A program made the translations under genes and the position numbers. Shown piece after piece: positions 1 through 64,000 of a stretch of 64,000 bases of DNA. Source of the DNA: Penicillus capitatus. Taxonomy: Eukaryota; Plantae; Chlorophyta. The notes beneath the pieces are model-generated. The model searched no databases. It was given only the letters and a program-made list of their open reading frames with translations, and was not told the origin of the DNA. Location: NCBI GenBank assembly GCA_965649825.1, contig OZ287713.1, positions 118,644-182,643 on the forward strand, written 5' to 3'. Each line of letters begins with the position of its first letter. Positions within the stretch are counted from its first letter, which is position 1.

Positions 1-438
1 AGGCAGGCACGAGCCTTTCTGTGCCAGAGACTCAGGCGCAGACTTGGCGAGGAACGCATCTTCCGAGACATGGGCGCATCGGACTCGCGCCTCTCCCGGT
101 CGGCGATGAAGGAGATGCTGAGAGCATGGTACATGCAATCGGGCGATGGTCAGGGGGAGGACGACTGGGACAAGGATGACGCGGCGCAGAAGTGGATGGA
201 ATCCGAGAGCGGTCGCAACAGAGTCTCGGCCGGGCTCATGTCTCTCCGTTCCGCTGTCGCCTCTCGCCAAGTGCACGAGATGCTTTCATCTGCCGAAGGG
301 ACTGCCGGTCTGATCGACGCACTGAGAGCCGCCGCACAGCGGGATCCGCAGATCAGAGACCTGCTGCAGAATATGCAGTGCCCGGGGCCCGCATTGCGCG
401 GAAACGATGTCGAACCTGTGGAACATCGGGACGGTTAA
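1..438 (+). CDS. ACC1: 3' end (last ~145 aa, C-terminal carboxyltransferase region) of a homomeric acetyl-CoA carboxylase; 5' part lies outside the window
   Basis: Frame open from base 1: RQARAFLCQRLRRRLGEERIFRDM...SRSAMKEMLRAWY...WDKDDAAQKWMES. This matches the plant/algal ACC C-terminus as I recall it (W..SR.FFY.RLRRR...KS.M.LI..W....W.DD..F..W). TAA at 436-438. Confidence 0.8.
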   Translation, partial: RQARAFLCQRLRRRLGEERIFRDMGASDSRLSRSAMKEMLRAWYMQSGDGQGEDDWDKDDAAQKWMESESGRNRVSAGLMSLRSAVASRQVHEMLSSAEGTAGLIDALRAAAQRDPQIRDLLQNMQCPGPALRGNDVEPVEHRDG

Positions 439-652
439 ATCGTGCAGTGAATACAAGCATCTCGTACGTAGCATTCGCCAACGTTCGTTTTCCGGTTTTC
501 GGCTTTTAATCATCGTGCGATACCTTTCCCCGAACCTCCTGTAGACAGGGTTCGCGAAGGCGGTGGGTATTACTTCTTTACACGGGTCCATCCATCGTGC
601 TAAAGGCATTCTTTATTGGCCTTCTGCGGCAATTCACTTGCGGTTTGCCCCC

Positions 653-1651
653 ATGGAGATTGTGCACGAACCGGCAGTCCGCGGCCGCTTAAACGCCCTT
701 GTACAAATGTTCGAGAATCAGTCGAAGTCGGAGGAGCCGACGAGCACTGCACCGGCTGCTCGTCAGAAGAAGCTTCCATCCTCTAAGCTCCAGCCTGCAC
801 GAGTATGTGAGCCGAGCCATGCGGCCGAGGCAGACGGAGAGAAGCGCCACGTGGACACGTCGTGCTCAGTGAACTCGCTAATAAAGACATTCAACTCCCG
901 GGAAGGAACGGGGAGTTCGCTCGCCGCGGCAAAGAGGTGTTCGCTGAGTGGAGAGCAGCGTCGAAGATCAGGAGTTCTTCAGCATCTCGCCCCCGAATCG
1001 ATTGAGCGGCATCCCGAGGTGAAGGCCCTCCTGGATGACGTCTTCGGCAGGATCGAGCAACGCTTCATCAGGATGCGCAGCTTTGATTCGCGGTGCAGTT
1101 CTGAGAGAGACCTCATCGATGACGCAGGGAGCTCCATGACAGACACAACGGACATCGATTCCTGTCTATCCGCAGCGGAGACGCATTCCTCGAGCGGCAG
1201 CAAGATCGGGGCGATCTGGAACCAGGATGCGCTTCAGCATCTGGACGGCTGTTCCAGGACAGACGCAGCCGGGTCGGATGTTCACCACATCTGCACAAAG
1301 AAGCTGCGCGACTACATGGACGTGCTGAGCGCACGCATGGCCTGCTCCCGGGATGCCAAGCCGTCCGCGACGGACGAAAGCGCAGCCGTCTTCAGCGATG
1401 CCGTTAAGCTGGCGATGTCGAAGCTGAACGGCGACGCCACCAGGGATGCCTCGATGGCCGACAAGTCCGTGGACGTTTCTGTCCGAACCTGCAAGGCGCT
1501 GATCGAGATGACCGTCTTCAGAGAAGAAGCCCTCAAGCCGACGATCAACGTCGTCAACCGGGCACCGTGTGTCATGGAACACGACGACCTGAGCGACGTC
1601 GACGCTCGCGTGCTCTTCGCGGCCGACCGCCTCTGTACGACGTCTCCTTAG
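653..1651 (+). CDS. Hypothetical protein (~332 aa, apparently intronless, Ser-rich and disordered N-half)
   Basis: Long ORF 563-1651 with first ATG at 653. Composition looks coding, but I recognise no family. Confidence 0.6.
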   Translation: MEIVHEPAVRGRLNALVQMFENQSKSEEPTSTAPAARQKKLPSSKLQPARVCEPSHAAEADGEKRHVDTSCSVNSLIKTFNSREGTGSSLAAAKRCSLSGEQRRRSGVLQHLAPESIERHPEVKALLDDVFGRIEQRFIRMRSFDSRCSSERDLIDDAGSSMTDTTDIDSCLSAAETHSSSGSKIGAIWNQDALQHLDGCSRTDAAGSDVHHICTKKLRDYMDVLSARMACSRDAKPSATDESAAVFSDAVKLAMSKLNGDATRDASMADKSVDVSVRTCKALIEMTVFREEALKPTINVVNRAPCVMEHDDLSDVDARVLFAADRLCTTSP

Positions 1652-2212
1652 ATAGCAGCGTCCGAATTGTACCATCCTCTCCTCGATCTGGGCAGAGGAC
1701 TCCCATTTTCCCCGTCTGCAAGATAAGGGTGCTCACTCAAAGTAACCGAGATGCACCTCAAAGCGGTTTTCGTCGCGGTCTCAGTCCGCCACACGGTTTC
1801 GTGTCAATTCTTCGTCTCTTGATTCTGTTTTCCTTTACGTTTTTGTCCGTGAGCTTTCGCTATTCCTCGATATCGGTCGACAAGAGAATTTCGTCAGACA
1901 TCAATGTTCAAGGCTCCTCTTTTCCGCTTCAAGATCTATAAACACATGCACGGCCTGAGGAGATCTCTGTCAGTCGGCTGTCGGGCTGGTTGGTTGAGGA
2001 GTCTGTCTAGTTTCAGATGGTGTAGATGATAAGTCAGAACGGTGCATGAGCTGTCCAGCACTGATAGTCTCAATACTGGGTGGTGTCCGAGAATGTGGTT
2101 TTTGAACACCGAAAAAAAAAACACATAGACGACAATCTCTTTTCCGAGCTGTGGGTGCTGCAGTTGAAATTGTATTTCATTCGAGAACACCGACGACTCT
2201 GCTTCCCGCGTC

Positions 2213-3053
2213 ATGCTCAGACGGGCCCTGCGTAGAGCAGTCGATGTCAGTGCCATCGCCGCCGCCAGTGGCAGACGGACGCTGTCGTCGTGGCGTCGAA
2301 GTGGAGGATACGTCGCCGGACCTTCCGGAGATGCGGTGCTCTATGGTCTGATCGGCGCCAACGCTGCCGTCTTTGCCGCGTGGCACGTCGTGGACACGTC
2401 GTTCATGCTGCGCCATTTCACGGTCTCGTTTCCGAATCTCGAAGGCGGCCGCGTTCACACACTCGTCACCCACGCGTTCTCGCACATGAGCCTCCTGCAC
2501 ATGGGCACCAACCTCATCGCCCTGTACTTCTTCGGAGGGGCGCTGACGCAGATCATGATCGGCAGAAAGGTCCGCAAAGGGCCCTCGTCTCCCGGAGGCT
2601 CCCCTGCCTGTGTAGTTGCTGAATCTGTACTTGATCGGCGGCGTCACGTCAGCGACAGCCGATCTGTTCTGGAAGGCCAGGCTGACCAAACAGAGCGCCG
2701 ATGCGTGGAGCTCGAGAATACCTTTGCGCGATCTCTACCGTAGGCAGCAGCTGCGAGACATGCCATCTCTGGGAGCCAGTGGCGCCGTCAATGCCGTCGT
2801 CTCACTCTTCTGCTGCACGTTCCCAAGGGAGATGATCTATCTGTACTTTGTCATTCCCATCCCTGCCTTCCTCCTCGGCGTCCTCTTTGTGCTGCACGAC
2901 TTCTCCAGTCTCAAGACACAGGTCACCTCTCTGCAGAGGACGGTGCTCAGCTGATTCGCCGTTGCGTCGCAGGACAACGTGTCCCACGCCGGACACTTGG
3001 GCGGCGTGGCAGTGGGTCTACTCTACTTTCTACGCATGAGATACCGCTTGTAA
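2213..3053 (+). CDS. Rhomboid-family intramembrane serine protease (PARL/RBL12-like, probably mitochondrial); 3 exons
   Basis: HAFSHMSLLHMGTN, SLGASGAV (catalytic Ser) and VSHAGHLGG (catalytic His) motifs. Arg-rich presequence. Two GT-AG introns of about 45-50 nt. Confidence 0.92.
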
Positions 3054-3097
3054 ACATTAACCGCATTCGAGAGGGTAACAGTCTGTTCAGCATCATC

Positions 3098-3873
3098 TTA
3101 ACAACGAGCCCATGTCCTTAGTGGTCGGAAATCCCAGCATTCTTGCAAAATTGAAACGACTGTGTACAGCATAGCTGCGCGCAGACGTATAGGAGTGTTG
3201 GATCTTCCTCGCGGCCACACCAAACCACGTGTCCTGTAAGCGAGTACGAGTTCATGGAGAAAGTCAGAGTCGGCCATCCGGCAGTACTCGCCCAGCTTCC
3301 ACGAAGAAGCACAATCAAATAGACAGATCTAGGCGACCGTAGGAAAGTCAGAGAAGAGAACGGGGTGGAGATACGTCGTCATTCATGTATCCCTAATAGA
3401 GTCAGTTAGATCAATGAAATGCACAACGAGTGAACGGCAGAGTGCTCTCCCTCGACTGCAGGGAGGCTGTCTAAGCAAACGGTCCGCGGAAACGATGTAA
3501 CTCATCAGACGTCAACGGTCCTGTAAACGAGAGCTGTGGCGGCTGCCTGAAGACAAGATCACGTTTTCCGAGATGCGAAGCGGAGACGCGGCAGACGTAC
3601 CTGGTCTTCTTTGCGCTGCGCGCTTCGGTGGAGTAACTTCTCGACGTCGAACCTTCTGTGCTTTTGCTGCGGACCTTGGATGTCGGCGCCTGTGGAAGCG
3701 ATGCAGATGTTGCGCCCTTGGTGAGATTCTCTATTGATTGCACGAATGTCTTTTGCACGTCTCTCTTGCGCAGCAGAGGTCCGAAGTACTAGGGATGTGG
3801 GATGTCAAGGCGATGGGGTGACGCGACGGAGGGGTACCTTAACGACCAGACGAACTTCTTGGGCAGTCGACAT
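3098..3873 (-). CDS. Hypothetical multi-exon protein (MSTAQEVRLVVK|YFGPLLRKRDVQKTF...)
   Basis: ATG at 3873. Several GT-AG-bounded segments join open frames down to TAA at 3098-3100. No family recognised; exon structure uncertain. Confidence 0.35.
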
Positions 3874-4052
3874 CTTCGACAAACTTCTTCTGTGCCGCTC
3901 GAGGTTCGAAAAAATAAAAAACGAAAGATGCAGCGAACAAAGTATAAACACCCAACGACGGAATCGCAACGAGGGAGTTGACGCCGTATTTATACGCGTG
4001 ACACGTGTCAGAATGTCAACGCGTCGTGGCTCGGACGCGACGAGCTGTCACA

Positions 4053-4656
4053 TCAGAGGACATCTTTGAGCGTGCCATGCACAACGGTGTAGGGAGATAT
4101 AGTCCTAGAGGCAGCTCAAATCGGACAAGAAGGGATCTGGACGGAGGATGCACCATTTGCAAACTAGGCCATTCTTGTTGTATGGGTCTGATCTGGCATA
4201 GGCCTCTATCTCCTGCACAGAGGTGATCTTTGTGACACGGTTCGGCGTCAGCATTACGTTACCTCAGTGGTCGCGTCTTTAAAAATCAGCATCCCATTTG
4301 TTGCACTCTCACCCATTGCCCCCGCAAGCACCAGCTTCCCTTCGGCTTCCTGCCATGCCAGCAGATCAGATGGAACTGCTGAAAGAGGGAAGCCGCCGAC
4401 CTTGTCTGCAGCCTGTTTCAGATGCTCTTCGCGATAGGGGGTTCTCTTCTCGAGCATGCCCTCGACGAATTCGTAATGCAGGACTCTTAGTACTTTGGCC
4501 CCTGGTGCGGTCTGCAGACACAGACGCGTTTTGGATTTGAAAGCGCGATTGCGGTGTGTCTGTGCTGACGGCGTGCATGGCCCTTGGAGGAATGCACTGG
4601 AGCCGTTTTGTGTTTAGCCGGAGAAAAGAACGGCTGAGGAAACGGACGGAGTGCAT
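4053..4656 (-). CDS. YciI-like (YCII-related domain) protein with probable organellar presequence; multi-exon
   Basis: Spliced: LHYEFVEGMLEKRTPYREEHL...LVLAGAMG...GMLIFK...EIEAYARSDPYNKNGLV.KW, matching the YCII pattern (R...R..HL; DPY). Confidence 0.85.
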
Positions 4657-5147
4657 TAGATGAAGGCTTCTGGAATCGCATAACGTATTGCCAGTGGGTA
4701 CGGGAACCGCATCGATAGACGACCGGCAACTTTCTTGCCGCGTTGCTCTCCGTTAGCAATCTTCATCGAGTCCCGTCGTCTTACTCCACAGGGAGAAATC
4801 TATCTTTCAGTGGAATCTCTGCCAGCCTTCTGTAGAGGAAGGAGGATGTCGGAGAGAGGTCAAGGAAGTATGTTTTCGTTGATTGAGGTCGGGAGGAACA
4901 GTATGACTTTATAACAACATGTGTAGGGAGGACGGCATCAAGTGTCTGGCCATGGACGCTTCACAGTCCGTTTGCTTCATTCCTAACCAGAAAGACTCCA
5001 TCAGTCGTGTAGATGATCCGACGAGAAACGCATCGTAGATGCGCACCCAGACGCGAGGTAATGAGCAATTACTCGTTAGAGGAACGGCGATACTGTCCGC
5101 TAACGTGCGAATTGTCGATCGCCTTTTTCCCCTTCGCGGCAGCCAAA

Positions 5148-8100
5148 ATGCAACGCACGACAACGCCGGTCGATCAGTCGCTTTCGGCAAAAGGCACCGA
5201 AGCCGAAAAAGTGGTCAAGCCAGCGGAGAAGACGTCGATCCGGACGCTCGATACGAGCAATGTACCTTCTGGTCACACCGTTCGTTTCGTCGGAGGACAC
5301 GCCATCGTCTTCCCCGGCGTGCCGTATTCCGTGCAGCTCCCTTACATGGAACGCGTGGTCCGAGCCCTTGACGGATCAGAGAACGCTCTACTGGAGGCCC
5401 CCACCGGTGTGGGAAAGACCCGCGCTCTGCTCTGCGCCTCTATGCAATGGCTCCTGGACGAACAGAAAGCATACAGCGAGAGACTACAACAGCATTTGCT
5501 GTCATCCAGAGAAGCTGCTGCCGGCATACCCAATTCAGCACCCGCACCATCCGTGCCCGAAAAGACGGAGACTGAAAACGACGAAGGCGTGACGGAGTCA
5601 GCTGTTCAGGGGGACGCTAAGGCAGAAACGGAAGATATGGGTCGGTCTGCGACGATCTGTTCGGAATTGTGGTGATGTGCTGTCTTCAGATGCTTCTGTG
5701 TGTTCTGCGGCGCTGAGGGATAGCCTGTGGAGCTTTTCCTGTTCTTCTCCGAACAGACACACTAAACGACTGTATTCGGCCATTCATTCCGATCAGCCGA
5801 TCGCCGATCGCGGCCAAGATATGAAGATAGAAGATGATGGCGCGGATTCGGGGAACATCTGCAGATCAGACAAGAAAATCAAATGCGAGGTTAAGTGTTG
5901 CACGAAAACAGGTGATCGACTGTCCTCCGCTATGTGGAATATGATGTGACAGCTGATTGCAGAAGTGGACGACATCAAGCCATCGTCCTCTCCGGAAGGA
6001 GGCTTCCTCAAAGTACCATACGAGACGAAGTGCCGTTTGTTGAGGAAACTCTTTTGCAGCAAGAGACCGGCGATGTCAAGACAGAGCAGCAGAATCTCGG
6101 CGACATGAAGGCGGAAGCTGCGAAGGCCGAGATGACAGATGCAGAGAGTGTGCAGATCTTACATCGCATCTGGGCCCATCTGGATGGCGATCAGGGGAGA
6201 ACGGGACAGTCTTCTGTCGTCCGTGCCCCTCCGCGGTTGGAAGGGAGCCAAGATCATCGCCCCGAGAAATCTATCTTCAGGCGTCCACGGATCTTCTATG
6301 CCACCCGAACGCACTCCCAGCTCACACAGGCGAGCATTGCCACCGCAGTTCCTTCCATTTCTCATCGAGGGTGATCAGATTGTGGATGAACTCAAGAGAA
6401 CGAGCTACCGTCCAAAGATGGCGATCTTGGTGCGTGGGACGACAGCGCGAAGCAGCGGGGTATACGCAGGAGTGTCTGTAGGGCGCCCGACGGCACTTTT
6501 GCATACACCCAAATGTCAAGAAAGAGAAAGATGTCGATGCTGCCTGCAACGCGTTGCGCAAAGGCAAGATAGGCGACGAGGACAAGATAGGCAGCTGCTG
6601 TGACTTCTTTGTCAACACTGTGCGGATGCGGACGGAACCTGATTGGCCAGTAAGGTCCAGCTGATAGGAGTCGACATCTCTCACTGCTGCGCCGGCGATG
6701 GCGTGCAGATTGAGGATATTGAAGACTTGAAGGCTGGATGCGAGAAAAGACGCCTGTGTCCGTACTACCTCTCTCGAATGCGTAAGGCCAGCGCTGACCT
6801 CATCCTCAGTCCTTACAACTATCTCATCTCGCCTTCGATACGAAAAACTCTGGAGATTGAAGTCGGCGGCGCAGGGATCATATTGGATGAAGCACACAAC
6901 ATCGAAGACGTCAGCAGGTTTGGCCCCTTTCTGTGGCGAGAATCTATGAGATCGTGGACGGACGGTCCTTCCGCAGAGACGCAGCCAGTTTTGAATCGGA
7001 TTTGGAGAAGCTCCATCTTGCTCGAAAGTCTTTCGAGAGCAAAGGGGTATTCTACGAGGGCCACGACATCGCCAACTCTTGCGGCGTGCTGGAAGGAGCT
7101 CTGCAAGGCATCGTGACATTCCTCTGCGATTTTCTCCCCGGAGGCATAAACGCATTCTCCTGATACATTCATTCTGCCTCTCTCTTGTATTTAGGGAAAG
7201 AGGCGGCAGGCAAAGGTCGCAGTGGCTTCGAGTACGAGAAGATCTTCAGCGCTTCCGAGGTTGCTATCTCAAGAGTAGACGGATGCACAGAACGTCTGTG
7301 TTGCGAAGGCGATGGGTCGATTGGAGGATTGTGGATGGGGGACATCCGAGCTGCCGGTCATTGACCATGCGTACACCTCGATTCAAGAATTAGAAGAGCC
7401 AAAGCCAAAGGACGCCATCACCGAACAGGAGGAGTTAAAAGAAGCGCGCCGCCGTGACAGTACATTCGAAGCATCGTCCAACTTTCCCCCGACGCGACAG
7501 GGATGTCTTTTTCAGATGTGGATGTCACCGGAGGTCTGAATCTGATCCGGCAGCTCCGGACGACGCTGGATATGATGTACAAGGTCAGTACGCGTATCTG
7601 TGCGATCGTCATTGATGTCGCGACTTTAGGGACCGGTGCACTTTACAGAGGCATTCGCGATGTGCATTCAGGTTCGGAGATCGTCCGGTAGTGGAGGATC
7701 TCGGAGGAAGAGCATTGGGGCGCAGTTTGAAGTCCGACTCTGCATTTGGTGCATGCACGCCGCCGTCTCTTTCTCACAGGTCCTCACTCCAGACGTCACA
7801 TCACGTGCTGCTGAGACTGTCTGTTCCTCAGGTCGCCCGAGTGTGCCGTTCCGTCATTCTGACCTCCGGAACGCTCTCTCCGCTTTCCTCCTTTGCATCG
7901 GAGCTCGGAACAGAATTCAAGTTTCGACTGGAATCGCGTCACGTGGTGGACATGGAGAAGCAGGTGGTCACTCTGTAAGACACAGAATCCGGCCGCCAAA
8001 AGTGTGAGATAGGTGTGGGCCAGTGCATGCAATGTGGATCCGCACGGCATGGAGATCCGCTGTACATTCCAGAACATGAAGCACGAGCATCTTAAGGATC

Positions 8101-9492
8101 GTATCGGAATGGCACTGCAGCAATGGTGCTCCTGCATTCCAGATGGCGTCTTGGTCTTCTTTCCGAGTTTTCGCACCATGGACACGCTCTTTGATCGATG
8201 GAAGGTATGCAGCAAACCATCTCCTTCAGATCTCGTAGAAGGGTTCGTAGCAAACTGGGCAGTACAAGAGACTGGAAACGCTCAAAAGAGTTTTCTGCGA
8301 AGAGAGAGCAGGGGGAGAGGACTTTGACGATCTAGTGCAATCGTACTATCGATGCATCGACAATGGCAAAGGGGCGCTTTTCTTTGGCGTCTGTCGTGGA
8401 AAAGTGAGCTATTTGATCTGGGGGAATGATCAGTTTATTCTCGTGCTCCTAGGCATCTGAAGGTATTAACTTTGCTGACGGCTACGCTCGCAGCGTTGTT
8501 ATGATCGGCATTCCCTATCCGGCGGTCATGGATCCCAAGGTCACTCTTTCTCACTCTTTTGTGCGAAAGACACGGGCAGGAGATGGTTAGGTGAAGTTGA
8601 AGAAGGAGTACAATTCGAAGTGGGCGTATCGCCTGGGGCTCTGCGATGGAGGTATCTGGTACAGTCAGCAAGCATTCAGGGCGCTCAATCAAGCCATTGG
8701 CCGATGCATTCGGCACAAGAACGATTTCGGTGCCATTCTTCTGTTGGATTGCCGTTACTCTGAGGCCGGTCGATTGAAGGACGTCTCAAAATGGGTGTCC
8801 TCCGCAATGAGGATAAGCAATGGCTTTGAGCTCATGATGGATTCGGTCAAATCCTTCTTCGCTAGTAACAGCCAAAGAATGCTCAAGCACGAAACGGGAC
8901 CATCGCTCACGACCAAACCGGAAGCCAAAGCCTCTCTGCCATCCCAGGGAGTGCCTGACGAAGATCAGGATTCTAAGAGCAATGTCGCGTCGGCACAGGA
9001 TGTGCATTTGGCTGGAACTCGGGATTGCTCGTTGACGCAGGTCCGACCCCACGAGCCAGAATCCACACTGCAGAAATGCTTGACGGGTTTCGAGCGCCTC
9101 ATCGAGGCGACGAAGGATCGTGATATCGAACTCTTTACTTGTTACATTGCCGAAGCTGGATGCATCGATCGAAATCGGCGAGACCTTGTTGATCAGGTCT
9201 CGTATGCCAATCGATGCTCACGGACTATCGATCTGTGCGTCTTGCTGCGTAGGCTGCCAGAAGATGCATCATGGACTGCCTTTGGCTCTGTGAAGACAAC
9301 GCAGAGAATCTGTCCACCTGGTTGCGAAACTGGCGTCACGTTATACCCACCGGCCTGGCAGCACTGCTTCAGCTGAAGGCCATCGCCACGAACTTCCCCA
9401 TAGATGCCTTGGTTCAAAAATGGAGTCTCACAGGACAGGGTTCTCTCAAGAATGCCTTACAAGTACAGTGTCCCTATCTTTGCTTCCAGTAA
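5148..9492 (+). CDS. FANCJ: FANCJ/BRIP1-like Fe-S DEAH helicase (Rad3/XPD family); many short introns
   Basis: LLEAPTGVGKT (motif I), YATRTHSQL, CPYYLSR, LSPYNYL, IILDEAHNIED (motif II), WCMHAAVSFSQ...ILTSGTLSP, GVLVFFPS, SEGINFAD, GIPYP, QAFRALNQAIGRCIRHKNDFGAILLLD. The segment before ILTSGTL looks closer to FANCJ than RTEL1. Confidence 0.9.
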
Positions 9493-9806
9493 GAGATGAG
9501 CGTGTTGGCCAGGAACTGAGGTTCATGTATGCCGATGCTTTGGGAGTCTCTATAGAAGAGGAGAAGTTCGGGAAGTGAAGCCTTTTTCTCATTCGTGTAT
9601 TAAATGGATGGTTTCAAATAAGCAAGATATGAAAGAGAAAGCGGACTTGGCCTCAGGACACGTGGTAAACTCTTTCGACGATGTGACATGTCGCGGTTGG
9701 AAAACGAACGTCGAACGAGGCACCGGGATGCTTTACTTTGCAGTTTCTTTGCAGCTTCCGCACAGATGCTCATCGTGTGTCCTCCTCGCAAAGAGCCTTT
9801 CCGCGA

Positions 9807-10130
9807 TCATCCGGATCGTCCTATGCCGAACGCCATCGACGCCACGGCGATCCTTCTTTGGGCGATGGATATTTGATACGATTGTTTGATCACAACGGCG
9901 ATCGCGTCGCGGATGTCGCGCTTACTCTATTTGCTTAAGCCTGTTCCTAGGGAGCTTGATAAAATCACCGGGCTCTGTTCAAGGGCTAATACAGAGCGTC
10001 CATGTCTACTTTGCGGACCGTGGACGTGTTCCCAGATGTAAAGTAGTTCATGTCGGTCGAATCTCTTGTGAGAGGCGTTTTCTAGGGCCTCTGTCAGATG
10101 TGACGTACAAGATGATATGCTTCGCATCAT
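9807..10130 (-). CDS. Possible small two-exon hypothetical protein (~95 aa)
   Basis: ATG at 10130. A 42-nt GT-AG segment joins ...LEQSP to SKRDIRDAIAVVIKQ...GRSG*. No homology recognised; could be chance. Confidence 0.2.
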
Positions 10131-10172
10131 TCGTTTGATTTTCGTACAAACCTTTCGGCGGTTTTATCGAAG

Positions 10173-12967
10173 ATGAGCGCAAAAGCAGCAGAGCAACGGA
10201 TAAAGGTGTTGGAGATTCAAAACAAGCGATTGTCGGAGAAAGTGGAAGTTCAGAAGACCGAACTCGCCCAGAGGCAGAAGAGAATCGAGGCGCAAGAAGC
10301 GAGGTGGCGTGACGCACAGGCCGCGGTCTTTGCAGTGCGACGTGGATGGACGCAACTTCACGAAGACATACACGAGATCGCCGACCGCGCTGGCCTTACC
10401 GAGAATCTCGCTGCCTTGACGGAAACGGCGACATTTCTCGATCCGCTTCTGACGAAGCTAACGTCATGGAGTGGCGAACGTACCAACGCGGACGGGGAGA
10501 TGCATGAGGACGACGCACGAACACACGCAGAGGAGATGCAAAAACTAGCGGAAGCGGCGGACGTAGAAATTAAGAACCAAGCGAAGGAGACGGTTGGAGT
10601 GTTGGCGGAGATGGTGACGAAACTGCAGTCCAAGAGAACACCGAGTGTGGAGACGGTAGCGGCGCAAGAAGTCGATGCCATAAAGGCGACGATACGGGCG
10701 ATGCAGGAGAGGGTGCGACTGACGCAAGACACCTTGACGCGACGCGAATCCGAACTGAAAGAGATCCGTTGTCGCTTGTCCGACACGCAATACGATCTGG
10801 AAACAGCTCAACGCAAGATCCTGAGTTACAAGAACAGTATATCCAAAGAGACGACACTATCAAAATCGCAAAGCAAGCATCGCCAATGGAAAGACGCATC
10901 GGAAGGCTTAGGGTTTTGTGCAGGTGTGGGTGGAAAGGAGGAGACAGCTGAGGACCAGGCCGCAAACAAGGCGGTGCAGAATCTGTGTGTGGAGTCCCTC
11001 ATTCGAAGCAAGATTGAAGAATTGGAACGCGAGAGGAAAGAGCATCAGAAGACGCAGAAGGAACTCAGATCTTTGCAATTGGACATGAAGAGCGATTCTT
11101 GGGTAAAAGAGAGCCGACTCTATCAATCCTTACATGAACAGAAGACAAAGCTGATGGCCAAGTTGGAGAACAAGGCAGAAGAGCTGTTGAGGGCCCAGGC
11201 GGCGCTGGAGGCCAAAGATCGGGAGATCTCAAAGAAGCGCAGTCACGATCCAGACGCTCGCCTCCAGAGCTTCACTTTATTGAAAGAGGCTCAGAAGAAG
11301 CTGAAAGAACTGCAGCAGCAGATAATGGAGAATGAAAAGGCGCATCAAAGCCGATCTCCTCCTAGCGTTGACCCATCCACAGCTGAAGAGTACGATCGTC
11401 TGCTGGCCGGTTTCCGACAAGAAGCTGCTCGCCTCAGTAATCGCCTCAAAGACTGTGTGGTACGAATGAGTGATGCCCTGCTTAAGTATGTAATGCATTT
11501 GTGTGACATTTAGTGGGACACAGAGCGTGTGCAGAAAGCACGAAAGGAAGCAGTTGAGGCAGGAAGAAGAATGAGAGCAGCTGAGAACCGCATGGAACGT
11601 CTGAATTCCATCGCCAAGGAGCACGAGGATGTCAAGCGTCAGACTCGTGTTCGCGAGGAGCAGCTATTGGAGAATCGAGATGACTTACAAGTCTACGTGG
11701 ATGTGCTGATGACTTACGACGCCATCAGCAAGAATCGCAGAGAAGCAGATTCCATTGCCCGTGACCGAAACACCGAACGCAAGAATTCCTCCTTGAAGCG
11801 AAAGATTGAGGAATTGGAGAAGACATGCGGAAATGAAGATCTGCAAAAGGACGTGGAGAGTTCACGAAAGCGAATCCGGAGATTGAAAGAGAAGATGGAC
11901 CATCTGCACGTGGAGATGGAGGAGGTGAACCGAACGAACAAACACCAGAAAGAAGACCTGGAACAACAGAAGCAGCTCAATACCTATCTTCAAGAAGAAC
12001 TCGAAGTGAGCAAGATATCCACAAAAGAGTGAGTGATGTGACAGATGGTGTGACTGCAGCAAACAGGAGCGGCTTATGAGAAGTCCCAGATGCAGAATGA
12101 GAAGCTTCTGAAGCAACTGGGGGAGAAAGACAGGGCGATCATACATCTCCGACAAGAGAAAGCGAAGGTGACAAGGCGATTGTGTGAGATCATTGTGTGA
12201 CACGGGGGACTGCTGCAGATCGCAGGACGCGTGGGAGTATTGACATCATTAGCAGAGAATCTGGAAATCAAGGTACGATGGGATGATTCACAATCAGAGG
12301 AGATGTCGAAGATTCGGTCAGAGTATTCAGGAAGACTCGAAGAAACGATCAACGAGATAGCAAGAGTAACAGCACGATGACATTTCTGGCCTCGTATTGA
12401 GATGGTACCTTTAGCTGAAGGAAGAAATGCAACAGCTACAAGAGAAGTTAAATGCGGCGCAGCGTGATACCGAGAAAATTAAAAACAAAAACGAGGAGCT
12501 ACACGATCAAGTTAAGGAAGCCAAACATTCAAAAGAAGAACAGCGAAAAGCAGCCGAAGTTGAAATCGAGCGCTGTGTACGAGAACGTGCCAAGTGTCGA
12601 AAGATGGAAGCTGATGTGAAGGTATCTCTTCCCCACCGCGTCCATCTCCCTCCCTATCGTTCTCTGTGCTCGAATGGAGCAGGCTTTGGAAGATCTGAAG
12701 CGAAAACTGCGATCGGGGACACTGAAGAAATCAGACGTGCATCAAGAGCAAGAGATGGAGATGTTGAATCAGGAAGTGGAGAGCTTACGTAATACATTGA
12801 CCTGCAGCATTTGCTCAACGCGACGCAAATCTGTCGTTCTGATGAAGTGCCTACATACCTTCTGCAAACCGTGTATCGAAAACAGGATCGACACGCGCAG
12901 TCGACGCTGTCCTGGTTGTGGTTCGGCCTTTAGCCGTGAAGACGTTCGAGACTTCTTTCTCACATGA
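10173..12967 (+). CDS. HUB1: E3 ubiquitin ligase BRE1/HUB1 (histone H2B monoubiquitination)
   Basis: Long coiled coil ending in a C-terminal C3HC4 RING (CSICSTRRKSVVLMKCLHTFCKPCIENRIDTRSRRCPGC). TGAAYEKSQMQNEKLLKQL resembles the BRE1 pre-RING motif. Confidence 0.9.
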
Positions 12968-14038
12968 AATGAGAACTGGAAAGGATGCGTGGGGGATGAC
13001 ATGAATTTACAAACAATAGTGAAAGAACAAACCAAATGTACAGAGACAAAGATGCATCAAAGTATATTAAACACCAAGTCTTAGAATGACCCTATGTGCA
13101 CAATCGATGACCGCACGCACGATTCGACGTAAATGCGTGAGATGAATGGTGATGCTTTTGACGAGGCCGCTCCGGAACTTGCGTTATGGCAGGACCTGGA
13201 TGAGAAATGGGAATGCTTCAAAGGCCAAACCGGCCCTCAAATCGATGACACAGTTTGAAAGTTCACTACATAGCACCGCTCGATACTATCAGAAGCACAG
13301 TCGAGTGGCGAAAAGAAATCCATTGGCATTTGACAGGTCCACTTCAGGGGAAACTGTTCAGCAGATGGCAAGCAAACCTTATCATCGCTGCACCTGACAG
13401 TGGGTATGCAGATGGTGTGCGCGGTAACTGAATGATAGAGATCTGTCATGAGAGTGTGTGTGCATGGCGCAAAGGAATGCATCTGCAAAGAAATCTGCGC
13501 ATTCTGAAAACTCGTTTGAGTAGGATCCCATCGAGATTGAGTATTTCAGCTATGTCTTTGAAAAGCACACTTGTGTAATCATGACTTATCAAGCAGTTCG
13601 AAGACTGAATACAAGAGCGAGATCTTGTGCGAAACAGACAGGCTCCCTCATTACACAATGTGAGATCCCGGTTTTCCGTTTCAGATGGAGACGGGCTCCA
13701 CCCTTAACGACGGTTAACAGTCAGTGCAGTGCATTGGATGTCCATATGCCGATTTCTTCATAAGATCCTTCGAGTGTGAACGCATCGGTGCTGCACCCAT
13801 CCAATAAGGGCGATGTGCATTTCCCTTATCGCCCTTCACTGACCGACACATTTGCGAGATCCAACACGAGGGGAATAGTCCGAGAGTTCTAGTACCGCGT
13901 TGCATGTCTACAAGAGGTGCTGCTGCAGAGTCATGAGGTGTTTGATGGAATCAGTAATGCGTTGCATTATGCGATGCCCAGATGATCATCTAGAGCGGCA
14001 CGCTGGCGGACTTAATCGTTCTCGTACGCAACATCACC

Positions 14039-17530
<3,492 letters not shown>

Positions 17531-17561
17531 CGGTTACATCTCATTCATAGATTCTGCAATA

Positions 17562-17566
17562 TGTAA
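17562..17566 (+). terminator. Candidate green-algal polyadenylation signal TGTAA downstream of ECA
   Basis: TGTAA about 30 nt after the TGA stop. UGUAA is the established chlorophyte poly(A) signal. Confidence 0.4.
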
Positions 17567-19952
17567 AAAGACTTCCATTAGCATCTCTCGCGCGTGTGAT
17601 GTCGCACAGATTATGTTTGAATGTTTTCAAGGGTGATCTCTTTCGGTTAGACGGCAGTCGGCATAGGTTAGAAAGGGCCATTGGTAGAAATCCTCATGTT
17701 CTCCGTTTAAGAGAGTGAATGACGGCGATTCCCCCGGAATAAGACGATGCTGGGCGTTGCGTACAGCAATTTCTTCTACCAAAAGGTCCTCAAGGGCAAT
17801 CAAGAAGTCAGATCGCTAGCCTGAAGTCATCTCGAAATGTCGATTGTGACGCCATTGGCATTGATGATGATTTTACTCCGTTAAGTATTATCATTACACG
17901 TCAGCGGAATCGGTAATTGTAAGAAGTTAGTACACCGGCAGCTAGAGAGCAACCATCGCAACTGTTGACGATCCTGTCGGCAAGATAGTGATGGGACGGC
18001 GTCATCCTGGAGTCATGATGGATCGGAGGGGGGGTAAATCAATTGAGGGGACTGTCTGGCTGGCGATGGGTGCACGCCGCCAAGGGGCACTCAGGGTCTT
18101 GTCAGCGAAGGTTCCAGGTGCAGGGGGGGTCTTGGTTCTCTGGTTCTGGGCGATGGATGAGTCACCAGTTTCGCGGGTCACATCGGTCGAATGGTTTAAA
18201 TGGGGGAAGAACGTTTGGAATAGGAGCTTGGTTTTCTGTAAGCAAGTTTACAGTTTGGGTATCAGACTTCGGTCAGCCTGGCAGACGACGACGAACACTC
18301 CTCGGTGTCTCACGCGACCGTTCCATATCCACCGTTGTACAGGAATCCGCCTTTCCTAGCGGCGCTCGGTTTCTTTCGCGAAGGGGAGCGCCAGAGCATC
18401 GACGCCACCGACCTATTCCAGCGGGGCGCCGACCAGGTGGTTCATAACGCCGAGCTGTGCGATTCTCGGCGTAGCTCAGTTCAAGAAGACCGACAAGGGC
18501 TCGTGGGAGAGGCCGGCCCGTCCAGTCAACTAGAAGAGGGAGGGAACCAGGCACCCTCTCAACCAGACAGCGGCGCTTCAAGAAGTTCTACACGGCAAAG
18601 CCGACAGATCCAATAACTAAAGGGCTCAAAGCCAACGAGAGCGAATGGTGGATAGCCTTCATGGAACATCCAAATAACCATCTGATAGTTGCATGCGAAC
18701 TCGCGATACATTTCCTGACAGTTAGAAGCTGCAGTTACGATTTCCTAACCACCCCAAGTATTAAAGCCTAGTAAATATTTCGCGTTATTCTGTCGTATTT
18801 GCTTGCGTTTCTCCGCCGTTGTTGGTAACGAGTTCGATTTCACACTTTCTTCTTTTTGTTACGAGATTCCACAAAACCGTCTTACTCATTTTCTTCGTTA
18901 CTTGTAGATTGTCAACAAAACACGCATGGAATACAAATAGTGTCGCGCTCTCGTGTGGGTGTCACACCGTCTGCCTCGTTTTCTCGGGGTTTCATCCCAG
19001 GGGCCGCTTACTAAGGATTACCGACTGTCAGAGGTGTTTTCTCTGGTTCTAAGAGTTGAATTGCTCACGTGTCTTGTGAAGTCTTGTCACATCAAGCACA
19101 TAAATCTGTAAAACCGAACCGTTAGACATCTTTTTCTGTAGACTCGAAAAGTCTTACGCTGCATACCTCTCTCTCCCGCGGGACAAATAGCATGTGGTTT
19201 TTCATCCATTGCGTCACGACGTACATTTCTTTCCACTGGCACTACGCTGGTATCATCCGACTAGAGGGTGTTTTAGAATTTCCGCGATAAGCTGCCGTTT
19301 AAGCCAAACTACAAAGAAGATGCTTATTGAGCAGCCATCGCCGGTAAAAAGTGCCTTAGGGTGTATCAAGGACGAAACTACATGTTTCGAACGAGCATTG
19401 ACGTCATCATAACGTTATGCAAAAAGAAGCGTTATAAAAGGGGGGTTTGTTTCGAACTGCTGTTTATCTGTAAGGAAAAGTCTGTTCAGTTTTTTCACAT
19501 TTGCTCGTGTCACTATCCTTCAGAATTGTTGGAAATGACATATTTCGAAAAGCAAGTAACGAACAGCGATGCGTGTGGATCATCACAAGTTTCTCTTAGT
19601 GCAAAAATGAGAACTCTAACGGACATTCTAAACTCAGCAGAGGACACGTGGTAGTTTCGCTGTCATACCATCAATACCTACGTATGCAAACTCTTGTTGT
19701 AGTCATCTTTGCCTTGCTGTCTTTGTCGTCCATTCTGATTTTCTTCGACTCTACAGGGCAATGAGCATTAGGTTCGTTACATGCTTTACAATAAGCGCAT
19801 TCCAATGAGACGAAATTGCGTCTACAGACTCAAGAAAGCAATGTAGAGTAAGCGGGCTATCAGCTGACACATACTTGTTATTTTCAAAGAACATTAGTTC
19901 CTTCACACGTTGGACAACACACTATCAACTGCATCAATAAAAATCTACAAAA

Positions 19953-20512
19953 ATGGTAACCGCAAAGCAGTGCTCACGAGAAACAGGTCGACGAAGGACG
20001 CACAACGAGCGTCTTTCTTCGACGTCTCTACAGAGTAGTCGGAATCGACTGTCGCGGTTCTACCTCGATGATCAGGTCAATTGGGTTCTAAAAGCTTTGA
20101 GGAGACGAATAACATAGCTCCTCGACAGAAACAACAGCTGCTGTTACGATGGCGGACTCTGTGCCATCCTTAAGGTATGTAGAACACGCTTGCTTTGGTT
20201 TTCTCGACAAGGATCTTCTCAGAGTCTTCGTCTGCAAAAGCACTCGTCAAGGAACGATTCGAAACTGATGCAGCCTTCTAACCAAACGCGCACTCACTTA
20301 AAGAACTCAGACTTCATCTAGGCACCCAATGCCATCGACTGCCACGAACACTCTCTATCGGTAAACTAGGTGCGCGTAAGAAGCTACTGGTAAAGCTGCT
20401 GCGGTTGTCAGGAGAGGATAAAGAGAACAGCGTCACATCTCAGCGTCCATCTGACAGAATGACACGGATGCTTCCTATCCTTAAAGAAGGATACGTGCCT
20501 CTTCAAGCGTAA
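19953..20512 (+). CDS. Possible multi-exon hypothetical protein or decayed gene
   Basis: ATG at 19953 with GT-AG-bounded segments of ~40 nt. A final open stretch GARKKLLVKLLRL...GYVPLQA* follows, but I could not join the middle cleanly. Confidence 0.2.
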
Positions 20513-20829
20513 ACGTAATATAAGAAACACATGGAGTCCATCGCAGCGCGTTTTCGCATCGAAAGAGTCCACCCTGTTTCTCCTGATTGTGTTTTAGAGA
20601 TGCACACAATTGATGCATTGTACTTTAGATCAGTGCTCATACAGAATTGGTCAAGTACCAGTAAAACAGGAGAAACTGCTATCACCATCCGTTTTGTTAC
20701 ATAAACCAGACAGATCCAACAGGTAACGTGCAAAATCATTGCATCAGAGCCATCGTGAGTCGACACCTAAAGCACCGAAGCGCCTCTTATGAACCACAGA
20801 CTCTGACGATGCACACAATCTGAGGACGC

Positions 20830-21630
20830 TTAATCGAAAGCCCATTGATTCTCCCGGCGAACTTCCTCCTCCTCTTCTGGTGTAAAATCATTCTAGACGA
20901 CAAACACCGACCGCTCTAAGATGCCAACCACTCCACATACATCTCATATACCTTGATGTTGAATGTCCTGCGGATTTCTTCCGGCGACTTGCCTGCGTCC
21001 ATTATCCATATGTGAGAAAACATGAGAGGCGGAGAATCATTTACCCTTGATCAGATAGGCGACGGTCTGACAGCAGAGATCCAGTAGTGGTGCGATGTTT
21101 AAGTAGTTGGCCGCCTGTCACACAGTTCTCACACTTTTGAACCCCACAGCATCCCATGCTTACCAAAATGAGATCATACAGAGTACTCTGATCGACACGC
21201 ATGTACTCGTTGTCGAAGCTCTTGATTTCCTCATCGCTTTTTCGTGGTTTGTCATCATCGTCCTTTGTCTCGGCCTCGACATGGAACGTGCAGTACTCGA
21301 GAACCTTGGACAGAACGTTGCCTGCATCCAGAATGCACCCTTATGTCCCGTGCCCTAGATGCAGGGTGGATATTCACCTTTAACGTTACACAGAGGCACA
21401 CTCTGGTTCTCAACGTCCTCGATGTCTACACAACGACTCACGTTAGGCATCCATCTTTACACCTCGGAGATGGCTGACCGTTCAGCATCTTCGCTATCAT
21501 TTCGCTCTGGACGGCGACTTCTCGGGGAACTTCGAAAGTAGTCTGGTCGGAAGAGACCAACGTAATCGTCTGCACAAAAACGCTCTGCGCAAAGCGAGGG
21601 CGACAAGCGGCTTGCCGTTTTGTCTTCCAT
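20830..21630 (-). CDS. SKP1: SKP1 (SCF ubiquitin ligase subunit); 7 exons
   Basis: [96 protein letters not shown]. Confidence 0.98.
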
Positions 21631-21785
21631 GTTCGTCGGCCTTGACGATAAAGATGAATGCGACAACGACAAGAACACAGAAAACTCGACAAAGTTGACA
21701 GTGCGGCGATTTATAATGCCGCGTCAAAATGCATGATGAGTTTCGTGGACGTCGGATTTGACAGTGAAGCTGGAAGGAAGAGCGA

Positions 21786-22550
21786 ATGAAGGAGACGATG
21801 CCATTAGTTGCGAAGTATCGTCCTCGGTCCCTCGACCATCGCGTCGCGTGTTCGGAAGTCGTCGAAACACATCCTCCATCAATTTCATTCCTATCCATCT
21901 CACATCAGCGGTCGGCTGTTCGGCGAAGCGTCCAAGGAAGCAAAGCTTCTTTCCGCATCTGTTGCTTTTCGGTCGATGTGGAACGGGAAAGACTTTAGTG
22001 AGACTGAGGGTGGCCCGATCACTCCATGGATCTCACCAAAGTCGCCCTTCTGTCTCATCAGAGAGCGACTGTATGAGATGTTGTGCAAAGAAAATGGTGT
22101 TGGAATTGACTGATCCGGACGATCGAGAGATCTACGTCGTGTAGGAAACCATCAAAGAACGCTCCGATCGTAATGCTCTTCTTTCTCTAGGGTAGACTGG
22201 ACGCTGCACGATTCTCACCCTTTCACAAACCGGTTCTCAGGCCAGAGATGTCATTCAAGTTGATTGTGCTCGATAAATGTCACACAAATGACGGGAGATG
22301 CTCAGGTGCCGCTAAGAGAAGGTAGGGTAAGAGGTGTGAAGCAGAAGAGCGATGAGTGAGAACGGCGTCAGTGATGGAATGGCGGTATAGCATGTCAGAT
22401 TCCGTCGGATGTGTAATCATCCAAGCCAGTTGCTTCCAGCCATTTGTTCTCGTTGCGTGCAGCTGCGCCCCCTCCTCAGATCCAGATTTCATCAAATCAC
22501 GTCTCCGTCTGATTCCGTCGAAGCGAGAGAGTATATAATAGACAAAAATA
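21786..22550 (+). pseudogene. Replication factor C small subunit (RFC5/RFC3-like) pseudogene, truncated
   Basis: VAKYRPRSLD, PHLLLFGRCGTGKT, MVLELTDPDDREIYVV*ETIKE (TAG at 22142), FKLIVLD-frameshift-MTGDAQ..LR, VME-frameshift-RFRRMCNHPSQLLPAICSRC. All are collinear with RFC boxes, but the sequence ends before the CruP 3' end. Confidence 0.85.
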
Positions 22551-22602
22551 AGACTTCATTTGTTCATTGTACAAGAGCCGAACGAACGAACATCCGCTAC
22601 AT

Positions 22603-24506
22603 TTAAGGATCATAGTCTGCACCACTGCCATACTGTAAAGCATCGGCATAACGCTGCAGTTTGTACATATCCCGTGGAGGTAACGATGCCGCCACTGTCC
22701 TCATCAGGCCGACGAAGGGAGTGCCCAGTTCATAGACACCAAGTCTAAAGAAATGCGGAAGCCAATCGACCAGAGTCTTCACATCGAGGGCCTGTAACGC
22801 AATGATCAAGAATCCAGGATTGACGATCACTTGCAGCGACAGCATCAAAAACAGGGGACGAAATTTGGCAACATCCTGCAAAAAGGGCTTCATGACAGAA
22901 GGCCCCAGCAGTTGCATGATCTTGAAATTGGCAGAGAGTATGTCGTTGATTAGCTGAGGTGGCGTATCCTGTCGTGCCGACATGACCTTCTGAAAGAGCA
23001 GTGTGGTGCCCAGGCCTGGATTGTAGGGATTGATGAGACTCAGAGATTCCTTGTCGACGACATTCGCGTTGAGTGCAGCAGAGATGGCTTCGGTGTGGCG
23101 TTCAAGATGACGCAGCATAGCACCGAATCCTCCGAACGACAGCGGCGACTGCAAACCTCCGGCATCGCCAACATGAACGATCCGATCGAAGCGAGGACGC
23201 AAGGGACTGTCTTTGTAGGTGGGAAAGAAGCCAAACAGTGCGCGCTTGAATTCGAGCTCGTCCAGTTGGACACCTTGATAGGACGGCATCAGATCCCAAT
23301 AGTCTTCGAACATGTCTTCCAGCGACGGCCGTTCAGGTGTCGCATCGAGGTAGGCAAACATATAAGTCGTGCGATCCTGTGGCCCTGTTCCAGCTGGAAA
23401 CGCCTCCCAGAAGTACTGAACCCGATTTCCGGAGCTTCTGTTCTCCGTAATCGGCCCGTTCGTCAAGATGAGATCGGAGTAGTCGTTTTCAGCAAAACCT
23501 CGAGCGCAGGTTCCGACCACCAGACAGACACCGTCGGGTTGCTGCCCGTGGCGACTCTGGCGAACGATTGGGCTGAAATGACCCATACAGTCCAACACTA
23601 GTCTCCCCGTGAGCGATGACGTTTCATCTCCTGCTCCATCTTTTCTGCCGAAATGCAGCTGGACGCCATTGTTGTGCAATTCCACACCGTTGATCGCCTT
23701 TCCTTCATACAACGTCCCGCCAGCTTCTTGAAACCTAGTGCGGCACTGAGCTGGTCGTTTAGTCATCTCACACCGGTCAGATCAGAAAGTGTGAGACCTG
23801 TTGAATGAGGCGTCGGGGAGAGACACCAATGTTGAGCACATCCTTCGTCCACACTTCTGCCCCCTTGTAAAATCCAACACGCACTCGGTCCCATTCCGAA
23901 TAAATGCACGACTCTAGTTCGTCTGCCGTGGCAATTTCTGCCTATGCACTACCTCTTCAGGCTATCGGATTTCTCACACAAATATCACACCTTCTGCAGT
24001 TGCTTCAGTTCATTACGGCTGACGTTCCATTCCTGTTCACGTCCTTGTAGTCGACCGCGTTCCACAACGGCAACACGAAACCCCTTTCGTTGCAAAGCGC
24101 AGGCGAGGAAAATTCCGAGCGTCCCGCCGCAGACGACAGCATCATACTGCACGAATTTCAAGGCTCCGAACGTCTCCGTCACAAAAGACGGCGGATGATC
24201 CGCCACCTGACGACCAGAGATTCAAAAACTCGGTAGAGAGGCTCCGGGTCTTGCTTCTCCTCGTTGCATGCGACCCCATAAAGCATCCGCACGTTGAAGG
24301 GCGTCATAGGTCGTCTGGCCACCGGCGCCACCCGCTTCATCGGTCGTGACGCATTGTTGAAAGAGACGTGCTGTGCGACGCAGACGTTCTGGAGCAGATG
24401 TCGCGGTGTCGTTTATGACACAGCGCACGGGCCGTCGGTATGCAGAAGCAGTTGACGAACGTGTCGATCGCGGACGCGACAATCTTATCCTCAATGTCTG
24501 CACCAT
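22603..24506 (-). CDS. cruP: CruP/CruA-family FAD-dependent lycopene-cyclase-like protein, plastid-targeted
   Basis: GAGGQTTYDAL.R.D..W, YDAVVCGGTLGIFLA (FAD binding), GREQEWNVSR, DCMGHFSPI, YFWEAFPAG, VGDAGGLQSPLSFGGFG, YGSGADY. Confidence 0.9.
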
Positions 24507-24720
24507 GGCGTGCTCACTGTCTGCTCGACAGAATGACAGTGCGTTTCATAAAGAGGAAAATGGAAAATGAAGGTTGCAAATGCCCGACTGTCTTTACGCC
24601 TCTGGTCTGATGACAATGAAAAGACAAGACGGCTCAAGTCCTGTCATACGATAGAGGGGAATCGAGACGATGTCGTACATGGCAGGAGTCGCAGTCAAAT
24701 ACATTGCATGATTGTTCCAA

Positions 24721-26044
24721 ATGGGTCGGGATGGACATCGTAAACGTCACCGTGCTGAAAAGAAAGCTCAGAAGATTCTGAAGAAGCTCAGAAAGAATGC
24801 AGAGAAAACGATAGACAAGACGGAAAACGAGGCAGTGGAACCTCCACGTCGCGTCTATGGACCGGCACGGCCTCCTGAATCCAACCCTCCCAAACCGACA
24901 GCCATTGGCCCCGAACTCCCAGATTTCTTGAAGAACCGTATACAGGAAGAAGAGGAGGAAGACCCAGTGGTGGAAGACCAGCCCGTCGTTGGGCCGGAGC
25001 TTCCGGAGAATTGGAAAGAGGAATCTTTTGAGCGAGAGGGACAGAGTAACGATGGCGAAGTTGAGAGAATCATAGCAGTGCTCAGCCAGGAGCGTTCTTT
25101 TGTCGATCCTTATGCAATTCTCGGCCTGGATCCATCATCTGCCAGTTCTCCCGTTTGCTGCATGGAGATCATGGCTCATCTGTTCTGCCTTAGATGACGC
25201 CTCTGTCAAGAAAGCATACTGGAAGTGCTCTTTGGCTGTCCATCCAGATAAGAGCACCCATCCCTCTGCACAAAAAGTCAGACGACGACAGTAAGAGTGA
25301 GATTTCTAAAGAAAAGGTGTGACATTAGGCATTCCAAGCGCTGCATGAGGCATGGAAAGAAGTCAAGGATGCCACAAGCAGACAGCGTGTTGAGGAAAAG
25401 AAGCGAGAGGCAACAGCAAAGCGTGAGGCTGAAGCAGAAGCGAAGAAAGAGCTACGGCAGCGAGCGTGGGACCATGTCCGACACTCAGGTATGCATGTCA
25501 GATTCTCTGCTGTTTGCTTATGGGGGGCAGCAGATGGTACAAAACGCGTGCAAGAAGTTCAGGGAAGACAAGAGTGGATGACAGAACTGCCACAACTCAG
25601 ACGAATGCCACGCGTGATGAAACAGGCGCATCAGACATCGTTTTCAAGGAAAGAATACACAGATGTCACATCAGGTGCATCGAAGAGCTGGATGCAGAAG
25701 CCAGAGCAGCGTTCGGAAGATCCCATCGGACCTTCTCTCTGTGCATCTGCTTCACCTCCTCGACCTAAAACGGCCCGAAAAGGAGTTTCTCTGATGGAAC
25801 AGCATCAGGCTAAGATAACACAACAGCAGCGATCGGCGAGCACATCCAAGAAAAAACAGCAAGGTGAGTAGCCCGACATTCCATTTCTGATGCACGCCAG
25901 ACACCGTGCATCGTTCCAGGGACGCCTTCGTTTCAGTATCGTCCGTTCGATCGCGAACGAGACCTAGAAGGGAAGGGGTATTCGGGAAGTGCACTTGGAA
26001 GTATGATGAAAGGACTCGGTTCGTTGGGCGATCGTTTTCGATGA
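24721..26044 (+). CDS. J-domain protein with GPxxPP repeats and C-terminal DUF3752-like region (GPALPP1-like)
   Basis: GPARPP, GPELP x2; DPYAILGL...VKKAYWKCSLAVHPDK (J domain with HPD); RQEWMTELP, SLMEQH, WRPFDRERDL, LGSLGDRF. Confidence 0.85.
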
Positions 26045-26126
26045 TCTGACTTTTCGGTTGCTTGGATTCGCATCGAAACCGTTGTCGTGCGTCCTCGTCG
26101 TTCCGTTTGCGCTGTAGAGTACGACG

Positions 26127-28068
<1,942 letters not shown>

Positions 28069-28269
28069 ATTTCTCCGTGTTATGCGACGTCTGAGGTCAC
28101 ACTCTCGGTCAGAGTTTTGAGTGTCACGGTCATTTCTTTTCGGCATCGATGAAAAGGGCTTTGGAATCGAATCGATGATAGCTGTGGACGAATGCTTGTT
28201 TAGCCTTGTCTGTGGACATGCCTTTCTGTTCATTTCATGCATCTCACCGCGATCGGCCGTCGAATTCGA

Positions 28270-29300
28270 TGCCTCCCTTTTCAGTCCACATGGGACGCTC
28301 CGTACCGTGCAGCCACACGAGGCCGGAGGAGATTCTGGTCGGATTGTGGATATTTATCTCGTAAGGTCACTCTTTTTGTTCTCCGCTCAGTGAAGTGACC
28401 TGAGGCGAGGGGAGATTGGGAAAAGGCCATTGCGTCTGCCGAAACGCATGCGAGAACGAAGTTGCCGCTGATCTATTATGCGTTAGGCCAGAAGCACGAT
28501 CTCGAAGGCAACGACCAAGCGGCCATTCACGCATACGAGAGAGCTCGTGTGCAAATCGACGAGATTCCGCGATGTTGCTCAGCGTCGGCAAGAGATCGGA
28601 GCTTGACTCGTACGTTCGCCAAGCCGGTCGGTCTAACGACACCGTAGCTTTAATGACGAACCCGACTTCTCCGTCTCTGCAGATCACCGTGAGCTGTGAA
28701 TATGGTGGGGACGGTATTGCGCCCATATGGGGTGCATTGACGAGGCGCTTGCCGCCTTTCCGACGGCAGACATCGTTCTTTCGGCGACAAAACTCTATCG
28801 GTATCATGTAGCGAGTCAGCCAAAGATGCAAAGCCGCTTCTCGCTTCTGGTGCAGGGGCTCTCGGAACACCCTTAATAACGATCGCACACGAAAAAGCAG
28901 ACAAGGCATCCTTGTTCTACCTCGCACGGCAATACGCATCACTGGGACACATAGACATGGCCATAGAACTGTTCACAGAAGCGGGATTCGTTGACAACGC
29001 GTTCGACAATCTGTTACGACACTTAAAGATGGAGGCGACGCATATTGAGACATCTGGTCATGACAAACGCACGAGACAATGCGTTGTACGCACTCATGTC
29101 TCAGACTAAAGATGCCGACTACGGGACCATCGACCCTTACCTTCTGAGACATTAGACTTGAGCGAAAACGTAGATCTCTGAGAAAATCATATGGTTCTAT
29201 ATGCTGGCCGATGCGCAACCACCTTTAGCGAGATTTCACGCAACGCAGGCGGCAAACAGAATCAGATGGTTACAGGTAACAAACCATACACCGTTGCTTA
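28270..29300 (+). pseudogene. IFT140: IFT140 (IFT-A complex, TPR region) pseudogene fragment
   Basis: GDWEKAIASAETHARTKLPLIYYALGQKHDLEGNDQAAIHAYERAR...EIPR-frameshift-MLL...ELDSYV; L*IWWGRYC (TGA at 28697); ASLFYLARQYASLG...AIELFTEAG. Collinear with IFT140 (EVPRML...LELYV, LWRWWAQYLES, ASYHLARQYES) as I recall it. Confidence 0.8.
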
Positions 29301-29552
29301 TCTGTATCACAGATACTCTTGCGTGATGATCTCAAGAGACGACAAGAGAGAACTGACTGAAGTAAACACAAATGCGATGTATTGGCTAAAGCCCATTTTG
29401 AAGATCCGTGATTCAGATGCATCTGATTCCACAACTGCCAATGGCTGTCTGTTTACATCCGTGTTAGACAGAGAGAACATCAATGCTGCTGCTCTGACGT
29501 CGGTCCAGTTGATAGCCTCTTGACTTGGGTATGTGCACTATCCTTTATCAAT

Positions 29553-31927
29553 TTAAAATGGCGATCGTTCCTGGTAGTCATCCTCTTCTATGAAAGCGAA
29601 GTCTGCGTTCTCATTCTCATCTTCATCGTCGGAAGACGTTTCTGCTCGAGGGTTGCGTTTCTTGCTTCCCGGCTGCCGTCGAAGCGTCTCTCTGCCCAAC
29701 ACGAGTTCGAGGACTTCGGTAATGGTCGAACACTCATGAACAATCATATCCGATTGCTTTGGTATCTTGATGCCTCGTGTCGTGCGCGGTACCACAGCCT
29801 AGAACGCAGGCATCGCGATAGTGGGAGGCAATCTTTGTTGCACAAGCTTGATGCCGAGTTGCGAAATTGAAGCGATGCGCTTTTCCAACTGTTCGACATC
29901 TCGAAGCTCGCCGGCCAGACCGAGCTCCCCGATCAGCGCCATGTCTTGACTCTACAAGACACGTTTCCTTATCGCGAAATGTATGGGCGTTACGACAATG
30001 GGCTGATCGAAGTAGGCGGAGGCAACAGCGACAGCAACGGCAAGATCTCCAGCCGGTTCTCTGAGTCGCACACCGCTGGTGACATTTGTCAAGACGTTCA
30101 CACGTTCCAGTTTCATCCGAACGTGACGTCTCAGAATAGCAATGATGGTGTAGAGGCGTGCAGAATCGATGTTGGATTTGTAAGGAATCATCGGGTCTTT
30201 TCGGTGTCGTATGGCGGTGCACAGTGCTTGGACCTCGAGCAACATTGGCCGAGAGCCTTCCATCACCACGGCAAAGGAAGAGGACACTCCCGTCGGCATC
30301 GTCACGCGATTGCGCAGCAACGCAGCACTGGAGTCACACACTTCGGATCAGTTGGATCATCTTGAATGGGTCAGTCGGATATACTTGGGATCCTCGACGG
30401 CTCGATGACGCCCATCTGACATTTCGAAGATGCCGATCTCGTCCGTCGCACCTGGAGCGAATATGGCGGCGAACAAACGAGAGACTTAAGGGTCAGACCG
30501 TAACGGTTTTTGAGGCCTCTGAGGATTCGATAAGATTTGTTGGATTTTCCTTCCCCCTCGAGGTAGAGAACGACATCGACGATGTGCTCCAACACCTTCG
30601 GCCCTGCGAGAGATCCTGCCATCACAGAGAGATGTCACATCATGGCTGGCTTCTCATCGAGCATTGCCGACCCTCTTTGGTGACATGACCGACGATGAAG
30701 ATCGGAATGCCTGTTGCTTTGGCGCACTGACTGAAGATCACTCCACACTCGCGGACCTAGTGCTTAGCTGTCACATCAACTCAGTCTGTAAAGATCTTGC
30801 CTGTTTGAAGCCTCCAGGACTGCCTTCGACGCCAGCGGCCATAACGGACTGGATGGAGTCCATGATCACGGCACTCGGTTTCCTCTTTTTGATTTCGTCT
30901 AAGATATTCTGTACGGAATCCTATCGGAAGCAATTGGGTCGCGAACAAGCATTCCTACGTCGATCGATGTCTCCGTAATGACGTACAGCGTTGCGAGATC
31001 GCCAAATCCCAGCCGCAGAGCCCGATCATAAATCTGCCCTTCGCTCTCCTCCCCTGCACAACTCACTCTTACTATTGAAAAACTCGAATCCTCTTTTCAA
31101 ATACCCGATGCATAGAGTACTGTTTTCTGTGCGGTTGCCTTCCCGTTTGATGACGGGCCTTGACTCTCCTTTTGCTTCGCAATAAGAGCTGCCATCTGCA
31201 AGGCGGCCATCTCGATGGGTTGAGTGAAAAGACTGCTGAGAAGCCTGAAGCAGAAGAGTGCTCTTTCCCACCCCTGGATCACCTCCGATCAGAATCAAGG
31301 TCCCATTGACGATACCGCCTCCTAACACTCGAGCCACCTCCGTTCCTGTACGTTCGTCCATCTCTGGTGTCGCCAAGAGTCATCTGTCCACGACCAGACC
31401 TGTTTTGCCTGGAAGTGTAATACGTTGCATCCGTGTCCCTCGGTCGAGTCCGATCTCTGCCAACGATCTCGCCACCCCTGTACATCATCGCCATCTACTG
31501 CTGTATGCGAGGGATCTCTTTATGTCACACTTGTCGATTGCACCCATGCATTGCCTCGAGCACGAATGGCAGCAGATTCTGTCACGCCATTCTCCAGAGC
31601 CATTGCTGACATCTGTTCAAAGGCATTGCTCGAATTCAGCGGAGCGACCTTGTGCACCACAGTCTCTACTAAACTGCCCGACGCACATAATTTCTGTCTC
31701 TCTTAGAAAAGATAGATATCGACTTACGTTTCTCGTTCGCCACAGAAATGGCAGAGACCGTCGTAGACGGGATGATCTCGGCCGCACTCTGAACAGCGAA
31801 ACACCTTTTTCGGTTTGCTGGTGGCGTCGACGCGGATCCCCAACGTTCGTGCCCATCGCGGCGACGCTGTTCGTGCCGGCAATGACGACGTCGATCGAAA
31901 AGCGACGCGCAAACGATTTAACATCAT
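29553..31927 (-). CDS. radA: RadA/Sms DNA repair protein (organellar, bacterial type)
   Basis: Zn ribbon CSECG...[113 protein letters not shown]. Confidence 0.95.
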
Positions 31928-31977
31928 CGATCGTCCTTCACATCCAAACACAGTTTGTCCCTGCCGACGTGACGTCT

Positions 31978-32701
31978 TCAATTCGGCAGCACCTCTCCAG
32001 TCTTCACCAACACTCTCACGCGTTTACCATCGATCACTCTATGCCACACTTCTCACTCTTCGCCCAAGGTGCTGATGTAGAGAGTACTGTTTTTTGACGC
32101 GGCTCCGGACTTGCTGCTCTTCGGAGTAATGCATGACGTTGGAAAAATGCATTGGCGATTCTGCTCGGTACGTCGTGGCTTTATCCTTCTCCTTCTCTGG
32201 CGCTTTGAAGCGCAGCTGTCACATCACACTGCGATTGACTTTTCATCCGTACATCGCTGGAATCTGACCTTCATGTTCGTCCCTTCCAACCAAACCTTCC
32301 CCGTTTTTCGACAGACCTAGTTTCCGCATGAAGTTCAGAACAAAAGCTGGCAGGAAGCTGGGGAGCTACTCGAGTAATGTCACCTGTCTTGCCCTTCTCG
32401 CTTCCAGCAATGATAATAACGTGATCTCCCTTTCGTACGTGCATCTTAACCTTCTCCACGTTGTTGTTCTTGTTCACTGGGAGCTTCTCCCATTTCTTAC
32501 CGTACCCGATCAGTCCTGCCTCCACAGAAAGCGTCGCTCTCAAACCCTAAAGAAGAATTCGCAGTTCTATGTTGTACGGCCTTGCAGACGTGGGCGCACT
32601 GAAGGTGCAGGTGGCCGACAGCGTGTCAATGTCGTGCCGTGGAAGGTCGAGTTTCGCAGAAGCGTTCCGCGACCCACCGACGCTATCGATGAGCTCCGCA
32701 T
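31978..32701 (-). CDS. rpl24: Plastid 50S ribosomal protein L24
   Basis: Transit peptide, then KMHVRKGDHVIIIAGSEKGKTG (KOW), ESPMHFSNVMHYS.EQQVRSRV, GKRVRVLVKTGEVL. Confidence 0.95.
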
Positions 32702-33380
32702 CGTGGAAAGTGTCTCTTCGCGTAATTAAAGTCGATAGATTCTGAGTTCTGCCGACGTGGCGCGGCCTGGACTTCACTACATTAAGTACTTTGTTCGTAG
32801 TTGACTCGTTCTTTGGCTTAGCTCAGAAAACTGAGAAATCCATAAGACGTTCTGTTTTTCGCCTTGTACGTTTATTTGAGGAGAGACGACAGCGCTCTTT
32901 GGCGGCGGCGGTTGGAGTTCTGTGAATACGTTTGGCCGAAGGAAACCCCAAAAACGCCGAAAACCCTCCTGCTGCACAAGCGTTGCCGTAAGTCCAGCTG
33001 TTTTCCAGTTTTTACAGCGTCCATCCGCGCGAAGCTGCGACGCGGTCTTTGACGGAGGATGGCGGTCGGTGAGCGAATCGAGCGGAAACACCTCGCAAAG
33101 ACATGCGTCTTGTCGGACGGCCTCGTCGAGTAGGCAGAACGCGCCCACACGCGTCTCCCGGCGGCGGGTGAGCCGCCATTGGGCCGTTGAGCTCGGCGAC
33201 GGTTGACGCGTCGCTCTCGACCGGCCCTTCGATTGTCACCCCTTCTCCGATGCGCGACCTTCTGTTCGAGGCAGTACGCAAAGGCCCTCCACGTTCTCTT
33301 TTGCCGATTCTTTGCGTTTTTTGCGCGCGGCCTGCCACAAGCGTCCTTTGAACGTCGCGTCACTGTGACAGGACGGCGAA

Positions 33381-34462
33381 ATGGAGATCGGAGACGAAGG
33401 AACCTTTGAAGGGAGGGTCAGACACCGCATGTCCGGAATGCGGCTGTCGCAGGAAGACACGAACAGTTTTCCCGTTCCGCGTCTCGTTCAGCTCAAACGT
33501 GAAATGGAGACGGAGCCTTTGAACTTCCCTCCATGTTGGTTCGAAGGCTTCACGCATTCGTGTTTAGCTATGACTTCGAGGCCATCACTCCTCGGGGTGA
33601 ATTCGTCTTCGGAACATCAGCACGAAGACGCCACTCTTGCGGATTCCCATTCGAACAACACACATTCTGGCATGCATTTCTCGACCTCTAAGACTGCTCT
33701 TCTGATGGGACGTGTGATGTAGACTCGAGTGGACAGTGGTGCAAAGCTCCTGTTCGTGAAAGCGGGGAAACGAAGACGACTTCCACTCTCACGTGAGTGC
33801 CGATCAGAAAGAGAGCCATGATGTGACAGGTGTTGTTTGACAGTCGAGGTCCAGGGGTGCACGTGGTGAATGGCGTTGTCCGTTATCGTGGCGTCCGTCA
33901 TCGTCCGTGGGGCAAATTCGCAGCAGAGATTCGAGATCCGAGTCAGAGACAACGCGTCTGGCTCGGGACATTTGATACGGCAGAAGAAGCAGCATTGGCT
34001 TACGACGCTGCCGCACGCAAGATTCGTGGCAGCAGAGCTGTCTGCAATTTCAAGCAAAGCACGTCACATCACCTCTTTGGACCGTCACATCGACAGATGT
34101 GTGTTCGTCGTGCAGATGATTCACCATCTACCACTTCACCGCGCAGACAAGAGATGGCGAAATCGGTTGGGGCACGGTTCGCGGGGGTAGCGGGGACAAG
34201 ACGCCGAAATAAGAAAGCGCGTTTGGAGGTGGAAGAAGGTGAAGGCTCATGGACAGGTCATCACTATCCGCAACAAAAGACGATGATAAGAGACGAAAGT
34301 GCCACATCGTCCAGAACGACGAACTGCAGCACAACGAGTCGCCATGCGACGTTTCTCGGATCTCCACGCGATCGAAAGCTGCTGCGTAAAATCTTTGAAG
34401 ACGTGGATCTGTTTGAATCCGCTTCCGCTTTATTGATGCTGCGCGACTCTTCTCGCGCTTGA
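33381..34462 (+). CDS. AP2/ERF transcription factor with a C-terminal LLML motif; 3 or more exons
   Basis: [55 protein letters not shown]. Upstream exons join via a GC-AG intron (33670-33722) and a GT-AG intron. Confidence 0.95.
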
Positions 34463-37400
34463 CGTCTGTCGGTCGGTCGGATGACGATGATCATCATAAA
34501 GGATTGTGTATCTTCTTTATTGAATTAGTCCTCCTCCGCCACTCTCTCAGTCGATCATAATTTTTGAGATTTGCATTCTCGGTGAAGAAAAAACCGCGAG
34601 AATGACGGTCTTGGCTTCAAAACCACATGAAAAATGTGGATTGTACATACATCTAATGTGTCCCGCTCATCGCGAGAATACTCACTCCCGGGCACATTTA
34701 ATAAATGCCGTGAGTCAGAGCACTCATGTGAGCATGTGTGTTTTGTTTTCAGTGTCACCTCCACAGGTGCTAGGGACTAGGCATTCCGCGGTACTTCAAT
34801 GTGGCAAGTAGCTGAATACTCTTTGTTGGCAGCTTGTTTGTCGCTGTCGATTATTGCGAGGCGATATGGAGAAAATTACAATCTTGAAATGTGCTCGTGA
34901 CTATGTACCTCGAGCTTCTGTGCTTCATCCTTGTTCTGCTTGTTCGGCCTCTTAACTGAATGCTTAACAAGTAAAACTAGGGCTGAATAGTACTATTAAG
35001 CTATCCATTCGTGATCGCATATGGACGTTAGTGTTGTCGCGATCCGCGACTTTTGCGTTGCAAGGTGTTTTACTTTCATAGCGGCATGCAGATGTACGAA
35101 ACACACGGACTCGGACAAATGAAATTGTTTCATACCTCCTTTGTCCCTTGGCAGTCATTCTTCTTGTCTTTACAGTGAGAATCGCTCTCTCTATGCCGTT
35201 TAAAAGGTACAGTCAATTTTCCCTTTCTCCGGGAGCAAATGATGTATTACCTTTGCTTAAAATAACTCGCCTTTGGAAAGAGAAGTGAATTCTGCCAATA
35301 AATCTATTCGCCGCAAAGGGATATAGTCTTGAAGGATTTCCATTGTTGCACAAGGATCTTCGAGAACGCTTCCAATTTTCTTTCAATTCATTCTTCTGCC
35401 AAAACTGTGAAATGTGTTCGCTGGGCTTCCGAGTAACGCGTGATGTTTCTTCCTTCTCGGACCAACAATAATGCATACACACTTTGTAAGGAGCGTGTTC
35501 TGAAGCTGGTTGGAATCTAGGAACATTTCCTAAAACTTGAGTTCATTCTTCGCTTGTAACGAATATCAAAGTGACAATGTCTTTAAGAAAACATGATTCG
35601 TTGGACTTCACTTTAAGTTCTCTCTTCGCGATCGTAAAGAGATCTTTGCTCAGCCAGGATCCACTCCAATGAAGGAATGCTTTTGTCTTTGTATTACGCC
35701 GCAAATTCGAAGCCACGTCAGCCATAAACGTTCCTTCTCTTCTTCACATGTTTTGTCTTTGGGCGTGATGAGACCGAGGATAAGCAGAGTGAGTCATGGA
35801 CGTCTCGGAGCTAGAATACAAAGCAGAAGAACGTCATTAGTTACAAAAGTGGCTATGACGTCTCTAATCGTCAAGTGTCACGTTCCGATGCGTTGGCATA
35901 TATAAAATGCAGCAGGTAGAAGGTTCTAGTGCTAATTCTGGGAATCTTGGGCTTGTGCGTAACAGTTAAAGAGATCCCAACACCATCACTTGGGAAAGAA
36001 CGGTACTTGATCCTTAAGGCAATCATCGTTCCTAATGCTCTCCACCTTCAATCGCAAGGTCTTTCTATGTGCCGTTAAGTCTTCCTACGTCTTTTGTTTT
36101 TACGTTTTTGACGTCTTTTTTCAATCCCAAGTACTTTCGCTTTCTTCGTTTGAGCCTTCTTTTGCATTCCTTGTTTCGTCAAATGCCTTTTTCAAATCCA
36201 AGATACGAAAAAAAAAACATAACATTAAATGTTAATCGACTACTGTCTTCTTCGAGATGCGCTCTGTAATGTAATGACAACAAGGCTCTTAATGCATTAA
36301 TATCAAAACATAGGAAGTTTCTTCCTTCTTCCTTATTTCCTAGTGGTCTCGCGAGTTTTTGATCGCTCTAGTCATACACGACAATTGTCTACAAAATCAA
36401 ACAACTCGTTCGAAAGTTTAAGATGTTAGGTGGATAACCCTCATCTAACCTTCAAGCGCTGTGCAGCACATGACGGATGCTTTGCGTGCATTGGCAACAA
36501 CTCATCAGACTTCTTTGTCAATGGCTGCTTAATGAGCTTTAGGTTGCTTTCTTGACCGGCATCAATGTCAAACCCCCTTCTATACCTTCATCTCGTCTTC
36601 TTCGATCCAGCATGGTAAACGGTGATGTCAATGCTTTGTGTTAGATTCTCAGATGTGTAGTTCTCTCACCGCTCTCTCCTAGACTTATTTAGAAATTCTT
36701 CCCAGTTGTGTGGATTCAAGTGCATAACAGTACTTTGAGGAATTTCTGAACAGTTTTAGATGTAGTGGTATAACTTATTCAAAGGATTCAATTCCTGAAA
36801 AGTGACTGCTTGAAGAAAAACGGCCTCACTTATCCCAAAAAACAAACCAGTATGAAAAGGAACATCTTCTGCATTGTTACAGCAATAACTTGGATTCCAG
36901 TTCAAAGCATCGATATTTAAAGCTAAGTGGGCTTCCATGCTAAACGAAAAGACATTGCACACGATGATGCCTAACGTCGCATACATTTCCACCTCAATAA
37001 AGAATTGATTTTAAACCAATTGTCGAAATTTGAAGGCATATTGTCGCCATAATGAAACGTATACGAATAGCATTCAGCATAAGTTGTTTTCAATGACGAC
37101 TGCTACAAATTTTTCTTGCCAAACGATGTCCACAGATCAATCTTTGGGTATGTCACGCTCTCGTGTGACTGTCCCATCGTCTGCCTCGTTGATCGAGGGT
37201 GCTGTCTCCGAAGGGGCGCACTTACATGAGGTTTACGTCAACCCATGAGTCCTTTCCCGTGGTCCTGATGGACAGGTGACTCATCTGTCATGTCACCGGT
37301 GGCGTACAAATACACGAACGTGGACCCATGTATACCTTTGCTCTGTAAGAATTATAAAGTCTTCCGCTGGCAATCTCTAAAGCGCGGCGCGTCTCTCCCG

Positions 37401-38600
37401 CGTGACAGGGTAATGGCACGCAACTTGGCAATTTGGTATGTCTTTTTTGAAACTTGGCTCGGCTTTCAACTCTTTTCTAGCAGAATGTTGCGAAGAGGGA
37501 CGTAAGATGACGAATTGATAAACAATCATTATCTTAAGAATGTCAGTCAAACAATGTTGTCTTCGACAAGGGGTCATGTCATTCTGTCTTGTGATGAAGG
37601 GGTTCATCGCGCAGAGAGACACTGATGACTCATCTGAGGCGTGTTTCTGTGGTGTTTGAACCTGTCTCGATGAGTCACATCAATTTTCGTGTATAAATGT
37701 GCGACTCTGAACTTTGAAATGCTTCTGCTCCGAGCCTGTAAAAGACTTCCGCTGCATTGATCGTTCGAGCGGCCCGGCCCGATACAACAACAGTCGTGTA
37801 AGACTCTCTTTGATGTGCTCTTTGACTTCCTCGATACTCTTGTTGGTTGAGAACGTCATTACAATGTCCTTGGTTGCACCATTTTTGACAATTTCATGAT
37901 CCAGCTCGGCTGCAGATTATAATCGTTACCGCACTTTAGCATAGCCTCAAAAGTTTGTCGTTAAGCATTCTATGTAGTCCACATATAACGCCAAATCGCA
38001 TATGAACAATTAAATATGCTTACCCGCGTTGCATAGAATTCTCAAGCAGTATGACCCACACTCGAGTGGAACTAAAGAAGTAATTTTAACGGTTCATAGG
38101 TTTGTTAGTTATTTGAAGTACGGTGACGATTGTGGCGTCCGTTTCACGAGGAGTGTTTAAAAGCGTGAAACAAAAACGGACAAGTACTACGAATGTCTCG
38201 TGTGTCTTTAACGTGAAAGTCGCCTCCTCTCAACAATCCAAGTGCGAGAAAAGCAGAAGCGAAACCTAGTGATACTGGCGTCTACTTACGAATGTTTTCT
38301 CGAAAACATAATTGACTTCTAACTACGATTATATGCCGCACAAGCATACACACCGCATTCGGCACCTCAGTTGATGTGAAGTAAAACGAAGTGACATGGT
38401 GACGCGACACGCAGCTGTCGCTATCAAACAAACGTTGCTTGGGTCGACGTCATGCAAGACAACCTTGCGAATCGTATGTTATGTAAAACACGCGTACGAG
38501 ATGCGATGCGAGTTCTGCATCGGTCACATCAACATCCTTCCATTTCAAACTCGTTATCGCGTTTTTAATCCCTGAACTCGTTCCCTGCACGTTGAGCGTC

Positions 38601-39452
38601 ATGGCTGACCGTTTGCACCTTCCCATCAGCAACAAAAAACGTCAGTCCATTCGCGTTTTCTCTAACGTCGGCGACGTTGTTATGCGCAGTCGAGGACATT
38701 CTAATGTGGCGCGATGCGCGTCTGTCGGGAAGTATATTTGGCGGTTTCACTGTCGGGTACCTTGTCCTCGAGTGGAGTTCTCTCTCCATTTTCTGCCTCG
38801 CCGCCTACGCATTGCTCACCATAATTGGCGGCCTGCTCGTGTGGCACTATGCAGCACCTTTTGTGAAAATGTAACGCGGCGCGACGCATCCATAAAAGAT
38901 ATGTCACCCTTGTTATGCGCGACAGGAACCCTCCCATCCCCTCTTTCATTCAAGACGGCCTCTCCGAGGAAGAAGTGAAAAAACAAGTCGAGAAACTTCT
39001 GCCTAAAGTCAACGAAGTCCTTGGTGAGTAAAAAACTGATCGAAGCATTGATCATGAACAATGTGATGCTGTGCAGCAATGGTCCGTCGTGTCATCAGCG
39101 GTCAAGATCTCATGCTCTCTGCCAAAGTCGGCCACTCGTTCAATCGTTCTGCTGATAGATGACATGCAGGTGTTGGGTGGACTGTATGTGGTGGCGCGAA
39201 TCACATCCATTTTCTCACTCTTGACGCTGACCTACCTGGGTAATGAAAGGCATGAAGATGGCATAGGGCAATATGTATACTCTAGGTGTTTTGGTGGCGT
39301 TCTTGGCACCAAAGGTGTATGAGATGCGCAAAGATGAAATCGACGGATACTTGGAAGTGGCTAAAGAGAAGCTCAAAGTTTTCTACAAACAGCTGGAGTC
39401 CTCACTGAAGAAGATTCCTAGTGCCAAACGTGTGACAAAGAAAACGGAATAA
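38601..39452 (+). CDS. Reticulon (RTNLB) family protein; 6 exons
   Basis: EDILMWRD, two long hydrophobic hairpins, and LTLTYLG...F..PKVYEMRKDEIDGY. Confidence 0.9.
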
Positions 39453-39603
39453 GAATTGTGGATCTGTGTCGAAGACATTATCTTATCCCTCGTAAAAGTT
39501 TCCGTAAATGAGGAACACTACGAAGTCGTTGTGAAACGGATGAGATGTTGTCGTCAATAATAAGAGTTGTTTTTCGAAGCGTCTCTTCTCTACTCGGCTC
39601 GAC

Positions 39604-41690
39604 TCATGTCCGCATCTGCTCTTCGATTTCCTCCAAGCTTCGGCCCTTTGTCTCTGGCACTGTAGAGAGGATGGAGATGACACTGATCACGCCTGGAAGA
39701 TGGATTCGTGGAGAAACAGGAATGGTTAGGGAATCTCACCGATGAAGGCGAAGACGAGATATTCCGCTGAGAGGCCGATCGTATCATTCAACACAGGAAA
39801 CAATAAGCTCACCACAAAATTCGAACCTGCAACAGAGAACGGTGCGCATCGCTACTCAATGATCGTAACGTTACCGAAATTTGTGAAAGTACACAAGGCG
39901 ATGCCTTCGGTGCGCACTTCGAGTGGATACAATTCGCCAACCAACAACCACACAATAGGACCAAAGCTAAACTGCAGGACACACCCAAAAATATCAAAGG
40001 TGCGGAGTGGACATAGAATACAACTGTGCTGTACTTGATAACAGCCGACATAGAGAAGGAGGGCCGCGACGCCTCCCCAGGCTGTTGCGGTACTAAGGGA
40101 TGGTACAGCGTCTTCCAACCATTTGCAAAGACTTAATAGCACCAAGGCCCCTGTCAAACCACTCACCTAGCCAAAAACTCTTGCCCACATATATTTCTTG
40201 ACGGTGGACAAACTCCGCCGATCAGAAGAGGTCGTCGGCCAAGAGATTCCACTCGGGAGGCGGAGACAATCGTAGCCAACAGCTTCCAGACACCCATTAC
40301 CACGGCAGCCGCTAAAGAAAAAATGAATAAGTATCACTCAGATGTGTTTTCTGATCTCCTGCCTGAAGCATCGGACGATTCTGAAAAGATCTCAGCCTTC
40401 TCGAAGATCTCTTGAGCGTAGTAGAGGACAGATGGTTGTCCAGTTGCTTGCTGAAAGAGGACGAGGGAGACGGTAATGTACAACGGCTTCCAGTTCCGTT
40501 TTTGAAAGAGACCGATCGATTTTTCATTCTCGGTACCCACAACCGTCTGCATCATTTCTATCTCTTGTTCCATGATGCTCTCTTTATCCGGAATCTTGCC
40601 GAGCACAGATAACACTGCCTCCTTTGCTGCATCGATTTTCCCTTTGAGAATGAGATATCTCGGGGATTCTGGAAGAAACACCTACAAGAAGACTTAAAGG
40701 GGTTTTGGATGGAATGCAGGAACATACCACGCACAGTGCATACGTAAGAATGATCGGAATTGACATGCCATAATCCCATCTCCAGCCTCCGACACGGTCC
40801 ACAAAAATAAAGGAGACAAGATAACCCAGCAAGATTCCTGATCAGAGATATCCACCGTCGTGATGCTGCAGAGCGAGGAAGTATACCGAAAACGATCAGA
40901 GCTTCCTTGGCAGAGATGAAGAGTCCACGGAGTGAGGCAGGAGCCGTCTCTGCAATGAAGGACGGTCCACCATGCATCGCAAATGCAATCCCTAGACCTG
41001 TGCACAAGCGCGCCCATCGCCCAATCCCTCTTGTATCTTATGGGACACACACCATAGATAGACCGACCGCAGCAGAGAACACCGTAACTGTTTGCTGCCA
41101 CTGTCAGAACAATCCCAATGCCTAAAACCTCGCTGCCCTGTTTAACTCTTTTCGCATCTGGGATGAAAGCAGACCGTATGCGACAGATGCCAACTGGAGT
41201 TCTGTCTTCCTTCCAAGTTTAGAGCCATAGAAAGCAATAAATAATGATCCGGCCATGGCACCAAGCAACGAACAACTGACAGCCAATCCTTCCTGAAAGG
41301 AAGTCAGATCATACCTACAAGATGCGCCGAATCGGCTGGAGACTTGCAGTGAAAACGAGACGCACCAGTCCATGCCACTCTTGGTGGCAGACTTGATGGA
41401 ATCTATGGCACCTGACGTCGCACCGATATCATAGCCAAACAGCAGACCGCCCAACTGAGACGAGATCCTGTGTCTCGTGGCGTTTCGGTGCGGCGAAGAT
41501 GACTTACAGCTGGGATAAGAAAGAGCAGGCCGGCACGCAAGTAATCTATTTTCCTGTCCACTTGTGACGATTCAGAGAGAACAGGCTCATCGATAGTATC
41601 TTCTTCAAGGGCATGCACGATGAGTAGGGTTTTCTCTGGATCCTGAAGGCATTCCATATCATCCAGGGCGCCACTTTCGTGGAGAGTCAT
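39604..41690 (-). CDS. Sugar porter family transporter (D-xylose/H+ symporter-like, VGT-type)
   Basis: PALGGLLFGYDIGATS, GRKTELQLAS, IAETAPASLRG...KEALIVFGILLG, LPESPRYL, FQQATGQPSVLYYA, SFGPIVWLLVGELYPLEVR, VPETKGRSLEEIE. Confidence 0.95.
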
Positions 41691-41953
41691 CTCACATTTG
41701 AACGCATGTTGCCTGAGTGGTCACTTCGACGAATTGCCTTGACCTTGCCTGACTACGACAATGAAGGAGAGCACGTGTCGAGGCGGAAGCGACTTGGTGG
41801 AAAAAAGGCGGAGTGATGTAATCGTTGGGTAAGGATGACGGAGCGTTGGCTGTAGGGCCCTTGTCGGACGGGCTTCGGTGTGCCGAAATGTCGATCCATT
41901 TGTTGCGATGACGCGATGCAGGATCATGGCCCTCGTGGCAACTCAAACAGCAG

Positions 41954-42358
41954 ATGTGTATAACGCAGCCTTTCTATGGCGAACGGAGCACGTGGCAAAC
42001 TGTGCACGACTCAAAAGGCATGCAATGTGCAAACGAGATTTCAGCAAAAGAAGAGACTCTCTCGACGTTGACATATTCGCGTCTTCGCCACAGTGTTCTC
42101 GGCGATATGGCTTTCATGTTGAGCACTATATCCATGGAGTGCATCGAAGAACTCACCAACCGAGTTCTCCTCAGGAACGCTATAGACAACCGACAGCTTC
42201 GACAGAACAACACCGATGTGTGTCGAGTACTACGTTTTCTTCCCTGATCATTGCAACAGAGATATACAAGGTGGTATGATACGACGGCGGCAGACGAAAA
42301 GACTGGGGATGTCCTTCGGGTCTTGGCGACGACACGCACTAAAATCGACACAACCTAA
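41954..42358 (+). CDS. Possible small hypothetical protein
   Basis: ORF 41954-42247 joins via a GT-AG segment to RYTRWYDTTAADEKTGDVLRVLATTRTKIDTT*. Start uncertain; no family recognised. Confidence 0.25.
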
Positions 42359-42417
42359 ACGGCATAACGGTCACGGTCCTTAAACAATTGGTGGTGGATT
42401 CGGAGAATTCAGACGCG

Positions 42418-43260
42418 ATGGAACACAGTCACGCTTCTTCAGAGCGACGCCAACCTGTTGTGCTGCTGGACGTTGGAGGACAGTCCTTCAAGATATCGCA
42501 GCAGTCGCTCAACCGCTATCCGAACTCGCTTCTCTCCAAAGTGGCGAACGAATTTCCAGAACTCATCGACAAAGGAGAGTCACTCTACATTGATCGGAAC
42601 CCAAAGATGTTTTCCTGGATTCTCGAAATCTACAGGTACAATAGACCATGTATGGCTGCACACCTTATTTGCACTCTTACTAGGGATGGAGATTATGCAT
42701 CTTGCATTCCGTCGGTTCAGTCGGAGTTTCTCCAGAAGGAGCTCGATTTCTATCAGCTTCCGAATATGGAGAGCCTGTATCATACGCAGCATCTCCCGGT
42801 CGTGTTTTCCAAACAGAGGACAAAGAGAGAGCTCATGATTCAGGTATTGCAAGAGATCGAGGCATCCGGTTTGCGAAGCATGTTCTCCTGGGATCTCTAC
42901 ATCTATTTCATTGTCGTGCGAAGTCATCCACATCATCAACGGCGCATCTGTGTTCGGGTCCCTCGCGGTATGCGAACGCATTCTGCTTACTATAATGAAG
43001 GAGAGCACAGCGATTTCTTTGCTGCCATGCAGTGCAGAAATGGTTCTCCCTGTCACCTCAACGGGCAAATCATCTATCCTTCCTCCACTTCCGGCAGCAA
43101 CTACGCTGTTCCCCTGAACATTAGTGACATCGTTCAGCTTTTATACGATCCGGCATCAGAGCACGGGATGCAAGCTGTGACACATTCGTACAATCAACCA
43201 ATGGATGAAGGTGATGCGATTATTGTCAATTGTGTTCGCCTGCACTACGCCTCAGAATAG
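42418..43260 (+). CDS. BTB/POZ (KCTD/T1-type) domain protein
   Basis: VLLDVGGQSF......LNRYPNSLL...YIDRNPKMFSWILEIYR...KELDFYQL. Contains a stop-free in-frame intron at about 42637-42684. Confidence 0.88.
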   Translation: MEHSHASSERRQPVVLLDVGGQSFKISQQSLNRYPNSLLSKVANEFPELIDKGESLYIDRNPKMFSWILEIYRYNRPCMAAHLICTLTRDGDYASCIPSVQSEFLQKELDFYQLPNMESLYHTQHLPVVFSKQRTKRELMIQVLQEIEASGLRSMFSWDLYIYFIVVRSHPHHQRRICVRVPRGMRTHSAYYNEGEHSDFFAAMQCRNGSPCHLNGQIIYPSSTSGSNYAVPLNISDIVQLLYDPASEHGMQAVTHSYNQPMDEGDAIIVNCVRLHYASE

Positions 43261-43560
43261 AAATCATGGTTTCTGTCTCATGGCAATAAATTGGATCTTT
43301 CTCACACATTTTACTCACTCTTTTGTTTGTTTGTTATTTGGACAAGGTAAACAAGAAAGCAGTATGTATTTCTGTCGAAATGAATACTTTTGGTTAACCA
43401 ACGTCATTGGCTGCAACCGATCGACCCTAATCGTCGAAACATTCGGTCTTAACGATACGAAGACACAACAAGCCTCGTATTGACTGCTGAAGAGTTCTGC
43501 GATTCTTTGCAGGAATTGACGGTCATTGCTTGACTCCGTATCGAACACACTTCAGCAGCG

Positions 43561-45269
43561 ATGTCATTATCCCGCAGCGAAGCACGGCGTCTCTTTGGAT
43601 TCGTCCACGAAATGCTGCAGAAACGTGCCTATCTCCTGATGCTCTTTCTCGCATTGACGCACTTCGGTACGCTTTGTCAGACGTCATACAGCCGCGTGCA
43701 AAGTACTTCTGATCAGGGTGGGGTCTCATAGGGGGATTTATCCCAACCCTGTCCACGCGTTACTTTGTCTCAGAACAGACGGACGAGGAGGATTCGTGTG
43801 TTGGTCAGTCGGATGGACTGGATCCAGAGGACAGCATCTGCAAACAAGCACATAATCTGGCAGTCTTCTTTGATGCCGGGAAGCTCTTTGTCTCGCGGCT
43901 CTTTCTGTCGATCGTCTTCGGCTCATACATCCACCGATACAGCACGATCTATGGCCGCAAGCCGTTTCTCCTACTCGCACTGCTCAATGCACTGATCCCG
44001 CCACTCCTCCTCCTTCTCCACCTTCAAGCAAATATGCCATTCTACTGGTGAGCGTTCCGGTGAGGACACCTATTAGACATGAGGTGTGTCCGGGTATGCA
44101 GGTTCTATGTTGGCAAAGCGTGGGAAATGTCTTTCGCTTTGCCTTCTCTCTGCCATTGGTACTTCACCGACCTCATCGACGAGTCATCCGCAGATATGGT
44201 GTACTGGGCATATCTCATTCTGGCTGCTTTCTCTTCTTTCTTGGGATCGATGCTGGTGGCCAGCAAAGCGATAGAGGATGCACTGCACGCAGTCATTATC
44301 TTGTTGGTATTGATCAGCGTGGCATTGCTGCTCAGTTTTGTTTTTCTGCCGGAATCTGTTACGCCATCTGCCAGTCTGAATAGCCTCTTAGCAGCTGGCG
44401 ATGTGCACAACAATCTCAGTCGGGCGTCATATCTCTACTGGATTCGCCCCTTCGAAGACATGTACGCCTCCTTTCGGCTTCTGCCGAGAAAGGCTAACTT
44501 GACCTACGTGATCCTGGTCTATGCGGTTTTCGAACTGATCCAACAGAGAGATTCTGAGCTGGAGCTACAGTACCTTCAAGAAGTCGCAGAATTCAGTACA
44601 GTGGAGCAATCAACCTACCTTATGGTTCGTTTCTTGGTCGCCACTTGTGTCTACAGCATCATCTTTCCTTTCTGGAGCCTTTTCAGCAATCGCACATACA
44701 AAGATGCTTTTGGATTCGGATTCGTCATGGTGGCAGTGAAGCTGTTTGGCATGATCTTCGTGACGTCCAAGAAGCTGGCCTATTTCCTTGAGATGTTTGG
44801 GGCTATGGACGCCTTGATCACTGTGATGATCGATCGCGTTCTCGATCACCACTGTACCGCCTCGACTTCCCCCTCCGTCCATCAAGCCGTGTTAGGGATT
44901 CGTTCCTTGGCCCAAGGACTCTCCCCTCTTTTTCATGCTTCCGTCTTCGCGCTCTTCCGTCTCGGAGGGCTCTACTTTCCCGGAGCTCCTTTCGTTTCGC
45001 TTTTCGCTCTGGCTCTTGTGGGACTGTTGCTTTTGCTGAATATTCGTGTGGAACAGTACGGGTTCGTTACGCCAGTTTCCATCTTTCTGCGCATCGTCAC
45101 ACTGACTTTTCATTCAGATGACGAAGATCTGGAGAATTGCATCAACTTGCCGGTATCTGGCAGGGGATATGTCTCGGAAGAGGATTCGAATAACTCCTCG
45201 TCAACAACCGCTACATCCGCCGATGAAGATGAGCCATCGATGCTCCCAGCAGAGGATCGTTTCGATTGA
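43561..45269 (+). CDS. MFS transporter (HIAT1/tetracycline-efflux-like)
   Basis: Multiple TM segments, YGRKPFLL (MFS motif A region), QAVLGIRSLAQGLSPLFH...FPGAPF, and an acidic C-terminal tail. Confidence 0.8.
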
Positions 45270-45554
45270 GGGCACTTCTGTTCTGTACAGCAGAGACAGC
45301 AACGCATTGAAAGGCATCCCCCTTCAGAGAGCACGGGTTGCTTAGATCTTACACTTTCACATCATAATCATAGTTTGGCGCTTAAGCATTTTGTGCATCG
45401 TTGTGTTCTCGGGAGTTCGTCAGGAGACAAAGAACATCTTCTATGAACATTAGATAGGCAGAGACATAGATATACACATCGAAAACAGTCTCTGTCAAAT
45501 CACCACGAGTATGTGTGGCAATGAAGATGGAAATGTAAAGCATCAGTACTACAT

Positions 45555-48272
45555 TTAACCGGGATACTTGATTGAGTGAGGAAAGAACGCACATGCAACG
45601 TCGATTAGGAACAGATTGTGTGTACAGCTACTAGCGAGGGTTGTTAGAGAGGAACGGGCAAAATGAATAAAATGGTCCCTCCATTCACACGAAGCGACCT
45701 TTCTCATCTTTCTGTTTAGAGCAGGCAGCACGCATCGAACAAAAAACGAAACGATGGCTGTGTGGAGGAAGCTTGAGACTGCAGCCATTGCTTGGATGCA
45801 GATCATAAGTCTAGGTCTATCTAGGGGTTCCGTATGGAAAATTACTTGAGAAGTCCAGCTACTCTCCAGGCAACTCTCACCGATGTGCGTGTGCGATCTC
45901 GCGCATTCTGTGGCAGCATATTGATCTTGTCCTTCATAAATCTCTTCATTCTCTGATACCACAGGCGTCGGGACTGTGGAAGCATTTGAAAATAGACATC
46001 ACATGTCTTGGTTTGTACACTGTCCGGTTCTTCCTCGAGCTGAAAGACGATATGCATCTGCAGCTTCAGATATCGTCGATGTACACTTCCGATACTGGGC
46101 GACGGTGCGCGAATGTATTCCGACTGGATCTTGCTTGGCTCGATCAAGGCAAGCACGTCAAGCCGCATATCATTCTGTTGCGTCTCGCGGAATGGCAGAT
46201 CCGCCGTGCCTCCGTCAGGCAGCACAAGAGATATCCGATGTAATCTGAGGTCTGGAATATTGAGATCATCCTTGTGCGAGATGCAAAGACGGAAGAGGAC
46301 CATTTCATCGACTCGGATCAAGTAAACCGGATGGTTTCGCAGTTCTTCGTCTCTGTGGCCTGTATACGCCGGTACTCTTGCTCTCTGATAGAAAGACCTG
46401 TCTGTATCCGCGTCCTGACAGAAAACCTCGATACCCACGTCGAAGAGCAAATTAGACGCGGCTTCAGCACGGAACATATCTCGAAGGCGTTTGACGTCGT
46501 TCTGCATCTGTCAACACAAAGGCTATCGGCAACGAGATCGGTGATGGATAGGATGCGCGCCTCGGCCATCAATCGTGTTCGACAACCCTCCACTTCGACG
46601 GATCGGAAGATGACATCGGCCAGCGCTTCGTCCACAGACATTCTTTGCTCGGCTCGTATGTCGAGGAGCTTATTAAGGAAGAGATCATCCAGCTGTTCGT
46701 CAGTGATGCTGACTCTGCCCTTGGCGTCACAAAGACGTCGCCGTCTATAGTAGCGATCCATCTCATCTGATTCCGTTTGTTGCGCTCTGCCATCGACTTC
46801 GTCATACAGACTCGTGGCATCCAGAAATGTCTTCCCTAGATCGTCACCAGATCCAAACGTGGACGGTTCGTATAGCTAGCTGGCTGTCGACATACCTGTC
46901 AGCATTTCCAGGGCGATAGCACCGAAGGACCACATGTCGATTGTGTGTTGGAGATGAGAGTGTGTCAAGAGATGCTCTTCCATTCGGTTGATCTCTGGAG
47001 CTGCATACTTGCCCTTCATTGCCTGGACCGAGACGCGACCTCCAGAACGTGAGGCATAGGCCATGTCAATAAACTTCCAGGTGAAGTCTGTTGAAAACCA
47101 CATGATGTTGGTCGGATTCACGCGTCCGTGAATCACACTTTTGTCATCCATTTCTTTCAAGCCTTGGAGAATCTGTATGCAAAACGTCGACGGGCAGGTT
47201 CAGACATGCAGCAGAGAATAAATACCACATAGAGAATCGCTTTCTGTTGAATTAAGCATGGACGATTTCGAGCGAGCCGCTTGGCCAGAGTATAGTCTCC
47301 CCTTTCGAAGACGATACATGGCGGGCAATCCGTGTTGTCGATGACGTTGAGCATTCTAAAAGCACAGTCCCTTATGCGCTGTATCTAAATGGCATCATGT
47401 ATCCGCACTTGCAGACGTGGGGGCTACACTCCATCAGCTTATGCATTCGGACGGAGTTTTCGAAGGCTTCCCTCGATTCGGGAAAAAATTTGAGGAAAAC
47501 GGGAACGTGCTCTTCTTCTAAGGTATCTACTGCGAGACGACAGTGTGGGTTATCTCGCACTCGACCTGCTTCGATTCTATACCTACAGTGAAGGGCATAT
47601 GTTCATCTTTGCTCAGCGGGCAGCATCTCACTCATACCTCTCAGCAAAAAGACATCCTTCTGTCATCCTGGCTACATTCTCTAAAGGATCCGTATCATCT
47701 TCGAAATCGACATTGTCTTCTTCATGGATGCTGTGTAGTGACATGGCGGAAAGCGCCCTTTCCAAAGCTTCAGCCGAGGCACTCACGTTCTAAAGCGTGA
47801 CAACTTTTGTTGGTCAACTCCGAGTGCGATCCATCCACATTACCAAAGACGTTCGACTCGACAGGCTTCGGTTGGTGATGGTAGGAGAATGTACAGTGTC
47901 TGGCGACAAGGAAGCTCCGTATTCTGCACGGACCAATAGCTTCGCGCATCGAGGGATGGGCATCGTACCGTAGTCGGAGACAGAAGAGACGCAGTGAGTG
48001 ACGGGCGACTTCTTAACGCGGAAAAGCTTTCCCGTTTCATCCTTGTCTACGGAGTTGGCTAAATGGTCGGCGTCTTCGGGAATCCGTAACTGCAGAAGGG
48101 GTCTTGTCGGCGAGTCGGAACAAAGACTCTCCATGGAAGCGGGGTTGCTGTGTGCTGTCGGAACAGGGAAAAGACTACTGGAAGGTGCGCATGCCACCGT
48201 GCCACCGCTCGACGACTCTTGTCGTGGCGAGGCGAAACGCGTCAACGCGACATTTCCACCAGCGAATTCCAT
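45555..48272 (-). CDS. Protein-kinase-fold protein, probable pseudokinase, with long N- and C-terminal extensions; multi-exon
   Basis: VFLKFF (beta3 Lys), CIVFERGDYTL, VIHGRVNPTNIMW (HRD-loop Asp replaced by Arg), WKFIDMA, YAAPE, IDMWSFGAIALEMLTG. Confidence 0.8.
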
Positions 48273-49928
48273 GGAATCTTCTCCGGCTTCGGTTAGGTCT
48301 ATACAGACAAGCGAAAGCTAATGCGCGTTATCGTTGTGGGAGAGAGAATGGACGCGTTTGGTTTATCGCGTTGGGAAGAGAAGATATTGTGGCATTGTCT
48401 CCTGCCATGTTTGTCGGATGATTTCGCGGAAAATTGCTAAGTGTACGATGCACGATAGGTTTCAAAGATACCATCAACGGTACGATGCCGCGGCACGAGA
48501 CTTACGTTTAAGCATCTGCCTTTCTCTGTCGTTCAGCACGTCGCCTTCACGGTAGCTGGCGCTAGATATGCAGCTGTCTATACAGATGGTCTTACTTGCG
48601 GCTGCAGCATTCCGAGAGGCGATTGCTGGACGCGCGCCTTTACGTTTGGTGTCGAAGCGATCGATGACGACTGTTCTGTTTGTGAAAACGGCGGTGTTCT
48701 GCAGCGTTGTGCACACAGAAACACACTCTCGTTGGCGCAAGCTGGTATCCGTCTGTAATGTGGCATCTATTGCATGCGCGAATGATTCAGTTCAGAACGA
48801 CTTGTCTTACTGCGAGGGTGATTCCGCTGTCGGTGTGTCGAAACGACAGCTTCCGACAGATGCTTTATCGAATCCTTTCGTAAAAGAGAGTTCGTGGCAG
48901 GATATGCTCTCCGTGTATCAAGCAAGTTAAGCAATGTGCGTCGGCGCTTGTACAAAGCTTGATGGCTGTGCTGTCGTCGGATGTTGACAGTCGACGAGAA
49001 AACGCGAGGCAGGTTTTGCGTAACCTCTCATGACATGCTTTGCCTTGAAGTTCGGCGAGTCTTCTTCTTCTGTTGCGACAATTGTATGGCGTGTCATGCA
49101 CGGTTTTGAGAAAACGTATCGACGAGTAGCTTTTGGCTGGTTGATGTCGTTTGCTGAAGTCGCGCCGCACCTTTTTTGGATTCTTTAATGATTGATAGTA
49201 ACGCGTCGAGTTCGACGAATATGAACATGTGGCTGATGAGTCCTTACCTCTTCTTTGCAGGTTTAAGATGTGTCTATAAGCAGAAAAAACGACAATACGA
49301 TCAATTGGAAATAAAGCTTGTGAGACATCACATTCTGAGAGGATGATTGATGGAACAACAACGACGTTGTAGATAAATCCAAACGTTAAGAAGGAAACAT
49401 ACAGAAAAACCATGAAGTCGATTAAAAAATTTCTTGCCGCAAGCAGTAGCAACGTCGTAAGCTCTAGCATACGAAAAACTTTTAGGAAAAATACTTGGAA
49501 AACACGACGTTGGATGAATTTCGGTTGCCGTGTGCAGCAGAGAGGATGTGACGTCCGTCCGTTCTTTCGTGAATCCGAAGAAATGACAATCTTTGCCATT
49601 CTGCAAAATGCCAAAATATGGAATCATTTTAGAACTGATCCGATCTCTCTGACAAAGATCATGTAACCTCCATCGATTTCGTTTCGTACACAGTCATCTT
49701 TTGCAAACAACAGATATTGAGGGCATCTCTGTTTAGCGTCAATGCATCTGACGACTCAGGTAACGATGACTTAGAACACATAGTATTCCTGACGAGATGT
49801 TTGAACATTTTTGTGCATTGTCGCTGTGCGTTTACATCCATCTGTCACAGATCTTGAGCCCTCCTCTAGCGAAACTCGAGCCAGCATCAAGAGAAATGTC
49901 GTTTCCATGAAATACACGTCACAAGCAG

Positions 49929-50692
49929 CTATCGTTTTTCATCCCAGAGTCCTTTCAGGTGTCGTCCCCCTTGACAACCGTCGACGATATCGGCAGCCTG
50001 TTGTAAGATCTCCTCTGCAATTTTATCCGCATTCTGTCGGGCATCGATTTCCACCCAGTTTTCTCCGTCTCTCAGTTTCTGGTAGGCGCTTTGAACTGAG
50101 TGCTGCATCGGCTGCGTTTCGTAGATCTCGTTCCCGTAGTCTGATCTCTTCGACGCGTGTTCCACTGGCAGATTGAGAAAGAAGACCACATCTGGTGCGG
50201 GAAGTCTTCCTCCTTCGATCCCTTTGCACCACGCCATGTCCAGTCCTCTCACATTCTTTGCCATCGTAAAGGCAACCCCAGAGTACGCGTAACGATCCAA
50301 GACGATCGTCGTCCCGCTCTTCAGTTTCCTCAAGACCTCTTCACTGTGTCATACAGAACGAACCTTGAGTGCGACGATGGTGCGACAGAAACTTCGTAGC
50401 TCACCGTTTTTCGAATCGATTTGCGGCAAACAGCAAATGCGTCACATCGGGATCGGCGGAGAGCTCTTTCTTGAGGTAGCTGTCAAGCACGGCACCTATT
50501 GGCGTCGATCGATCCGGAAAGTGCATCTTCTCGGCGTCGATCTGCGCGTGATGCATTCACTTGTTCGAATCACGATTGACCCGTCGGCGTTACGTGTCGA
50601 GCTTTGAGGTTTTCTACGAGTTTGTTCACCTGGGTCGTCTTCCCACTCCTGTCCACGCCTTCGAAAACGATAAAGGCGCCGCGAGACGCCAT
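49929..50692 (-). CDS. TMK: Thymidylate kinase
   Basis: RGAFIVFEGVDRSGKTTQ, FPDRSTPIG, HLLFAANRFEKR, IVLDRYAYSGVAFT, LPAPDVVFFL, YGNEIYET..MQ. Confidence 0.97.
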
Positions 50693-51230
50693 TTCTGACC
50701 ACATCCGACAGGTCCTCTGCGAATGACTACAGCGTCGATATCGCCAACCTTTAGACCACGATCTCCAGCGGAGCCTCGTCGCGACTCGCATGAAAGTGAA
50801 ACGTGTCGTTCGTGCTTATCAGGCGATGTACGACAAAACGACGACGACGACGACAGAGATCGACAACGGAAAACAAAACGCCGCAGACAGAGGTGTCTCG
50901 TCAACGACTTCAAGATGCGAGGCAAGGGATCCCGTCCATTCGGGAAGACATCCAAATCATGAATCGTCACTGCGGTAGTCTCTTCCTCGTTCCTTTCTCT
51001 CTCATCAGAGTGGGATAGGAGATCATCGCCGCCGAGATGCTCTGCCAGAGGATCGAACCGACGCCCAACGCAACGGTCAAGGCAGTCATCGGTGCATAAC
51101 GCGCTGATGCTTAGAACATTTATTCAAAAAAGGTCAGTCGAACATGTCCCCGCAGCGCAACCGCGAACAGGGCCTGTCAGATAGATAGCTTGTAACCATG
51201 CTACCTCGACGCGTTGGATTAATCCCACTG

Positions 51231-52423
51231 TTATCTGTCAACGCATGGGGCGGCCAGTTCTGCGTATGTTCTCTCGGAAGCGGCAAGGAGCTTCTTGACG
51301 CCATCGAAGGTCGATAGCCGGATTCCTGCACTTCATTGGTCGCTGCGTTCACGGAGGGCGGCTCACACCTTTGTTGGGCAGATTCTTGATCGCGTTTGGG
51401 ACAAAGCCGCGGTAGAGGCCTCCAAACCCGTCCTCCTTCACGATAGAGCTCGTGATTCGGCGATACGACGCCCCCTCCGACCCCAGCTGCGCCACACGCC
51501 TGCGACATTGCTTGCATCGCGGACGGACTCCGAAACACGAAGGCGCACCGAATGGTGTCGAGTGGGTAGCAGAAGGACGTTGCGATCAGCGCCGCCATGA
51601 AGCCTCGGAGGAAGGAGGGAATCGACCTCGGCAGGAGATCGTAAGACGCCAGTTCCAACGCCATGTACGGTGCGATCCCGAGCACAGCTGGCTTGACTCC
51701 TCGATAAAACGCCGGCACTCCTCCCTCCCTGAACAGCGTCCCGAACGCCATTCTCACCGTCGTCACCTCCGGATCCACCGCCAATCGAAACCGGACCGTG
51801 TCCAACGGGTACGTCGCCTGTGAGCACAGATCTTGCGCTCGGTCATGCGGACGGAGATTCGGCGGCTTACGAAGGTCGAGCACATTCCTGCCGCCGCGCC
51901 GGCGATGAGGCGCCGCACGACGGGGAGGTTTCCGTCCTCATCCCGCAGCAATCGCTTGAAGATCTCGTACGAGCCAAGCTGCACGGCGCTGTAGGGAACC
52001 ACGCGGAGAAGCTGCACACTCCATCACTGGACACTCGCACTGCGGCTTTGTGCATTAAGGAGTGCTTACCTGCGGCAGATTGCCTTTCCAGAATCCGAGG
52101 ATGCCTTCCTCCTGACAGATTGCCCAGAGGGCCCGCAGGAGTCCTCCCCTCAGGGCAGCCTCGCGGACAGCGCCTTTCTGCAGACCGCCTCTCACTTGCA
52201 GCAGGATCTTGACGCGGTCCAGTGGCGCGACGATCGTCTTCCCGAAAGCTCCGGCGAACGCTCCGGCAGCGAACAGGACAATGGGCGTCGGCACCAGCGA
52301 CAGGATTGAAATCGGCCGTTGCAGGAGGACGGACAGAGGCGGTCGTGCAGTTGTCGTCGCGGCGAGGGTGCGTATCACGCGTCGTTGCGATCGAAGCGCC
52401 TCTCTGCTGCGCCCTCTGCCCAT
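51231..52423 (-). CDS. TAAC: Mitochondrial carrier family protein, thylakoid ADP/ATP carrier (TAAC)-like
   Basis: APLDRVKILLQ, GFWKGNLPQLLRVVPYSAVQL, YPLDTVRFRLAVD, CYPLDTIRR, GLYRGFVPNAIKNLPNKGIRLSTFD. Three solcar repeats after an N-terminal extension. Confidence 0.9.
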
Positions 52424-52495
52424 GAAATCGGAACCCTAGCGGCGACGAGCATCAACGTCGGTTTATCAGTCGTACAGGCGACCATTGATAGAAAA

Positions 52496-53368
52496 ATGGC
52501 ACAGAACGACGAGTCCGCTGCACAACCTTCGGCAGCGACACTCGACACGCAGACACGCCTGCAGCTCGCCTACGCCGCTTTCGGCAGGCTCAAAGACTAT
52601 GGAACAAGCGTCCTGAAAGAAGTGACACCCGCCCAGTGGTCGTGTGTCGTACAGGAAATGCGCCTGCACTAGAGGAAACCTTGGTCGGAGCTCCTGGACC
52701 GCTCTTCTTTTGCGAGACCTCCTTCGACGACAGAGGCACGGCTCGTCCAGCGAGGGAGAGGGCGTGGATGCATGTGTGCTTCTAGGCGGTGTCCCGCTTT
52801 CGGCAGAACCTGCACTACTTTCGAATCAACTACCTGATCATTCTGCTCTCCACCATCGTCCTCTGCATGATCATGAGTCCGCAGTCGCTCCTCGTGCTGC
52901 TGGCGCTGTTCGGTTCATGGATTTATATGTTCATCGTCCGAACGGCTCCCCTGACAATCGCCGGAAGAACTCTCGGGTGCGTCCCATCATCGCATTGCAT
53001 TCTCCGTCTCACTCGCCTGCAGGGAGCGCGACAAGCTGATCGGCATGACAGCGCTCTCCGTCATCGTCGTCTTCTTCCTGACCAAGTAAGCGGCGCCACG
53101 GATGCGACACATCTGTCTCATGTTTGCGAAGCGTGGGGACGGTCTTGCTATCCTCAGTGATACTGGGCTGCGGCGTCATCGCTCTGCACGGAGCCACACG
53201 CGTTCCGGACGACCTCTTTATCGACGACAGTCAAGTGAGCGGCTACCCTTCATCGCGCAGAGCACCACCGGTCACTCTTTCACTGTGGTGATGCAGACGG
53301 CCCCAAGCATCTGGTCCATCCTCAAGGGAGAGCAGACTGGCCAAGCACAGATCTCCACCGTCGTCTGA
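52496..53368 (+). CDS. PRA1: PRA1 (prenylated Rab acceptor) family B protein
   Basis: RKPWSELLDRSSFARP, SRFRQNLHYFRINY, LHGATRVPDDLFIDD. Confidence 0.95.
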
Positions 53369-53439
53369 TGCTTTCGTGATGTGCGAGTGACAATTAAACG
53401 CTCGCGCCACTTCGCGTTCTGTGCGTTCGTGCGCTGCAA

Positions 53440-53444
53440 TGTAA
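53440..53444 (+). terminator. Candidate TGTAA polyadenylation signal downstream of PRA1
   Basis: TGTAA about 70 nt after the TGA stop. Confidence 0.35.
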
Positions 53445-53809
53445 CGAATGCATCTCCAATCTGGCTGACTTAACATCTGCCTTTATCAACAACTTAGGAT
53501 GTCTACATAGATGTCGCCGTTTGACGCACGACAGCTTTCTGCGGAATGCAGTGGTTGGATGTATATCATTGAAACCGACCAACGATGCCACTCCTTCTAC
53601 ATGAAACGAAATCACCGGATCCAATCGTTAAAGGCAAGACGGTGCTGTCGAAGACATGAGCATGGTAAAGATAACTGTGACGGCTAAACGTTTCAACTGG
53701 AGAGTAGAAAACGAACAAAGAAAGAATGAGTTCAATGGGGACGCAAACGTGCGAATCCTGTTGGAGTGTTTTGCAGCAGTGAGGGACTGCAGATCGCGTG
53801 GCAGTGCAT

Positions 53810-54220
53810 TCAGCGGAGGGTCTTCTTCCACTCGGCCGGCTGAATCATTCCCGGTCCGTACTCTTCGAGGAGCTCCTTTTCCGCCTGTTTGTGGGCCCAC
53901 GTCTCGAGGCGACTGTCCGGCGCGGCCATCATTCCAATAACGAGAGCCAGTCCACCACCACCGTAGGTCAGGTAGCTGTTGCATGTCCACAGACGGCGTC
54001 GGAAGGGGGCGGAGAGAGGGAGGGAGGAAGCTTACTACATCATCTCCCATCCCTCCCATCGGCGTTTCATCCCTGGCGGTGGGGGCGTTTCGCCGAAGAG
54101 GAATCCGTTACGCCCCGTCTGTTGGCCGGGTGCCCAGAAGCTGCCGCCGGGCCATGTCGCGGCCCCTCGGCTGCGGAATGTCCTCAAGGCGCTGAGAGGG
54201 AGGCGTCGGAGAAACGACAT
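53810..54220 (-). CDS. NDUFB11: Complex I accessory subunit NDUFB11/ESSS (NUO17-like); 2 exons
   Basis: GSFWAPGQQTGRNGFLFGETPPPPG.KRRWEGWE, one TM segment, and PDSRLETWAHKQA. Confidence 0.8.
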
Positions 54221-54514
54221 AACGTATCGGACAGTTCGCAGCGAAAAACGAATCGCACGATCAATCCGCTATCGCTCAGTCAGATGATCATTCGGCTCGC
54301 TGCGCGTGCGTACGTGCATAATGCACAGACAAACGTTCGTCAAGAACGGCGTCCCTTGCTCGCATCAACGATGTCAATTAATCGACAACGACGTGTCTGT
54401 GTCACACCGGTCTTGAATACATTTCCATGTTCGAATCATGTAATCCCTCCCCCCTTTGCAGCCGGTGCGTGTGTTCAAGGAATCCAAATGGCAGCACGGG
54501 TGCTGACTTGTCCC

Positions 54515-54991
54515 TCAGGCCGGGAGGTAGTTCCTCTCTCCCGTCAGTGGCACCTGGACCACGTAGCATATGAGGGGCACACCATTGAGGTCTGATGCGC
54601 GTATGACAGCATTGTAGACGCCGCGTACGAAGAAGAGCGGCACAACCCGGGAGTACTTAATGGTCACTTCTTCGCCCTTGCGGAAGTTGCATTCGTCCTT
54701 GAGGCCCAGAATCTCGCAGAAATCGCCGTTCTCAGTGTAGAACGGCACGAACCTGCGAAATGCGCGGCGCTTCACAACGACGCTGTACGTCCCTCCTGAT
54801 ACGTCTCGGGTCGAGACTCCTGTGACCGTGAAACGCATTTCGTTTCCTCGTGTTATCTTGTCATCTTCCAGGTACACTGTCCCCGATGCCACCGCGGGGG
54901 AACCACAGTCTTCCATCTTCAACTCCGTACGCGCGAGTGCACCCGTCGCCAACGCGCAGAGAACGAGAAATGAATAGAAGGCACGCAGCAT
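54515..54991 (-). CDS. ML-domain (MD-2-related lipid recognition, NPC2-like) secreted protein, copy A; intronless
   Basis: Signal peptide, EDCGS, FCE...EC, VP.F..RG.Y......DLNG.PLIC; 158 aa. Confidence 0.85.
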   Translation of the reverse strand: MLRAFYSFLVLCALATGALARTELKMEDCGSPAVASGTVYLEDDKITRGNEMRFTVTGVSTRDVSGGTYSVVVKRRAFRRFVPFYTENGDFCEILGLKDECNFRKGEEVTIKYSRVVPLFFVRGVYNAVIRASDLNGVPLICYVVQVPLTGERNYLPA

Positions 54992-55093
54992 TGCAGAAGT
55001 GTTCTTCCTGAGTCAAAAATAACAGAAGCTCAAATGACAGCCAGGTAGGTAGGTACCAACAGCACTAGTGCAAGGATGATGATGCGCCACGTA

Positions 55094-55576
55094 TTAAACG
55101 ACAAATTTTAGGGATGATGTGCTTTTAATCAAATCCAAAGGAAAACGGACGCAGGTAATGAGATTCTTTTCAGAGTCCCAGGCTTCAAACGTCGCCTCGT
55201 AACGTCCTTTCGGTGCAAATGGGGGAACGATATGTGAGAAGGCTAACGTCACGACCTTTCCTGACGTCAGCGAACAGTCGTCTTCAGTGACGAGCTGACA
55301 GATGCTTGTTTCTGGGAGTTTGAGCGTAATCGGTCGACCGAAGATCTTCCTTGTTGCGCTCAGGCGATAGGTGGCTTCGCCGATGTCTTTGGAGACAACG
55401 GCGGTCGAGGTGGCCGTCACCCTTCGGCCTCTCTTCAGGACATCGGGCTCCTGCGAAATGCTGACGATTTTGAGGACAGTCGATCCACAGTCGGTTATAT
55501 TCATTTCGACGCTCGCATGGACGCACTTCGCCATGCAGAGGGACGCGACGACGCAGAGAAAGAAAACACGCGACAT
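55094..55576 (-). CDS. ML-domain (NPC2-like) secreted protein, copy B; intronless
   Basis: Signal peptide, TDCGS, ICQ...DC, IVPPFAPKGRY......DSEKNLITCV; 160 aa. Confidence 0.88.
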   Translation of the reverse strand: MSRVFFLCVVASLCMAKCVHASVEMNITDCGSTVLKIVSISQEPDVLKRGRRVTATSTAVVSKDIGEATYRLSATRKIFGRPITLKLPETSICQLVTEDDCSLTSGKVVTLAFSHIVPPFAPKGRYEATFEAWDSEKNLITCVRFPLDLIKSTSSLKFVV

Positions 55577-55637
55577 CTTCGAACACCGCTGCCACGGCGA
55601 ATGGTTCCGTCAATAAATACGATGACTGTCCCATCGT

Positions 55638-55710
55638 GACAGTCCATTTGTAAGCGCGACAATCCATTTGTAAGCGTGACAGTCCATTTGTAAGCATGAC
55701 AGTCGATTTG
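55638..55710. repeat. Tandem 20-bp repeat, ~3.5 copies, consensus GACAGTCCATTTGTAAGCRY
   Basis: gacagtccatttgtaagcgc / gacaatccatttgtaagcgt / gacagtccatttgtaagcat / gacagtcgatttg, with no spacers. Confidence 0.9.
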
Positions 55711-55720
55711 GCGGTGTGAG

Positions 55721-56916
55721 ATGGCGAAGGGCAAACAAACGCGGATTGCTTCGCCAAGTGAAAATCCGTCCGCCTGAGACTGTCCACTGCGAGATGGGAT
55801 GTCCTTCCAGGGTGGCAGCATCCGTTCGTCCATGTCTTCCGGCATTTCTGCGTTGACCGAAGCGAGACTGCCCTGACGAGTGATGTGAAGAGTGTCATGG
55901 TAGTGGGACGGGCAGACTGTGGGGTCGATGCAGAGACTGCTGTTTGCTTCTCAGGACAAGACGATCGGCAAACGCGTCTGGCAGCTTCAGAGCGCCGTGA
56001 GCGTCGCGCCGTACATTCGACTGCCGACGTCGCCGTCCGAATCCTTGGGTCTCGAAGGTCGCTTGTGCTACATCCAAGTGCGGTCGCCTGTCTCTTCGCC
56101 TCGGCACGCACCACCCTCTGCAGGTGTTCGTCTACAGCGGATTGGAGTTTCTGTTGTATCTGGATTGTGAAGCTTCTCCTCATAGCCTTGCGGCTAGTTC
56201 TTTATGGATCGTAACTTGTTGTCGATTTAAGCCTTCCAGCGATGTGCCCTGGAAAGTCGCCGCTCTATCGACCCCTCGTGCTGTTCTCCGCTTCCTTCCC
56301 CTTCTTTTGACCGAGATGCGTCCTGTTGGAGGAGCTCTTCACCGGCTGTCTCGACTGCCTCTTCGCACACCTCCCAATCCATCTTCTCGTCTCTGCAAGA
56401 CAACTTCAGTGATGCCGTTGCGCTGTCCCAATGACGCGCTCTCTTCCTCCTTCCGTCCTACCACTCCTCGAAGTGCTTCACCGCTACTCAACAAAGGTTC
56501 GCTGTAATCAGCGACAATCCAGCTAGAGCTTGATGTGGTCGAGCATGATTCGCCGATTTAGCACCAGGGCACCTATCTTACCTACCATGAGGTAGTGGTA
56601 GACGCTTTCTAGTCTCTTCAATGGCTTTGGGCTTGGCGTCCGCTTGGATCTGCATGAGGTCTGCCTTGCTTCCACCTGTCCCCGACGTGGAGAAAGCGAG
56701 ATGTTCGATTTTTCGGACGAAATCGTGCACAAGAGCTGCAGAGACCCTTCTGTCGCCGAGGACTACCTTTTTCCTGCAATTGCCTCGATTTTTTCGCCTC
56801 CTACAGCGCCTCGGACATTCGAGGTCCACCTGTGCAGTCTGTTCCTTTTAGCGTGCGAACTATTATCTGCAATTAAAGAGCATGGCAGTAAAAGAATAAA
56901 TGGATTGATACCTTAG
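55721..56916 (+). pseudogene. WDR90/POC16-like N-terminal CFAP20 (DUF667) domain without WD40 repeats; truncated gene or pseudogene
   Basis: Spliced: RWQHPFVHVFRHFCVD...SDVKSVM|DKTIGKRVWQLQSAVSVAPYIRLP..PSESLGLEGRLCYIQ|VF...EFLLYLDC. This matches the WDR90 N-terminus as I recall it (WQHPFLNVFRHF...DKT...SV...YIQLP....SLGL.GRY). The downstream frame becomes hard to follow; 3' end uncertain. Confidence 0.6.
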
Positions 56917-57669
56917 CTTCTTCTGTTGCCAATTTTATGTTGTCAAAGCCCTTAAATCCATTGGCTCTGTAGTCTTTTGACAGGTCTATCTTTTCACATC
57001 TGCACATCGTTCGAAAATCTTCGGATCGCATTGTGCACCATGTTTTCTGGGTAGTCTTTATCGACGGCCGTGCCGCGCACGAGAGCAAACTCAGCAGAAG
57101 TCTTTACACGTTTAGAGCAAGATCCCGAAGGTTTAGATTCGTCGATTTATACGCGCATGACGACATGACTTTCTAAGCAGTAAAGTCAGCATGCCCCTGG
57201 AGATAGAGAAAAGAGGTCACTTTACTGTCCACAAACCGTTTTCCCGAGGAGGGCTCTCGATTACTAAAAGAGGTCGACAGAAAGTCACATTACTTGTTTT
57301 ACACAAGAATGTGCGATTATTTGTTTATTCCAGAATGCACTTTGAGAAATTAATGAATGCGTAGCCACGAACTTCGGCGCTATGAAGAATTAATTCTCAC
57401 GAAAAAGAAAAAAGTGACGATCTCGGATCGGCGAAACGTATATTGGGTTCATGGATGGACTTTTGTCCAGATTTTCGACTTCGCATTGCCGATTACAATG
57501 AGCGCGATAGTGCGAGTTCAGACAACCGTGCTTTTTTGTAAAGGATGGAGGTTTTCGTGTTGACAAACCCGGTAGGCGTCAGTCACATCAAGCAAGATAT
57601 GACCATCCGCAGTTCGACCTGCATTTACGCCTCTCGCTTGTACGGCATCCCACTGCACGCTTCTAGGCG

Positions 57670-58175
57670 ATGGGGAACAAGAAAAACAAACAGCGCCGTC
57701 GAAGGGAGTTCGAATCTCGTCACGTGGATCAGCTTTGGCGAGATGTTCGCAAACCTCCGACGGACGTCGTTTCCGGCACCACCGGACCGATCGGCACGAC
57801 CGACAAGTACCGACGCAACGCACGCGCTCGTTCCTCACGTTCTCGTGTCCAGAGCCAAACTGGACGAAGACATCCCGGGCAGCGGCAAACACTACTGCAT
57901 CCCCTGCGGGTTCTCCTCCAGTCCACTCAATGCTTATTTTTCACAGACCTCTCGACGCTGTTCTTGACAGACGTTATTTCACCGACGGGGAGAGCCTTTC
58001 GCGTCACGAGACATCCAAACTTCACAAGAAACGCGTCAAGCTTCTGAGACATGGCATCCCTCCGCACGACAGCGCCGCCGCCGGCGAGGCTGCCGGGAAG
58101 GGACCTGTCGACAATGGCCCACGACTTCGTCCGCATCGCACCGTCACACCGTCCACGCATTTAACAGCCACCTAA
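57670..58175 (+). CDS. BUD20: BUD20/ZNF593 C2H2 zinc-finger pre-60S factor; 3 exons
   Basis: RHVDQLWRD, LDEDIPGSGKHYCIPCGRYF.....L.RHETSKLHKKRVK.L...PH...EAAG.G. Confidence 0.92.
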
Positions 58176-58266
58176 CTTCGCAAACACATCACCGTTTCCT
58201 TCGTCGACCAGGCGAGTCGTCACACGAACAGTCGCCATCCTCAAATGTCCGTCGTACGGTGGTGAC

Positions 58267-61200
58267 ATGCAACCCTCGACGTCATCCAGTGCGCTGTTTC
58301 GTTCGAGCAGCGATCGAAAAGGTGTTCCCCGTCGCATCACGCGTCTGGCGCAATGCGTCGAAGCATTCGCCAGCGAACGCGGCGGCGGCGACGCCATCAA
58401 CAGGTCACACTGTCCGCGACGACTCCATCCGCGACAAGCTCTTTTGCTGCAGCATACTGGTCGCCAACAACGGCCTGGCAGCGGTGAAGTTCATCCGGAG
58501 TGTGCGAATGTGGGCCGTTCGTGCGTTCGGCGACGATCGAGCCGTCACGCTGGTGGCCATGGCAACGCCTGAAGATATCCGAATCAACGCCGAGCACGTT
58601 CAGCTGGCGGATCAGTTCGTCGAAGTGCCGGGCGGAACGAACAATAACAACTATGCCAATGTCCGCCTCATTCTGCAAACGGCAGAGCGAGCAGAGGTCG
58701 ACGCCGTATGGCCAGGATGGTGATTATCACTCCTCGCATCTCTGGGCTTCCCACGAGGGCGGGGCTGTCGTGCAGGGGACACGCATCCGAGAATCCGGAT
58801 CTCCCGAGGGCTCTGAGCGAAACGCAGCGTGGAATTCGATTCCTGGGACCGCCGTCCGGGGCGATGGCGGCACTTGGAGACAAGGTTGTGCTCCCCCACC
58901 TCATGTCGTGCTCACCAGGTGCCTCGGTCTCAGGTCGGTTCGACGATTCTGGCTCAGGCGGCCGGCGTGCCCACGTACCCCTGGAGCGGAACCGGAGTGC
59001 AGATCTCCTACGAGGAATGCGACGGCGTCATTCCGAAGGAGATCTACGAGCGCGCCTGCCTCCAGGCAGAGAATGCCGTGCATCGTTGTCGGGCCATCGG
59101 CTACCCCGTCATGCTCAAGGCCTCGTGGGGAGGCGGAGGAAAAGGGATACGGACGGTGAGATCGGAGGCCGAAGTGGAAACGCTTCTGCGACAGGTCCGA
59201 ACGAAGATGCATCTCTCCTGAATGCGACTGGCACTACTGCGTGCTAGGTCGAAGGAGAGGTGCCCGGCTCGCCCATCTTCGCCATGAAGCTGGCATCCAG
59301 ATGTCGACATCTGGAGGTTCAGCTGCTCTGCGACCGCCACGGAAGTGTCTGCTCTCTCTTCTCCCGGGATTGCAGTCTCCAGCGCCGTCATCAGAAGATC
59401 GTCGAGGAGGGACCTGTCCTCGGTGTCGCATCGGCCATCCTGGACCAGATGGAAAGGTGCATCTTCACGCTGCGATGTGGCTCTGCGGAATAACAGCGCG
59501 TCTGGCTGCAGATCTGCCCGTGCCCTGGCGAGGTCGGTGGGGTACGTCGGCGCAGCAACGGTCGAATACCTGCACAGCGTGGAGGAGGGGCGCTACTACT
59601 TCCTGGAGCTCAATCCGCGGCTCCAGGTAGAGCACCCGGTCACCGAGGGCATCACGGGAGTGAATCTGCCTGCGTGTCAAGTGATGGTCGGCATGGGCAT
59701 CCCGCTGCATCGCATTCCCGACATCCGCGTCCTCTACCGCGAAGACCCTCAAGGAGACAGTCCCATCGACTTCGAGGCCCACGAGAGGCGGAATCCGGAT
59801 GGGTACGTCGTGGCCGTGCGCCTGACCTCGGAGAACGCCAACGATGGATTCAAACCGACGTCCGGCAACGTCGACGAAGTGCACTTTCGACCGACGTCGG
59901 ACGTCTGGGGGTACTTCTCGGTGAAGTCCGGAGGGGGAATTCACGAGTTCTCGGACTCGCAGTTCGGCCACCTCTTTGCAAAGGGCCCGACGCGTCAGGA
60001 GGCCATCCGATCGATGCTCATGGCGTTGAAGGAGGTGAAGATTCGGGGTGAGATACGCACGACGGTCGACTACATCATCGACATGATCCAGGAGCCGGAC
60101 TTCCTCGAGCAGCGCATCCACACGGCGTGGCTGGACAACCGCATCGCCCGACAGGTGACGGAGATGCAGAGAGTGCCCCTCTGAGTTCGTTTCCTGTATT
60201 CAGATCACGTCCAAGCGTCCCCCCTGGCACCTGGCGCTGGTCTCCGGGGCCGTCGTCAGAGGAATGGAAGCCTTCGCCGGGAGGTCGGCCGAATACCTGG
60301 AGATGTTGAAGAGGCGCCAGATACCTCCGTCGTCGCTCAGTCTCACGCGGCTGGAGGAGGAACTGGTGCTGGACGCGACGAAGTACAGCGTGGCGTTGCT
60401 CAAACAGGGTCCCCATCGTTATCGTGTGCTGCTGAACGGCTCGGCTCTGGACTGCGTGGCGAGGAGACAGGCCGACAGCGGCGTCTTGCTGCAGGTTGAC
60501 GGACAGAAGCACGCCGTCTACGCGGAGAACGAGGCGATGGGCGCTCGGCTGTCCATCGATTCGTGGACGTGTCTCCTGGCGAACGAGTCCGATCCTTCGC
60601 AGGTCTTGGCGCCCTCCGCTGGAAAGATCCGTCGCTACCTGGTCGAGGACGGGACGCGTCTGGAGCTGGGCGATCCCTACGCCGAGCTCGAGGTGATGAA
60701 GATGCTGATGCCGCTGCTGGCGCCTGCGGCCGGAACTGTGCGCTTTCAGCTGCCAGAAGGCGCCGTCCTGAACTGCGGAGAGCTCATCGCCAGGTCCGTC
60801 CATCCAGCGGCAGGGACGAGAAGAGACTGCTGTTGCGCCTAGGTTGGAGCTGGACGATCCCAACGCCGTCTCGACAGTCGCGGTCAGCGAAGAGAAGTTT
60901 CCGGAAGAGCTCGGTCCTCCGCAGGTTATCAGCGAACGCGTCGATGATCGATTCGCCCTGGCCCACGAGGCCGCTGCCGATCTCCTGGCCGGATACGAGC
61001 GCGACGTGCCTGCCACGGTCGCGGAGCTTCTGAGCTGTCTGGACACCGAAGACCTGGCCTTCTTCTCGTGGTCGAGGAGATTCTCCGTGGCGCAGTCTCG
61101 GATGCCGGATCGCCTGAGGCGGGCCCTGGAAACGGTCATGCAGCGCCACGACAACTCCACCTTCGACATTGTCCCGGACGTCGCTGGCACGGAGTTCCCG

Positions 61201-64000
61201 GCCAGCGACCTGCTCCGGTGCATGAAGCAGCATATGGATCTCGAACCGTCCGCAGAGCGTCTTGCCCTCGAAGCCACACTCGAGCCACTCTTGTCCCTTG
61301 CCCGAGAGCACGAGGGCGGAGACTACATCCGACGCATCACTCAGAAGCTCCTCGAGCAGTACCTCTTCGTCGAGGAGAAATTCCAGCCCCAAAGCTTGGC
61401 CACCACAGAACGCGACATCATCTACGGCCTCCGACAGGTACGGAGATCACCCACCTGTCTCTCGGCAATGGCTCGGCGGTGCTGATCAGGAGTATGGGGA
61501 CGACCTTCAGGGCGTGCTGGATTTGGTGATGTCCCATCAGGCCCTCGAGAGGAGGTCGGAGTTCGTGCTGCGTCTGCTGGCTCACGTCGTCCTCCCTTCG
61601 CCTGCAAACTACCGTCCCCATCTGCGCCGTCTGTCGGCCCTCCACTCCTCCAACGCCGCCCAGATCCTGAAGAAGGCGCAGCGCCTACTCGAACAGAGTC
61701 TGTTGGCCGATCTGAAACAAGCCGTCCGTCGCTGCCTGTCCGGACTGGATCTCTTCTCTGCCGGCCCGGATCGGAGAGGACCGTCCGTCTCCAGAAAGGC
61801 CACTCGGACGGAGAGCCTCTACAAGGGGCTCGGCAGCGGAAGCCTGCCTCCGTCCACAATGGCTCAGGTGGAGATGCAGAAGATGGAGATGCTGGTCGAA
61901 GCTCCAGCCGCCGTCGACGACGCTCTTGCCTCGCTCCTGGGCCTTCCTCGAGTCCGCGTCCCCGAGGAGACACGATCCGCTTCGGATCACGTGGCGACGG
62001 CGGGCGTCGAGCACCGTACACTGATGGTCTACATCCAGCGAACGTATCATCACCGAATCCTCGAGGAGCCCGGAATCGTGCAGCACAGTCACTGCACAGT
62101 CGCCTCCTGGGTGTACGGCGATGTCTACGAGAAGGAGGTCGAGCACCACGGGGCCATGATTGTGCTCGAGCAACTGAATCACCTCAAAGAGGGAATGGAA
62201 ATTGTCAGACAAGCACTGGGCCAGCGCAACAGAACGACGACGTCCGGGTGTCTGCACATCGCACTGACAGGAGAATCGGGTGACCGATTCCGTCTCTTCG
62301 GCGAGGCGGAAGATCTCTGCCGCGGCGACATCGACGAGAGAGATGAGGCGAACGATCCCTTCGACGAAGACGAACGTGTTCGGTCGAGTCTGACAGACGA
62401 GGACATCACGCAACTGGCCTCCTCTCTGCGAGCACTGATCCAGACGATAACGGCCGAATGCAGAGCGATGGACTTCGACACGGTCTGCGTCGTCATTCAG
62501 ACGGCAAAGATCCCTGTGCGCAAGGGATACAGATGGGATTCCAGTCGTCAGCGCTACGCATCGCACTTCACTCTCCAGTGAGAATCGGATCTCTCCTGCG
62601 ACGATCGACGGGTGTGCTTCGCAGGCAGGTGGAGGGTCCAGTGGCCGAGGCACTGGAGCTCTGCAAGCTGGAGCATCTGCCGTTGCACCACGCGCCCTCC
62701 CGGAATCGCCAGTGGCACATCTACACGGTCGAGGAGAGAGCAGGGCGCGGAACGGTCATCAAGAGACTCTATCTCCGCGGACGGATTCATCAGATTGGCA
62801 ACACCCCTGAATTCCTGACGGCCTCCTACCGGGGCACAGCGGCGGACCTCGCTGCTGCGGTGGTGGACGAGATCGGGGGGACTCTGTCCCGATGTCTAGA
62901 GGAACTGCTGCGCGTGCAGCACGGAGAGGATGGCGACGGTGCGACGTCCATCGACTGGTCGCACATCTTCCTGTCGCTCTTGCCTTCCGTGGATATCGGA
63001 GAAGATGCGACTGGCAGTGTGGTGGCCGCTCTGCGCTCTGCATGCGCCCGGTGGACGAACCGACTCGCAGGCGATCTGCGCACTGCCTCCGTGGCCCAGA
63101 TCGAGTTGAGAATCTGCGCGGCCGGAGAAGCCGCTCCGTGGAGAGTCATCGCGTCCCTTCCCACGGGACAAGAGGCCGGAGACGAACACGTGGACGTCTA
63201 CCGCGAAGAACGATCTCCGGGAGGGCTTCGATACCGAGCCGTCTCGCAGCCGCCCGGCGCGTTGCATGGCCGCCCTGTTCTGCAGCCGTACGGGGCCCTG
63301 AGTGCTCTGCAGCAGAAGCGCCTGTTGGCTCGGAGACACGGCACCACGTACTGCTACGATTTCCCTGCAGTTTTCGCAAACGCTCTGAGAGAGATCTGGA
63401 CGGAGAGAGCTGTGGCAGGAGAGCCGTGCTCTACGCCGCCGCCCGGTGCACTCGTGGAAGCAGCGGAGCTCGGATTCGATGGACAGGACTCCCACGCGTC
63501 GCCCTACGCTTGGAAGCTGCGGAGGCTGCCTGAAGGATCTGAGCGTCTCGCTGTCGGCATGGTCGCGTGGACGATGACGGTCAGATCTCCGGAAGCTCCT
63601 GATGGACGCTCGCTCGTTGCCATCGCCAACGACATCACCCACCATTTCGGTGCATTCGGGCCGAAGGAGGATGCGCTCTTTCGATCCGCCGTGGAGCACG
63701 CGCTGGACCATCGCCTTCCGGTCGTCTACATCGCTGCCAACTCTGGAGCCCGCGTCGGTCTCGCCACGGATGTCGGGGAAAAGCTGAAAGTACAGTGCGC
63801 GCAGGCCGGAACTCGATTCACGTGCGACGGCTTTCTGTGCAGGTCGAGTGGACGTCGCCCGAAGACCCTCTCAGAGGACCTGCTTACCTGTACCTGGAGG
63901 ACGCCGATTACCAGCAGCTGACGAGCGGCGGCGGCGAGGGGCGCAACGCTCCTGCGGTCGTGGCCGAAAAGAAGAAGGGCCATTGGAGGATCACCGATGT
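58267..64000 (+). CDS. ACC1: Homomeric acetyl-CoA carboxylase (BC, BT, BCCP, central and start of CT domains); runs off the window end
   Basis: [98 protein letters not shown] (biotinyl Lys), [32 protein letters not shown]. Confidence 0.99.

What the first reader, a model, noticed from the sequence alone, without database searches (positions are those of the whole stretch)
1..64000. Window is bracketed by two halves of homomeric ACCase on the same strand: ~65-kb tandem unit, circular DNA, or two nearby paralogs
Seen: bases 1-438 encode an ACCase C-terminus ending in TAA. Bases 58267-64000 encode an ACCase from its start Met to early in the CT domain (WRITDV, just before the GVENL motif). Both are on + and both lie in visibly GC-rich sequence. 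Knowledge: plant ACC1 is ~2250 aa, so roughly 350-400 codons (about 1.1-1.5 kb with introns) separate the window's end point from the residue where base 1 begins. Inference: the geometry fits a ~65-66 kb head-to-tail repeat, or a circular amplicon carrying ACCase and ~30 other genes. Alternatives are two ACC paralogs ~58 kb apart or an assembly artefact.
Basis: partly seen in the sequence, partly recalled or inferred. Interest (0 to 1): 0.75.

Follow-up and report, generated by a model that had tools for sequence, protein, structure and literature searches.

The report
Two nearby duplicate ACCase genes
The window is ordinary nuclear DNA of an uncultured green alga that starts in one copy and ends in a second, about 98% identical copy of the acetyl-CoA carboxylase gene, because an 11.4-kb block was duplicated about 65 kb away on a long linear chromosome; it is not a 65-kb tandem unit or a DNA circle.

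Summary
Bases 1-438 (+) encode the last 145 residues and TAA stop of a homomeric acetyl-CoA carboxylase (ACCase). Bases 58267-64000 (+) encode residues 1-1740 of one, in 11 exons with ten 47-56-nt GT-AG introns.

A 303,401-bp linear metagenome contig (ENA ERZ25074695 ctg340218_34x_l), 99.3% identical to the window where the sequence is unique, runs past both ends and carries two complete ACCase genes on one strand.
- **Repeat:** the repeated block is only about 11.4 kb: about 1.1 kb upstream, the 7.4-kb ACCase gene, a 332-aa ORF and part of a rhomboid-like gene. The copies are 98.1% identical and 65,583 nt apart.
- **Spacer:** the roughly 54 kb between them is single-copy, and the outer flanks differ.
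- **Origin:** a related species (about 85% nt identity) is colinear with the left copy on both sides, so the right copy is the derived one.
- **State:** both copies splice to intact 2,295-aa ORFs (dN/dS 0.43).

Diverged block edges, a mosaic right copy and two ACCase versions on the relative's 1.23-Mb contig suggest an older duplication homogenised by gene conversion. This is ordinary biology: nearby duplicate ACCase genes, as in Arabidopsis ACC1/ACC2.

The parts
1..438 (+). 3' end of the last exon of the LEFT ACCase copy: final 145 codons and the TAA stop.
   Evidence: Open frame. ACCase CT-domain C-terminus in PDB. 35% identity over 134 aa to the Auxenochlorella ACCase C-end. 548/548 identical to the left copy on the 303-kb contig.
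1..3244 (.). The part of the LEFT duplicated block that lies in the window: ACCase tail, 332-aa ORF and rhomboid-like gene start. The block begins about 8.1 kb left of base 1.
   Evidence: L010 8615-19966 vs L011 8630-19966: 98.14% over 11,356 nt. L011 16722-19966 matches window 1-3244 at 98.8%. Sharp end at about 3244.
653..1651 (+). 332-aa ORF with no Pfam match, inside the duplicated block. Intact in both copies (2 aa differences).
2213..2954 (+). Rhomboid-like gene fragments inside the duplicated block.
   Evidence: PF01694 E 1.3e-6. Same Pfam hit on the ENA ORFs downstream of the ACCase gene: of the right copy (L011) and of the related species (L004).
3245..57127 (.). Single-copy spacer of about 54 kb holding ordinary nuclear genes: RAD3-type helicase C-terminal domain, P-type ATPase, class II DAHP synthase, AP2-domain ORF, sugar transporter, BTB, protein kinase, thymidylate kinase, mitochondrial carrier and two ML-domain genes.
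   Evidence: Precomputed Pfam on ENA ORF calls. No self-similarity in the window. ORFs at 6030-6371, 16178-17527 and 45845-46507 are in one-member clusters, at one place each.
57128..64000 (.). The part of the RIGHT duplicated block that lies in the window: about 1.14 kb upstream region plus ACCase exons 1-11 (exon 11 partial).
   Evidence: L010 8615-15493 matches window 57128-64000 at 97.9%. The first 688 nt of the block are only 90.4% identical between copies.
58267..64000 (+). RIGHT ACCase copy, codons 1-1740. Exons: 58267-58403, 58453-58719, 58776-58884, 58934-59194, 59248-59456, 59512-60154, 60204-60793, 60843-61437, 61490-62577, 62625-63789, 63843-64000. Exon 11 continues to about 65670 outside the window.
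   Evidence: Gene model projected and checked: no stops, all introns GT-AG. Pfam order on ORF fragments: Biotin_carb_N, CPSase_L_D2/Biotin_carb_C, ACCA_BT/Biotin_lipoyl, ACC_central, Carboxyl_trans.
58404..63842 (+). Ten very short spliceosomal introns: 58404-58452, 58720-58775, 58885-58933, 59195-59247, 59457-59511, 60155-60203, 60794-60842, 61438-61489, 62578-62624, 63790-63842 (47-56 nt each).
   Evidence: Same positions and GT-AG ends in the left copy and in the related species (46-55 nt there).

Best explanation
The window is a slice of a linear nuclear chromosome of an uncultured chlorophyte green alga. That chromosome carries a direct (same-strand) segmental duplication of about 11.4 kb.

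**Shown.**
- The block holds about 1.1 kb of promoter region, the 7.4-kb homomeric ACCase gene of 11 exons, a 332-aa ORF and the start of a rhomboid-like gene.
- The two blocks lie 65.2-65.6 kb apart, start to start, with about 54 kb of single-copy genes between them.
- The window happens to begin in the last exon of the left copy and to end in exon 11 of the right copy.
- The left copy sits in the ancestral, syntenic locus; the right copy is the derived insertion.
- Both copies encode intact 2,295-aa enzymes with identical N-terminal 252 residues.

**Inferred.**
- The short N-terminus has no room for a presequence, so both copies most likely make the same cytosolic enzyme. The duplication would then act as extra gene dosage or redundancy.
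- The duplication is older than its 2% core divergence suggests, and the core is kept similar by interlocus gene conversion.
For: **Both copies sit on one contig.** Look-up of the 71-aa ORF at window 58508-58720 returned two places on ENA ERZ25074695 ctg340218_34x_l (303,401 bp, linear): record 214721-234936 and 149153-169368.

**Extent of the repeat.**
- The copies are 98.14% identical over 11,356 nt, and the alignment stops there.
- Upstream of the left copy there is no similarity to the window.
- Downstream of the right copy, similarity ends near window-equivalent 3244-3614.

**The window matches the same locus.**
- It is 99.3-99.5% identical to that contig in unique sequence.
- It is 100% identical over 52641-64000 to ctg300865_10x_l, which continues through the missing 1,228 nt into its own ACCase tail.

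**The spacer is single-copy**.

**Polarity.** The related contig L004 is colinear with the left copy upstream (L010 353-3295 matches L004 1-2954) and downstream (window 1-8691 matches L004 12600-21269).

**Both genes are intact.**
- The same ten GT-AG introns give a 6,888-nt CDS with a single terminal stop in each copy.
- dN 0.011, dS 0.026, omega 0.43, below 1 with Fisher p 5e-5.
- Derived changes are symmetric, 22 on the left copy and 19 on the right.

**Signs of gene conversion.**
- The core is 98-99.8% identical but the block edges only 87-90%.
- The window's right copy matches the 34x left copy at 55 and the 34x right copy at 38 of the 96 codons that differ between them. It is 100% identical to the left copy over about 800 nt.
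- The relative's 1,234,723-bp contig length is listed for two different versions of every ACCase ORF.
- The left and right copies are equidistant from both of those versions.
Against: - No reads were available, so copy number and junctions rest on assemblies of a mixed-strain metagenome (contig names carry 34x, 16x and 10x tags).
- Only 250 nt beyond the right block's end were seen, so its true right boundary is uncertain.
- An omega of 0.43 is high against the 0.09-0.19 reported for angiosperm ACC genes (PMC9673162). One or both copies may be under relaxed constraint.
- The 10x-contig version of the right copy has four private single-base insertions in its last 450 nt. These would frameshift the tail if real.
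- An old duplication with conversion and two independent recent duplications are not cleanly separated.
- Cytosolic localisation is inferred only from the short N-terminus.
Confidence: 0.85

Rival explanations
1. The window is nearly one unit of a ~65-kb head-to-tail tandem array, or a ~65-kb circular amplicon (eccDNA) carrying ACCase and the other genes. The two ACCase pieces would then be one gene cut by linearisation.
For: The geometry fits. The right copy continues for 1,228 nt and then matches window 3-548 at 96.9%. The period is about 65.2-65.6 kb. The relative L004 has one ACCase gene whose upstream matches the window's right end and whose downstream matches its left end.
Against: - A 303-kb linear contig holds both copies with different outer flanks.
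- Similarity after the right copy ends at window-equivalent about 3.2-3.6 kb instead of running on.
- Interior ORFs occur once.
- The two copies differ at 188 sites plus 8 gaps.
- The window's tail matches the left copy 548/548 but differs from the right copies.
Confidence: 0.02
2. Assembly artefact: there is a single ACCase locus, and strain or haplotype variants were stitched into one contig as a false duplication.
For: The sample holds at least three related strains or haplotypes (contig names tagged 34x, 16x, 10x). The ACCase region shows about 2% divergence between contigs, against about 0.7% elsewhere. A 16-kb contig breaks just after the ACCase stop.
Against: - The copies are separated by 54 kb of unique sequence, unlike typical adjacent haplotig duplications.
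- The spacer-to-right-copy junction was assembled independently in the 34x contig, the 10x contig and the window.
- The left copy's two flanks are confirmed by synteny in another species from another sample.
- That species also shows two ACCase versions listed with one contig length.
- The edges of the block are diverged (87-90%), as expected for real paralogous boundaries.
Confidence: 0.05
3. The duplication is recent: about 2% old and lineage-specific, with no appreciable gene conversion. The relative's two copies would come from an independent event.
For: The left and right copies are each other's closest relatives and equidistant from both copies of the relative. Most left/right differences are private to one sequence. 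Intron and silent divergence are both about 2-2.5%.
Against: - Block edges are 10-13% diverged while non-coding parts of the core are 98-99.8% identical.
- An 800-nt stretch is 100% identical between the window's right copy and the 34x left copy, with shared derived residues at 1229-1263, 1732, 1879 and 2275.
- Two copies also appear in the relative, with a mosaic of 1% and 9% divergence between them.
Confidence: 0.25

Closest known systems
Arabidopsis thaliana ACC1/ACC2 (At1g36160/At1g36180): tandemly duplicated homomeric ACCase genes. The tandem arrangement (Yanai et al. 1995) is from my own knowledge. Repeated ACC duplications in Brassicaceae, Poaceae, Caryophyllaceae and Geraniaceae are in PMC9673162 and PMC4489017.
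   Same: Two full-length multidomain ACCase genes lie on the same strand, close together on one chromosome. They arose by duplication within the lineage, and both are retained as intact ORFs.
   Different: - Here the copies are about 98% identical and share the same N-terminus. In Arabidopsis the duplicate gained a plastid transit peptide and evolves faster.
- They are 54 kb apart rather than adjacent.
- The host is a chlorophyte alga.
- There are signs of concerted evolution.
Cytosolic homomeric ACCase of core chlorophytes (Auxenochlorella, Coccomyxa, Volvox, Trebouxia, Helicosporidium entries)
   Same: Same domain order. 55-68% aa identity in the N-terminal 936 residues. The C-terminal tail is alignable to Auxenochlorella. 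The N-terminus is short, with no room for a presequence.
   Different: No close relative with a name is on record: the best named hits are at most 68% identical. I know of no description of two linked copies in chlorophytes, but I did not survey their genomes.
   Same: A herbicide-target enzyme gene present in more than one copy together with neighbouring genes.
   Different: There is no circle, no amplification beyond two copies and no co-amplified 65-kb unit. The locus is a two-copy segmental duplication on a linear chromosome.

Membership tests
Homomeric (multidomain, eukaryotic-type) acetyl-CoA carboxylase | Biotin carboxylase domain at the N-terminus | tested here: met
   PF00289, PF02786 and PF02785 on ORF fragments of both copies. 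55-68% identity to algal ACCases.
Homomeric (multidomain, eukaryotic-type) acetyl-CoA carboxylase | Biotin carrier domain with the biotinyl-lysine motif (E/A)VMKM | tested here: met
   PF00364 and PF21385 hits. '[12 protein letters not shown]' is present in the spliced proteins.
Homomeric (multidomain, eukaryotic-type) acetyl-CoA carboxylase | ACC central domain followed by the carboxyltransferase domain, all on one polypeptide of about 2,200-2,400 aa | tested here: met
   PF08326 then PF01039. A single 2,295-aa ORF after removal of ten GT-AG introns, in both copies. PDB matches to CT domains.
Homomeric (multidomain, eukaryotic-type) acetyl-CoA carboxylase | Carboxylates acetyl-CoA to malonyl-CoA | not testable with these tools
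   Needs an enzyme assay.
Large head-to-tail tandem repeat (~65-kb unit) | The whole unit, including the interior genes, is present at least twice in series | tested here: not met
   Interior ORFs are in one-member clusters, at one place each. Only 11,356 nt align between the two regions.
Large head-to-tail tandem repeat (~65-kb unit) | Sequence after the right ACCase copy runs on into the equivalent of window 3.3 kb onward, and sequence before the left ACCase copy equals window about 48-57 kb | tested here: not met
   Similarity stops at window-equivalent 3244-3614. L010 1-8614 has no match to the window. Only 250 nt past the right boundary were visible.
Circular amplicon / eccDNA | The two ends of the ~65-kb segment join to each other and to nothing else | tested here: not met
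   Both copies are embedded in a 303,401-bp contig named linear, with distinct outer flanks. A minority circular form cannot be excluded without reads.
Segmental duplication evolving in concert (interlocus gene conversion) | Two copies in different genomic contexts | tested here: met
   The left copy's context is syntenic with the relative.
Segmental duplication evolving in concert (interlocus gene conversion) | Homogenised core with more diverged edges, and mosaic sharing of variants between paralogues | tested here: met
   Core 98-99.8% against edges 87-90%. The window's right copy is a patchwork of 34x left-type and right-type variants, with an 800-nt tract of 100% identity.
Segmental duplication evolving in concert (interlocus gene conversion) | The duplication predates the split from the related species (paralogues present at orthologous positions in both) | tested here: inconclusive
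   Two versions of each ACCase ORF are listed with a 1,234,723-bp contig length in the relative. Position and spacing could not be read because the look-ups were exhausted. The left and right copies are equidistant from both versions.

The most novel reading that the evidence does not exclude
The two 11.4-kb direct repeats, 98% identical and flanking 54 kb, are an active substrate for non-allelic homologous recombination. Some cells or strains of this alga would then carry a 65-kb deletion, a three-copy tandem array or an excised ~65-kb circle with a hybrid ACCase gene, giving ACCase copy-number polymorphism. The mosaic right copy shows that sequence exchange between the repeats does occur. 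No deletion, array or circle junction was seen, and no reads were available to look for one.
Probability: 0.05. Interest if true: 0.5.

Novelty: new member of a known kind. Interest (0 to 1): 0.2.

Why it matters
It removes an attractive but wrong reading: this is not an ACCase-bearing 65-kb amplicon or circle. What remains is a modest addition to a known theme. Homomeric ACCase genes have been duplicated repeatedly in plants; here this happened in an uncultured chlorophyte, and both copies are intact with the same N-terminus.

The pair looks kept similar by gene conversion, so it could serve as a small case study of concerted evolution in algal nuclear genomes. It may also bear on malonyl-CoA supply in an alga of possible lipid-biotechnology interest.

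It is a practical warning too. Identical gene fragments at the two ends of a fixed-size window do not imply circularity.

Tried and rejected
- **Searching with the 145-aa tail.** It gave nothing in the 5.8-billion-protein database or in viral, JGI metagenome and GTDB genome contigs. The window's source is therefore not in those collections.
- **Exact look-ups of guessed ORFs.** 653-1648, 563-1648 and 62458-63918 failed, as did 16 of 19 ORFs tried in cluster look-ups. The window differs by about 0.7% from the contig on record, and gene-caller starts differ.
- **The 192-aa biotin-carrier ORF.** It returned only the 10x contig.
- **The 64-aa ORF at 2760-2951.** It returned only the left copy, so sequence beyond 250 nt past the right block stayed out of reach.
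- **First pass of my codon-usage splice predictor.** It mis-set the first two or so intron calls per copy and jumped the 10x frameshifts with false introns. I fixed them by hand and by projection.
- **Codon usage and GC3 of the two ACCase pieces.** They are alike, but this cannot tell one gene from two.
- **An apicomplexan or chromerid origin**, suggested by GC content and the AP2 domain. Rejected because no alveolate appears among the top ACCase hits, which are chlorophytes.
- **Other negative searches.** There are no tRNA or Rfam matches, and no paper mentions the ENA accession.
Full report
**Observation.**
Bases 1-438 are a single open frame of 145 codons ending in TAA.
- A search of PDB sequences returned only acetyl-CoA carboxylase (ACCase) chains. 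All aligned at the extreme C-terminus of the carboxyltransferase (CT) domain (best E 4.8e-4).
- The piece aligns at 35% identity over 134 aa to the C-terminus of the Auxenochlorella ACCase (E 1e-17).

At the other end, three-frame translation of 57.9-64 kb shows ACCase sequence that switches frame repeatedly.
- The switches are canonical GT-AG introns of 47-56 nt.
- With ten introns removed, 58267-64000 gives 1,740 codons without a stop. They run from 'MQPSTSS...GVPRR...GGGDAIN|SILVANNG' to '...GHWRITD'.
- The closest proteins are chlorophyte ACCases at 55-68% identity. Land plants are at 50-52%.

The two pieces do not overlap, and the window contains no internal repeat. The window alone could therefore not decide between one gene and two.

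**Finding outside sequence.**
The tail found nothing in the protein database or in the viral, JGI-metagenome and GTDB contig sets. Exact-sequence look-ups then showed that two window ORFs (16178-17527 and 45845-46507) are on record on ENA ERZ25074695 ctg340218_34x_l. That contig is 303,401 bp and its name ends in '_l', read here as linear.
- It is 99.3-99.5% identical to the window in unique sequence, so it is the same species but another strain or haplotype.
- By its coordinates the window corresponds to about record 154.2-218.2 kb, reversed. That leaves about 85 kb to the left and about 154 kb to the right of the window. A 65-kb circular contig is thereby excluded.

**The right end.**
A search with the window's central/CT-start stretch returned the window's own ORF (P0123) and an 85%-identical ORF from another sample (P0124).
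- P0123 lies on ctg300865_10x_l (16,057 bp). Locus L003 from that contig matches window 52641-64000 at 100.000% and then runs 1,782 nt further.
- After 1,228 nt it matches window 3-548 at 96.9% and ends there.
- The right-hand ACCase gene therefore has its own 3' end and at least 110 nt of the same 3' flank.

**Both copies on one contig.**
The 71-aa ORF at window 58508-58720 is called identically at two places on the 303-kb contig. L010 is record 214721-234936, the left copy. L011 is record 149153-169368, the right copy.
- The two loci align over 11,356 nt at 98.14% (188 mismatches, 8 gaps) and nowhere else.
- The block starts about 1.1 kb upstream of the ACCase start codon (window-equivalent 57128).
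- It spans the 7.4-kb gene, an intact 332-aa ORF (2 aa differences between copies) and the start of a rhomboid-like gene.
- It ends sharply at window-equivalent 3244.
- In the right copy a 274-nt deletion between two 14-nt direct repeats follows, then 98 nt at 86.7%, then unrelated sequence.
- The start-to-start distance is 65,583 nt. In the window's strain it is about 64,000 + 1,228 = 65,228 nt.
- The 8.6 kb upstream of the left copy has no counterpart in the window.
- Interior ORFs at 6.0, 16.2 and 45.8 kb sit in single-member 90% clusters and occur at one place each.

The repeat is therefore an 11.4-kb block, not a 65-kb unit.

**Which copy is original.**
L004 comes from ENA ERZ26696514 ctg303746 (814,653 bp), a related species at about 83-86% nt identity.
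- It aligns to window 57455-64000, and after a 1,228-nt gap to window 1-8691.
- L004 is colinear with the left copy upstream (L010 353-3295 matches L004 1-2954) as well as downstream.
- So the left copy occupies the ancestral locus. The right copy is a duplicate inserted after the ML-domain genes.
- The 814-kb contig ends about 35 kb downstream of its ACCase gene, so it cannot show whether a second copy exists there.

**State of the genes.**
- With the same ten intron positions, both copies on the 303-kb contig give a 6,888-nt CDS (2,295 aa) with only the terminal stop.
- The introns are conserved in position and GT-AG ends in the relative.
- The copies differ at 54 residues. Only 2 fall among the first 600 residues; 37 of the 54 lie between residues 726 and 1459 (central region), and the CT region has about 15.
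- dN = 0.011, dS = 0.026 and omega = 0.43, below 1 (Fisher p 5e-5). Intron divergence is 10/512.
- Polarised with the relative, derived replacements are symmetric: 22 on the left copy and 19 on the right.
- The first 252 residues are identical. The N-terminus is as short as in presumed cytosolic algal ACCases, so I infer, but have not shown, that both are cytosolic isozymes.
- An omega of 0.43 is higher than the 0.09-0.19 reported for angiosperm ACC genes (PMC9673162). That is compatible with relaxed constraint after duplication or with unpurged young variants.

**Age and concerted evolution (inference).**
- The core of the block is 98-99.8% identical, non-coding parts included. Its left 688 nt are 90.4% identical and its right edge 86.7%.
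- The window's right copy is about equally distant (about 2%) from both copies of the 34x contig. It matches the 34x left copy at 55 and the 34x right copy at 38 of the 96 codons that differ between those two copies. It is 100% identical to the left copy over about 800 nt and shares derived residues with it in blocks.
- In the relative, the contig length 1,234,723 bp is listed for two different versions of every ACCase ORF. These differ by about 1% in the BC, BCCP and CT parts but by 9% in the central/CT-start part.
- The left and right copies here are equidistant from both of those versions.

Together this favours a duplication older than the species split, homogenised by gene conversion. Two independent recent duplications are not excluded.

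**Artefact check.**
- The sample contains several strains (contig names tagged 34x, 16x and 10x), so false duplication had to be considered.
- Against it, 54 kb of unique sequence separates the copies.
- The spacer-to-right-copy junction is present in three independent assemblies: the 34x contig, the 10x contig and the window.
- The left copy's flanks are confirmed in another species from another sample.
- The block edges look like old paralogous boundaries.
- The window's tail is 548/548 identical to the 34x left copy and differs from both right copies.
- Reads were not available, so this remains an assembly-level conclusion.

**Comparison with what is known.**
Duplication of the homomeric ACCase gene is well documented in plants. 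Poaceae, Brassicaceae, Caryophyllaceae and Geraniaceae each gained a second, plastid-targeted copy (PMC9673162, PMC4489017). In Arabidopsis the two genes lie in tandem (Yanai et al. 1995, from my own knowledge). Core chlorophytes are described as having a heteromeric plastid enzyme and a homomeric cytosolic one, and prasinophytes a homomeric plastid enzyme (PMC4489017, PMC6595918).

The present case belongs to the same kind, a nearby duplicate of the homomeric gene. It differs in four respects:
- the copies are nearly identical and have the same N-terminus;
- they are 54 kb apart;
- they show signs of concerted evolution;
- the host is an uncultured alga.

**Verdict.**
The finding is ordinary and of low interest. 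The only unexcluded exciting variant is recombination between the direct repeats producing copy-number variants or circles in part of the population. There is no evidence for that.

Noticed in passing
window 58404-63842 (ten introns); L004 and L010 equivalents: All ACCase introns are extremely short (47-56 nt, GT-AG). They are conserved in position in a species about 15% diverged, where they measure 46-55 nt. This hints at a genome with uniformly tiny introns, and the alga could not be identified.
   Followed up: partly
L003 12591-13142 (ctg300865_10x_l end), equivalent to window 3-548: The 10x contig's copy of the ACCase tail has 14 private mismatches and four private single-base insertions. 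They are absent from the window, from both 34x copies and from the outgroup. They are either contig-end errors or a frameshifted C-terminus of the right copy in that strain.
   Followed up: partly
L007 1321-6310 (ctg335405_16x_l), equivalent to window 51114-56165: A third contig carries a 5-kb segment 96.2% identical to the ML-domain region just upstream of the right ACCase copy. Its first 154 nt equal the reverse complement of L010 1-154, about 10 kb upstream of the left copy. The original duplication may therefore have included this segment too, with about 9 kb later lost or gained between it and the ACCase gene.
   Followed up: partly
window 56173-56177: The 34x contig has a ~340-nt insertion relative to the window (L005 reverse complement 11661-12001). 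A 20-nt x 3.8 tandem repeat lies nearby at 55635-55710.
   Followed up: no
window 3231-3244 and 3517-3530: A 14-nt direct repeat GTCCTGTAA(G/A)CGAG brackets the 274 nt that are missing from the right copy. This looks like a microhomology-mediated deletion at the edge of the duplicated block.
   Followed up: partly
window 33830-34459 (+): ORF with an AP2 DNA-binding domain (PF00847, E 2.7e-15). Just after it comes a ~4-kb stretch of low GC content (0.41-0.45, about 34.5-38.5 kb) with no long ORF.
   Followed up: no
whole window compared with ENA ERZ25074695 contigs: The window is not identical to any single contig on record. It is 100% identical to the 10x contig over 52641-64000, 100% to the 34x left copy over 1-548, and 99.3-99.5% to the 34x contig in between. 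Several closely related strains or haplotypes of this alga coexist in the sample.
   Followed up: partly
window 1-438 and 58267-64000 compared with the rest: Both ACCase pieces have markedly higher third-position GC (0.66-0.79) and a more similar codon usage than most neighbouring ORFs in the window.
   Followed up: no

Follow-up and report, generated by a model that had tools for sequence, protein, structure and literature searches.

A probable pseudogene of an already truncated IFT140 gene and its open counterpart in a sister species

Positions 28308-29406 on the plus strand of the window (the whole stretch of DNA analysed here, 64 kb, or 64,000 nt) very probably hold a dead, non-processed pseudogene of an IFT140 gene that had already been reduced to its C-terminal half, and this relic would still occupy the ancestral position of the gene. 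IFT140 takes part in building cilia, and its product is a core subunit of IFT-A. The window consists of eukaryotic DNA in which GT-AG introns are short (~50 nt) and G+C is ~52%. The affinities of its acetyl-CoA carboxylase and of the IFT140 sequence suggest that the relic's lineage is a divergent chlorophyte green alga.

Two related sequences were compared with the window. The only match in a first protein search was P0001, a 297-aa open reading frame on a 1.23-Mb contig (ENA ERZ26696514 ctg303796). The contig carries the sister-species locus (L001), which is syntenic with the window and ~86% identical to it. P0018, which an exhaustive HMMER search found in addition, is an out-of-frame open reading frame over the relic interval in another ENA sample. 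Its contig (L002, ENA ERZ25074695) was assembled independently and comes from the window's own species; it is 99.2% identical to window positions 18122-38603 over 20.5 kb and fully syntenic there (DAHP synthase, relic, radA, AP2). Identity to L001 is 86% through 5.8 kb, 82.6% in the first relic block and 77.9% in the second. Our inspection covered the 64 kb of the window genome and, in L001, ~10 kb to either side of the gene.

The relic and its neighbours

A first-pass annotation of the window had placed a decaying IFT140 gene in a gap of ~1.4 kb between a DAHP synthase gene and radA. Profile matches confirm the identities of both neighbours, and the gap measures 1,484 bp (stop codon 28066-28068 to stop codon 29553-29555). 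The annotation gave the interval as 28270-29300; the relic is indeed there, but it extends slightly further in the 3' direction, to 29406. The features of the locus are as follows.

26127..28068, plus strand: upstream class-II DAHP synthase gene, intact (Pfam PF01474, DAHP_synth_2); stop codon TGA at 28066-28068
28308..28342, plus strand: 5' leader remnant of the truncated IFT140-C gene, from a three-way alignment (~69% identical to L001 9890-9924, ungapped); the left edge, 28307/28308, is the junction of a ~620-bp deletion relative to L001 9270-9889
28343..28360, plus strand: exon 1 remnant; start codon lost (ATG in L001, ATT in the window and L002)
28361..28404, plus strand: intron 1 remnant; GT..AG kept, with a private 4-nt deletion in L002
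28405..28630, plus strand: exon 2 remnant (AGGDWEKAI...EIPR/MLLSVGKRSEL...); window-private 1-nt deletion at 28571/28572, and CGA>TGA in the same codon in L002
28631..28682, plus strand: intron 2 remnant; GT..AG kept
28683..28807, plus strand: exon 3 remnant (DHREL-stop-IWWGRYCAHMG...); window-private TGA at 28697-28699, and two private 1-nt deletions in L002 opposite 28769 and 28789
28808..28855, plus strand: intron 3 remnant; GT..AG kept
28856..29001, plus strand: exon 4 remnant (...KASLFYLARQYASLGHIDMAIELF...); -1 and +3 indels common to L002, frameshifted relative to exon 3
29002..29047, plus strand: intron 4 remnant; donor and acceptor contexts altered (acceptor AG changed to TG), common to L002
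29048..29143, plus strand: exon 5 remnant, the first 96 of 141 nt; 29143/29144 is the junction of a 747-bp deletion common to L002
29144..29275, plus strand: exon 9 remnant, the last 134 nt of the exon (...TLDLSENVDL-stop...ARFHAT...), with indels and out-of-frame stops; weak profile match at 980-1008
29276..29336, plus strand: intron 9 remnant; GT..AG kept
29337..29406, plus strand: exon 10 remnant, with indels; homology to L001 stops here, at a synteny break
29553..31376, minus strand: downstream RadA/Sms-like gene (TIGR00416), with exons seen to at least 31376; stop codon 29553-29555

The relic is IFT140-derived. Over 28343-29406 it is collinear with the C-terminal TPR region of the protein (Chlamydomonas residues ~822-983), as the annotation had recognized. 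Our query consisted of the pieces at 28402-29106 from a three-frame translation, with an X for each frame break or stop and no repair. These pieces match Chlamydomonas IFT140 (PDB 8bda_G) at residues 826-983 of 1409 (E=7.8e-18), with weaker matches to the Tetrahymena (E=2e-12) and human (E=2e-9) proteins. They also match Pfam PF24762 (TPR_IF140-IFT172) at positions 96-258 of 486, across the frame breaks (E=2.4e-24). The exhaustive search supplied two Pfam-verified, full-length reference IFT140s, P0023 (1351 aa) and P0027 (1449 aa). When these were aligned by tblastn, only residues ~870-1040 mapped on the window and on L002; on L001 the alignment is collinear from ~870 to ~1380. With a profile built from the references, the window covers positions 593-756 and, faintly, 980-1008, and L001 covers 593-1098 of 1143.

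The N-terminal part of IFT140 is missing throughout. Tblastn with P0023 and P0027 detected neither of the two beta-propellers (PF23383 and PF23385) in the window, L001 or L002. When six-frame translations of these three sequences were searched with the profile, the best E for the propeller part (below position 590) was 0.35, which is noise. Compared with known IFT140s (Chlamydomonas 8bda_G; human 8fgw_E and 8bbf_B; Tetrahymena 8hme_D), the likeness therefore lies in a collinear C-terminal TPR solenoid, best matched by the green-algal protein, and the copies of both species lack the two propellers and begin only ~90 positions into the TPR domain. The window copy differs further in its stops, its frameshifts and its two large losses: the 747-bp deletion, which took 177 codons, runs from within exon 5 through exons 6-8 and 44 nt into exon 9, and exons 11-13 (~165 codons, including TPR_IF140_C, PF24760) are absent after 29406, where radA follows.

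The remaining content of the window can be described briefly. An AP2-domain gene lies at 33830-34462 on the plus strand (Pfam PF00847), and to us it has the look of a plant AP2/ERF gene; it is a further pointer to the green lineage. The region 58000-64000 has a GC content of 0.60-0.64 and encodes a homomeric (multidomain) acetyl-CoA carboxylase, with overlapping spurious open reading frames in all frames; the best named relatives of its exon at 62458-63918 are from Volvox africanus and Picochlorum (~52%), with a land plant at 39%. Long coiled-coil open reading frames at 10116-12029 on the plus strand (rich in E, A, L, K and R, with no Pfam match) cause the strong purine skew at 10-13 kb. Otherwise only housekeeping genes are present: P-type ATPase, mitochondrial carriers, sugar transporter, XPD-like helicase and thymidylate kinase, together with PRA1, BTB, kinase, RING, rhomboid and ML-domain proteins. 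No Rfam family reaches its gathering score across the whole 64 kb. A 20-nt tandem repeat is present in 3.8 copies at 55635-55710 (CGTGACAGTCCATTTGTAAG), and the tandem-repeat scan adds nothing on the relic.

The sister-species gene

In the sister species the same position is occupied by an open gene.

L001 9925-12355: IFT140 C-half gene, manual model; open frame of 604 codons in 13 exons, stop codon 12353-12355

Its 12 introns measure 40-77 nt; 11 are GT-AG and one is GC-AG (11073-11123), the latter followed by a 19-nt micro-exon (11124-11142). The model was made by hand, and the choice of splice sites can hide small frameshifts but not in-frame stops, of which there are none. The predicted protein matches Chlamydomonas IFT140 at residues 822-1369 in one stretch (E=2e-88), Pfam PF24762 at positions 92-486 (E=6e-79), PF24760 at 2-123 of 124 (E=1e-23) and the reference-built profile at positions 590-1125 (E=3e-125).

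The sister gene is thus modelled as the TPR half of IFT140. A six-frame profile search found no propeller half within 10 kb of it. Moreover, the DAHP synthase gene ends ~900 bp upstream of the L001 ATG, so that the ~820 N-terminal codons cannot sit at this locus. We rejected the ~90 open codons 5' of that ATG as a further piece of IFT140 (the resemblance was of 'ASQCVKGKDD' to the IFT140 motif 'MCVKTRRLDV'), because the profile alignment starts at VYLAGGDW and the sequence upstream scores nothing.

The relic and the sister gene are at orthologous positions: DAHP synthase lies directly upstream of the IFT140 locus in the window, L002 and L001, and the flanks are collinear, with 86% identity to L001. 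The first-pass annotation had called the relic an in-place unitary pseudogene. Much of that description stands, as the relic is in place, non-processed, intron-bearing, derived from IFT140 and syntenic with L001. The part that is not supported is the idea that a full-length IFT140 decayed here. The gene that decayed would have been TPR-only; the sister frame covers Chlamydomonas residues 822-1369 and nothing before them.

The two loci also differ in their surroundings. L001 9270-9889 is a 620-bp block found in the sister species only, with a 92-aa open reading frame on the minus strand (9445-9723) that has no Pfam match; we had guessed that it might encode an ACBP-like protein and dropped the idea. 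The loss of this block in the window and in L002 also takes the 5' region of the IFT140-C gene. Downstream of IFT140-C there is a protein kinase gene in L001 and radA in the window. A rearrangement is seen in addition: window 44347-45285 corresponds to L001 1-939, a sequence that precedes the relic position by ~9 kb in L001 but follows the relic by ~16 kb in the window.

Lesions, polymorphism and constraint

The window copy has no uninterrupted reading frame with a start codon. It retains introns alongside its disabling lesions and so has no retrocopy character; GT..AG is kept in introns 1, 2, 3 and 9, in agreement with the introns reported by the annotation. The two lesions that the annotation had singled out are both real. 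At 28571/28572 the window reads CCGCG-ATG, L001 reads CCGCGAATG (EIPRML, intact in one frame) and L002 reads CCGTGAATG, with CGA>TGA and no deletion, so that two independent lesions have hit one codon within one species. At 28697-28699 the window has TGA and both L001 and L002 have TGG; the residue is Trp in human IFT140 and Ile in the Chlamydomonas protein. We ruled out that TGA is read as Trp, because the DAHP synthase gene ends ...GWQF-TGA at 28066-28068 and TGA is therefore a true stop. The further frameshifts that the annotation had described are likewise present, as the -1/+3 pair in exon 4 and as indels in exons 9 and 10, next to the altered splice sites of intron 4.

Comparison with L002 separates older from younger damage. 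Common to both sequences of the species are ATG>ATT at 28343, the exon-4 indel pair, the intron-4 sites, the 747-bp deletion, the exon 9 and 10 indels, the loss past 29406 and the missing 620-bp block upstream. The 1-nt deletion and the TGA are private to the window haplotype and other lesions are private to L002, which indicates that decay is still going on.

The relic is also unusually variable within the species. The window and L002 differ by 25 substitutions in its 1,099 bp (2.27%), as against 0.63% over the other 19.4 kb, a 3.6-fold excess (Fisher p=3e-7), and 5 of the 7 indel events between the two sequences fall in the relic (p=8e-6). Such an excess of substitutions and indels is the signature of unconstrained drift. 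Along the alignment as a whole, window-L002 differences are very patchy, rising from zero in 18122-21121 and 36122-38603 to ~1.5% at 22-25 kb and 2.3% within the relic, which suggests recombination or haplotype blocks.

Between species, we calculated dN/dS on BLAST-supported blocks only (258 codons in the L001 frame). For the relic against L001, dS=0.32, dN=0.136 and omega=0.43 (bootstrap 0.27-0.66); for the DAHP synthase control (366 codons), dS=0.47 and omega=0.036. The relic omega is below 1 yet well above that of the control, which fits a history in which one lineage was constrained and the other was relaxed for part of the time, although a pairwise omega from two species does not separate the lineages. 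The relic thus evolves as expected of neutral sequence in its polymorphism, its indels and its relaxed omega. A relative-rate comparison at outgroup-conserved sites points to the window lineage as the relaxed one: there are 11-12 changes in that lineage and 2-4 in L001 (chi2 4.0-6.2, with the same result for L002), small counts that correspond to p ~0.01-0.05.

In simulation, only 0.03% of neutral 604-codon frames remained open after 0.16 substitutions per site, even with indels and splice sites ignored. We infer that the propeller-less IFT140-C gene, as modelled, has been kept by selection in the sister species. If omega under constraint is taken as 0.05-0.25, the pairwise value of 0.43 means that the window copy may have been unconstrained for something like half of the period since the split or longer, a very rough figure with a wide interval.

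Competing explanations, order of events and meaning

Could the gene in fact be intact, and the lesions errors of sequencing or assembly? Single-base indels are typical of long-read error, but we regard this explanation as hardly conceivable. L002, which comes from another sample, shares the loss of the start codon, the exon-4 frameshift, the 747-bp deletion and the 3' truncation, and differs in its private lesions; TGG>TGA is a substitution and not an indel error; and across 1,098 bp of DAHP synthase exon core the two assemblies differ by 6 substitutions and 0 indels. The annotation had likewise argued against a noisy assembly. We also think it very unlikely that the relic is a dead partial duplicate, that is, that an IFT140 still intact elsewhere in the genome gave rise, before the two species separated, to a copy of its 3' half that landed between DAHP synthase and its downstream neighbour and is now decaying. 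This would account for the presence of only the C-terminal ~40% of the gene at the locus in both species. However, the sister copy has stayed open over a dS of ~0.3-0.5 and has evolved more slowly than the window copy, and a dead copy would need repeated gene conversion to do so. Nor did the exhaustive HMMER search with the sister frame fragment find a second close relative in any genome sampled: the strong matches were P0001 and P0018 alone and the weak ones came from other green algae, although this is a weak test that relies on gene calls on metagenome contigs. The weak fragment matches P0019-P0030 were considered as candidate paralogues and rejected: P0019, a gene with long introns, comes from another green alga (GCA_002284615.2), and the remaining ones are pieces of ordinary IFT140s. 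A JGI metagenome scan gave no further members of the clade, only distant IFT140s (22-40% identity).

The remaining alternative is that a full-length, canonical IFT140 decayed here recently and that the relic records a recent loss of flagella, as the annotation had concluded. In a variant of this explanation the ancestor had split IFT140 in two, with the propeller half elsewhere; the sister would still be flagellate and the window species would just have lost its flagella. We know of no described split IFT140 gene. The lesions are young and still polymorphic, the sister C-half is conserved as if it still did an IFT140-like job, and syntenic flagellar remnants, compaction and lost synteny are the pattern of flagellar loss in Hyaloperonospora (PMC3471859). 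Against this, neither the 64-kb window nor the 10 kb on either side of the sister gene yielded propeller-coding DNA, the window contains no other ciliary gene family, and a single 620-bp deletion from a sister-like, already truncated ancestor explains the 5' junction in the window. We consider a recent loss of full-length IFT140 unlikely. The relic by itself neither demonstrates nor dates a recent loss of flagella, since the loss of ~820 codons would precede the species split.

In the explanation we favour, the death of an already truncated gene, the age of the truncation is read from that 5' junction. One 620-bp deletion turns the sister arrangement into that of the window, with both flanks of the junction aligning, which puts the truncation before the split (dS ~0.3-0.5). 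Independent N-terminal losses in the two lineages would need coincident breakpoints, and by the parsimony of this one deletion junction in the aligned sequences the ancestor would already have been truncated. Loss of canonical IFT-A function at the locus is thus probably older than the species split.

The order of events can be reconstructed from the observed homology, the lesions and their shared or private status, the synteny, the modelled sister frame and the rate asymmetry; like the expression and function of the sister gene and the reason that constraint was lost, it is what we infer from them. Before the split, the ancestor's gene would already have been without its N-terminal ~820 codons, which encode both beta-propellers and the initial TPRs, and the remnant would have lived on under purifying selection as a TPR-only gene of ~600 codons, 'IFT140-C'. 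In the window lineage, constraint would have dropped after the split from L001, most likely because the residual role of the TPR half became dispensable. The common lesions would then have built up: the 620-bp 5' deletion, ATG>ATT, the exon-4 frameshift, the damaged intron-4 splice sites, the 747-bp deletion and the 3' truncation. Some of the damage, in the form of small indels and nonsense mutations such as the 1-nt deletion and the TGA, would still be segregating.

Two known cases bear on this history. The non-flagellate downy mildew Hyaloperonospora arabidopsidis keeps remnants of flagellar genes, IFT172 among them, between the genes at syntenic sites; these regions are locally compacted and lose synteny more often (Judelson et al. 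2012, PMC3471859). Our relic resembles these in being a degraded IFT gene in a compact syntenic gap (~1.5 kb), with a synteny break at its 3' end, that was found by way of a sister taxon. It differs in that it comes from what we take to be a green alga and that its sister gene is a TPR half, whereas the sister Phytophthora is flagellate and has a full-length gene. In Klebsormidium nitens, an alga whose vegetative state has no flagella, IFT components are retained according to a 2026 preprint, IFT140 has an altered length and domain organization, and non-ciliary roles have been argued (bioRxiv 10.64898/2026.02.05.698958). The likeness is that parts of IFT-A may persist in non-ciliary roles, which a propeller-less IFT140-C in the sister species would fit; the differences are that K. 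nitens still makes flagellate zoospores and has no described TPR-only truncation or later pseudogenization.

Direct genomic evidence of how and when eukaryotic lineages gave up flagella is scarce, and relics of ciliary genes belong to it; the present relic is unusually well resolved, with lesions exon by exon, two haplotypes and a sister species. Taken as a plain pseudogene, it is an ordinary case of a phenomenon already described in oomycetes. A decayed IFT140 fragment alone cannot date the loss of flagella; in this case the propeller half would have gone long before the remainder.

The part that could be new is the conserved, propeller-less sister gene, which lies outside the window and is represented by one modelled sequence. 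We tentatively suggest that the sister and the ancestor carry a selectively maintained, stand-alone gene for the TPR half of IFT140, either repurposed for work outside the cilium or one half of a split IFT140, and that the window may preserve its later death. If so, the two species would form a natural presence/absence pair in which to ask what an isolated IFT140 TPR solenoid does, and if the TPR-only sister gene is real and expressed, it would bear on non-ciliary or modular functions of IFT-A in organisms that have no cilia.
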